Source of the DNA: Octopus vulgaris
Lineage: Eukaryota
Direction: 5' to 3'
Assembly: GCA_951406725.2 (NCBI GenBank)
Contig: OX597821.1
Coordinates: 53,506,001 to 53,570,000 of the forward strand
Length of the DNA: 64,000 nucleotides
The notes beneath the pieces are model-generated. The model was not told the DNA's origin and made no database searches. It saw only the letters and a list, made by a program, of their open reading frames with translations. Positions 1 through 64,000 of this stretch are shown here, piece after piece; positions within the stretch are counted from its first letter, which is position 1; each line of letters begins with the position of its first letter. The position numbers and the translations under genes were made by a program.

Positions 1-75
1 AAAATGCTGCTTATTCTAGACACTGTTAGAAAGCCAAACTTAGTTGGTTAAAATATCAATACTATGTATCAGCAT

Positions 76-222
76 GATGATGATGATCATCATCATAATC
101 ATAATTATCATAATCATCATGATCATTGTCATCACCATCATCATGAAGTGGTAGACTGTGTTGATGACCATGACGATGACAACAATGATGATGTTACTGA
201 TGATGATGATAATGACGATGAT
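76..222. repeat. Compound (GAT)n/(CAT)n trinucleotide microsatellite
   Basis: Direct reading; explains the His/Asp-rich ORF 64..249. Confidence 0.85.
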
Positions 223-3169
223 TCATTCTCATTTCGATGTCAGGATTAATCGTACGTGATAATGTTTATAACATTTCCGTTTACTTGGCGTTCATCCATC
301 TAAAGACGTTCTTCCTAATTTATTCCATTCTACATGTTGTCTAATATTTCTAGTCCACTATGATTTGGCCTAGAAGCTAGTGATGCGTAATGTTTCATGT
401 AATATTCACTTGAATTGAAAGTTCCCCTTCCTCATCGAAAAAAATACAATTTTGTTTATTTGGTTTCGTGATATAAATTAGGATGGTTTTCTAAGCTCTG
501 CCAAAGATTCGTAATTGCTCATACAATCGTAAGAACGCTGTCCTGACATACTACGTGCCTTTGACATTTCTGGATCTGGCTGTGCCCACACCTCTTGAGT
601 TTTGAGCGTACGAGTTTTTTTCTCCAAAAAGTGAAAATGCCAAGAATAATGCTACGGAAATCTGACCGGTTAGATTTGAACCTTGAGCATATAGAATTGC
701 AATGGTTACTACAAAGTAATAATACTTCTACTTTAATGGCACTACCATTTGTGCACCTCACCAAATAAGCAGTTGAATTGCCAATAGAGAAACTCAAATG
801 AATTGGTATTAATATATTTTATTATTGACCTAATACTACAACTACTTCATAGCATCACATTCCTACAAGATTTAACGCTTGTTTTTATTGTGGTATGTAT
901 TAATTTTCTATATTTACTGTCTAGACACCCTGAAATTGGCTTCCAATTCTTTTTTCTGAATATACAAATATCTTCATATATCTTACTAGAAGAGGCAAGC
1001 TGTATCGAATACTGATGCTTTAAGTTGATTTGGTACTTAAAATGAAAAGGAAATCGTTTGAATAATTTTGTTTATCCATTCAAAACATATTTATATAATT
1101 CTTCAAAGCAGAATATATTATGACGAACACATTATGAAGGACACACATCTTTCCATCTGAATGTATTAGTACTTCCTGTATTTCAGGAATTTAAGTGCGA
1201 TATACAGGATGTTTATTGAAGAAAATCAATAAGTGGAAGGTGGCTGCTAGAGCAAATCATTTGCTTAGATTAATCTTTATGTTTTGCAAAACTTGTCAGC
1301 GGGTGAATGTAGCCGTGACAAAGTCAAAGTTGGAGGCAATAATTTCATCAAGAATCAGTAAATAGTAACAATTCCTTCAGCAAGAAGATATTGGAGATGG
1401 GTTCATAAGAAACATAACAGTAATACACACATATATAAGAAATATTTAACAAGAAATTGATGTGCGAAAACAAACTGAAATATATTTGCTTTTTGTTGAT
1501 GTACTGCACAAATCAGTGTTTCGCAACCCAACTTCGTCGCAAATCAGTATCCAAAAATAATATACTTGTTTTCTAATCTTCCTAGCGACCCACAAAACTT
1601 ATATTGCCTTTGAATCATTACTAACATTATTTTGTGTAATGAAACAATTGGAAAGCAGACTTTGTCGTTTAATTTCCGAATACATTCATGAACGAAAAAA
1701 GTAGAATCAGTAAATAAAGAATGAAAATATTTTCTAATACTTTACTGCATACAATATATCTCCTGAGCAATATTTCTATTGATTTTAAAAAAAAAACCCT
1801 CGAAATATTTGACTTCCAAATACTTGTGATAACACCTCAGGCTATTGAATTTGTACATGAGAAAAAAATCTCTCTTTTTTATGTCATACAGGATGAAGTA
1901 AAATATATTGAATGTAGCCAGCAGACAGAATAGTTTTAAGAGTGATAAATAGGTATGTATAATTTATAAACTGCTTGTTAGTGATTGATAACAATTCATA
2001 TAATATTTACATGCTAAAATGTTGCACAATAATTTGCCATTAATGCACAGTATATATTTACATTTTGGAAACTCAAACTATTCCTGAATATGTACTTGTG
2101 GCATGTTTGAATCATTTTGATTAGATTCATGTCCCAATAGCCAGTTTTTCTCTATTATTGTGTATATTATATAATGGATTTTTCTTGTGTGTATAGGGCA
2201 AGGAGAAAGTTGTCCTATGTGTATCATAGATTAGGCTGTATTCAGTAATAGAAGCGGGGTGGTTTTATAATTCTGAGTATGCAATATTACAATCTGTGCA
2301 ATTGCTCATAATTAGTAATAGACGTTGAAGTTTCCGTCGGAAAAAATAATAAATATATTTTAGATAATTAATATGGTCCATTAAAGTGTCTAGACCGTTT
2401 ATGGGAGATATTTATTTTATCTAAAATTGTTGTATAATGTAAAATTTTAAATTTTCACAACAATGGAAGCCAATTCACCAAATGCTTGGCGTGTCCGATA
2501 AAATGGCTTGTGTTGTTTTTTTCGACTCACTGCTATTTCAGTTCAAATCCATGTGAGTCAGCATTGCCACTCATCATTTCAGGGTCCATGAACACAATAC
2601 CAGTCCTAGAGAGTAGATTGGCAGAATTGTATGAGAATCAGAGGGGATGTGTTTCATAGTTGTTTCGACGTCATCTCATTTCATCTCATATCACTAATCT
2701 GCTGCTGACGGGAAGCAAGTCCTTTATGAACTAGATACCAGCGTTCTTTTTAATAGTTTTCCTTAGTTTGATCTATATTTCCTCCACTTTCTCCCTATTT
2801 ATATTTACAGACTTTCACTCGCTGTAAGTAAAAGATACCATACTGCTCGCTTGGGTCTCTCATTTGTCAGCCATTCTCCCTTTTTCTATTTTCTTTTTTC
2901 ATTTCATTTCTCTTCCATTTTCTCTTCATTTTCTCTTCACATCTTACTAACATAACTATTTTTCTTCATTGTGCATTATTTCTCCTTGCCATTGCACCAT
3001 ACTCATTTCTCCATTAGTCCCTCGTTTCCCCCGCCTATTTTCCCCATGTAAGTATGTGTTCCTCTAAATTTGAACTCATAATGTAAAGACAGGCGAAATA
3101 CCATCTAGGATTTTGCCCAACTTGCTAATAATTCTGCCATATCACCGTCTTATATGCTTTCAGTAATAA

Positions 3170-3375
3170 TGGTTTCAAATTTTGGCACGAATCCAGAAAT
3201 TGCAGGGGATGGTGAAAGTCCACTACATTCACGCTAGCTCTCATATGACACTAATTTTATCGATCCAAATAGAATGAAACGTAAAGCCGAAACTAGTGGC
3301 ATTTGAACTCACAACGTCCCTCGAAAGAACTGATGTTGAGCATTTTTCCGGCGTGATAACAATTCTACCAGCTGG
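3170..3375 (-). mobile_element. Degenerate tRNA-derived SINE (family A/B, B-type tail)
   Basis: Contains atttgaactcacaacgt, gcatttttccggcgtgataac and ggtttcaaattttggcac, matching the reverse complement of the intact copy at 44111. Confidence 0.6.
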
Positions 3376-3668
3376 TTGTTTATGCTTTTGTGTAATATTG
3401 CCTCATTATTTACGCTTCTTTGCGTAATATGCAGTATAACAGCAACCATTAGCAGAATTTTTAATCAGCTGTAAATCCCTATTTTCATCCAGTAATATAT
3501 ACTTAACAACTCGCCTATGTTTATTTGTCCCTCAATAATTACTTCTCCATCTTTTATATTCATTTTGCGCTCATTTGTATTTGTTAGAAATCTCTGGTTT
3601 TCGAGTGCTTTACACCAGGATCTTAAAACCACTGTAAATAGACATACACACAAATACACACATCTGTA

Positions 3669-3713
<45 letters not shown>

Positions 3714-3720
3714 GTAAATA

Positions 3721-3971
3721 AATGCGCCCTTTTAAAGCCTAGGCAGGCTCACGGGCCCGGTTTCCCGGTTTCTATGGCGTATGTGTTCCCTAGCTGGCCG
3801 GGACGCCAGTCCATCGCAGCGTTACTCGTTTTTGTTAGCTGGGTGGACTGGAGCAACGTGAAATGAAGTGTTTTGCTCAAGAACACAATGCGTCGCCCGG
3901 TCCAGGAATTGAAACCACAATCTTACGATCATAATGGTGACACCCTAACCGCTAAGCCATGCGCCGACCAC
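3721..3971 (-). mobile_element. tRNA-derived SINE, family C (CORE-like centre)
   Basis: Minus strand: A-box TGGCTTAGCGGTTAGG, B-box GGTTTCAATTCC, CORE-like TGTGTTCTTGAGCAAAACACTT, GCGATGGACTGGCGTCCC block. Homologous to 31607, 14890 and 60138. Confidence 0.85.
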
Positions 3972-3972
3972 T

Positions 3973-4172
3973 CGTGTACCGTTGGAGATTTTTTTCCTCC
4001 GTCTTCCCTTCTTTGGATCTTTCCTTTTCCTATGTTTCTGACGAAGAGCTCCTCTCGAAACGTTAAACCCTCCTTCTTTCCTTCCTTCCTGAGCGTTCAA
4101 TAATACTATATTTGTTCCACGTCCTCCCGTTGTTGTGCTTTCTCTTTGTGTTTTCATGTTTAGATTAACTTG
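3973..4172 (+). mobile_element. Short non-autonomous Penelope-like (pLTR-derived) element ending at (TA)n
   Basis: Pyrimidine-rich segment with a hammerhead motif at 4034-4068, directly followed by (TA)n at 4173. Confidence 0.6.
4034..4068 (+). ncRNA. Minimal type-I hammerhead ribozyme motif
   Basis: Stem I GTTT(4034-37)/AAAC(4065-68); core CTGACGA(4038-44)+A; stem II GAG/CTC; GAAA(4057-60); palindromic stem III ACGT; GUU cleavage triplet ending 4064. Confidence 0.75.
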
Positions 4173-4226
4173 ATATATATATATATACATATATATATAC
4201 ATATATATACATATATATACATATAC

Positions 4227-4306
<80 letters not shown>

Positions 4307-4350
4307 ATATACATATACATATATACATATATAGATACATATTCGTATAT
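4173..4350. repeat. (TA)n/(TACA) microsatellite
   Basis: Direct reading. Confidence 0.9.
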
Positions 4351-4499
4351 ACGTGTTTATGTGTGCGTCTGTGAGTGTGAGTTTATGTGTGTGAGTAAAA
4401 ATCATGTTATATCTCTAATAAATAGGTGCCATTGAAAACAGTTAGCAGAGTATAATGTCGGGCACCTTGTGAATATGGGTTCTTTATTGACACCTCATT

Positions 4500-4597
4500 T
4501 ATAAATTACGTATACATTAATAGAATAATAAATAATAAATTACGCATACATTAAGAGAATAATAAATAATAGATTACATATAAATTAATAGAATAAA
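4500..4597. repeat. ~34-bp tandem repeat, about 3 copies
   Basis: ataaattacgtatacattaatagaataataaata repeated with substitutions. Confidence 0.7.
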
Positions 4598-5199
4598 CTG
4601 TCGGTTTTCCAACTAGCTAATGAAAGCTTGAAAGAGAAAGTGAGAGACTTTGCAAATGAGAATGAAATACTCCGTAGTGAATATCAATGAATATTTAAAT
4701 TTGCGAGGAATTGTAGTAAAAACAAAAAATTCAACTCGAGAAATCAAAATTATCGGAAATTTCTTAGAACATGAATTTCTAAAAATATTTCCAGACGGCG
4801 AACCCCTTAATAATTGTTTTTTCTTAGTACTTTTAGTAATTGCTACATACCTAATTAATAAGCAGCTTTCTCCATTATAGTATTGATATACGACGGGAAT
4901 GGTCGACTGCGTATTACTTTTATCTTAGTCTCCTTATTCTGGCTTTACTTTCATTCTTGTAAAGTGGGAAGTGTTTGTGGATTTCTACTCTGCATGGATT
5001 CCTTGTCGGCTTATTTTGGTATTATTTCGTTTTCATCATAGCTAACCTACTTAGGTTATTAGCGAATTTTATCAGTGGCCAGCATATAAGGTTTTTTATA
5101 TGCTGACAACTGATAAAATCTATTCATTTTAATGACTTTATTCTGTATATATGTTTAGATATAACCTATTCACTTCGGGTCAGTTTATTTACCTATGTA

Positions 5200-5510
5200 T
5201 TATTCTGAGGTGGAATACAAATTTCGATGCGATCTCGAATCTGCTCTTTCCACATATATCCAGATACTTAGCGGATTTTGTGTAATTCTCTTTGTTGTCT
5301 CTGGATCCTTGCATATTGGCAAAGGGAATTGCTGGTTTCACCAACATAATTTTGTTTAGGATTGGTGGAGGTTATGCAATATATGAGATTCTGTGTCTTG
5401 CAGATCATATCTGCATTTACGTGGAAGGAGAATCCAAATTTATATTTTATATGGGAACCATTATTCGAACATTTGAAGTTGTTGTTACATGTTCTACATC
5501 TGTTATCTAT
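5200..5510 (-). pseudogene. Penelope-like element GIY-YIG endonuclease remnant
   Basis: Manual minus-strand translation 5510-5268: NRCRTC...DMICKTQNLIYCITSTNPKQNYVGETSNSL...RIQRQQ (CxxC linker plus LIY...YVGET GIY-YIG motif). After a frameshift it continues KYLDICGKSRFEI. Not in the ORF track because it has no start codon. Confidence 0.8.
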
Positions 5511-5861
5511 TCAATTCTCCAGGGAGGATTCTGACATTTCTCTCATGTGTATTTTTCTACCTCTAACCAAGTCACCAAATATTCACTACACACATACTTA
5601 AACATGTACACATATATACATACATATGCGCACAACACATTTATATACGCCTATATGAATTCAAAGTAACATACGAAACGCACTCCCAATTCAATACGAA
5701 CTTTTTTCAACTTACATAGATATAAAAGGAATACATTTTCTGTTAAAAAATTATTACAGAAGAATATCTGAAAGAATATGAAGCGGTAAATAAATAATCA
5801 TTCTGATTAGCTCCTACTTCTTAATATATAAATTCTCTATACCACTTCAAACAATATCTAT

Positions 5862-5865
<4 letters not shown>

Positions 5866-5912
<47 letters not shown>

Positions 5913-5915
5913 GTA
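5866..5915. repeat. (TAA)n microsatellite
   Basis: Direct reading. Confidence 0.9.
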
Positions 5916-5959
5916 TTTGTATTGTATATATATACACATACACATCACACATATATGCA

Positions 5960-6525
5960 TTCGCAGCCATTCCCCTTCTTCTCTCCCTTCCTCTTGCTCC
6001 TCCTCCCCCTTCCCGTCATCCACCCGCGACGATACTTCCGCTCTGACTGTCTTTCTGGCCTGGCCTTTCAAGGTAACGGACGACATTCTTCCTGCTCCCC
6101 CGTCGTTCACAAAAAATTCTGCGTTTGCAATACTTTTTTCGTTCGGCGTCAACAGCCCTTCTTATCTTGTTTTTCCCTGTCCTGTCTTTTACTTGTTTAT
6201 AATTTTGTACTGTCGTTACTGTCCTGTTTTTTTTACCATTTTTTTACCATTTTTTACCCCTCTGCGAAAAGATCTCAGAATTTTAATTGATTTGCTTTTC
6301 GCAGGAAGGAAAGTTTCTTGTCGAAGATACGTCTCGCTTTTATCCTTCGAAACGTAGAGTAGATGAAACCATAGCGACTGAAGAAGGGTTTTTTTCTTTG
6401 TGTTAATTGTCCTGTACTCCATTTTTTTGTTGTTTTTAAAAAAATGTCCAGTTCCTTTGGTTTGTGTCTATGTTTTCGTTTCTCTTTGTGTTCGACGTCC
6501 CTTTGGTGTCCTGTACTCATATATG
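5960..6525 (+). mobile_element. Pyrimidine-rich structured element between microsatellites, probably Penelope-derived
   Basis: Strong C/T strand skew, CGAAACGTAGAG hammerhead 3' half at 6348-6359, CTGAAGAAG at 6378, flanked by TA-type microsatellites. Confidence 0.45.
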
Positions 6526-6597
6526 CGTGTATATGTACATGTAGAGGTAGATACGTGCATATATGTTTATATATATGCATATGTTTTATTTCATTTA

Positions 6598-6642
<45 letters not shown>

Positions 6643-7261
6643 GTACATAATCAATGCATAATTTAACATTACTTCCATCATTCTAAGCTATTTCTATATT
6701 TGAATAACCACTGTGACTATCAACTTATAAGAAATATTTTCGCCGAATTTGAGTTTCATTGAAAGTCAGTTCAGTTTAGGAAGTGCATGAATTTTATTCC
6801 TCTGATAAGTATCAGGAAATATATTATTTAGATATCGTAACCAACAGTTTTTCTAAAAGCTGCTGCATATTCATTGTACCATGGTATAAACAACATCTCT
6901 TACATGTGATACATTTATAACATGTCACATTAATAAACTCCATAATTCATGTGTTGATGCTCAGCCCATTAATTTTCGTAACATTGCTGGACGGTAATTT
7001 ACAGTGTTATGTCAGAAAATGATGAAAGAAATTAAAACAATACTAGATAACTAATATTCTTGTTTCATAAGGAAGACATTAATCTATTGTTGTGGACCAT
7101 ATGTGTTCAGATTTTCAGGATAAGGCAGAATAAATTCCAAACTGAACAGGCGAAAAGTTGTTAAATGTTCTGTTATTAAGCGTATTTTATATATATACAT
7201 TTCGAAGATGTTTTCTGATTTTTAAATTTAGTTTGGTAGTATTATCAATACAATGTGTGAG

Positions 7262-7475
7262 ACGAAGAGCTGGCAGAGAAGTTAGCACGTCGGACAATAT
7301 TTTGCAGCTTTACTTCCTGTCTTTGATGTTCTGAGTTCAAATTCTGCCAAGGTAGACTTTATCTCCTATACCTTCGGGTCAATAAAATAAGAACTAGTTG
7401 AACACAGGGGTAGATGGGAAACAGTTAACCCTTCTCCTAAAATTAATTGTTCTTGTGACAAAATTTGAAATAATT
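7262..7475 (+). mobile_element. Degenerate SINE family A/B
   Basis: gagctggcagag...ttagcacgtcgg...gttctgagttcaaattc...cttgtgacaaaatttgaaa matches 44111. Confidence 0.7.
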
Positions 7476-8855
7476 ATTGCTAAGATGGTTAATAGAACCA
7501 TAATAAAAACCCCATTGTTGTGGCGGATTTGAACCGCTCTATCGTTTTTTCTCTTCTACCTGAGAGTGAAAAACTGAGAAATGTCGCTTGGCTGTAGACA
7601 AGAAGAATGAATATACAATTTTAGAGGCGAATACTTTCCTTCTCCTCTTTGGAAGAGTTAGCTCTCAGTCTGTTTGGCTATAATTTAAAAATATGATTTT
7701 GAAACGTAATGAATATACATCATATGTAAATTCTAAATATACAGTTATTATCCTCATAACAATTATTTTATATTCACACACAAAATGAAAGTAGCAAATA
7801 GCTATTGAGTAACTTACTTAACTGTTTTCAATTGTACTAATTCCGACAAAATATTTTCGTTAAGAAAGTGATAAATTTAGGACCACTACCGAATGAGTAA
7901 TTCAGTAATTCAGAAAAATGTGTTTCAAACTATTTCTAGGAAATTTGCTGAGATCTATTGAAATTAGTTATTTTTAAGGTGTTTAACCCCAACTCAAACT
8001 TGACCTATCAGACCAATGAGGAAATGCATTTCAGTTTTGACCGTTATATCTTCTGTGTATGAAAAGGAGTAAATTATGCACATATAATTTTTTTGAGGAC
8101 GGTACGGTTTTTGCTGACTTACCTTTTATGATATTTGTAAAGCATGGTAGCACAGAGGCAGTATTTTCTGTACTATTTGTTTTATTTGTTTACAAGGAAC
8201 TAAGGACCCTATTTGTTTGTAGAGTAATTTTCGACAAGCTACATTAGTTCCAAAGCGATATTTCCTCGTGGTCTTGATATCAATAATGAAACTGCTGTGC
8301 TATGAATAAATGCAATTTGTGTAAGGAAGGGGAGTTAAATACCATGCAAAATTTGTTGTAAAAATCGCTAAATTGTTATATAATGCACATCGACTATTTT
8401 ATGAGTTGTACCCTGAAATGCTAATAATTCAGAAATCACATATTAACCAAAGAATAGCCTCAAATAAGAATATTTTGTCTGTTCGTTGTATACGATTGGC
8501 AAATATCCATACCTTCTTTCACGTGTAACACGTTTTTGTAAAATAAAAGCAATCACTTGTATATGTCAATATCGCGATCCCACAACCAAATCGCATAATG
8601 CATACCGTAGAACACAAACAGATATATATAAGATAGTTGTTCGATATCTATTGCCCTAGTAGTAAATAATATGATACATATACGCACTCCTGCGGGTTTT
8701 TGTGTGTCTTAGTGTCTTCTTTCAATTAACTTAATTTCTGTTAGTGCATGTGTGCATGTATTGATGTGTACATATCTCTAAACATATGTAGGTGCGTACA
8801 CAGGTGTGTGTGTGTGTGAGTGTTGAAAAATAGAAAACGTATATTAAAGTATAAA

Positions 8856-9051
8856 GGTGTGGCTGTGTGGTAAGAATCTTTCTTCTCAATCACATGGTTC
8901 CGGGTTTAGCCCACAGCCTGGCACCTTGGGCTAATGTCTTCTACTATAACTTCAGGCCGACCAAAGCCCTGTGTGTTGATTTGGTAAACGGAAACTGAAA
9001 ACAGCCCGTCATGAATGTACATGTATGCATGTATGTATATATATATATATG

Positions 9052-9100
<49 letters not shown>

Positions 9101-9325
9101 CATATATATATCAGTGTGTGTGGTCTTTTTTGCAATTGTATCCACCACCGCTTGACAACCGGTGATGATGTGTTGACATCCTCGTAACTTAACGGTTTGG
9201 GAGAAATATCAATAGAATAAGTACTAAGCTTAAAAAGAAGTATTAGGGTGGATTTATTCGACTAAAATTATTCAAGGCGATACCCCAGTATGGCTGTAAT
9301 ATAATAACTAAAGCAAGTAAAAGAT
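8856..9325 (+). mobile_element. tRNA-derived SINE family D with internal (TA)n/(TG)n
   Basis: Head gtggctgtgtggtaag...ggttccgggtt; body ggccgaccaaagcc...ggaaactgaaa; internal microsatellite; tail cgcttgacaaccg...aagtaaaaga. Homologous to 9356. Confidence 0.85.
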
Positions 9326-9355
9326 AGAGATGATTTACAAATATTCATTTACAAT

Positions 9356-9521
9356 AGGCATGGGAGTGGCTGTGTGGTAAGTAGCTTGTTTATCAGCCAC
9401 ATGGTTCCGGGTTCAGTCCCACTGCGTGGCACCTTGGGGAAGTGTCTTCTACTATAGCCTCGGGCCGACCAAAGCCTTGTGAGTAGATTTGGTAGACGGA
9501 AACTGAAAGAAGCCCGTCGTA

Positions 9522-9608
<87 letters not shown>

Positions 9609-9790
9609 TTGTGTGTCTGCGCTTGTCCCCCAACATCGCTTGACAACCGATGCTGGTGTGTTTACGTCCCCATAACTTAGCGGCTCGGCAAAATAGACCG
9701 ATAGAATAAGTCCTGGGGTCGATTTGCTCGACTAAAGGCGGTGATCCAGCATGGCCACATTCACATGACTGAAACATGTAAAAAAAGTAA
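9356..9790 (+). mobile_element. SINE family D, second adjacent copy
   Basis: Same modules as 8856 with an internal (TA)n(TG)n tract. Confidence 0.9.
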
Positions 9791-11002
9791 ACTATAGATA
9801 AAACACAAACATATCAAATCCTACGAAACAAATACTAATGAAGCAAGTGCAAACATACTTAACGTATGGTGTCAATAAAATTAAATGAATTAAATCTATA
9901 GTCGGTATGAGGAGAAATAAACTGCAACTTAGTGATTAATACGAGTTAACATTTAAAAGAAACATACCCGTGCTATATTATTCCTTAATATATACGAAAA
10001 TAGAACAGTGACTACGCAGTAATATACTAAAAAAAAACTCACAAAATTTACCATTGTAAGACAATTACACATATAACAGCTTAATATCAATTATATATAA
10101 AACTTTTATACAAAACATCCACAGTTCTGATTCTCTTTTAGGAAACAATAATCAACTTGTCAATTTTCATATAATCTTTCCGAAAGTGTTTATAGCATCT
10201 GTCTATAGTCTCACCTTTATCCAATAATTTGTTACTACGCAAATATATTTACACCCGAATTATGAAGAAAAATAATAAAATAACTTATTTAAAGATATTT
10301 GTTTTTCAATATTTTGCTGTATGTTCTTTCTGGGTTCAGTTCATTTCAAAGAACAAGTAACGCTACCATCGTGCCACTCTTCCATTAGTGTTTTTCCTGC
10401 GAAAAACTTACACATTTTTACATCATGTTTCTTACGATTGCCACTTTACTGCAAGTAGTTAAATGAAGAAAGCAAAAAGTGCCTTTTCACTCTCTACCTA
10501 CATCCAGGATGGGAAAAACTATCAATCATGTGCTCAACTTGCTCTTTGTAGTTCAAATCTTTTGTATTTTCACGGTATTCCAAAGAATTCCGGACTTCAA
10601 ATTTCACTTCAGGCGTAGACTTTCGAAAGTGTCAATTTTCATCAAATTCTTCAATTTGCGCTCCAGTAATTGCACGTAAGTGTTAATTTTATTTCATCTA
10701 CAGCTAGATATTTTGACGCAAGTATTTCAAAGCAGTTATATGTTTATCGAGAGCATTCGCAATGAATAAACCAATAAATAAATAAATAAGTAAATAAATA
10801 AATAAAATAGAATAAAAAGAAATTCTCCCATTCCAGCTTTATTCGTATTAGCAGCAGAATATTTTTTAGGAATGCAAACGGACTCGCAATAAACCTTTTA
10901 AAATTACCACAAAAATTGTATTGAAATGACCATTTTTTTCTCATGAAAATACACACATCAACCCTACTACAAAATATACGAAAGCGAGTGAATAATACCC
11001 AT

Positions 11003-11062
11003 CTATATATATATATATATGCATATATATATATATATGTATGTATGTATGTATGTATATAT

Positions 11063-11120
<58 letters not shown>

Positions 11121-11138
11121 CATACATATATATATGTG

Positions 11139-11169
<31 letters not shown>

Positions 11170-11175
11170 GTATAT

Positions 11176-11252
<77 letters not shown>
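11003..11252. repeat. Compound (TA)n/(TATG)n/(GA)n microsatellite
   Basis: Direct reading. Confidence 0.9.
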
Positions 11253-12391
11253 TGTTGAATTTATATTTTACTAGTTTCTCTCAGAGGCTATGGAGTGAGG
11301 CTATGCTAGGACATCATCTTAAAGGGTTTTGCTGAAGAAATCTACCACAGTATTTCAATTTTTAATTCTGATTCATATTTTATTGGACGTCATTCATCGA
11401 ACCGCCTCTAACGTATTCATACAAAATCCAACAGTAGAATCAAGTGATGGGGTAGCAAAGACAAACGCAAAGGCACACACACAGACATACCTACACATAT
11501 GCATATATATGTTGAGTTTATTAGAAAAATTCGTTGTTTTTTTTCCAATTTTATTTTAACACGAAATATATTTGTTCGTCGTACTGTTTATAATATTTTG
11601 TTTCTCTCCTCTAGAAATTTTGTTTATCATTTTGGAAATTTGAATAGATGTATATCGAAATGGTGCTATTACTGAAAGAACATTCAGTTATCGTCAACTA
11701 AATACATTCACAAGGCTATAATAGAAAACATTTGTCCTATGTGCTACGTGTCAGATTCATGTATAGTGGTTAAGCAACTACTAGATATAGCAGTATTACA
11801 AGTTATGATCAGCAATTTCATGTTAAGCGTATTCCCTGGTTAACCGTTGTGTATAAGCGTCTTATTGCAATTGTGGATCCCAATACAGAATTCCAAACAG
11901 GCATAATGGTGCGTAAAAACATTGGGAAAATGATATACAATGGTTTCTGAGCAATCAAATAACAATGAATAAAATTTAGATACCTCAATACATCGAGTAA
12001 ATGTTAACTATTGTCATAAAGAAACTTCAGTAAAAACAGAATTTTTTTATTTGTCCCCTCCCTCCTTAAAAAATATGATGTATATATATATATTATTTTC
12101 AGGATACTTAACATTCGTAGTATTTTGATAATAAGGAAACCATGGTAGAGTCAAGGACAGCATATCCTTGTATCAACATTGTTTGCGGACATTCACGTGC
12201 TTACTAGAATGTATACGAGATTGTCCTTCCACTTATGCATACATCCACAATTGCTCACCAAATAGAGTGAGCGTATACGTAAAATCATTCAAGAGCATAA
12301 TCCTGCATGCAACCCACGGTCTAATGTAGGGTCAAAATCTAAAGCAGGAAAGGTTTTGAATGTGGTGTAGTAAAATAATAATTCAAACTCC

Positions 12392-12690
12392 CTACAGATA
12401 TTTCAGACGTCTTTTTTATTGATGAACAAATCAATTATATCATGTATAAAATCTGTTTCCTTCAGATGAATTAAAATTAAAATAAAATCTACCGTTAGGA
12501 TTTTACACACAAAGAGTACAGAATGCATGTTGACTCTCTCATCTCAACCGGAACAGAGATTAGAGAGTCAGTATGCTTTCTATAGTTTTTTCTGTGAGAA
12601 AACCCTAAATGTTGAATATATTTATTTACCTGAAGTAATTTGATTTGTTCATCAATCAATGAAAAATAAATACGCCTGAAACAGCTGTAG
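12392..12690. repeat. Degenerate inverted repeat (arms ~12392-12450 and ~12622-12690)
   Basis: ctacagatatttcagacgt...attgatgaacaaatcaatta versus taatttgatttgttcatcaat...acgcctgaaacagctgtag. The right arm ends in GAAACAGCTGTA, the hammerhead 3' half also seen at 37917-37928. Confidence 0.6.
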
Positions 12691-13556
12691 CAAATCGTAG
12701 ACCATTTGTGTTATTATTATATATATATATTTTCTTTTATTCTTTTATTTATTTCAGTCATTTGACTGTCACCATGCTGGAGCTCCGCCTCAAAGGGTTT
12801 TACAGCTATAAAACCGTTGGTTATGTTCTGTGAAGAGTAAAATATAATTCGAACAACAAGACAAAGAAAGACTTTGACACATATTCAATCATTAGTTAGA
12901 ATTGTTTCTCTATCAGATCTGCTTTCAACAGAAGTTCATACAGAACTTCTGAGTAAAAGATGTACGTAATATTTGCATCTGCAGACATTATCGTGGCATT
13001 TTTCTCAAACTTGTATCAAAGGTGCGTTCCTACAATATACATTGAGTTTCCCTTACAGTGGGAGAAAACAAAAAGTAAATAAAGATGAAAATATAAACAG
13101 ACTGAAGAAAGATGGACAGGTTATGTACGTTGTTTTTTGGGAAAATACTCAGCACACATATTCACACACACACATACATAAACAGGCATATATGCAGAGA
13201 AACGAAAATATACGAATTTTACCTTATGAGGAATGTTACATATTATGGTAAAGAATGAAAAGGCAGAGTGATAAAACGAAATAAAAATGTAATGAAATAG
13301 AAACAGAGTAATAGTAAAATACAATTAATGAAAAACGGAATAAGTAGCAATGTCGTAACAATATATGTAGAAGTAAAGGCCTAACATTAAAGATAACAGG
13401 ATAGTATGTGACCGAAATGTATAACGCTAAAAGATCTCAGTAATAAGCTCAACATAGTAGAAGGTATTAAACGTAAAAGTCATACCAGCTCTGTAGTGTA
13501 TTTAACCAGCAATAGACATAAATATATAACAGAAAATAGAACAATGGAAAATAAAA

Positions 13557-13952
13557 TCTTTATATATAAAAGTGAGGTTGTGTGCTGTCTGTCTCCTACG
13601 ATTTAGATTCCTAATTACTCCCACATTTTGCGGTGCAGTTTAACCAAAACCGGGTATCTTATAGTCGTGATTCATATCGAGCCCTTCTGGGTATTAGCGC
13701 GCGTCTACGATGAGTCTACGATTAAAAAAAAAATTGCCATCAATTTTTCCCATTTTTTATGCATTTTTGGCATATATAAGGGAAGTAACTCTCTAAAAAT
13801 TTATAATTAAATCTCAGAACGTAAAAAGCTACAGTAACCCCCCCCCCTTTGTGGTTAGCCATATTGAGATGGCTATTATACTTTACTTCTCTAAAAATGC
13901 TTATATAGTTATATCCCTTACAAACCCGAGCAACGCCGGTCGATACTGCTAG
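13557..13952 (+). mobile_element. Non-autonomous Helitron
   Basis: 5' TC, 3' CTAG, subterminal hairpin cccgagcaacgccgg, inserted at A|T with no TSD; near-identical to 63528. Confidence 0.9.
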
Positions 13953-14774
13953 TATATAATAAAATAATACATAAAACCGATATATTCTAAATAGATTCAA
14001 TCGAAGAATGTGCGGTAGGGACGTATAAGGAATTATCAGAAAGTTATAGATATATATATATATAGCTATAATTGATTACTTGAATGTAATAAATGCAAAG
14101 CATACGATAATACCTATACGAAAAAGTTCCGAATGTGTGTAAAAGAGATAAAAAATAATCTATATGTGGAAGTATCTTCACTAAGTGGGGCAGCAGAACG
14201 TTGTCTGCAGTATTATCGAGTGTGGTAGACTTTCAGCGTTAGATAGTAGTCAGGTACGGAAATAATAAGTCCCAGACCTAGGGCAAAGTTAGGCTCATAC
14301 TCAATCATTGAAGTCACTTTTACCTCTCTGTTCATGATCTCCATATAAGGACGCAAGTTTGGACATATGTCTTCTACCATAGAGTTGATACGATCAATAA
14401 ATTGCATGCTTTTCTTTACCCTCCACTCCTCCTCCTCTCTCTCTCTTTCTTACTTCCTGCTTATACACGCACACACACACACATATACACGGGCACACAC
14501 ATACTCACCACACTAGATATGTGTATGTGTACGTTTGTGTGTTTGTATGTGTGTATGTGTGTGTGTCTGTATATATGCATGTATGGTATATGTACATTTA
14601 GTATGATGTATGTACCTTTAATATGCAGCTTTCTTTTAGAAATTAGATGAGTAAATGTTTCCTCCGACGACACGTAGAAGAGAAGTTGATTTTATAACGA
14701 CTGAACTGTTAGAGAGTTATATTTGGCACACCATGTTGGCGCGCATAAACTTTTGCGATCAATATTATATGTTT

Positions 14775-14810
14775 ATTATTGTTTCGCGCTTACTGTACTT
14801 CATCAGAGAT
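14775..14810 (-). ncRNA. Degenerate hammerhead motif
   Basis: Minus strand: CTGATGA-A-GTAC-agtaa-GCGC-GAAA-CAA-TA; canonical core but stems I and III are decayed. Confidence 0.4.
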
Positions 14811-14889
14811 TACACATTTGTAAATAACGCTATCTTTTTAACAGTTTCATTGTTTTCAATAGAAATATAGTATTTGATAAATCTTTGAT

Positions 14890-15164
14890 GTGGAGGCGCA
14901 ATGGCCCAGTACTTTGGGCAGCGGACTCGTGGCCGGTGGATAACGGTTTCGATTCCCAGACCGGGCGTTGTGTTTGTTTATAGAGCGAAAACACCTAAAG
15001 CTCCGGCAGGGGAGGCGGTGACCCATGTTGTACTCTTTCGCCCCAAATTTCTTTCACTTTTTCTTCCTGTTTGTTTACGCTGCGATGGACTAGCGCTCAG
15101 CTCGAACCTGGGAAACCCGCCACTGTGAGCCTGGCTAGGCTTGAAAAGGGCGCATAAAAAAAAC
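14890..15164 (+). mobile_element. SINE family C variant
   Basis: tRNA-like head with GGTTTCGATTCC B-box; GCGATGGACTAGCG block; 3' ctaggcttgaaaagggcgcat shared with 3721; TSD tctttgat (14882-89/15165-72). Confidence 0.85.
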
Positions 15165-16097
15165 TCTTTGATAACTTCATCTAGGAAGGAGCTTACAACA
15201 TTAAGACCGAAATGTTAAACTCTTCTTATACACGACAGAAAACGAAAACGTATTCCACTTTGCCACCTATCATTACTTCTGTAAGATTCTAGTGTTTTAC
15301 GGCTCAATATTTATATTCTAGCATAGTAAAAAACGCTGATTCTTCTAGTTCTTTAATTTACATAATGTTTCCTTGCCAACGTCTCGAAATTTATTATTGG
15401 ATTAGAGCTGTACCTTCCAGCGTTAAAAAGATAATTCATTGTCATCCACAATGAAGGTATGACAAAATGGTTGACAACGCTTCGTGCGTACCTTTTCATT
15501 ATATCTAAGCATACAAAATGTATAGAAAAAATCGAACATTATGTGTTTAAATAATAACATACTATTATTTATAACTATATCGGAAGGTAGGGAAGATATA
15601 GCATGATGCAGGCGCTTACTAGCTTAAATATCCCAGAGCCGTCTGTCATTCCAAATGAGAAAATAAGACAGGTATTAATATAATTAATTAGGTAAGGTCT
15701 AAAAAGGAAATTTTCTGTTAGGAAAACATGATAAACAACTGTGACATTCAAAATCATTATAAATTGAAATGGTAGCAGGGAGATGCAGGAAAATTCCACC
15801 CGTGCTGTTATTTTGTTTTTTAATTGCTCATAGTTATGTCAAGTAATTTAAATAACTGAATGGAATTAAACATGCAGTTGGACAGACATAAATATACTTT
15901 GCTTTCCTTCCACACCTCTCTTCCTTTCTTTCTTTCTTTTTTCTTTCTTTCTCTCTCTCTCTCTCTACATATGTGTGTGAGTATGCGTGTGTATGTTTGT
16001 GTGTGTGTATTTGTGTTTGTGCGTGTGTGTATGTGTGCGCGTGCGTTTGAGCATGTATGTATTTATCTATTTATGTACTTATCTATCTGTCTATCTG

Positions 16098-16144
<47 letters not shown>

Positions 16145-16145
<1 letters not shown>

Positions 16146-16363
16146 AACGTGCCAACAGCGTCGGTCGATGGAGTTTACTGATTCTTGTTACTAGGTATGC
16201 GAAAGTCTCAATGTATTCTTTTCCTCCTGGCGGAGGTTTCCAGCGACCAGTGAAACTTGGAGCCAATTTATTTTCAGGCGACGATCAGTATTGTTCTTTT
16301 TACTGCTCAACATGTAGCCTGTCGACTTATGGAACTGGCGCCAATCAATTTCTTATCAACTTG

Positions 16364-16368
<5 letters not shown>
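16145..16368 (+). mobile_element. Short element between two (TA)n tracts with a degenerate hammerhead-like motif
   Basis: CTC-CTGGCGG-A-GGT...ACC-agt-GAAA-CTTG-GAG at 16224-16262; (TA)n on both sides. Confidence 0.4.
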
Positions 16369-16429
<61 letters not shown>

Positions 16430-16469
16430 GAATGTATGTATATGCATATATACCAGAGTAAACATATAA

Positions 16470-16674
16470 ATGTGAAACAAGATGGGGGAAATAGTGCTCG
16501 AATACCGGAGATAGAATGTTATGCTTTATAAAAATATCGCAAAGACATCACAAAAACCGTCACTCGGAGTTTCAAGTTCCTGTTCGTCGGACAGTTTTGG
16601 TTGAGATCCGACGAACGGGAGCGTAAAACTCTGAGTAACAGCTTTTGTGATGTCTTTACACCTTTATTAATAAA

Positions 16675-16677
<3 letters not shown>
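16470..16677. mobile_element. Fold-back element with two inverted hammerhead motifs, between (TA)n tracts
   Basis: Arms ~16521-16591 and ~16607-16677; hammerhead on the minus strand 16557-16594 and on the plus strand 16608-16641; third copy at 18448. Confidence 0.7.
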
Positions 16678-16714
<37 letters not shown>

Positions 16715-17273
16715 TGAGAGAAGGAGAAAGAGAGAGAAAGAGAATGTATGTCAAGTTTGTTTTAGTATTCCGAATTCACGAATCATTAAAGGTAACTAAA
16801 ATTAAATATATTTAAAAAATAAAGGATTCTTGGGGAACCACGGGTTTGTCTTTAAAATTTTCTTTCAGACTTATGTCTAAATACTTAGCTTTTCAACACT
16901 CCATGCATTAAGTATTTTGCCTCATCGGTCGTTCTGTCTGTCCTAAATAGCTCATCCTACTTAATTCTAACTTTCTACATCGCAGAACTTTCCAATATTC
17001 ATTGTTATTATTACATGACCAGTCCAGTAAATTCTATTATAGTCACGCGTTTTTCTAAATAAATTGAAAGTTGCTGTCACTCAACCCTTGCTTCTTTTTC
17101 TCGAATTCTGACTATTACCTTTCTTGTTCATCCCTTTCTACAATTAAATACTTGGCAAGCTTCACTGTAAGATTCTTCACGACACGGAATACTAATTATA
17201 TTGAAAGATCAGAGAAAACTACTTCAATACTCCAGTCTAATGAACTATCGTAAAAACGTCAAAATGATTCATT

Positions 17274-17274
<1 letters not shown>

Positions 17275-17347
<73 letters not shown>

Positions 17348-17445
17348 TGTATGTATATGTGTGTTTATATATGTATATATATATATATATCTATCTATAT
17401 CTATGTATGTGTGTGTGTATGTGTGTGTGTATGTGTATATATATA
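17275..17445. repeat. (TA)n/(TG)n microsatellite
   Basis: Direct reading. Confidence 0.9.
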
Positions 17446-18138
17446 ATCGAATCATTCGGAAAAGTTGAACTATGAACTGTTACATCATCAACAACACATG
17501 CCCGTATCTTTGTGACTACCGTGTTACTATGAAATGGAGTACAAGTGGATGTCAGCGTTAAACGCGTGCTTCACACAGAACAAACGGAGGAATCAATATG
17601 TTCTTGACTCACGTCTTCTTTAATTAACTCAGGGAGAAGGAATTTATGCCTCAATTTGCTAAAGAATACAAGAGATTAAAGGATGTAGTGAAAATATACA
17701 AGGCAAATCGCATTTTCTTCCCGTCGCAGAAAATTACTGTGATCTTGTCTGTCAAAAAGCACTATAGAACTGACCGATACTACTTTTTTAGTTTTAGTAT
17801 TTACTCAAGAGGTTGTCTTTCTGGATTCAACCAAATAAACCATAACCTAGCGCTAAATTCCTCACTACTTGTCTTCTAGAGAGATATGATAAAAAAAAAT
17901 ATCGGTTTATTACTCACAAAGAGGTCATGCTGTAGATTATTTTACCATTTCGATTACTTCTTGGCCAACACGTGTTATTGCAAAAATGTCGCCGACCCAC
18001 TGTAAGGATATCAGTACAGATCAAAGATCCTGGTAGAGTCTACTAATTCATCTCACGGGGCTATCGCAGTGAGACTGCCAGTTCAATCCACCTGACGCGC
18101 GCGTACACAAACAACACACCTCATGTATGCATACAGAT

Positions 18139-18140
18139 CG

Positions 18141-18194
<54 letters not shown>

Positions 18195-18195
18195 A

Positions 18196-18246
<51 letters not shown>

Positions 18247-18280
18247 GTATATATAAATATCTGCATCTCTCTCTCTCTCT

Positions 18281-18315
<35 letters not shown>

Positions 18316-18368
18316 GTCTGTATATCTATATATATATCTATATATCTATATATATATATCTTTATATA

Positions 18369-18406
<38 letters not shown>
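18139..18406. repeat. (ATCT)n/(TA)n/(TC)n compound microsatellite
   Basis: Direct reading. Confidence 0.9.
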
Positions 18407-18409
<3 letters not shown>

Positions 18410-18447
18410 TAAACTATTCAAATACTTATATATTTATATATAAGGAA

Positions 18448-18485
18448 CTGTTACTCAGACTTCCACGTTCCTGCTCGTCGGACGG
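18448..18485 (-). ncRNA. Degenerate hammerhead motif, same family as 16557/16608
   Basis: Minus strand CCGT-CCGACGA-GCAGGAACGT-GGAA-GTCTGAG-TA-ACAG, pointing into the (TA)n tract ending at 18406. Confidence 0.55.
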
Positions 18486-19447
18486 TTTTGTATAAAATTG
18501 AACAAGATAAAGTTATATGCAGAAATACAATTACTTTGTACACATTTGAAAATAGATTTACTTCATTGGTCCTTTCAACTAACGATCTTTGGAATAACCG
18601 GTTACATGAAATAACAAAGTGCGATTTAAGATCATATTATTATAAAATTCAAAGAAAGTCTTAAGTAAAAAATAGATTACGAAGAAGGAAAAAAGGCCTG
18701 AATACCCAGGGTAAATAATTAGTTGTAAAAATAATAACAAATTAATAAATTAAAAGATATATCCATTTGAAAACTTTTCACGCTAAATTGCATATACAAA
18801 TAGCGATACATACACACACCAAACAATCTATATTACACATATATACACTAAACATACAGACGTAGGTAGATGCCTACATTCATATACATACATATATAGG
18901 CAAAGCATAAATATATACAAATGCATACATATGTATGCACGAATAAACACACTCGCGCGCAAAAACTCCTAGCGTATGTTTATAAAAGTAGTTTTTACAG
19001 GCGAAAGAAAGAAAAGGAAAGAAGCGAAAAACAACAGGGAGAAGGAGAAAGAAAAAAGTGGGAAAGAAGGAAAAGAAATAAAAGAAATAGAAGCGGAAAA
19101 TTAGAAAGAGAAAAGAAAAAATAGATAGAGATATAGAGAGTGAAATTATTGGCGTTCCAATACGTATCTAACGAAAGTTAGATACTTCGTTCAGCTCGCG
19201 AAACATACATATATAAAAACGCACACATAAAATTATATGTATATCTACATAAATACAAACATACATACAAGTACACAAACATATAGATACGCATACAAAT
19301 AAATAAGTACGGAAATACATGCCCACATATATATAAATGTACTTACACACGCATATATATATATGTGTGTGTGTGTGTGCATATATATATATACATATAT
19401 GTTCTAGATACAGATTATGCAAAATATAAGTTCCTATAAGCACACAC

Positions 19448-19492
<45 letters not shown>

Positions 19493-20797
19493 GCGAGAGA
19501 GAGAGAGAATGAAAGGCAAAGATTCCCCTTTAGACTACTTTTCGCTCATTTTAAACTTCGTGAAGCAGAGAGCATTGTTTTATTTCGTGTGTCTTTTTCC
19601 TTGGCAATGTTCTATGCATAAGGAAGTATTGCAAGAATGCAGAATCACCCTTGCTAACATCACCTTCAAATATAAACGTGTACCGAAATGCACAGATATA
19701 CACACACAAACCTGTTCATGTCACCCTACGATGGCCTCAAAGTAGACTGAAATTCGTATGCATATTCAAGTATTTTTTAAAAATATTCTAAATATTTTCT
19801 CATTTTCTCAGATAAATTTTATTTCTCCGTGTTTACAATTCTCTTTTCTCTATTCGTATCTTTATTCTTTGTTTCATTAAATTCTGTGCAATATTGACGA
19901 TGAGTTATCGACATTAGCCGTGTTGTTAAATATTGACAAAATTTTTGCATAAAAGAATATAATAAATGTCTGATAATGCATCTACGACAAAATAAATTGA
20001 ATTAAAATCGTAAAGGTTATTTGTAATTGTTTTTCTTTGTTTGTATTTTTACATTATGAATATTGATTAAATATTTCTAATTAAGGATAAAAACATAGGA
20101 TTTTAGTCTTATGTTGCAGGCCATTTCAAGAAATATTCGATTACCATTCAATTCCACTGCAGCCAGTGAAATAATTTTCCAAGCTTTACTAAGTTGTACT
20201 TTGTAGTCGCATCATACTAAATATGAAAGCCATGGTAAATGTATTGATTGATTTTTAGAAAGATATGTGTATATGCTTATAAACAGTGACGTGGTCATTG
20301 CTAGTGTATATTCTGGTTCATTAGACGAATGAATATATACACTGACATCATCATGTATTAACCTATACATCTCTATCACAGATTCAGTGTCTCGTGTTCG
20401 CAATTGTGTCCTAAATATTAAGACGTGAAATTTCTATCATATAATTGTGGTATTCAACTATTCATGCATAAGATTTCGGGAGAATGTTTAGTTAACAGTT
20501 TCAGTCACTATCATTTCCTATTTTTTTCACTAAACTACGTTATTAGTTGAATTGGTTGAAGGTATGGCTCTCTGAAGATATGGTACGATCCGGAATCCGA
20601 AGAAATTGTGAGTGATTTGCTTCAGCAAAACTTTATCTATATGATGTATTAGATTTAATTTCCCTTGAGGAATGTAAAATCCAAAGTTTGCGAGACTCAG
20701 CTGTTTCTTATTCGGAGAGAGAGAGAGACAAACAGACAGACAGACAGAGCGAGAGAAAGAGAGATCAAAAGAAAGCGTGAGAGAGAAAGACAGACAG

Positions 20798-20839
<42 letters not shown>

Positions 20840-21339
20840 GGGGGAGGTTATGTAGGGGATGCAACAGAGTAAGATGTTTTACAATTCGGAGTGTAGGAAA
20901 ACGTATGAGGAAAAGAGAGGTGAAATAGAATTCTATGAAAGGACAAGGTGAACGTAGTCTATTTTACTTCCTATTGTCGCCATCTATAAAAACTTTAGAG
21001 ACAATAAGCCAACGACAGATAGAGTCTCTGTGAGGTAACTACATCTGCAGCAAAGAACAATCTTCCTCAAATTACGTCGATCAGTCTGAAATATGCTACC
21101 AGTCAAGAACTCCGCATACCGGAAGCCAGCAAGTGTACGGGGCTATCAAGAGAGAATGTGCGCCGTCTCGGGACCTACCTCTCGACGGCATCAATGCACA
21201 CCGGCCCTCTCACTGATATGAAACCCCGCTTGCTAGATCAACTGGTTATTAAATATAGCTTACTATTTCTCTAGTCATTGCTCATCGTCTCTTTTTAACC
21301 AAATCCGGTGGCTAGCCTTCTCCACTGTAACTGTAGTTT

Positions 21340-21640
21340 GGATATCTCTCATACCTCTTCTCCTTCCGTTGCTCTGCATTAGCAATGTTCTCTTCCCGTG
21401 GCACTGTCAGCTCTAGCAAAATTCCAATTTCCGTTCTGTGTTCCATAGGGTTAAGTCCGCACTTTTTTTTTATGAGTGGAAATATTAACAGTCTTTCCAA
21501 ATCCGCCGCCAGCTCCTAGTGCCCCTTATATCCTTTCTCCTCCTTCAGGAAGTATATCCTCCCGCACTTTTCCACTTTTGGGTACTCTCCCCTATTATAT
21601 CCCTCGATATTCTCCATGAGTGCTGCGCTTGTGACACCAA
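21340..21640 (-). pseudogene. HERO/NeSL-type non-LTR retrotransposon restriction-like endonuclease remnant
   Basis: Minus translation (*)ELAADLERLLIFPLI...GILLELTVPREENIANAEQRKEKRYE matches the WxLxxDLxxxLxFP...LLELTVPWEE...RKxxKY pattern of HERO RLE domains. Confidence 0.75.
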
Positions 21641-22618
21641 GCTCTTGATTGTGACGCGATTTGACAAAACATATCTCATCGTCAATTTACTTAGAAAATA
21701 GTGAAAATAATTGAATAGGTACTTGACACTAGACAGAAACAGACTTTATTAATAGAATCATATAAATCTATCTTTACTGTTTTATGTCTCCTGGTATAAT
21801 TCATTTCCTTTTACATAGATATACACACACATGCAAGCAAACTAAGCACAAACAGAAACACACGACAAATTCAAATGTATGTGAGTGTGTGTATGAGCGC
21901 ACGTGTGTGTATGTATGTGTGGGTGTAGGTGTGTGTGTCTTTTATTTATTAACATATATAAAACGTGTCCAACTGTTATACATTTATACTTTTATAGATG
22001 TTACACGAATTCTAAATGAACTAAATATTAACATGAGAAAGAAATCCTTTGATATAAAATGAATTTGTTGTCTACATTAAATTAAAAGTAACTACATCAG
22101 TCCAATACAGATAGATGGTAGAATCTATCAAATATTCTATTTGCTGTTTTCAAATAACCGGGTGAAAAGCTTAAAAACTGGGTAAGACCAGATAAACTTG
22201 AACGTGTGGAATTTTGACGCTAGTGTTAGCGTAATATAGTTTATCAGTAATAGAATAGTGAATATTCAATCTGTCTGCAAAGACAATTACAGGGAGACAG
22301 AAATTGACATTTAAAATTTGCAACATTGTCGAAACTAAAGACATGACTGTACACGGAACTATATCTAATACAATAATCGTACCGTCTTAAAATATTCAGT
22401 CGCGAAAATAGCTTTCATATTTCATCTAGGTAATATGCAAGGAAGAAAAAAATAATAAATCGATTAAATGGATCAGTCTATTTGAGAAGATTTTGTAAAT
22501 ATATATGGTCAATTCTAAACATGGCTTCTGTGCATTAAACTAGACACCCACACCCAGTCACGCGCACAAACACATACACAAATATATATATAGTTTATCA
22601 TTATGAGCTTTAATGCTG

Positions 22619-22652
22619 TTGCTATTGTTGTTGTTGTTATTATTATTATTAC

Positions 22653-22720
<68 letters not shown>
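22619..22720. repeat. (GTT)n(ATT)n microsatellite
   Basis: Direct reading. Confidence 0.9.
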
Positions 22721-22721
<1 letters not shown>

Positions 22722-22955
22722 ATAAACAGAATACATGTCCTATAAATAATTCTTTATGCACAGATTTCATTTTGTGCTGAGGCGATTCAAAAAGATTAGT
22801 TTTTAAACCAGATCACCAATCTTTACAAATATAACAATTCGAAGGCATCTCAATAGCAATATCCGACACGATAAAGATTAAATTAATTTTATCTATTTAT
22901 ATTTTTGCCGCTAAATATAGAACTTTACTGAGCTATGTTTGTCTGCAAATTGAAA

Positions 22956-23338
22956 TCTCTCTCTATATAAACGGCAGTTTGTCTGTGCGTGTTTCTGTGT
23001 GTCTGTTTGCTTGTACCCTCACCCTGACCACGGCTTTCAACCGATTCTGATGAAACTTGACACACACATAGCACAATGTCATAATTCAAAACTAACGCAG
23101 AGAAAATTTTGAAAAGTTTCCCCAGTTCTGAAAAAATCGATAAATTCGACATGGGGTCAAGAATCAGAAACACAAACCGCAAACTGTCTAGGGGACGCAA
23201 CTCCACCTTTTTTTACTCTCAAAAAAAATTTACCATCATTTTTTCCCATTTTTTTGCTATTTTTTGGCTATAACTCTCTAAAAATGCTTTATAGTTATTT
23301 CCCTTACAAACCTGAGCAACGCCGGGCGATACTGCTAG
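22956..23338 (+). mobile_element. Non-autonomous Helitron with a different 5' half
   Basis: 5' TC after A; 3' gagcaacgccgggcgatactgCTAG before T; last ~120 bp shared with 13557/63528, first ~260 bp largely different. Confidence 0.85.
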
Positions 23339-25759
23339 TCTTAACTAAATGTATTTTGAATAAGTCATCATCTTTGTTCGTATAACATGCTTTCAAACAA
23401 TGAAGAGACAGCATTTAATGTTAATATATTTCGCAAGGGAATCATTGAAACATTTGAAGTATAATTTACACCTGGAGTAGAAAACGAATCTCTGACATAG
23501 AAATTTAAGCCATGCATCATCAATGCATAGCTTTTGTTCTTAGCTGACTGTAAGTTAACACTGTCTTACAATCGTTAGACTGTAATGTCTTTTCTGGTTT
23601 CCCAGATTATGAAGTAAAATTTCGTCAGTCAGCATTCATCGATTTTCTAAGTTGAAAATACATCACCATTCATGTACTAAAATGAACACGTTTTCTCCTA
23701 ATAGATATAACGCTCATGATGGCATCTTACGCTAAAGGTACGTGCAATGAAAGTTCTTTGAGAAGCATGTACCTCATGCCCATGAAGTTCATAGGAATTG
23801 TCCTTTCAGTTGATAGTACACCATGATTTCTTTGTAAAAAGCAAAACAAGAAGTGCGGTGAAGGAGTAATTTGGAATGAAAGAAAAATATGGGAAAACAA
23901 AAAGAAAATCAACCGTCATTTTCGATGTTGTTTAATTTATCTTTGCTATTATGGTTAATTGTATTGTCACTCAGTATTAGTATGTATAACCTAAATTTAC
24001 AAAAAAGTTATATATAATTATAATAAAGGCTACAAATCGTTAAGCACATAACGTGCCTAACCATCAGCAAAAGGATCAAGATTATATCGAATTCACATTG
24101 AAGCCGCGTCCGAGCAGGTGTTAGCAGATTCAACAGATCAGAATTGGAACAAAAATCATGCAGAAATTGATGTTAAAAGTTAAATTTATTACTGTCCGCA
24201 ATAGACAATAAGCGGTGTCTCTTGCATTCACCACACACACACACACACACACACATAATACATACATACAGACATACATGCATACACATATCGTTACATG
24301 CGCGCATGTATTGTTAAGATGTTTTCGTTTTACATGATTTTGGATCTGCTCCATTCCCACTGCTGCAAAGCCTTGCCAAATGTCTTTTTCTATAGCGTTG
24401 AATTAAACACCTCTTCGTTGGAGGGTGGTAGATGCAACACATCAGTCCCTTTAACACGTCCACCTTGTTGTAAGTATTAGAACAAAGAGTAATTTACTAA
24501 GAAAAACTTCCGCCTCTCAGTTTCATCTCAAAGTCCTTGTGAAAAGGATCTCAATGCCATTAGCTGAGGAGGTCCTAGAATATATCATAACTGAATGCCT
24601 GTCAAAATACATTCTAACAATTATCTAATGAATTAAGGAATTCAAAGAGACCAATTCATTTGTTGAATCCTCAGAGAATTTTTCAGAATGCTTTGCTTAA
24701 TTTAGTAAGGACTTCAGTGGAAATCCTAGTAAAATCAACTTATCGCATCATCAGGTCGGGCTGGTTAAATAAAGGAATTTTTAAATACTAGTGTCGAAAT
24801 AATCGACTAAGCACCTACCCCCCGAAAAATATGTCCTCGTGAAAATGTTAGAAACAAATAGTTAACACTTTTTGTTCCGAGTTTAGATACTTAAAACGTT
24901 CATTTTATTTAGCAACTGTAGCTGAAAATAGCGTTATTATTCAAAACAAAATTCTATCGTGTGAGTACGTAAGTGTGTTTCATAGTCTGTGAGTAATTTA
25001 AGCATGTATCATGGAAGTTAAGGAAATAGAATAGCAAATACGGTCTCGGTATACACATTATTGAGAATAGCTGTACAAAAGATTTGATTATAACTTTAAA
25101 GTTAATGGCTGTAGTCACATGCTTATTTACGCAAAGAGAGCTGCGAAAAAAAATTAGCATTATTAAAATAAATGAGGTGCAGAAAAAGAGTTGAAAAAAA
25201 CGAAAGAGATAAAAAATAAATTCACTAAACTTCAATGCAAATAGGTGATGGAGTTGAGAAGAAAATAACTTTGTATTTGGTAGAACGCTTTCTTAACATT
25301 GTAACAGCATATTTATTATAATCTGGAGTTATAAATTTTCAACAAAATATATTAAGCTAGAATCACACAGGCGATAACTTAAGTGTTTGGCTCTCCTGTT
25401 TTCTTTATTTATTTCGTCTTGTCTCAGGTTTATTTCTTTTCTGCCTGCTTTGCCCCCACTCTCGTTAGTCACTATCACTAAATTATATTAAAACTTTGAA
25501 ATTGATTAATTTTCGAGTGTTTATTTTCAATAGTTTGTATCTTTAAAATTTCTCTTCAACACCAACAGATTGCGTGTGTAATATCACCGACCAACAAGGA
25601 GATTCGTTTGAGTACATTAATTGCATACGTCCGTCAATATTCGTAAAACTATAGGTCTACTAACATTTTATTCTTAAACTGTTTTAAATAAATTATAGAA
25701 AATTTAATCCATCCCTAACACTGTCACAAATATATTACTAATCAATATAGATTATGGAA

Positions 25760-25984
25760 GGGTGGTGAGCTGACAGAAACGTTAGCACGCCGGGCGAAAT
25801 GCTTAGGGGTATTTTGTCTGCTGTTACGTTCTGAGTTTAAATTTCGCTGATTGACTTTGCCTTTCATCCTTTCGGGGTCGAGTAAATAAGTACCAGTTAC
25901 GCACTGGGGCCGATGTTATCGATTTATCACTTTGTCCTTGTTTATCCATTCTGTGTTTAGCCCCTTATGGCCAATGAAGAAATA
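25760..25984 (+). mobile_element. SINE family A
   Basis: Head ggtggtgagctgacagaaacgttagcacgccgggcg; central gcctttcatcctttcggggtcga block; TSD aatatagaYtatggaa (25744-59/25985-26000). Confidence 0.9.
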
Positions 25985-26286
25985 AATATAGACTATGGAA
26001 AATATTGTTGTTGTTACTGGTTCTTCCACCTACCAGTCAGTCCTGATCGAACAGACCAGTAATAATACCACGCTATACAATTTTCAAACAAAGTCCCTTT
26101 TCTTGCAAAAAGACAAAATTGTAATTTGAAGGATATTCTGCAGTATCTCTAATACGCTAACAGTTCATTATAAATACGTCGGGCTAGCTGAGAATCTCAG
26201 TATGTATCTATATGTATATAACAATACGTTTGGCGTCTGAACGTCTATATTTAAACCTTGGATATGTAGTATTACATAAACGTAAA

Positions 26287-26420
26287 CTTATTTTATCTAC
26301 TCGGAAAGGATGAAAAAGCAAAATCGACTTCGGCGGAATTTGAACTCAGATCGTAAAGAAGGACGAAATGTGGCTAAGCTTTTTGCCCGGCATGCTAACG
26401 TTTTGCCAGGTTGCAGTCTT
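26287..26420 (-). mobile_element. Partial SINE family A/B
   Basis: gaaaggatgaaaaagc...cggcggaatttgaactcaga...gcccggcatgctaacg is the reverse complement of the head and centre. Confidence 0.75.
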
Positions 26421-26454
26421 ATCACAATACCATACATTAATATTACTTATTGAG

Positions 26455-26672
26455 ATAGAGCGATGAACTGATAGGATCATTACCGCAACGAGCAAATGCT
26501 TATCACCATTTCGCTCGTCTTTATGTTCTGAGTTCAGATTCCGCCGAGGTTGACTTTACCTTTCATCTTTTCAAGCTCGATAAAAGCAGTATCTCTTAAA
26601 CGCTGAGTTCAATGTAATCGACTTACCCAATCTCCCGTAAATGCTAGATTTGTGCCAAAATTGGAAACCAAT
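26455..26672 (+). mobile_element. SINE family B
   Basis: ttctgagttcagattccgccgaggttgactttacctttcatc...gtgccaaaattggaaacc. Confidence 0.75.
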
Positions 26673-29055
26673 ATTAAAATACAAAAGTTATATTTACCGC
26701 AAAAATACATCATCCCGAAACCACGTTGACATATAGTTGTATTTTGTTTCTTTAAAATTTAGTTACATTTTCAAATACGGGTGTCATTAAAACATTTATA
26801 TAGATCATCAAAATATTTGTTACAGGTGGGTATTCCTTGTTAGAATTGGTTTTATGAATGTTTAACTCCATTTCAGGCATCATCAGGGAGACATCGAATG
26901 TGCTTCAGCCATTTATCATTCCAATAACCTTCCGTTTGTTTTTCGTTTCCTCCTAGCTAATATATCTTGAATTACATAATTACATATGTATTTCCTTATG
27001 AAAGACGATAATCAAGCATATGTGGAAGCTTGAATGATATGTTTAGCAGGTCGGAAGATTGCATAGAGATTCTGTCTTTAGAAGTAAATAGCCCTTTATT
27101 AAAGTTATTTTATATAAGTTCTTTCCACATTTTTGTTAATGTAGCACTTTGCATTATTTTGCTTAAGTTTCAAATATCAATCAGAGTCTATAGAGAGGCC
27201 ATTTCAAACGCCGAGCCAATTGATATATTTCTGCTCATCGGCATTATGGTCTTCACCTTCTCTCAAACGTCTGTAACTTTAATATTTTCTTCTCTGGAAA
27301 GATAAATTGCTTAAGTCACTAACTTATCTCATCGTAGTCATGTAACTCAATACATTTTAACGAAAAAAAGCTTTGAGCGTAAAATTTCTATTGCAACAGA
27401 CATGTACGGAAAAAAGCAATTTCGAAGTTTTAGCGAATGGTGTCTGAAGGTTATCACTTAGACTACTGATCGATCAATCTATGGAAGTACGCACTTGCAT
27501 TTCAGATGTCTCGATTTGAGTCAACAGGTGTGCATAATTAATATGCTACTTCTCAGGTGTAAATATGGCTCCAAATATTGTGTTGAAAGTGACTGCACTG
27601 AATATGTTATATTATTTAGTTGTATACATGAAATGTCAGGTTTCAGAAGTCTTTTCTTTATACTATATTTGTCATGGAAATTTATTGTTTTTCACTCCAG
27701 GTTATACTACGCGACATAATATATATTTTCTGCAATCCCATATTGTATTGTCAAAAAAAAAAGTTAGAAAAACGAAAAAATACAGCTCTAAAAATCCATC
27801 AATAATTTTCAGTTGGTCTACAGCATTTTGCATACAAAGAAGAAACTGCCTAACAAAGCAATCTCAACACACTTTAAATATAAATATACGAGTCGTTTCC
27901 TTGTAGCATCATGTAACATTAAATATGTTAGATTCGGATTTGAGTAGTCTCTTCCTTAACCGCTGACTAAAATCGATCGGAAACCTCCGACCACCAATCT
28001 TTCAGACGGTTTCGCTCACCCGGCTTTAATATCTACCTAAGGGATATGATCAACTTGTACATAAAGGAAATTATGCAGCATCTTAATAACCTACTTCGCC
28101 AAAAACATTCACAGCTAGCACCGCAATTTGTATTATCCCCGCTCTAAAAAAAGTATCTTATTAACCTTCGTTTGGATATACCATACACACTATCACTGCA
28201 ACATTTTTCCTTGCATAAATTATGTTAATCTCCGCGTCATTGGAACACTCCCACTAACCCAAGGCTCGTACTTCACAGTCCTGGACATAAATTTACTTTG
28301 ACCCAATGCTTCGACAATAAATTGAAACTTATTATCGAAGCAAAGTTTTGCCGAACCGGCAAATAGATATCTGATCTCTACACATCTGCCACCATCTTTA
28401 CCCGTGATACTAATACAACTACACTACCAAATTTACTACTAATCACACTTACACATTTTCTACACATGAAATCATTCTCATACTTACTAGATTTACTTTC
28501 TTTCACCTTTAGTATTCTGTAGAAAAACATTCTTAAAAACTAATACCAATTGCGTGCCTAACGTAACAACTACAAACAACTGACTATGGAAAATTTTTGT
28601 TTCTTGTGATTTTGTCCCAATTTCATTTGAATTTGTTGGCTATATTCATGGGACATTTGTTTAGCTTTTGCATTATTTCTGCGACTCCCTTCGAGCGTGA
28701 GAAAATGAATATATTTTCATTGTTACACCTTGAAATTAACTCTGATAGTGTCTTTAAATTGGCAATATATGTGAATGAAGTAACTCTTATTGATACAGAG
28801 AGAACAGTAATCTAAACAGAAGGCGTATTTGAAGATGAAGCTCTGCTCTATTAAGACACCTTAAAATTATGCATAATTTATCGTCACACAGTATAATTAC
28901 ATTCTCAAAGACAAGAATACTCTGGGTCAAGAGAAAACAAACAATATTCCGAATGTCCAGATCTTGGTGGGAAACAGAACCTTGGACTGGAGATTTAACG
29001 TAAGATGTAACAGTAAATATATGTCTGAGTATGTCTATATACATGTTCGTGTGTT

Positions 29056-29094
<39 letters not shown>

Positions 29095-30071
29095 TACATA
29101 TATGTAGATACGTCCGAGGGTGTGTATATGTATTAGCGTGAGTAAGAGTATGCGCATAATTACAACAGAATCTACAATTAAAATATATATTTCAAAGAAG
29201 TAATATATAGAATATATAGAAAATATGTTGTTTATTCTTATGATTTGCATAACATTTCAGCCCACGGCAACGTTTTACAGAGGATGTATTGAGTAAAGAA
29301 ATGTACATCTCTCAATGCATAGTAATAATGATCATGCCGTGAGGCTGAAAGTGTTTGCAACTCATAAGAATAAACAATATTAATTAATTGTGCTTTTAAG
29401 AATATATACCCTTGCCTGACAACTTGTTATTTCATGTATATAAATTGCGACCCTCTCTCTCTGTAGGCAGGGGTGCGCATGTGATTGTATATATAAAGAT
29501 TTGTTTATATGTTCTATGTAATCTAAAACTATATAGATATTCAATTCTCCTCTTGGCTTGCGCAGACTTTTTTTGAATTAACATTTGGCAGTGTATGTAC
29601 ACTAACAGCGAGTACATGCGTGTATTGTGTGCATACTTGAAAGACCAGAGGTTATATTGAAATATCTTCTTTTAATTAGCTATTTGTTAAATAGTGTGTG
29701 TGTGTTAGTGTGCTAGCGTGTATAGAAGTGCCTGCATGTGTGTATATGTGCTTAAGTTTGCTATTGTAAAAATATAAATATTTCAAAAAACATATGTTTG
29801 GTCTGCTAGAAAGTAGCCGTGTTGTATTCGTGAAAATACCGCATAAATTTTATTCCACTAGATCACCATCCCCAACTCAAAACAAATCGCAAGTAAAGAC
29901 TTTTTCTTTCGAGACTTCGAAGCGTATTGGACAGATAACAATTTCTTTTTTCTTTGCACATTTTTATATTATGCTTAATTCTACAAGATCCCGTTGCTTC
30001 AGGTCTTGGCTAATAAAGTCCACACAAGTTGGTGTTCCACTGTATCATTTGCTTTTCCACATCACAATGTA

Positions 30072-31305
30072 GGGGAGACCGGGTCTAGTTATTACACTTT
30101 TTCCCTTTTTTTCTTGGCATCCACATAAAAAAACACAGCTGAAGTTTCTTTTCATATTTAATTAATGAAACATCTCTATTTATTGTTATCACCAGCAAAA
30201 AAGCAGAAATTATATAGCATTAATTAGACAGGTTCTAATTAATGAAGTGGTGTCAGCTGTAACAATTTTCCCCGAGTGCGGGGTACGTTGTGACACTTAC
30301 TGGGGTACTTTCTTACAAGTGTCGATAACTCAGATTCCTGTTAACAAACAAATTTAAAATGAATACGTCTCCTGCTTCTTACATCTAGGAAGTATTGTTT
30401 TAATTAATTAACTGTACTTTGAACCACTTCAAATCCTAACTGTGATACTGAGAGCCCTCATCAGCCAATTTCCCTTTGTTACATGTGCCATGTAGTCAGA
30501 ATCGTCCTCCATTAACTTCTCACCACACGGATCACACAGAAAGTTCTGTCGTTCATCGGTACAGTCAGTATGTGCCCAGTCTTTACAGATCATGCATTGC
30601 CCCCATTCTTCACATGGAAAGGAGTTGGAAAACAAATATGAGCAGACAAAGTATTTCCAATAAATGACTTTCTTGCTGCGAGGCTGCTTCCCTTTCTCTT
30701 TACCTGTTTTAGTAGACTTTCTCTTTCCCATTCTTACCTTTTCAGTACCAGTTGCCTTCTTTGGTTTGGATTTCAGTTCGTGTATTTCATCCACCATGCG
30801 CTGTTTTACGGCAACATCCCGTAATAAATTTTTTCTTTCACAACTTTTGGTATCTATGGTATCCCCCCTTATAGTTTTTCTTTTGTAATTTCTAATCATG
30901 GCGTGTTAAACTGATATAGAAAGAGTAAGTTGTTACATACCTAGGGTAAGTTGATACACTGTAATATTTAGCCCTGACCATGGAATTCTGGGGATTATCC
31001 AGGACACACCTTCATGTATCGAAGGCAACTTCCAACACTTCCAAATGTACCACAAACTACTTCAGTAACACCATTTGCGCTTTAGTAGTTAAGGAAATAA
31101 CTTTGTGGTAAAATTTCACTTTTGGAGTAAAAAATCGTTTTTTGAGCCAGAACATTCCTGGTGACAGCCCGTCACTGCAATACACATGTGCAATCATGAT
31201 GCTATGGAGTTGGCCTTCACGAGGTAGAGATCCGAGTGCCACCTATTTCTTGAGGTTGGAAACAATGGGCTTGTAACAAATTACCCGTGTAACAACTAGA
31301 CCCGG
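30072..31305 (-). mobile_element. Internally deleted pogo/Fot1-like (Tc1-mariner superfamily) DNA transposon
   Basis: Left TA|GGGGAGACCGGGTCTAGTTATTACAC; right GTGTAACAACTAGACCCGG (terminal 7 nt missing); subterminal GGGTAAGTTGTTACA-like repeats; ORF begins MIRNYKRKTIRG, typical of the psq-HTH start of these transposases. Confidence 0.75.
30429..30899 (-). CDS. Transposon-derived 156-aa ORF: transposase N-terminus fused in frame to a Lys-rich region and C-terminal PHD finger
   Basis: (Y)FVC...WGQCMICKDWAHTDC...FLCDPC is a C4HC3 PHD pattern with the first Cys replaced by Tyr; no DDE domain; expression unknown. Confidence 0.5.
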   Translation of the reverse strand: MIRNYKRKTIRGDTIDTKSCERKNLLRDVAVKQRMVDEIHELKSKPKKATGTEKVRMGKRKSTKTGKEKGKQPRSKKVIYWKYFVCSYLFSNSFPCEEWGQCMICKDWAHTDCTDERQNFLCDPCGEKLMEDDSDYMAHVTKGNWLMRALSITVRI

Positions 31306-31309
31306 AAGC

Positions 31310-32520
31310 AACTTTCGATCCTCTCGATCTCATTTTCACGCAGTTGAGTTTCTTCCTCTCAATCCATGGTGTTTCTTAACCAGAAGGGTGATCTTTAGAG
31401 GACTGTGGTGGAATATTTGCATGTCAGTTGGTGGAGGGTTCTTCTTTGGCTTCCGGTCATGACTGTAGAGGCTTCGGCTGCTTGACTTCAGTTGTTGGGC
31501 TGAGGGTTGAAGACCACGGAAGAAGTGGTGATTATAAATAACAGGTTTTGTCATCTGGACACCACTAGCCAGTTTCCATATATCTGCTGGAGAAATACCT
31601 AAGAACGTGGAAACACGTGGCCTAGTGGTTAGGGTGTTAGATTCCTGATGGTAAGATTGTGGTTTCAATTTCTGTACCGGGCAATATGTTGTGTTCTTGA
31701 GCAAAACACTCCATTTCACGTTGCTCCAGTCACTCAGCTATCAAAAACGAGTAATCCTACGACGGATTGGCGTTCCATTCATCTAGGGAATATGTACGCC
31801 ATGAAACCGAGAAACCAGCCTTTATGTCTCGGTATGACTCGAGGTAACTTTATTTTTAATACCCAGCAATTATAATTTGTTTAAGACTGACGGTTTCATT
31901 GAATTGTGGTCAGGCACCAAATGTTATTCAATACCTCGTAAATGTTTTAGGCATGAGTTGATCCCAGACTGGACATGCATATTTCGCAGACGAAAAATAC
32001 AAGATCAAACTATAGGGCTAAATAAGTGCGACGTGGATCCTCATCTATTATTGATAAGTTGAAATAGGATAGGGTTCCGAGACCCGAATTTCAATCTGGT
32101 GCTATCGATATGCTCCTATAAAAAGGAAACTGCAATGCAATGTCACTGCAAATTAGCCAGGGTGGGTATAGTGCTTTAGAGCATTTAATATAAAGACGTC
32201 TGTTGGTTTCCTATTCCTGAAAGGGAACGAATATACTTGAGTATTTGAAAGGTTGACATGTAAGTACCGGTTATAGAGAAGGAATTCGCTTAAGACTGTG
32301 ATATGATTAGCATCTTCTTCAAATGTAGTTTCATGTGAGGAATCACGGAGGTCGGTATCATAGCCGAACGATTTACATTTGTGGCCCATTGACAATACTG
32401 CATCATACTCTTTGTGGAAGTAAAGATGCTCAGTTAACCAACATCACCCATAAAATATGGAAGAATAATAGCCTAAAACTACTAGAGACCGAATACAGTA
32501 TGCTGGATCAATAGACATTA
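31310..32520 (-). pseudogene. Highly decayed Gypsy-like pol (RNase H to integrase) remnant, interrupted by the SINE at 31607
   Basis: Ordered degenerate minus-strand motifs: KSFGYDTDL (cf. FGxADxLS), LKHYTHPG (LHxxHPG), (*)MRIHVA (WxRIHxDF), (*)PQF (DNGPQF), LGISPA. Confidence 0.4.
31607..31855 (+). mobile_element. SINE family C
   Basis: gtggcctagtggttagggtg A-box, ggtttcaattt B-box, tgtgttcttgagcaaaacact; homologous to 3721. Confidence 0.85.
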
Positions 32521-32857
32521 TACAATAACCATTTACACTACTAAAGGGATTGTGTTCTTTCTTGAGTTATTGTGTTGTGGTCACCTCGAAACTTGAAAGT
32601 TCTATAAAAAGGGTATACATATGCATACACACACACATACACAGACACACACACACACACACACACACAAATACGATGAATACATTTGTTTATACATGCA
32701 CATGCATGCATATATAACCATAGGGATACATTTGGAATCTTCTCTGGAATCTTATCTTTGGTATCAAGACCACCTGTCACAGGATGGACGTGGGTGCAAA
32801 AATCTTTCAGCTTAAAAAAAAAGGCTAGTGTCCATGACTCAAGCCACAATGTGTAGG

Positions 32858-32889
<32 letters not shown>

Positions 32890-32954
32890 AACACATACAT
32901 ATATGTGTGAAGGTGTGTGTGCGTGCTTGTGTGTGTGCGTGCTTGTGTGTGTGT

Positions 32955-33115
32955 ATTAAAAGTAATTAAGTTTAAGTCCGGTCATAGAGTTATGAATGGC
33001 TTCGCATCTACAAAGGCTTTAGCCTCGTTGACGTTCATGAATCTGAAGCCTTTGTAGATGCGAAACCATTGGTCACTCTATGCCCGGATATAATACAAAT
33101 TTAATTATTTTAAAT
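32955..33115. mobile_element. Fold-back element with inverted hammerhead halves between microsatellites
   Basis: Core arms 32977-33022 and 33043-33088, 20-nt loop, AT-rich arm extensions; right arm reads TGA-A-GC...GC-GAAA-CCATTGG-TC (GUC site). Confidence 0.65.
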
Positions 33116-33171
33116 ATATTACTGCAGTATGTTTTACGGTGTGTTTCGTTTTCGGAGACATGATACATTGA

Positions 33172-33218
<47 letters not shown>

Positions 33219-34180
33219 AGCGTGCGCATGTGTGCATGGATACTCATTTATTATAGGAATACACCAATACACAACGAGTTATTAATAACACCAATACGAA
33301 AATATATCCATGTTATAACATCGGTGAATTAGAAACTGTATTTTCCTGTCAAAAATAGTACTGATTTCACTTCAAATGTTTCCGAAATCACTTAATGGAA
33401 ATATATTTAAATAGAAATTTGTGCGCTAGCTGATGTTCAGGCATTCAAATGTACTAAAAGCGAACACTTTTAATAGTTGCATGTAGAAGATATTTACCAA
33501 AGATATTTCAGAGTTCCGTTACTAAGCAATTTGAAAACCGATCTGTCTGAAGAATTAACCCTGATCTACCAAATAACCGATTTCTTTGTGTTCTATATAT
33601 TTCTGCCATTTAATCCACAAACATACAACTACAACTGAGAGTGTTAAACCTGATGAAAGTCAAATCCATTAAAGTAGGATCAATAATTCCAGACTCAAAC
33701 AAACTTTTCCGCATTTTCCTTATTCTAGTTTAGCTAGAGATCGATGTGATGGAGAGAAATGATATGAGAATAGGTTAAGCTATCATTTGAATTATATCTA
33801 ATATTTGCAAACATTTGGTCTTACCAACTCAGTTTCAGATTGCCTACTAAGCTGAATAAATGCTTTTCTCCTTCACCTATTTATAATCACTTAGACAGCA
33901 TGGCAGGGAAACATAATAGCAAGAGAGATTTCTGAAATATATGTTCAAACAACTCTCTCAATTCCCTCGGACACCCAACCTCATCAAACATATGTTATAT
34001 CAAGATAACTTAAAGAAACATATAGTTGTTTATAATATATTGCTTAACGATGTCAATTCTAAATTCCTTACTTTCATGATACAAGTCTTGAAAAATTTAC
34101 GAAACAGAAAAAACCCCCAGTGAATTTAAGGTTTATTATGATGATTTAGTTGAAAATTAAGAATGAAACATTAATTTATA

Positions 34181-34730
34181 TTGGGTTGTTCGGAAAGTTC
34201 GTGCCAATTTTTAAAGGAAAGAAAAAGATGAATAAATACTTGCCATTACATTTTTAATCGACCAAATAGGAATCATTTTGTTGCATAATGCGTCTCCATC
34301 TTTCCTTTAACTTGAAAATACGCTCTTCCCAGAATTGAGGTAGTTTCAAGGCAAACAATTCATCAAAGTATCTTTTACGTCATCCAAAGAATTGACATTT
34401 TTATCATTAAGACTATTCTAAAGAGACCTGAATAAGTGGAAATCCGAAGGAGCAATATCTGGTGAATATGGAGTGTGGGGTAACTGCAGTAATTTTTGTC
34501 TGGTTCCCAAAGCATCAAGTGCCGAAATTGAACTTTCTTATCTTCCATTTTAAAGGGTTACAGAATTAACACAGGTTATAGGAACATAAACATTCTTCCA
34601 TGAAAATGTAGCTTAAACTGTGCTCTAAATGGAGGTGTTGTTAAATCCTATTTTATGGACTCAACCATGTTCTAAAATAAGTCGAAATTTAAGCTACTAT
34701 AAATCGGCACGAACTTTCCGGACAACCCAA
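34181..34730 (-). mobile_element. Internally deleted mariner transposon (550 bp)
   Basis: TA TSDs; ~30-bp TIRs ttgggttgttcggaaagttcgtgccaattt / aaatcggcacgaactttccggacaacccaa; minus strand MEDKKVQFRHLMLWE joined to PHTPYSPDIAPSDFHLFRSL (YSPDxAP motif) and FWEERIFKLKERWRRIMQQNDSYLVD*. Confidence 0.93.
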
Positions 34731-37484
34731 TATATTCTCAAATTTAGCAAGTATATAAAGTTATGGGCAGTTAGCTAATTACTATTTGATATTGCCGAAA
34801 TAATGTTACACCTATTTGATAACTATTACCACATCTGTCACATTACACAAGTACGTTATACGTAAAATGGTTAGACTTAAGTTATATTATTGTGTAGCAT
34901 GAATTATGTGATTTGTTGGTGGTGTAGGAGATGTGTAATATAATCGAGTATTGATTATATTAGTTATTTTATGTTGTGATTGTTGCATATTAAATTGTAT
35001 TATGTGTGATATGTGCAGCAAGGTTTGCGAGTTGTGTTGTTGATATGAGAGGGCATTGTATAAAATGCGAATTATACATATTGAGACTAGTTTGAGTGAT
35101 ATGCATAGAGTTGTGGATCCTGATAGGGTTCCTATATATTTGTTCATGCTTTTCTTTATCATATATAGTGGAACACTTATTATTCGTACAGGTTTATTTT
35201 TACATACATTTTTTTTTCAATTTTTAGATCTTTCTCGGCATTATCCCGTCCCGTATCACTGTTCAACATTCGTATCATAGGCCGTGTTCGATAGATACTT
35301 AAAACAAATTATCCTCAGTTTTCATATCGGAATGCCATCAGTTTATTGCTCAAATGGCAATAGTTACCGATTCACTTTAGTTAATATCTGAGGATATATT
35401 CTAATATCCAATAAATGAAGAACTGCATTTGGACATAATATAGATACTTTATAGCAAGGGATAAAATGACTTGGATATTCACGTACGTAAAACTTAAGAA
35501 CTTACACTCTTTACGACCTACGCTCAGTTCCTTTTGCTCATGTATTCCTTTTATACCAAATATATTTACTAATCTCCAAATGTTATTAGAGTTATGCTTG
35601 CTTTCAATCTACATATGATTCTTATTTCAATTTCAAGACTTTTGTACGTTGAAAAGGTATTTCGCTAAAGCATGAGAAAGCTTTCACTGAATCTTTATAT
35701 AGTAAGAATAGAAAAAAGTTAGGTTCATATTGGCTAAAAAAATCCTTATTATATTATATGCAATTTGTGAATGTCCTTTGCTAAATGGTTACTTAAGACT
35801 CCGGCTATTACAATTGCATATGGCATGTTAGAAGCATTTTGTTTTGCTTAAATCTATATATTTTTAAATATTTGACATTTAGCAGTAAACAAAAGATGGT
35901 ACTGTGTAATATATAATATTCAATTTTTTTTCTTCTCGGTACCATATCAAACATTTCTCAGAGAAGCGGTAAATGGAACGATTTCTAATTATGTTTGTTG
36001 TTTAGAAACAAATCAATTTTCAAAGAGCGGTTTCAGGGTTGAAGGTGTTAGAGATATATTTTCTAATGAGTACCTTTCTAAAGAGTTGACAGAGATTTGG
36101 GTTTTTTTCTCACTAGCAAAACCAACACATAAATGCTTTTTATTTATGTGTATTTTTTTAGTTCCGTGAAGACAAAGACTACGCCTTGAGTAGTAGGTAT
36201 TCTATCAGAATCTATACCTAGCAGTTATAGCTGACAGATTATTTTCTTCTGGTATTGTTACCACTGTTATTAGAACTTTCATTTTCACTTCGCTTGTGCG
36301 CGTTTCTGTATCTGTGTGGGTGTGTGTTGTAACCTATGAAAATGATTGTAAATAGGCGTGCCATTAAGTATGTTTCTGATAACTGAAAGTTGCAAAGATG
36401 TACAACATAGTGCCTTCCCAATGTATATTCTTTCCTCGGGTGCTTACTTAAATCTGCAGATATAAATGAAATGATAAATCAAATTGATTACTGAATAAAA
36501 CTTATAGAATTTCTTCCCACTCTTCTCCTCGTTATTCGTCACACTGGGGTTAAGTCAATCGACCAAACCCATGCTGCTTACAAAAGGTTCTTTAGATAAG
36601 CACTTCCTACGAAAGAAAGTAATAAGATTCCGGAAAAAATACCAACATCAAGACTGCTCATGCATATCTAACGATTAATTGATTGTTTTGTCTAAGATAA
36701 GACCACCAGACATGACCAATGTGAAATATCCTTTAGAAAATCATTTAATAAGCAGAGGTAAACAATGAGACGAAACGTGAGCTGAAATAATAGCTGTTTT
36801 CTTTCTTTATTGTTATGAGAAACACATTTCATGAGAAGTTTATAGCATAAAGCTGAGTAACCTTTGTAGAACACAAAGGGTACGTCAGAGTAATTGAAAA
36901 GGGAACCATAACTATGAAAGAAAACGAATTTTGAATAATTCAAGATGTTCATGGAGAAATGTAGCGCTGCATTCACATTGGGAATTGTATCTTTAATATA
37001 TTATTTGTTTCAATTTTTCTTTAAAGAATTTATATTCAAAGCTGAGAATAGGCTGACTTGGAGTGTGGCAAAGTTACGGTCAGTTTCATTATATGATATT
37101 TAGATAATACAGTTTATTAGTTTCATATGCGAATATTATAGATACATGAAAATTATCAAAACAGTATTACAAAGATTCGCAATGTATTTCATTGAAGTTT
37201 CACTAGTAATTGCAAAATGTATTGGACTAGGTTGTGTCTAAAATCCAGTCATGCTAACAAGAGAAGCATTCGGAAATTGAAGAACTATTTGTGAACAAAC
37301 ACTGAAAAATGATCAAAGCAATGATTTTATGAAGAAAATAACACGAATCACCAGCAAAATGTAGTACTATATAATTGAATGCATCGATTTGCAATTCTTA
37401 ATATCCGCATTGATCGGGTTGTGACTCTTTCTGTATCGCTAAATTGTTTCTTTTATGTGTCAGTATAAAATGACATCTAACAGC

Positions 37485-37523
<39 letters not shown>

Positions 37524-37622
37524 TATGTAAGTATGTATATATATACATATTTATATGTACGTACCTCCATACACACATATATGTATGTACATATACATAT
37601 ATATATATACATACATACACAC

Positions 37623-37785
37623 ACAACCGATGCTGGTGTGTTTACGTACCGTAACATAACTGCCCGGCGAAAGTTACATAGAGAAAGACACAATAAGTAC
37701 TTGACTTAAACAATTGTTCGACTACAAAACCCTTCAGTGACGTGCTCCAGCATGATCGTATTCAAATGACTGTAAGAAGTAAAGG
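37623..37785 (+). mobile_element. 3' part of SINE family D
   Basis: caaccgatgctggtgtgtttacgt...gtgctccagcatg...aaatgactg matches the 9356 tail. Confidence 0.75.
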
Positions 37786-37790
37786 AATTA

Positions 37791-37843
<53 letters not shown>

Positions 37844-37844
37844 C

Positions 37845-38615
37845 GTAAAAAAAATTTTCAGAATGAGATAAAAAAAATAAGGCTGTGAAGATTTTAGAAC
37901 ATTTATAAATACGTCTTACAGCTGTTTCCAACATATTTATTATATCCCTTCATCGGAAACGGTGAGAGAAGATGGTAAAGCAATAGTTAATTTAGATAAG
38001 ATACGAAATAGAGAGTGAAGTGGAGGAAAGAAAGTAGATGTGAGATATGCGGGGATATTGCATTTATAGATCCATTATTGAGGCAGAATCGTATACATAT
38101 AAGATTGCAATATCTTGTGAGTAAATCCAATAGTATTTAGAATTGTCCTTCCAAGTATAGAGTTTGTACATAGTGCTATTGAATCAAGGGTTTTATTGAA
38201 AGTGACCTAAAAGTAGTGAATGTATTTGTAAGGTCAAATCGAAAACAGGAAGAGAGGAATAAAGAAAAGAGAAAAAAGAAAAGAAGAAAAAATAGGAAGA
38301 AAAGAGAAAAAAGAAAAGAAGAAAAAATAGGAAGAAAAGAGAAAAAAGAAAAGCAAGGAGAGAGATAATAAGGGAAAGTGTACCAGTTAGTGGTCAGTCA
38401 AGATAATTTGAAAGTAGGAATGGGGAGATGAGGGTAATACGGAGAGAAAGGTATTAGAGTGTAAAAAGATAGAAGGAATGCAGGGTGAGAAAGAGAGGGA
38501 GGCATAAAAAGTACAGGGGTGACAGTTACGTAGTGATAGAGTCTAAGTGATGGGGCAGAGAGAGTGGTATTAGTATGGAGTGAAGAATTTAGGAATATAG
38601 ATTAGGTAGTTGGAC
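37845..38615 (-). mobile_element. Penelope-like non-coding element with hammerhead, 3' end at (TA)n
   Basis: Purine-rich plus strand (pyrimidine-rich sense), hammerhead at 37912-37961, ends in (TA)n/(CA)n at 37791-37843; internal 35-bp tandem repeat at ~38262-38352. Confidence 0.55.
37912..37961 (-). ncRNA. Type-I hammerhead motif with CCGAUGA core
   Basis: CGTTT-CCGATGA-AGGGATATAATAAATATGTTG-GAAA-CAGCTG-TA-AGACG: 5-bp stem I, palindromic stem III ACAGCTGT, GUA site; stem II partly decayed. Confidence 0.65.
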
Positions 38616-38634
38616 AGGTCAGTACTTAGTATAG

Positions 38635-38834
38635 GGCGGCGAGCTGGCAGAAACGTTAGCACGCCGGGCGAAATGTGTAGCCGTATTTCGTCTGCCGTTA
38701 CGTTCTGAGTTCAAATTCCGCAGAGGTCGACTTTGCCTTTCATCCTACGCACTGGGGTCCATATAATCTACTTAATCCGTGTCTGTCCTTGTTTGTCCCC
38801 TTTGTATTTAGCCCCTTGTGGGTAGTAAAGAAAT
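38635..38834 (+). mobile_element. SINE family A with internal deletion
   Basis: 16-bp TSD aggtcagtacttagta (38616-31/38835-50); lacks ttcggggtcgataaattaagtaccagt. Confidence 0.92.
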
Positions 38835-38928
38835 AGGTCAGTACTTAGTAATAGAAGGAAATATATATGTGAAGATATACACATATGTATATATTAGAGA
38901 TGCATATATATATATATATATATACATT

Positions 38929-38979
38929 TGGTGGCGGTAGTGGTGGTGGTGGTGGTAGTAGTAGTAGTGGTGGTGGTGT

Positions 38980-39043
<64 letters not shown>

Positions 39044-39087
39044 CAGCAGCAGCAGTAGCAGCAGTAGTAGTAGTCGTAGTAGTAGTA
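38929..39087. repeat. (GGT)n(AGT)n(AGC)n compound trinucleotide microsatellite
   Basis: Direct reading. Confidence 0.9.
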
Positions 39088-39314
39088 AGGTGACCTAAGA
39101 TGTTTGAAAATCAAAAAAAAAGGAAGCTCGACTCATTTGTCTAGTTTTATATTTCGAAGTTTACAACTTACAAGATGTTTCTTCCTCAGAACGGCATATG
39201 TATAAATATTAGTCACATCCACTAATATCATGAACCCAGAAAGAAACACCCGTCTCTGCAGATAAATGGTGCATGTTTTAATCAAAATTATGTCTGTGTA
39301 CGTATATATATATT

Positions 39315-39391
<77 letters not shown>

Positions 39392-42300
39392 CTACACACG
39401 TGCGGTTACGCACACACATACTTACGTGCATATACATATAAATATATATGCGTGTGCATATGTTTGCTAGCGTGTGAATATTATGTATTAGTAAATATAT
39501 CTTCGAGTCGGTGTATGTGTGTCTCTTTAGTTGAATAAAAAGTGAATAAGTGTCCTTGTTTGAAACTGAAATTTTACTGTAAAATATTTCATTAAATGTT
39601 GTTCGAGTTGTTATCGAAATTTTAGTTAGCAACAGTTTGCTCATAAAGCTACTCACTTAGAAATTTCAACTTATGTAGTTAAGTTTTATATAAAGTGACA
39701 TCTTAAATTGATACTAATTTCATTGAAACTATTTTGTCGAATTTATCAAATTTGCAAAACTCTTAGCTGCATTTAATTTTCGACAAAAATATTAATAAAA
39801 TATGTCTTTTTTTCACACAAATTGCAACTGACAAGTCTAACCATCTATCTTGAAAGTTATCAATTTGATTCATATGTGAAATCTTGTGAATCATCCTTCC
39901 TGCGTATGAATTAGACTGAATATCACATTTGTCTGTTTATCTGTAAACCGTGATTGCTAGTAAAAATTGCAAGTCGAAATTCTAAACCGATAATATTACT
40001 AAATTTGTAATTTAGGTCAGGTCTTAATTGCGGTTAATTTTGTAGTAGTTCTAGCATCGTTTTGTAAACTTCACCAGATTTATATATTAATTAAACGCAA
40101 GTGTTCTAACTAAGTATGTTTTCAAAACATATTCAATTTTATAAATTTATTTCACAATCAATTGTATCTAATGTTATGTGGAAACGACTGGATGGGTTGT
40201 AGGACATTATTTCCCCCAGAATCAAAGGTGTGGTGACCCAAGAAATATTATTTATTTATTTACAGTTTTAGTCAAAAGGATGTGATACGACACATGATAG
40301 TTACAGGTCATCAGAAACTGATATTGCTAAAGCTTAGTTTTACATATGTAAGTGTATAACAGCAGAAATAGTTAACGTGCGGGGAACGGAACTTCCAGGA
40401 GGTGGTGTCATATTAGAGAGGGAATATTTGAATTAGTTTATTAGTACGTGAATGTAGACAGTCAAAACTTCATAGATGGATTCTTTTCTAAGCTAATTAA
40501 AAGTAGTATATTGAAGGGAAACAAAACATTAACCTCGCGCGTAAGCTAATATATACTGCAATGGGTTGGGGTTAGAGTTACGGTTAGGTTTTGACATTTG
40601 AATTTTTACCTTTATTAGATTGCAACTAAAAAGTAATATTTCCCAAAAGAAATTAAACTGCTGTTAATAGTTTCACTTACGATTTTCTAATATATATTTT
40701 TGCTAGATTTAGAAAATAAATATCATTAATCTCATATTGAAAAATTTCACTACAATAACAACATTCTCAAATAGAGCATTTTGTTATTATTATTATTATT
40801 ATTGTTCGACCGTGGTCGAGACAATGGAATTTACTATGTTACGCCAGACTTCACGGCTGCTGTTGTTGTTATTATTGCTTTGTTGCTGCCACCGTCGACG
40901 TCGTCGTTGTTGTTGTTTTTTGGTGATGGTGTTGTCGCTTTTGTTCATATTCTTATTTCTTTGGTAATGATGACGTATGATAATCGGTTCCAGCCGTGAA
41001 AAATCGAGTCCTTTTGGTTCAGGCTCGCTTTGGTAGAAAATTTAACATTATAATGTCATTTCAGCTTTTGAGCTGTGAGGATGTAATATTTCAGAGTTTG
41101 GCCGTTATTTCTTCGAGGTTACGCGACAACGTACAACTTCACATCATTAACTCGATATGAAGTATGAGTAAATAATTGCTCTAAGTGCAGGATATATCGC
41201 CATAGGCCCACTTAATATTATTACGAGTTGTATTACCCTGAAAAAAAAATCAACTAAATCAACTTATTTCTTGTGCATGATTTAAATGCCCTGTTAATCT
41301 TGGCAGTTCTCCTAAAGTACTATAATATCCGGAAGATACTGAATACAATAATTGTTGAAGTTGCAATTAGACGTGCTTTAAGGAAATTAAATTAAATGTG
41401 AAATAAACTGACTCGATTTGATATCGCTGCTAAAATCAATGGTGCACTTGTTTGTTTGTTTGTTTGTTTTGTTTTTTTTATTGGGTATTCAACTACAGAT
41501 AGTGATTAAATACCTACTAGAAACATTCTCCTGGTTATGGCTTCTCAGGTATATCCTAGATAAAAATAAAGATTGAGTTTATGCATACATGCATATGCAT
41601 ACATAGAAGTATACATATATGCATAGTCATCAGTGTTATGAGTTGACAGATACAAAGTACAACTTGTTTTTAATATTCGACTGACGTGAAGCCATCGGAT
41701 TACAGAGAGAAAATACTCTCTTCGAAAACTAGTTTTTATAATTATATAAGTATATAAGTATTAAAAAAAATAGTAATTAGATACTCCATATTATGTATAA
41801 TGACCTTTTTAACCAGGATTATTTTGAAGTGCAGTGTTTTGTGATTATAACATCCAACATTTTTCACCGAGTTTTCCTTGCATTTGAAATTATTATGTTA
41901 CGTGTTTTATTTCATAGGAAACATAGAACAATAGTTAGTTTTATTTTCGTTCGAGTTCAACACAACCTTGCATGTTAAAGAAATATTTGAAAATTCAGTT
42001 ATCTATTATGCATCGATCGATAAAGTGATATTTATAGCAGTCTATATATAGATTATTCGTGTTCGATCCTAGCAAACTGATTACATCATGCATGCACTAG
42101 TGATACACATTAACAAGAAAATTGTCTTTACTGATGTGGTAGGAGTTTTACTATCATGACAATATTTTTAGATATTTGTGTTTGAAGAATAGCTTTTTGC
42201 CCCAAGTAATATTGTTTGGTACATTTTTCTTCTAGAATGTTTTAAAATTTAATCTATCTTTAGTATTATCCTCCCATAATTTCTTATATAAAAATAAAAC

Positions 42301-44110
42301 ATTTATTAGCAGTAAATAATCTATCCACCCAATGAAAATATACTAATATTTATATCTTTCTTCCAATCCGAATAGATATATATTACAATGAATATTTGGT
42401 CGTGAAAAAAGTTCAAAGACACAAATTATATATATTTATTAAATTATTCAAAAGCAAAATAAATAAATAAATGAATAAAAATATAACACTCGACAATATG
42501 ACTTTCAAAATGTTCAATTGCATGTTATTCTGTTCAAGCCACGAATTTGACTGGCAAAAGAAATAAGACAATCTAAAAGCTTTTTCTATAAGTACCTTTT
42601 AATTTTTACCGAAATATAAAACTTAGGTTTAGCCACAATTCTATTAACCACGAGACTGAATATATTTTAAAAAAGTATGAATATACATTAAGCATAATCA
42701 TGCTTTCTTCTGTAAGAACAAAGCCTGAAATATTGGAGGAAGTAGAGTGCGAAGTAGGTTTGTCTCAGTGCTGAACTAATTTATTTTTTATTATATCAAC
42801 TTTGAATTGATAAAAAGCAAAGTTGACCAAGGCAGTATGTGTGCTCAAAAAGTAACCCAGTTGCCCATTTCCCTAACGATTCTGTTAGCTAGCTGCCTTA
42901 AACATAAAGTACCGATAAAATGCATTTATGTACATGTATCTCATCTGGAAGTTTATTTTTCTCATATTCCCTTTTTTCGTTCGTCTCTCCTTGTATATCG
43001 ATAGTCTGAATTCAACATATTTTCCAGTGGATCACCGGAGAGGTATTTCCGCTATTTAGCCATGATAGTATTTTCTCACTTGTATATAAGGTATTGTGGT
43101 TCGTTTCCCTTATGCGTTCTAATCACTTAATATGAAATAACTATTGGTTTCCTGATGTCGATAGCAAGGTGTCATGGGAATCTGTTTCTCCAACACCTGC
43201 TGAAAGGACACACTCACACAGAAGCATGCTAAAGTTCTGGAGATTTGAATATAAATTAAATACGGATATATTTTCTTCGTATGTATATATTAAAGATGCT
43301 TTTTCCAATTTACTTCACGGAGTTATGTACCATACGGGCAACTGGATTTTAATTAGTTGTTAAGTTCTCACTGAATGTATATCTCGATATACTTCGATTA
43401 GAGTGGTTAAATGGAATGCATGAGGTCCAGGTGTGTGTGTCTGTCCGTTTGCCATACCCACAAATACAACTACAAAAATGTACAGACGCGCGTGCACGCA
43501 CACACATGTACACACACACACACATACAAACATGTGCACACAGTCAAACATTAATATTCTTCTATATAGACAGAATGCTAGCCTTAGTTTTCGTATTAAT
43601 AATGCATGACACCCCTTATAAATATGCATAAGGTATATGAGCGGAACGGACTATTTAGAATTGACACAACTCTCTTTAGCAAATAAAGATATCTGTTGTA
43701 TCTCTATAATCTCCATTATGCATGTGAAGCTTGCTACAGAGAGATTGTTGACTTGTTAGTGACATGGTATCGTTATACATATATAACTGTCTGAAGATTA
43801 TGGCAAATATGCAAATTAGTTGTCTCATATATCAGTTAAGTACTACAATTTGCTTTATAACACCAAAACGATCTCAGGTAATATCTAAGAACAAAATTAA
43901 CGCTACAAATTTTTACGTAGCCTTTGTTTTTCTCACAAGAGAATAAAGGTTTTACATCTTCGTGCGAGACGATAGTAAAAGTCCTTTCTCTCTCGTTTAG
44001 GGCCTGCATCATTAATTTGTTGCCACTAAACAGATTGATATTAAGGAGCACCATATGCTTTCTCCAAGCCATCTATATAAGAAACAAGACTAATATAACG
44101 TAACATATTA

Positions 44111-44311
44111 CGGCGGTGAGTTGGTAGAATGGTTAAATGCTCAGCGGCATTTCGTCTGTCTTTACGTTCTGAGTCCAAATTCCATCGAGATTGACATTAC
44201 CTTTCGTAAATTTCGAGATCGATAAAATAACTACCAGCTGAGTACTGGGATCGATATAATCGACTTACCCCATCCCCCGAACTTAGTAGCCTTGTGTCAA
44301 AATTTGAAACC
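44111..44311 (+). mobile_element. SINE family B
   Basis: TSD aatataaYgtaacata (44092-107/44312-27); tRNA-like head ggcggtgagttggtagaatggtta; B-type tail ccttgtgtcaaaatttgaaacc. Confidence 0.9.
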
Positions 44312-44711
44312 AATATAATGTAACATAGTGGATGATCCCGATTAGAACTCTTTTGATTATTTTGATCGATTAGAGAGCAACAAGGGCTCAAGAATGACGG
44401 CTAGGCTACCATAAGGTGGATATCTCTCAGTAATATAAAAGTATTTTATAATTAATTACCCAGCTTTAAATTTTTTGAAATATAATCCTTACTATATTTT
44501 TGGGGTGTCCATTATACAGTCTGTGCTGATCTTACTTACTTCTTCCTGACATAAGTGTATCTAGTTTCGACTGGTTGTTGCCACTTTACTACGTATTCTT
44601 GTTAATCCCTCTGCGAGAAGTAGCTGAGAGATATGCGTGAAAAAGCCATGAGTAACGAGCTACAATTTTACTCATTTGCACAACAATACATTCACAGGCA
44701 TTGTGTATTCT

Positions 44712-45288
44712 TTTCAACTCGAGGTGCAAGGCCCGAAATTTTGCGGGGAGGGGACTAGTCGATTAGATAAACTCCAGTACGAAACTGGTACGTAATTTAT
44801 TGACCTCGAAATGATTACAGGCAAAATCGACCTCGGCGGAATTTGAACTCAGAACGTAGTGGCAGATGAAATACCTATTTCTTTATTACCCACAAGGGGC
44901 TAAACACAGAGAGGACAAACAAGGACAGACAAACGTTTTAGTCGATTATATCGACCCCAGTGCGTAACCGGTACTTGTTTAATCGACCCCGAAAGGATGA
45001 AAGGCAAAGTCGACCTCGGCGGAATTTGAACTCAGAACGTAGTGGCAGATGAAATACCTATTTCTTTATTACCCACAAGGGGCTAAACACAGAGGGAACA
45101 AACAAGGACATAAATAGGTATTAAGTCGATTACATCGACCCCAGTGCGTAACTGGTACTTAATTTATCGATCCCGAAAGGATGACAGGCAAAGTCGACCT
45201 CGGCGGAATTTGAACTCACAAAGTAACGCAGATGAAATACCGCTAAGCATTTCGCCCTGCGTGCTACCGATTCCGCCAACTCGCCGTC
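44712..45288 (-). mobile_element. Tandem trimeric SINE (head + A unit + A unit + B unit)
   Basis: gatgaaATACC recurs at 44871, 45054 and 45237 (period 183); flanked by aggcattgtgtatt/aggcactatgtatt, an apparent single old TSD. Confidence 0.88.
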
Positions 45289-45914
45289 TAGGCACTATGT
45301 ATTAAATAAGTAAACTATTGACAGAGTACTCTCATGGATTATTAGAAAATCGGTTCACGTGTTTGTAAATGTGTAAGTGTGCGTCAATGTACAACATACA
45401 TACATACATTTATCGTCGTTAAATATAATATAAGTGTAAATGAATGCGTGAATAACGGTGAAACATACCGATTGAATCAAACAGATTGATTGAAAGTGCC
45501 TATCGCATTTCTCTTTAACTTCAACCGTTAGTTCGTAAGTAAGTAATTAAATAAATATAAAATTACGATTATCAAGATTGCTTTCAGAACGCGTAATATG
45601 CACACACCCATATACATCCATATGTAAGTGAATTCTGCATCAGTGTGTTTCCGTATGTTGTAAAATAAAATACTCCACATTTACATAGGCTATATTCTAA
45701 CATCAATCAAGAGATAACTTCTCACTAAATGATGTTCAATTTTCATTGTTTATTGATTAGTCTTCAGTTATTTTCAAAACATGATATGCCTGTGGGTATA
45801 ATTAATTACACATATCATATGCATGCATAAGCATATTCATACATACATACCGATATACATGCACACGGGCGTGCGCACGCATATATACTTGTATGCACGC
45901 GCGCGTGCGCGTCT

Positions 45915-46460
45915 GCCTAGTATCATGGTTTCGGTATCAGTCTGACTGCGTAGCATCTTAGTCAACTGACTTCTACTATAGCACGGGCCGACCAAAGCCT
46001 TGTGAGATTTCATACACGGAAACTGGAGGACGCCCGTCGTTGTATATGTGTATATACCTATGTGTGTGTCCCACACCGCCACTTAACGACCGGTGTTGGT
46101 TTGTTTACTGTCTTTGTAACTTAACAACTCGACAAAAGTTACCGATAGAATAAGTGCCGGATTTTTAGAAAATAAGTATTGTTGCTCATTGTGTTCGAAT
46201 AAACCTGTCAAGGCAATGCACCAGTATGAACAAGGAGGACCTCTCCGTGCTCACGGGTCCGCAGGTGGTCGGGCTGCCCCGATGGAACCGTGACTGGCTC
46301 GCTATCTGCAGTGAACTGGCGCAGGACAGTCGTGCGTGGGCTGCCATGGTTCGAGATGCCTCGAGGATGCTAGAAGAAGCCGACTCAACCCGCCCAGGGT
46401 GGATGTCGCCAGAAGTACAAGTACCAGTATGAACGCAGTCAAAAGTAAAAGATAAAAGGT
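45915..46460 (+). mobile_element. SINE family D, interrupted by an RTE fragment
   Basis: cttctactatagcacgggccgaccaaagccttgtgag...accgatagaataagt...ccagtatgaac[insert]gcagtc...aagtaaaaga. Confidence 0.8.
46232..46422 (+). mobile_element. 5'-truncated RTE-type LINE 3' end (191 bp)
   Basis: Perfect 12-bp TSD accagtatgaac (46220-31/46423-34); translation KEDL...RWNRDWLAICSELAQDSRAWAAMVRD (RTE C-terminal LAQDRxxW motif); (CAAGTA)-like tail; GC-rich. Confidence 0.85.
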
Positions 46461-46859
46461 TAAAAAATGGAAAAGATATTAAGATTCATCAAAACATTCA
46501 ATTCCTTTCCATTTCTCCCAGGTTCAAAACTCTCTGGCTTTAAGGCTAGGTATTAACACAGCTGGGGTTCCTTCACTACTCGATAATTTACAGTGGGATT
46601 CCCTTATTTGAATATTTTAGATTTGTGGGGGTTACCGTGAAATTTAGCTGACCGTCTTTCCGTGTAGATCTAAGGTCAAAGACATTCCAATTGCGGCTAT
46701 TACATCTACTTTCTAGACATTATTGAAATAATTATACACTTGCTATTATGTCTGCGCACTTTTGAAATATAACATGGTTTGAATTGAAAAAACCTTTACA
46801 GATATTTCTAGCTTTTAGAATTACCTGTTGGGGTTCCCTCATTCGTCTGTTGTTTTATT

Positions 46860-46913
46860 CACTGGTTTAGTATAGCATTATAAATTCACTGGTTTCGCAT
46901 AGCATCATAAATC
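46860..46913. repeat. 27-bp tandem duplication
   Basis: cactggtttagtatagcattataaatt / cactggtttcgcatagcatcataaatc. Confidence 0.7.
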
Positions 46914-47044
46914 GTGAAAACTTTCGCTATTGAACATAAAATCTTCTGTTATGTTTGTTGAGAAGAAATGTTTGACAAATGATGCAACTTTATGAGTGTT
47001 AATAAATAACTATTGTGGAAAACTGATTTTATTCGAATAATACC

Positions 47045-47277
47045 TATTTCTTTATTACCCACAAGGGGCTAAACACAGAGGGGACAAACAAGGACAGAAA
47101 TAGGTATTAAGTCGATTACATCGACCCCAGTGCGTAACTGGTACTTAATTTATCGACTCCGAAAAGATGAAAGGCAAAGTCGACCTCGGCGGAATTTGAA
47201 CTCACAACGTAACGCAGACGAAGTACCGCTAAGCATTTCGCCCGCCGTGCTAACGTTTCTGCCAGCTCGCCGCCTTC
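47045..47277 (-). mobile_element. Full-length young SINE family A
   Basis: Perfect 15-bp TSD tattcgaataatacc (47030-44/47278-92); intact head, centre and A-type tail. Confidence 0.95.
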
Positions 47278-47312
47278 TATTCGAATAATACCAGTTACTT
47301 GAGTAGTCTGAT

Positions 47313-47346
<34 letters not shown>

Positions 47347-47809
47347 CTAGGTGACACAAAGAAGTCAACATTCAACAAAATTTTAATTAGTTTCGGTTCG
47401 TTATAAATGATGGATGTAGTATGCTAGAATAGCTAAGCATTTCGTTTTACAAAGATGTTTCAGATTCAATCACACTAGATGTTATTATAGTCAGTTGCTT
47501 TTAACCAGACCCTTCAAACAAACGCAGCCTTCAGAGCTAAATTAGATGCAAGGAAATTATTGAACACCTGTTGAATGGATTGTAGCTTGACACTAAAGTA
47601 TAGCCTTGCCACATATACTGCCGGACTATCAAACACTAACATGTATCATTACAATAAACAACAATAACCATAAACATAAACGTTCACTTTGCAACAATCT
47701 ACTATGCGCTCCTTTCCACTACGCTATTTTCATATATCCTCGGTAGAGTTCCTGTCAATAACTATGTAGGAATCAAAATTGGTAGACGCAACTTATCAAA
47801 CCCAAAAGA

Positions 47810-48110
47810 ATTTATAATTTCATCAAAATCGCTGCATGACATTTGGGGAACACTTTAGTGGTGTAAACTTCGTTTCCATTCATCTGACCACACTTACAGC
47901 CAGAAGATGTCTTTCTCTTAACAGTCTCCGAGCCTTGATCATAGACCCCCACCTCCTCCCTTCTAAGCGATAGAATGAAAGCGGCAACATCGAGAAAATG
48001 GTACACACTTAACAATTAGTGATGTGACTTCACACAAAAACCCACAGCTTCATAACGGAAAGAGATGAACCGGTATATGATCTCTGGTGTTATTTCAAAT
48101 GGGACTAAAA
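47810..48110 (-). pseudogene. Decayed piggyBac transposase C-terminal remnant
   Basis: Minus-strand TPEIIY (cf. KPEIIxxYN), VYHFLDVAAF (cf. VFxxxLDVAxxNA), and CKCG...TTKVFPKC (decayed Cys-rich domain), in the expected order. Confidence 0.45.
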
Positions 48111-51100
48111 TAAGCTTCACTGATTCCTCTTATCCGTCCACGTTGAGGTTGTTAACGCATCTGATTACATTTGCCCAGTGTGCAATAATACCAACATAGA
48201 TTACACTTATTTTTTACATGAATCATACGTTTATATGCCATACTGTATGCTATATAGTACATAAAGTGTACGTATCGTACACGCTATATAATATATAATC
48301 GAGTCCTTCTTTCACTTAAACTTTTCAACCCTACGAAATTTAAAAGATAAATTTTGCGAAGATATTTCTGCGTTTCAATACTTAAATAGTTGGAATGGAA
48401 TAAACGAGGAAATTAAATGCAGTTACACATCATATGATATATGCATAGTGATTTGAACTCATATTTATGCTAAACGGTTCGTATTGCATCTAACGGAACA
48501 AGCTTTAAAACGTGTAAACTGCATTAAATAGCTAAATTACACTTTGGAATCGAAATGAAAATTTATATTTATATCGGAAATATTTCAGAGAGTGAAACCA
48601 CAAAATTATCAATTTAGGATTAAAGGAATTATGACCGAATATTTCCATTAGAGAAAGGTTTTAGTTCTATTGAACTGCAATTTGTGCAGATATAACGATA
48701 TTGTCAGCAACCTACTTCACAGCCAGCATCACAGAAACTCTTGAATGACTTTGATTATCATCTAGGTGTAGAGTTGCAAAATAATTTTCGCTTAATATTT
48801 CGAGATTTGACATAAATCGGAAGCGCGAGATAAAAGCTAGATAAATCTATTATTTATCAATATTTTAGGTGTATTGAAGTGTTGAAAACAGTGTTTATTG
48901 TGGGATTGAACTTTAAACGATTTAATAAATAAAGTATTTAAAGGAATATTTAAAATAAGTATTATTTCCAAAGCATTTGTTTTCTGCACAACATATTTTG
49001 TATTACGATTCCATCAGTTACAGGGCATCGCGATTTTCCATATATGTCTCAGAATTTATGAGTTGAATGTAGATGTTTTAATATATTTTTGAGTAATGAT
49101 AAAATAACATTGTTATAATATAGCATTAAATAGCTAAATTATTTATGTTATATCGCAACATAATAAACTTGAAGCTGCTTTACGAAAATATAAAGCGTCC
49201 AGTGAGTTAATGGAGGAGAAATGGAAAGTTTCATAATGTTTTCTAGATTAATAAAACTGATGGGGAGAGAAAACTGGTTGTCTTGTTCAAATATTTGGCA
49301 GAGAGTGAATTCAGCTGAAATACATTAGAACCGGATTGTGATGTAAAATCTGGTTGTATGTTAAATGCTTTAAACATTAAAACTCAATATATTTATTGTT
49401 CTAAATTCGAACCAGCTCAATGTTGCACCCTTTATGCCTTCACAGTTAAGACTCAATACAGATTTACGCAGTCTAAGGAGAAATATGCTAAATTCATATT
49501 TCTGTTTGTTTAAGTTCTTTCTAACTACAATGTGTTTTACAGTAACGTTAAATCTTTCCATATAATGTTTGTAATGAAGTCGTATGTTTACGGAAAAGAC
49601 AATACACGAAATACAAGGCAAAGACAAAATCATTAAGTTAGTTGTGTTCTGAGTACGACCTCTGATCCTCGAGTATAAAAGAGACACTCGACCCACCAAA
49701 TAATCGGCTGGAGATTGCAGGGGAACAGAAAACTGGCGCATGTTACCAAGATGTACGTAGAGACAGCAAGGTAAAATGAATGGCAACATCTGTAGTTTCT
49801 TGTCATGTGTTCTAACCCTCCTAGAACCTTAGAAACTTCTGTTTTATAAGATTAAATGTAATGTCCCATGGTTGAATCGATTTTCTGAACTCTGCCATAA
49901 AGTCAGTTGACATGATTGGTTATCTAATTTCATAGTCTGCATATAAAATTAAGTATTTGGGAATGTGTTAATTAGATATATGATTAAAATATTTCGCTAC
50001 GTGTTTATGTCATTAATTGTAATATTAATGTATTTCTCACATTTTATTTCATATGTCATTTAGTATGCTTTATATATTATCTTGCATTATTGCACAATAT
50101 GAAAAGAATATGTGCCGTGTCTTTCGAAATCAAAGTCCTCTTAAATTATTCAAATTTTAATTACACAAAGAAGAGAAACTTTACAATGTTATCCGTTTTT
50201 TCATGGAATTTTTCAAATCTAAAAATTTATAATGGCTATTCGAGCGGAAACCTTAATGAAATTCTTGATTGATTTCTAACAAACGCTTTCGTTCCAGGAC
50301 GTTAAATTAATGAAACGAATGCAATGAATTGTTGGAAAACTGTTAAAACAAAAGAATTGTCATTATTTAGTTTCCAGACAGAAGCAATATAAAACAAAGT
50401 AGCTTCGTCTTCTAAATACATTAACATTTTCATAAAAACTAACATAAAACAACACAAAATCGTGTTTGTGAGCCAATTAATATGACGTTAAAAACATCGA
50501 ATTTATGTTGATTATCGAGCCGGACCGAAACTATTTACATTTCCGACTATATCTGCGTTCACTTATTATTGAATCCAATCAAATAAAATCCCGTAAACGC
50601 AGAACACGAATGAAAAGGATTATCAATCATATTTCAACTAAATTAATATTTTGTAGCTTAAAACGTAACAAACAAATATACTGATTATTTTTGATCAGCT
50701 TTTACATTATTAGTCATATATCCTAATATTAATATCACTATATTCAAAATATTTCACTTTTCCATAAAAATACATACTAATAGAGTTCATTATATTATAG
50801 ATATTATAGACTATATAAAGTGATTTATTACAAATATATCTATAGAATATCGTTTTATATACAATAATACGTCATTCAGTCAACACTGAAAATTGTTGCT
50901 GTAAGTGTCATTAGTGGATCTCAGAACATTAAGTAATACACCAAGTGTTAGCGGTGGTTTATATTTGACTGTTATTTCGTGCATTGATACAATGTGTTAT
51001 TCTTTTGTGAGTCAACCCACCTCGTATTATAAACTGCATTGCAGCAAAGAACAGTGAACGATAGCAGTTTTCATTCAGTGGCACAACCATTGTTAGAGAC

Positions 51101-51537
51101 AATGATCCTTAGGAAGAGTTTATCACTTACATCTGGTACTGTGTAATCTACTAAACTAGACTTTATGTTCACAAAATGTATAGTTTGGCTGAGTGTTTAG
51201 GAAATTCTCTTCATACTATGAGGTCTCAAATGTGATTCCACTGCGGATCACATCTGACTAGTGCCCTTCACCATAGTTTCGGAAGGAACAAAACATAGTG
51301 AAATTGTTTAGAAACCCGTTGATTAGACTGTGGTGGTAGCCCAAAAATGTAGCCTTATTCTGTTTGTCACAAATGTATCACGACTGTTCTACTTGACAAT
51401 TACATTAAGGATACAAGTATCAATGAAATAATAATTCAATGAGCAGGTGATTGAGGTGATCGGACAACTGGAAGAACATACCGCTGAAACTGATGTAATA
51501 GACATACATATATAACTACATGGATACATACATAAAA

Positions 51538-51605
<68 letters not shown>

Positions 51606-54600
51606 TGATGTAATATACATACATACATGACTACATAGAAATATACATACAAACATACATGTGGGAACTATACTGAATGTTCACTATTGAAATGTATTTA
51701 ATCGGACGTCTGTTCGACAGGGGTAGACGTGAACTAATAAACACAACATCAAATAAAACCAAAATAACAAACGCCAAATATCTGTTTACAATACTAACAG
51801 AATATATCAGTCGTTTGTAGCATTATGGTAAAACAATTAGAAACCTAAGCTATGTGATTCACTATATTGTGTTATATTGCTTTACATCAAGTGCTCTTCG
51901 CTTTATCGAATCGTGCTTACCTTTCATTCCGTAATGATTTACGAATAAGTAACACCAATTAATATACTGGTATATTCCCAGCTTCTGATATGACAAAACT
52001 TAAATGAATATTACAAATGAACTAGACGTTGGGGGAGGGATGAATTTATGTAAAACAATGCTAGATGTTTGGTTTAATAAAGTTATCAGCCTGTCTGTAC
52101 CCAAACCCGCTTCATCCTCGTTTACAATTAGACATATCTCTTCAGCATAGGTTATAGAATAAGTAAATATATTCTTTACTTTCAAGAGTTTGATCGTTCT
52201 TTAGATAGACGAAATATATGTATATATTTACATATATATGTAAATATGTATGTATATATATATATATATATATGTATATACATGTGTGTATATACGTATA
52301 TATATATATGCATGTGTTTGTATGTATAATGTATATAATATGAACGAACACCAGAAACGAAGATGGAAAAAATTACGTTCAGTTACGATATAAACAATTT
52401 TATATAATTGAAAAAAAATTGCATTGAATAGACAATTACATAAAGATTGTAGAAATATCGTAGAATGAGCAAAAATACAAAACCAAGAATGAATGCAGTC
52501 GATAAAAATATATGCAGCGTATTCAAGATATTTTTAACAGAGGGAAGGGACATTTGTAGAGACGCGCAAAGACTCACCAACACGCATAAACACACACTCA
52601 CCCTCATATATATATACATACACACGCACACATACGAACACAACTCGCAAAGAATATATATATAGATGTTTAATCATGTGCATGCATATATATATATATA
52701 TATATGTATAAACATGTGTATATATGTATATGGATGTGTGCGTGTGTAAGTGTGCGTATATATATATATATATATACATATAATGACGCATTTATATATG
52801 AGTGTGTACACACCCACCCACATGCACACACATATAAGCATGCTTACTTCTATGCGGCACATGCAATTTTACATGCATGCAATGATTCGGCAGGAGCAAG
52901 TATGTGTATATAAATATATAAAGTGTGTATGTGTTTATGTATATATGCCTATGTATGCACACACAAGTACGTGTTGGTGTTTTGGGCTGAGTGTATGTAT
53001 ATATGTATCTTAGCATCTAACTCTCTGTCTTGCGTGCACCTATATAACATAGTAAAATAATGTATTTCACATACATTCGTAGAAGTTTTAGCATGCGATT
53101 ACATATTTCTGGTACTTTTGTGCGAGTGTGTTTGTGCGCGTCCGCCTCCAGGATTCATATTGCACCTGATGATATTCTACGCTGTGCTTCTGAATGTTTA
53201 GATTAATTCCATTGTAAAGGTTTCGTATGTCAAAAGCTGAATAGTTTTCATATTTTTTGAAATTATTTTCTCCAACGAATTCCTCGAACTTTGACGTAAA
53301 CATGCAATCAATTTTCTTTATATTGTTGCTGCTTTGTTTTGTTTATTTATGTTTAGTTTTGTTTTGTTCATAAATATAGATTATTGATTAATTCATTGTA
53401 AATACTGGCGAGTGAATTTTCGATAAAGTAACTAGAAAATCAACAGAGAAGAAAAAAGTGAGGAATTTTTGGTAGGCGTGGAAATTGTTTCTCTCCTTAG
53501 CTGGCAGATAAATTAGAAATGGAAATGTTAATAGATGTTTTCAAACTGATCACTCTCATCAATCTCTCTTATATTTAATATTTCTTTTCATGTGGCACTA
53601 ATTGGGCTGAGGGCAGGATCCGCCCTAAATATGGTGCAAAATAAAAGAAAATAACAATAATTTGTTCAATCAAATAATAGAAGTGGATAGTGTTCGACGA
53701 AACACCGTGCTTTATATCATGTTTGTTTATATTTTTTCAACTCTCCTAACTTCGGGTTCAAACGCTCCTTACATAGAGTTTTGTTTTCACTCTTTTGGAA
53801 TCGATAAAATAAACTCCGGACTGATGCTGCGAAATATGAAGCTAGAGCCGAAGTTAGATATCCTTATTTAAAAGAATGCGCTGGGCATTGGTAGAATCAT
53901 TAGAGTGTCGGGAAAAATAACGATGTAGCAAAAAATGTGACCAAAATGGTAGTTTCTTAGTGGATTTATTGAGAAGCGAACATCAGTGGATTGGAAGAAT
54001 CCTTATGGTAACTGATAAAACGGTAATAGTATTTGCAGCACATTACGTTCTGAAGTGCAATTTCATTGAAGCTCTTCTTTAGCGTTCATCCTTCCTGGTG
54101 GTTAAATCACCAGTTACATACTGAAAACAATTTCATCAATTATATTTAGCCCAACAACTAGAAAAAACCTGATGCCATATACCAGAATTACAATTCAAAT
54201 GTTTTTGCTTCTCAAAATATTACTCTCCATCAAAAGAAGTGATAAAGAATTTTTGTGTTCCTAAAGAAAATATTTTATATTTCACAAGAAATTCAAGTTC
54301 TGGAAGCGGGCCCAATAGTATTTCAGCCATAACTAGTTGCGTAATCTATAACCAGTTAATAATAGTTTTTGAGCCTGAGATCGATCTTGAACCTGTAGAC
54401 ATATGATGAAATACGTTATAGGTATGACACCCCAACTTGTATTGTGATATGATGTGCAGGAGAATACATTATCCCACGCAAATTTTCTCCTAGCCTGTGA
54501 GACGTAATGAGAGGGTCAGTTAGTTGTTGCCTTCAGCTACAATATCACTGAAAATTGAAGAAGCTGATCGAAACCGAGGAGCGAGCAAAAAGCAAACCTA

Positions 54601-54659
54601 CCACTGCAGGGGTAAAAACGTAAATGAATTTGAAGATATACAGATATAACGTAATTTAG

Positions 54660-55334
54660 AACTCTGAGATAATACTCTTAGTGTTAATCAGTGGGTCTCG
54701 CTGCCTGAGATTAAACTAATACCTTCTTCGGCACGCTTGTTACGTGATATGGGTATGTCTCCAAATTCATTTGCATCTTTTTCCCCTGCAATCGTATGGT
54801 GGCTACTCGCTACTCAATGTCATTCATATTGTTAAATTTTCAGTGATATTGTGGATTATTTGAGTATTTTCTACTTTTATTTCTAGCAACGCTAGTACTA
54901 TCTGGTACCCTTAATTATAATTATAATTATGAAATTATAAATTTATCTTTTTGGTTTATATGATTACTAGCCACTTATATTATTATTATTTATTAATAAT
55001 AATATCTTTATTTATGTATAATTATACACTTCTATCGCTTGTATTTGGTGCTAGTCTTTCAACGATTTTAACAAGCATGACGAAACAGGTATTGGATTAA
55101 CCCCAGGTAGCGAGACCCACTGGTGAGGACTAAGAGTATTATCTCAGAGTTTGAAATAGGTATGTCTGCAAATGCATTTGCGTCTTTTCCATCGCAATGG
55201 TAGATTGGCTTTTTATACGGTCCTTGATTTCATTCATTTTGATAAATTTCACTTTTATTTCTGGCAACTCTGATACTCTCTGGCACCCTTGATTATAGTT
55301 ATTATATATATATAACCACGTTCCCACTTAAAAT

Positions 55335-55338
<4 letters not shown>
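54660..55338 (+). mobile_element. Penelope-like pLTR-derived element with tandem hammerhead remnants and an upstream inverted partial copy
   Basis: 82-bp inverted arms 54660-54741 and 55070-55151; CGAAACAGGTA at 55081; CCCA-CTGGTGA-GGACT...AGTTT-GAAA-TAGG-TA-TG at 55116-55164; ends at (TA)n. Confidence 0.65.
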
Positions 55339-55427
<89 letters not shown>

Positions 55428-55474
55428 GCACACATACATACATACATATATATACACACACACAAACGCGCACG

Positions 55475-55554
<80 letters not shown>

Positions 55555-55577
55555 ATTTTAAGTGGGAACGTGGTTAT
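55312..55577. repeat. Perfect 27-bp inverted repeat enclosing a pure microsatellite
   Basis: ataaccacgttcccacttaaaatggca (55312-38) and tgccattttaagtgggaacgtggttat (55551-77) around (TA)n(CA)n(TA)n. Confidence 0.9.
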
Positions 55578-56869
55578 TTTAAAAACAATTACGTGTATTC
55601 GTTGTGCATGTGATTCTTGTTATATAACACTTGTTATCGAAAAAGCTGATGGCTTACTACATCCCGATCTGGGGCATCCATTGTCTTCTTAGGTGCATCA
55701 TGAACTACATTATCCAAAGTACCCTTTCTGTTTTAAGAGAGTATAGTGTGAGTTGAAGGAGAGATTGCTATAATTTCCAATAGATCTATCGACCTCAAAA
55801 TGTTCCTTCATTTTAGATTCATGTAGGATCGATCTGTTGATGTTCCTGGCAGCTATTTCATCGACCATTTCTGAATGTGAAATAAATCGCTATTAGATAA
55901 CATGAAGCACATGGTATCTGCTAACACTAACATATAACACATGTTCTATTGATAAACCTTCAATGTAAAGTGCATATACATGTAATTATAATGAAATATT
56001 GACAACTACGTCTTCCCGAATTAGAGCAAATATAGATATAACTGTTACGGTGTTGTAGTAATGTTATGAATTGTGAAATTTCCCATGATTAGCTGACTGT
56101 TTTCAACCTATGCTGCCCATGCGTTTGCTTAAATGTCAAGTGCAAAAATTCGTGGACAGGAATAGCAACAGATTTGAATGGCTGAATATATTATTTTTAT
56201 ACATTTCTTGTCCGCTCAATAAATTATTCAGTGATTTGTCTCCCTTTCTGATGGATTCATGCTCAAAAGTATTACTATTGAAATTACTGTAACAGTTACA
56301 GCCACTACTGCTTCTATTACAGCTATTGTTGTTACTATTGGGACCCAAGAATGTAAAGAATTATTTAAAACAAGTGATGTAGAACAAGATATATCATTAT
56401 CATGGGAGACATGATGATATATCTTCTTTTTAGGACTGGTCAGTGTATCTTGCATGGAAAATGAAGTAACATATATAAGATATAAATGAAGTGAAACAAA
56501 CACTAACACACAACGTTAAACGTAAAATAATACTCACATCTTTGCAGACAAACTTATTTGGCACTTGATATCAACATAACACATTGTAAAATATTATGTC
56601 AACCTCACATCCGCAGAGGAAAATATGAAACGGTTAACCATGACTTTAATTCGACAAGCATCTATGGATATATTACAACGTGGAATAATATATTTAGTGA
56701 CTGAATTATTTATTTGGATTCTCTACGTTGAACTAATGCCCAACAAGAAAAAAACAGATTTCAGCCGTTGAGTTATTGTTAATATGTAAGCAAAACCGAT
56801 CAGCCGCCATCGCAAATTTTATTAATGCCTAGCAATATATGCCATTGAATGTTGTAAAGAAGTCATACA

Positions 56870-57110
56870 ATAATATCCCTGTAAATATGACATTCTGTTG
56901 TGAACAGAATGCTATATTTCGAAGTGAAAAGGAAAGTGTCGAATCCAAGTAGGATGATGCAATAGAACAATCTCTGACTTGCAACAGATATACATAATTC
57001 ACAATAAGAATTTTCTGTTAATGTGATATCAAAGTATTTACACTTGATCCATTTGTGTCTAACGATTCTCTTCATCTGGTTGCTTTTAAAATGGATTGCA
57101 AATGGGAGCA
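56870..57110 (-). pseudogene. Decayed L2/CR1/Rex-group LINE RT C-terminal remnant
   Basis: KCKYFDITLTENSYCELCISVASQRLFY resembles KYLGITLxxxLxW...KAxQRLYF. Confidence 0.4.
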
Positions 57111-57220
57111 ATATTCATGAATGACTAAACTTCGGGAATATGTACTTTTCGTTTATGTGAGAAAACGACACGCGACTCAAAATATGCTAATATATTAAGG
57201 AGACAAGTAATAATAATAAA

Positions 57221-57283
<63 letters not shown>

Positions 57284-57284
<1 letters not shown>

Positions 57285-58004
57285 TGCCCTGATGCAGTAC
57301 CAGGCAGTGGTTCTCATGGCTTCTGATCTGAACTGATTGTTTTGTCTTGGTATAAAAGATGGGCGACAGCAAACATTCTGCTCAATATCACTTATTTGCT
57401 TGTCAGTTGTTTGACCTTCACCAGTTGAGCATGATCCTTAGTGGCTGACGTTATGTGCATCTCTAATCACGAGCATAAGTAATGGGGGAGCATCATAGCC
57501 ATGTGTTGAGAGGGATTCCTTGGGATTTGAATAATGCTTCAGTCAACACCCTTAAACAGCCCTTATTCAGTGACCTTTTGAGCAGGATGGGTTTCTCGAC
57601 AAGAAGAAAAATCTAACTGGGCTCCACCTGCAAGATCATGTGCTGTTTATCTTGGAGCTGGCAGAAACGTTAGCACGCCGGGCGAAATGCGTAGCCGTAT
57701 TTCGTCTGCCGAGGTTGACTTTGCCTTTCATCCTTTCGGGGTCGATAAATTAAGTACCAGTTACGCACTGGGGTCGATGTAACCGACTTGATACCTTTGT
57801 CTGTCCTTGTTTGTTCCCTCTATGTTTACTCCCTTGTGGGCAATAAAGAAATATATCTTGATATGAGATCACCATGTCGCGAACATATGGTTCTGATGCA
57901 TGTGCCTAGCGTATCCTTATCAGATGGGTAATCATAATGGGTATACTGGACTTCGTTTATTTTACCCCAGTGTCACCTTGATGGCATGCACTGCTCTCTC
58001 ACTG
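57284..58004 (+). mobile_element. Non-coding element embedded in (TAA)n, probable non-autonomous partner of the Dong-like LINE
   Basis: (TAA)n on both sides (57207-57283, 58005-58036); ends ACTG|AAT like the adjacent LINE; no meaningful ORF. Confidence 0.55.
57655..57853 (+). mobile_element. SINE family A nested in the 57284 element
   Basis: TSD tatcttg (57648-54/57854-60); internal deletion at gccg microhomology removes the B-box. Confidence 0.9.
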
Positions 58005-58035
<31 letters not shown>

Positions 58036-58038
<3 letters not shown>

Positions 58039-59239
58039 AGGTGGTATGATTTCTTATTTGTATTTGTCAGCTTCCTTAAATACTGAGAACAGTTTTTTTT
58101 GTTTTGCTCGTGTTTTGCCGCTATTTGTATCAGTTTTCCTTCCTTCTGAACTGCAAAAATATCTACTTCAGAAGGAAGGAAAACTGATACAAATAGCGGC
58201 AAAACACGAGCAAAACAAAAAACTGTTCTCAGTATTTAAGGAAGCTGACAAATACAAACAAGAAATCATACCACCTAATAAATATGAAGAAGAAGAAAAT
58301 GAAGAAACAACAAAAGCTATAAAACAAATGAAATCCAAACTAAAAACAGAACAGCAACGAACCATGATAAAACGATGGCAATAAAAGACCCTTCATGGTA
58401 AATACTGGACTAAACTAAACGCAAAAGAAATATACAAAGAAAAATCCCAGCAATGGTTGAGAAGCTCAGGACTCAAAGCAGGGACAGAGGGAATTTTAAT
58501 TGCAGCACAAGACCAAAGCCTCCCCACCAGAAATTACCAAAAACAAGTAATGAAAAGAAATATAACAAGTAACTGCAGAATATGTGGAGATGGACAAGAA
58601 ACAATAAATCATATTATCTCTGGCTGCCCAGTCCTAGCTAAGAAGGAATATATTCACAGACATGACAAAGTTGGAACCTACATACACTGGAAGCTATGCC
58701 AACATTATGGAATAACAACAGAAAAAAGATGGTATAGGCACACACCAGAAAAGGTCACAGAAAACGAGAAAGCAACCATACTCTGGGATATGCCGATACA
58801 CACAGATAGAGAAATTAAGGCCAACAGACCAGATATAGTTGTCAGAGATCATGAAGAAAAAAATGCTTTCTAATTGATGTATCAATACCGGAAGATGACA
58901 ACGTGTCTTTAAAAGAAATGGAGAAACTTTCAAAATACAAAGACCTGGAAATAGAGGTAACCAGAATGTGGAACCTAAAAACAGAAACAATTCCTATCAT
59001 AGTAGGTGCATTAGGCATGATAGAAAAATATTCAGACAAATACGTAACAAAAACACCAGGACTTACAAACACATATAACATACAGAAAATTGCACTACTA
59101 GGCACTGCACACATCCTACGCAGAACACTTTCCATACAATAAACATCAGAGCATCACAACAAATCACAGCACATACCTGAGGCACACAGAGCTGCGCTCA
59201 GTAGTGAAGTGAAAGCACGCTATAAAAATAAAACTACTG
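58036..59239 (+). mobile_element. 5'-truncated R4/Dong-clade (RLE) non-LTR retrotransposon with 5' fold-back
   Basis: Inserted in (TAA)n, as Dong elements are known to be; 3' UTR 59143-59239 then (TAA)n; inverted duplication 58036-58150/58167-58279. Confidence 0.88.
58151..59142 (+). pseudogene. R4/Dong-like ORF C-terminus (CCHC knuckle + PD-(D/E)xK endonuclease)
   Basis: LHGKY...AAQDQSLPTRNY...CRICGDGQETINHIISGC...RHDKV...RPDIVV...LIDVSIP...KLSKYKDL...IPIIVGALG; one stop (58382-84) and one frameshift in the poly-A near 58860. Confidence 0.9.
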
Positions 59240-59242
59240 AAT

Positions 59243-59243
59243 G

Positions 59244-59335
<92 letters not shown>

Positions 59336-59370
59336 AAGAAGAAGAAAAAGAACAACAACAACAACAACAA
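59243..59370. repeat. (TAA)n(GAA)n(CAA)n compound microsatellite
   Basis: Direct reading. Confidence 0.9.
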
Positions 59371-60137
59371 GAAAAGTTCACTGGTCGAAATTCATGGCCA
59401 GCCATCTTTGAGGTGAAGGGCTCGTCGAGAATGTTGACCCAAATAATTTTCCGGTATTTCTTTAAATCGACTTTGAAAAGTAAAGGGCCAAGTCACCCGG
59501 TGCTGTTCTAATATATTTTGCAGCTGATTCTAGTTCTGCTAAAAAAAGAATCAATTGTTACAAGTACAATAAATAATAACGACGTTGACACTTTAATTGC
59601 TCTAGGAAATAAAGAAAATCTATTCGCACCTCTTTTGCTATTAATATTAAATTGCTTAATCTACATCTTCTGTTGTTTAGTATAATATATCATTTTCTCA
59701 TTTCCTTTTAATAGAATTACTAAAATATGATATTAATAGTCTTACATATTGTGTTATGAAAGCTACGCCTAGAACAGTAATCTGAATCGGAAATGTGTAC
59801 TTTTAACTGATGTCTATGAAGTGGCGCTATCTAGTGCGTCGCTGCAAATTGATCGTTCTACAGCTTTTTTTTATTAATATTAACTGCCTATGAAAACAAT
59901 TTTAAAAAATCATCCCTCGATTGCACCAAATGACAGGCATTATTGACTAATCAGAGTGTAAAGTGAGCGGTTAATTGCTACACATTTAAAATTATTTATA
60001 GATCAAGAAGCTCTTCTGTTTTCAAAAAGTGGTGTTATAGGTTAGACATAGTTAACTGATACATTAATAATACGCATTGTCTTTCCACTTATGCATAATC
60101 CTAGTAGAGGATCCACTATTGCTAATGCTTTCTCCAG

Positions 60138-60442
60138 TGGAGGCACACGGCCTAGTGGTTAGAGCTGCGGACTCGCGGTCGAGGGATCACGGGTTCGTAT
60201 CTCAGACCGGGCGATGTGTGTGTTTATCAGCGAAACACCTAGGTTTCACGCGGCTCCGCCAGAAGGTAATGGCGAACTTCTGCTAACTCTTTCGCCACAA
60301 CTTTCTCTCACTCTTTCCTCCTGTATCATGCATCTCACCTGCGACGGACCGACGTCCCGTCCAGGTGGGGAGCCTATACGCCAAGGAAACTAGGAAACCG
60401 GCCCTAATGAGCCAGGCATGACTCGAGAAGGAACAAAAATAA
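60138..60442 (+). mobile_element. SINE family C variant
   Basis: Perfect 14-bp TSD aatgctttctccag (60124-37/60443-56); A-box ggcctagtggttagag, B-box gggttcgtatct; gcgacggaccgacgtcccgtccagg block. Confidence 0.92.
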
Positions 60443-61250
60443 AATGCTTTCTCCAGAATTCTTCAATTTTGTTACCTTTTCAGCATATACGACATGTTGG
60501 CGTTTGTTGGCTTCAAAACAAAACTCGTAATTTTCGATATCAGACTACACCTCGTTACACCTAAATTAGGCCCAAATCACACATATCACTCAACTGTTAG
60601 AAAATCTATCAGCTGAATTTATGGGGTTAAATATGTTATACGCAAAATACAATACATTCTGATTATCTGTGATGACTTTCCCATTTTCACACTTGCATAT
60701 CTATACCTCCATATCAGAGTTGCTACAATTGAAAAATAAATCATCATCAAAATTATTTACGTCAACTGAATATTCTGCCTCTGTATATACGGACTTAAAT
60801 CTCAGTTTATATACTTGATATATGCTTTTTTACATCAAATTGTGAATGCTCTTACAGTTGTCCGTATAACCCTCAGCGAAAGGTTCATTGTGAGCCCCTT
60901 GTGAAAGCCTTGCATACTGAGAATTTTCATATATCAAAGTGGGAGTTACTTTTCGTGGGAGTTTTATATTCACTAATGAAAACTGCATGAAAATATAAAT
61001 TTTCAAAACGTATAAATAAATAGATGAAAATAAATCTTTTGGGGTGATGGATGTGAAATAATTTCAAAAAACGATGATTTAATTTAAGTATTTCAGTTAG
61101 TAGAAATCAATCCGTATTATGCAACTCTTAGATGTAACGAAAGATGAAAAAATACCGTATGCTGACGTTAAGCAACATGACTTTAAGCTTCATATATTAG
61201 CAGATAATATTTTAACTTTAATGTAGCATGTTTCCTATTATACTCAACGC

Positions 61251-61357
61251 GTCGGTTTCTAAACTGTGGGGGAATATTGAGAAATAAGGAATTTATTATA
61301 TGAACACATAGTAATGTTAAACCCGGTCCCTGGCACGAAGCTTTTGCGACGGCTCGA
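61251..61357. mobile_element. Possible decayed hAT/Charlie-type MITE
   Basis: Left gtcggtttctaaactg and right ccggtccctggcacgaagcttttgcgacggct resemble Charlie/MER-type ends; TSD not resolved. Confidence 0.3.
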
Positions 61358-63489
61358 CAGCAAAGTAGAAAAAGATGACCGGAACGGTGGCAGATTTGAA
61401 TCGTGGATAAAATTTATACAAGTAATTCTTGTGTACGCAACAAATAAAAATATTATTGTGAGGACGATAACTATGTTCTGACGATGTTCCCCTGTTATAC
61501 CATTATAAATGAATTTATAATAAAGTACATTTATTATTACAGTGACGATAAAACCATTATGATAGTTTACCTTTATTTAAGGTTAATAAGCTTTTAATAG
61601 AATGTTGTTTCAAAGCAAGAAATGTATTGTTTACATTTTATGATGGGATCGTGTTGGAATATGCCTGCCAGTACCATATGTAGTTGGGGAGAAATGACAT
61701 AAAGACCCTATGACTAATTGGGTTATTCTCAGATCGGGAGCTTCTTTTGTGTGTTAGCAAGGGACAGGTTAGCATGCCTACATGTCAGTATATTGTGAGA
61801 AGGGTATTCTACCAGCATAGGGGAGATTCAGCATAGTATATCATACAAGTTTGCACACCACTTTTATCTACCCTATTACATTCACAACTTCTGGTGGATC
61901 AAGCTCTAACACAAAGTGAGATATAACCAGAAGTCATGGTACTGTGAAACGAACCTCTAATCAAAGAGGCATATCTTTAATACCTCGTAATGCTACTTAC
62001 ATCTTGAAATATATTTAAACTTGTATCTTCTATTTTTACAGAGACGACGACTATACAATGACTGTAATGTTGTTATAGCCTTGATAAAGACTTTGTTAGT
62101 ACTTAGTAATGAATACCTAAAGCTATATCTTAGCTTATTCGTCATTTTTATTTGAAAAACGTAGTTCGGCTTGTAGAAATTTCAGATACACAAGACTCGA
62201 ACGCAGCACATATTCTGCATCCAATCCACTTTTGTTTTATCAATTCTGTTCACTCCCAATCATGTTAATCAGTTGGATTCGTTGGTACAACCACAGCACA
62301 CACTCATTGTAACCTTTCAGTGACCAAGTAATTAACATCGAACCGCTAATTAACATGAAATCGGACAACATTAGATTAATATTCATAATCATATACTGTG
62401 TTTTATTAAGTTTGCAGTGAAACGATTAGTTGAAACTATTTCAGTGTCTTGTAAGAAATTATTCACATCACGTAGGCCACAAGAAGAAAGTTCCTTGAAA
62501 CGAAGTCCGCTAACTAGTCCCCAGTTGTGTATAAAATAGTAGCAAAATGTCTTGCAGTTTAAGCCCCACTGTCATAAGAACTCAAGGATTAATGCAGTCC
62601 TTGGTACGATAGCAATCACAAACTAAAAGGCAGCGCAGTTTGATATCATGTATTCCATACAGACACAAGCAATGGAAGATTTACTTGATTTCTCGGTATA
62701 CTAGAAAAATGACCCTAAAGCTTTCAAGTCATACGCTATCATTTAATGAAAGTAAGGTTATTTTGGACAAAGTAGATGAAAAAATATATACCAAAAAGAT
62801 TGAGATGATTATAGCAGGGACACTTTTGGTTCATAGATCTGATCCATCAGGGACTTAAAGCTAAGCAACAATCAACATGAAGTTAAACTTTAGTACCCCA
62901 CCCATCTGCAAATCATTGTCAACACTTCGAAAGAAGTACAAAAAGTATGAGAGGCAATGAGATATAGTTATAAGTATCGAACACCGATCCATGAATCGGC
63001 CTGTTGCGATTTTAGCATCTCCCGTTGCACATGTTTTATATGCTCCTGAAAGTGTTTATTCAGTTATTTCTGATGAATGAGGTCGACATTCATGATAGTA
63101 CTATAAACCATATAGTACTATATCTCACTATAGACCAGAGAAAGAGCCGGTTTCTAACCTGGTATTTGTGCACTTTGTGTGTATGTGTCCAGTATTTTGG
63201 AATCAGTGCATGTGCAGATCTGAATGTTTTTATGTATGTATTCTCATGCAGATAGTTTCATGTTTAGACATACGCATATGTACTTAAATGTTTTGTAAAC
63301 ATTCTGGAAAGTTTTACAAATTTGTACTGTTCCATTGCATTGATGGTTAGAAACTCTAATCTTCGTATCAGCTTTCTCCTTCCTGGATTTAAGAAGACTT
63401 ATTTCCGAAGATAGGTGGCTTGATAGTTTGTTACGTATCCCAGTGATCTGATGATTACAGGTATACACCTGAACTCGTAATCTGTGTAT

Positions 63490-63527
<38 letters not shown>

Positions 63528-63530
<3 letters not shown>

Positions 63531-63819
63531 TTATATATAAAAGTGAAGTTGTGTGAGTGTCTGTCTCCTACGATTTAGATTCCTAACTACTCCCACATTT
63601 TGCGGTGCAGTGTAACCAAAAGCGGGTATCTTATAGTCGTGATTCATATCGAGCCCTTCTGGGTACTAGCGCACGTCTACGATGAGTCTACGATAAAAAA
63701 AAAAATTACCACCATTTTTTCCCATTTTTTTTGCTATTATATAAGGGAAGTAACTCTCTAAAAATGTTTATATAGTTATTTCCCTTACAAACCCGAGCAA
63801 CGCCGGGCGATACTGCTAG
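63528..63819 (+). mobile_element. Non-autonomous Helitron inserted into (AT)n
   Basis: 5' TC, 3' hairpin cccgagcaacgccggg + CTAG, A|T site; near-identical to 13557 except for a ~100-bp indel. Confidence 0.92.
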
Positions 63820-63853
<34 letters not shown>

Positions 63854-64000
63854 CTACCAGGTTGATTTTGTGCATAAGTTTTTCTTATATAGTTTTTGCA
63901 ATAGGTTTTATGCTTCGATACAAGATAGATTTTCCTTCCACTTCAAATTAAGCGCTTTTCCCATAGAATTTAGCACTTCTTTTGTGAGCTATTGAAACAA

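Follow-up and report, generated by a model that had tools for sequence, protein, structure and literature searches.

The stretch of Octopus vulgaris DNA analyzed here (64,000 nucleotides, contig OX597821.1 of assembly GCA_951406725.2, positions 53,506,001 to 53,570,000; hereafter the window) carries short hammerhead-bearing units next to TA-type microsatellites, together with a broken Penelope-like element (PLE) endonuclease. The first-pass annotation had placed clear hammerhead motifs at 4034 (+), 16557 (−), 16608 (+), 18448 (−), 33043 (+), 37912 (−) and 55116 (+), and these coordinates were correct; the repeats appear octopus-like. Its five unrelated families were recovered (A, 4034; B, 16557, 16608 and 18448; C, 33043; D, 37912; and E, 55116), but not as seven independent motifs, because the three sites of B belong to the same family.

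The family A copy (3966–4172, plus strand, ∼210 bp, ORF-less) was delimited by strict and scored scans, the distance to (TA)n and contig data. It consists of a U-rich leader, a minimal type-I hammerhead (4034–4068, core 4038, predicted cleavage after 4064) and a 108-nt tail into the TA-type microsatellite at its 3′ end (4173–4354). Head-to-head with it lies an unrelated repeat (3711–3965, minus strand), which we take to be SINE-like and whose 3′ end adjoins (TA)22 at 3667–3710. The family A consensus fits the minimal hammerhead (min-HHR), with a CUGANGA core, an unpaired base after A9, G10.1-C11.1, GAAA, a palindromic helix III, NUH and a short helix I, and shares the U-rich leader, CUGANGAH, G10.1-C11.1 and palindromic helix III with the published consensus (Cervera and De la Pena, 2014; PMC4209133).

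Copy 1 of family B (16453–16606, minus strand) has a CCGACGA core (16590), an 8-bp stem I and a near-palindromic stem III, and its long tail runs into a degenerate TA tract ending at 16452. Copy 2 (16607–16675, plus strand) begins at the core, is inverted head-to-head with copy 1 and has a 38-nt tail into (TA)19; copy 3 (18407–18495, minus strand, core 18481) stops 45 nt from (TA)n. Family C is a head-to-head pair (32954–33173, arms 32972–33022 and 33043–33093) with a good 3′ hammerhead half and a decayed 5′ core (33043 reads CTGAAGC); its left arm reaches a TG/TA tract ∼37 nt beyond the cleavage-equivalent base, and its right arm ends 99 nt before (AT)21. Family D (37844–37965, minus strand) combines a CCGATGA core (37956), a perfect palindromic stem III and a decayed stem II with a 73-nt tail into (AT)14. 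Family E comprises a pair (54539–54925), in which an inverted copy (54539–54742, minus strand) is paired head-to-head to one whose truncation falls within stem III (from 54740, plus strand), and a third copy (55069–55311, plus strand, core 55120) with several core bases altered or lost, 140 nt from a short (TA)5. Each family E copy is decayed, and an intact-looking core with a palindromic stem III appears only when three copies are combined (two at 54539–54910 plus 55116); one partial, interrupted direct duplicate was also seen. The adjoining segment 55312–55577 is a separate inverted-repeat element outside any hammerhead unit.

A strict type-I scan returned one motif in the window (core 4038) and none in 40 local dinucleotide shuffles. 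A relaxed scored scan (score at least 8) returned three (cores 4038+, 16590− and 37956−), compared with a mean of 0.52 and a maximum of 2 in 25 shuffles. Single sites were scored against 600 random 160-nt stretches of the window, among which real sites may occur. The site score was reached by 1.8% of these stretches for core 4038 and by 0.2% each for 16590 and 37956; taken singly, 16608, 18448, 33043 and 55116 were matched by 13, 66, 51 and 24%. Among the seven clear motifs, three thus score above chance on their own, three are supported through sibling copies, and 33043 is a half-motif. The weaker sites of the first-pass annotation (14664, 14775, 15181, 16224 and 12908) were reached by 20, 51, 31, 91 and 59% of the background stretches; indistinguishable from chance, all five were rejected as hammerheads. 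A possible extra remnant (12640–12729, plus strand), absent from that annotation, shows GAAA and the palindromic stem III of family D at 12678, 28 nt before (TA)6; it is weak, with an unrecognizable 5′ core and a score reached by 4.8% of the stretches. Single-strand folding of individual copies gave no signal relative to shuffles, with z between −1.3 and +1.6. Rfam searches returned no hammerhead at 3960–4172 or 16453–16675, nor among the 150 of 229 matches listed for the whole window, but these negatives are uninformative because the searches also missed 8 of 8 control PLE loci in which a core is clear.

The predicted cleavage base lies 108 (4034), 143 (16557), 38 (16608), 45 (18448), 99 (33043), 73 (37912) and 140 nt (55116) from the next downstream (TA)5+. 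The reported run of the tails into TA microsatellites is thus supported: all seven clear motifs, a set that may be biased to TA-adjacent sites, fall within 150 nt of (TA)5+, compared with 7.7% of random non-repeat window positions. Motifs chosen by score alone did so in 3 of 3 cases (p ∼5e-4), and family A contigs continue through AT units. A role of the units in building the microsatellite landscape, as had been proposed, was not supported, with only ∼8 of 34 merged TA clusters adjoined by a hammerhead unit. Other repeat types in the window also adjoin TA tracts. The window data do not separate insertion into a TA tract from creation of the tract.

Head-to-head inverted pairs were found in three of the five families (B, C and E), with unequal tails between the paired arms in B and C. 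They resemble the inverted 5′-truncated copies with one-sided tails described by Craig et al. (2021; PMC8557442), although the tails of the two arms differ by ∼60–70 nt in the window vs. 30–40 bp there, and they fit the cleavage and extension of both strands, from two start sites, reported by Frangieh et al. (2024; PMC11167929). In the metazoan survey (PMC4209133), opposite-strand pairs are 100–700 bp apart, and most motifs are solitary and probably truncated PLEs.

The endonuclease remnant (5127–5573, minus strand; the low end is approximate, from translation) preserves, in a form broken by stops and a frameshift, the linker and C-terminal GIY-YIG endonuclease of a PLE. Its assignment to Penelope was upheld by a full HMMER search (35 proteins at E ≤ 1e-3, best 7e-12); a word-index protein search gave no matches, and Pfam returned no family for the remnant itself. 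It matches C-terminal-endonuclease PLEs and keeps the CxxC and GIY-YIG motifs, with no reverse transcriptase (RT). In its best relatives the RT is followed by a CX2-5CxxC linker, then by a C-terminal GIY-YIG, a Neptune-type arrangement. When the 35 PLE proteins were compared with the window by tblastn, only 5292–5573 matched, and the hammerhead units showed no protein-coding capacity.

Related coding loci numbered 80, and 67 had at least 300 nt downstream. A downstream hammerhead core was present in sense in 37 of these 67 and in antisense in 3, with 0.4 expected from shuffles. Among 17 closer loci picked by hand, 10 had a core no more than 330 nt from where the match ends, and in 4 of those 10 (L002, L003, L057 and L074) the order was endonuclease, hammerhead, tail and (TA)n, with (TA)4+ 20–110 nt later. 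A tandem PLE (L004) repeats the hammerhead 3.7 kb apart. Any (TA)4+ downstream was found in only 10 of the 37 cored loci, mostly 140–320 nt away, so that these relatives do not dock at TA tracts as a general rule. The window units gave no blastn match to the 80 loci, and a search of viral contigs with a PLE alignment found no relative.

These data support the proposed PLE connection and the existence of several families of hammerhead elements. We consider it probable that the motifs are terminal (pseudo-LTR, 3′) pieces of several PLE families with minimal type-I hammerheads, and each of families A–E would belong to a coding PLE of the same genome. The clear motifs look like a known kind, worn PLE tail ends in TA repeats, a pattern described in other animals. 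Direct observations are the motifs, how they are oriented and spaced relative to (TA)n, the inverted pairs, the PLE remnant and a matching 3′ anatomy in coding relatives of other organisms; TA preference, inverted truncated copies and tails are taken from PMC8557442, and two-strand priming and dispensable cleavage from PMC11167929. In the likeliest mechanism, a PLE RT/GIY-YIG protein with a C-terminal endonuclease and a cysteine linker (Neptune-like) would nick a (TA)n tract, and cDNA synthesis would begin on the uncleaved transcript at a fixed site 40–140 nt downstream of the hammerhead. Synthesis would usually stop early, leaving only hammerhead and tail; if both target strands were primed, two short cDNAs would meet, the putative origin of the head-to-head pairs with unequal tails (B, C and E). 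Inserted copies would afterwards decay neutrally. Against this explanation, no coding PLE is tied to any of families A–E; only 10 of the 37 cored relatives have (TA)4+ downstream; no hammerhead above background was found in three stretches scanned downstream of the window endonuclease remnant; the CCGA core of families B and D occurs in 0 of the 37 cored relatives; and single-copy folds do not surpass shuffles.

Further evidence for and against comes from family A, which was followed in 4 of the 24 runs listed (contigs of X2, X9 and X3, and raw reads of X22; X3 is a DNA run, and X9 is RNA by an automated guess only). Aligned contigs, which are no copy counts and cannot show ends, numbered 14599 (X2), 3881 (X9) and 12277 (X3). 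In favor of the explanation, position 4053, the one base disrupting stem II of the window copy, is G in 89–95% of contig depth in the three runs. Against it, contigs pile up at one 5′ start with heterogeneous AT-rich flanks beyond it (102, 43 and 119 contigs; agreement 0.55–0.65), a pattern not predicted by random truncation. Run X22 was nearly devoid of family A: of its 12.9 million reads only 9 matched, and 8 of these were partial, low-complexity matches. This also counts against the PLE-terminus explanation, as does the lack of a compensatory double change among the changes listed for family A at an 8% threshold. Collections of metagenome, viral and prokaryote sequences gave 0 matches to the core pattern. 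CpG-type decay at 4056/4057 is lower in X9 than in X2, but selection on transcribed family A copies was rejected as the cause, since X3, a DNA run, shows low decay too and contig depth does not count copies.

Family A, in keeping with the proposed mini-elements, is a short ORF-less unit, present in many copies with a common 5′ start in contigs of three runs. This start and its abundance suggest that it may be non-autonomous. Family A, perhaps with others, could then be a free-standing ∼215-bp derivative of a PLE terminus with a fixed 5′ start of its own, which would be transcribed, be inserted into (TA)n by a PLE protein acting in trans and carry an internal hammerhead without a part in setting its ends; we regard this as unlikely overall. 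For family A alone, the odds are near even, and such an origin is compatible with truncated PLEs as the source of families B–E. In its favor, the sequence common to the contigs extends only ∼14–19 nt past 3974 before becoming heterogeneous; 117 (X2), 30 (X9) and 162 (X3) contigs extend beyond the right end after six AT units; and family A occurs in runs under more than one organism label. However, no contig can extend beyond the left end, where depth is zero, the right-end count is biased in that contigs there had to match AT units, and any longer element, collapsed into a small number of contigs, could lie among 444 loose ends beyond those listed. X2 and X9 also share a few extra upstream letters, and a subfamily may thus reach further. 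The window copies of B, C and E begin at differing points, like truncated copies. Judging from PMC11167929, a fixed 5′ end might also arise with no separate element, if reverse transcription of an autonomous transcript began in its upstream pLTR and ran to the start site. A broader proposal, in which we place limited confidence, makes family A a discrete, very abundant, non-autonomous ∼215-bp Penelope-dependent element with a fixed 5′ start, an intact mid-unit minimal hammerhead and strict (TA)n homing, SINE-like but PLE-driven and unlike tandem retrozymes; it would add a fixed U4C variant of the catalytic core in two PLE lineages (B and D), and a SINE/family A chimera at 3711–4172 formed by two-strand priming on two RNAs in one TA tract.

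The units had also been called ribozyme-processed and retrozyme-like. As true non-LTR retrozymes, tandem units would self-cleave, circularize and be reverse-transcribed by a PLE into (TA)n, and the window would hold decayed monomers. The units are ORF-less with a type-I hammerhead, their ∼215 bp falls within the 150–450 bp range, and solo monomers are common in retrozyme families (Li, Clavereau and Pollet, 2026; bioRxiv 10.64898/2026.07.22.740005). One X9 upstream loose-end consensus is loosely like the unit's own 3′ end, and short head-to-tail junctions are conceivable. We nevertheless judge this origin very improbable. The predicted cleavage site is mid-unit, in family A with ∼100 nt to either side, so that neither end is set by cleavage and ribozyme processing is unsupported. 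No tandem array of any unit, and no two or more head-to-tail 150–450 bp units each with a hammerhead, was found in the window, where head-to-head pairs dominate; short contigs could hide such junctions, and the seven joints listed are all forward skips in one contig each, with no back-joint. The hammerheads are minimal, with a 4-bp helix I and a minimal helix III in family A; the canonical type I of retrozymes has a 6-bp helix I and loop 1–loop 2 contacts. What defines non-LTR retrozymes is the combination of tandem units, canonical hammerheads and circular RNA (Cervera and de la Pena, 2020; PMC7229834; bioRxiv 10.64898/2026.07.22.740005). The window units are like them in being ORF-less and PLE-derived, in having a type-I hammerhead and in occurring as solo monomers, but show none of these defining features. 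Matches arising by chance, the motif being short and the genome rich in AT and microsatellites, account for the five weak sites, agree by background score with 33043 and 12678, and are frequent in relaxed scans (∼6 per shuffled window). As a general account they have a very low probability and are already refuted for families A, B and D. Three sites exceed shuffles, the family A consensus folds better, B and E are completed by sibling copies and all motifs are oriented towards (TA)n.

The preferred PLE-terminus explanation places the units closest to the min-HHR of metazoan PLEs (PMC4209133), with the same type-I topology, bulged base after A9, G10.1-C11.1 and palindromic helix III, and the same many families per genome, mostly solitary copies and opposite-strand pairs. 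Mollusc examples in its supplement are from Lottia and Crassostrea, and no octopus entry was found in supplement file 2. The window units differ in that position 4 is C in families B and D, B lacks G10.1-C11.1, and TA docking seems not to be among that paper's topics. The CCGA core (U4C) replaces the canonical CUGANGA in all three family B copies and in the family D copy, with topology and palindromic helix III retained. Luense et al. reportedly described dimer-cleaving PLE hammerhead variants, which may bear on this core. In viroids, U4C is a low-activity natural variant (PMC3088659). The fixed-start family A and, as judged from a limited literature search, the CCGA core in two families may go beyond the known kind.

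Neptune, Hydra and Naiad PLEs (PMC8557442) share the (TA)n targets, inverted 5′-truncated copies, one-sided tails and cysteine linker before GIY-YIG, and Octopus, Euprymna and Architeuthis Naiads are listed there as (TA)n-targeted. In contrast to the C-terminal-endonuclease relatives of the remnant, Naiads have an N-terminal endonuclease and, as described there, no canonical hammerheads; five short motifs of families A–D were absent from the cephalopod entries of that supplement. The proposed mechanism comes from Poseidon PAc of Anolis (PMC11167929), with AT-rich nicking of both strands, reverse transcription starting internally at two sites and hammerhead cleavage dispensable for insertion. 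PAc differs in belonging to another PLE clade, in not being microsatellite-specific and in resting on in vitro lizard data.

No description of PLE minimal hammerheads with TA homing in this genome was found in the literature. The 2026 repeat annotation of Octopus vulgaris counts Penelope families, and its main text contains neither "hammerhead" nor "ribozyme" (PMC13282606); 235 hammerhead loci were counted in the giant squid (PMC6962438). If the PLE-terminus explanation is true, its value is modest: it would extend PLE minimal hammerheads and TA homing to this genome, and two-strand priming would be recorded naturally in the head-to-head pairs. Should family A prove to be a free-standing non-autonomous element, whether selection keeps PLE hammerheads during transposition could be tested directly on its thousands of variants.

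Hammerhead scans of the window were backed by shuffled and positional controls, and repeats were grouped by self-comparison. A strict scan returned one type-I hammerhead (core 4038) in the window and 0 in 40 shuffles. With a relaxed scored scan, which tolerates C at core position 4, three window motifs (4038 on the plus strand, 16590 and 37956 on the minus strand) reached a score of at least 8, and the shuffles gave a mean of 0.52 and a maximum of 2 (n = 25). The scores at 16608, 18448, 33043 and 55116 were each matched by 13-66% of background stretches. Both 16608 and 18448 can be aligned with 16557, forming a single family (B), and two more copies of family E (54539-54910) supply the bases missing at 55116, among them those of a palindromic stem III and of a stem I of 5 bp. 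Hence, among the seven motifs that the first-pass annotation had considered clear, three (4034 of family A, 16557 and 37912) stand above chance alone and three are recovered through their siblings, but 33043 (family C) has a good 3′ half and no clear 5′ core. The five weaker motifs it had proposed (14664, 14775, 15181, 16224 and 12908) were indistinguishable from background by score.

The families differ in stem sequence but all share one layout: core, stem II, GAAA, palindrome, UH, stem I. No compensatory change was found in the stems within families, as expected of decayed genomic copies. Rfam missed the window motifs, but it also missed 8 of 8 control loci of Penelope-like elements (PLEs). 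C occupies core position 4 in all three family B copies and in the family D copy (37912), and in none of the 37 hammerhead cores of related coding loci; in the available part of the source, U4C is a natural viroid variant of low activity (PMC3088659).

All seven sites are oriented towards a (TA)5+ tract located 38-143 nt beyond the predicted cleavage base, whereas 7.7% of random window positions lie within 150 nt of such a tract (p ~5e-4 for the three score-picked sites). These data show that the families home to (TA)n, as had been proposed. The window holds 65 (TA)5+ tracts in 34 clusters. By reading of the cluster map, a hammerhead unit adjoins only ~8 of the 34, and non-hammerhead repeats also abut TA tracts (e.g., 63528-63816 and 55312-55577); the data give no support to the further idea that these elements help to build the microsatellite landscape.

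We take the window repeats to resemble octopus repeats. At 3667-4354 the order is (TA)n, a SINE-like repeat (minus strand), family A (plus strand) and (TA)n; the two repeats are unrelated and joined at slightly clipped 5′ ends between the TA tracts, possibly a chimeric two-strand insertion. At 55312-55577, a TA/CA microsatellite is enclosed by a perfect inverted repeat of 60 nt, made up of 26-nt unique arms and the AT units beside them; the structure is either a young DNA-transposon-like element with an internal deletion or an assembly fold-back. A non-hammerhead repeat occurs in two copies 91% identical (13557-13953 and 63528-63841), the latter flanked by two TA tracts. The 3′ part of a non-LTR retrotransposon (58040-59352; zf-RVT match, E 5e-6) lies between (AAT)n tracts, with a 236-bp palindrome (93%) at its 5′ side. 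The 37-bp terminal inverted repeats around ~480 bp at 34177-34734 presumably mark an internally deleted mariner-type element. A 183-bp unit occurs 2.7 times in tandem at 44756-45289; it belongs to an abundant SINE-like family of which the window has some ten copies elsewhere, and no hammerhead was called in the array. A 158-codon stop-free frame on the minus strand (30432-30905), with a cysteine-rich PHD/RING-like end and no significant Pfam match, is probably a DNA-transposon remnant. No hammerhead was recognised in further imperfect palindromes at 5066-5119 (directly past the end of the endonuclease remnant), 12495-12608 and 29231-29374.

The predicted Penelope GIY-YIG remnant was confirmed: an 80-residue minus-strand frame (5271-5510) gave 35 protein matches (best E 7e-12), and nothing else in the window matches a PLE protein. 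A cysteine linker precedes the nuclease in its protein relatives, GIY-YIG was found in 5 of 7 matched proteins scanned, and RVT_1 followed by GIY-YIG in 2 of the 7; judged by domain order, the remnant is a Neptune-like PLE. It lies on the strand opposite to family A, and no hammerhead above background was detected in three stretches downstream of it. Of 101 related loci, the best 80 served as its coding relatives; the downstream sequence was 300 nt or longer in 67 of these. A sense-strand hammerhead core was present downstream in 37 of these 67 and an antisense core in 3 (0.4 expected); in 10 of 17 closer, hand-picked loci the core lay no more than 330 nt from the end of the match. In four of these 10, all from other organisms (L002, L003, L057 and L074), the core is followed by 20-110 nt and then (TA)4+, so that hammerhead, short tail and TA tract simply form the end of some coding PLEs. 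The absence of (TA)4+ downstream on the contig in 27 of the 37 core-bearing loci counts against generality. The core at L003:716 is covariant at U3-A8. Stem II is very short in the L004 family (L004:58/3757), and in L004 itself, a tandem PLE, a 1655-bp stretch is repeated exactly in direct orientation.

Family A (reference 3945-4184) was compared with contigs of three public runs, X2, X9 (RNA by guess only) and X3 (under another organism label). Matching contigs, which are short and whose counts are not copy numbers, amounted to 14599, 3881 and 12277, respectively; raw reads of a fourth run, X22, gave only 9 on family A. At base 4053, G accounts for 89-95% of contig depth, which restores a 4-bp stem II. 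No change was listed at 8% or above over 4038-4049, and CpG-type decay reached up to 18% (X2) at 4056/4057. The family A consensus fits the PLE minimal hammerhead consensus in the available part of the published record. Among the loose contig ends listed (444 further rows exist), 102 (X2), 43 (X9) and 119 (X3) cluster before 3974, with ~14-19 letters in common and then divergence (overall agreement 0.55-0.65), a pattern suggestive of a single shared 5′ start and a ~215-bp unit. Contigs also cross six AT units and continue beyond the right end (117, 30 and 162, in the same order), and the seven joints listed are all forward skips, one contig each. Family A could be a free-standing non-autonomous element that relies on the PLE machinery, a reading that we consider close to a coin toss for family A and doubtful overall. 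The predicted cleavage site lies ~100 nt from both ends of the unit, so the integrated copy cannot derive from a simply cleaved linear RNA, and an uncleaved or circular template is needed; classical retrozymes are improbable. Chance is hardly credible for families A, B and D, which hold the three highest-scoring motifs.

A search of mainly the open literature, without repeat databases, found no publication on families A-E. Every main feature of the window elements has precedent, as do PLE-derived non-autonomous units: the available parts of the sources describe solitary minimal hammerheads across animal genomes, with opposite-strand pairs on record (PMC4209133), and TA-targeted PLEs, cephalopod Naiads among them (PMC8557442).

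Head-to-head inverted pairs (arm complementarity 78-84%) occur in families B, C and E. The B and C pairs have simple repeats facing each 3′ end and arms that differ in length by ~60-70 nt, much like the inverted 5′-truncated copies and one-sided tails of PLE insertions, as far as the sources available describe them (PMC8557442; PMC8969392). One family B arm begins at the core and one family E arm inside stem III; family E has a third copy in direct orientation. In the accessible part of the report on purified PLE protein, both target strands are cut and extended, two internal start sites are used and ribozyme cleavage is dispensable for insertion (PMC11167929), a direct route by which the pairs would be explicable. 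The mechanism that we favor as most likely, with some reserve, is that the PLE protein would nick (TA)n and an uncleaved transcript would be copied from a point 40-140 nt beyond the hammerhead; where copying broke off early, short ends would remain, and priming on both target strands would yield head-to-head pairs.
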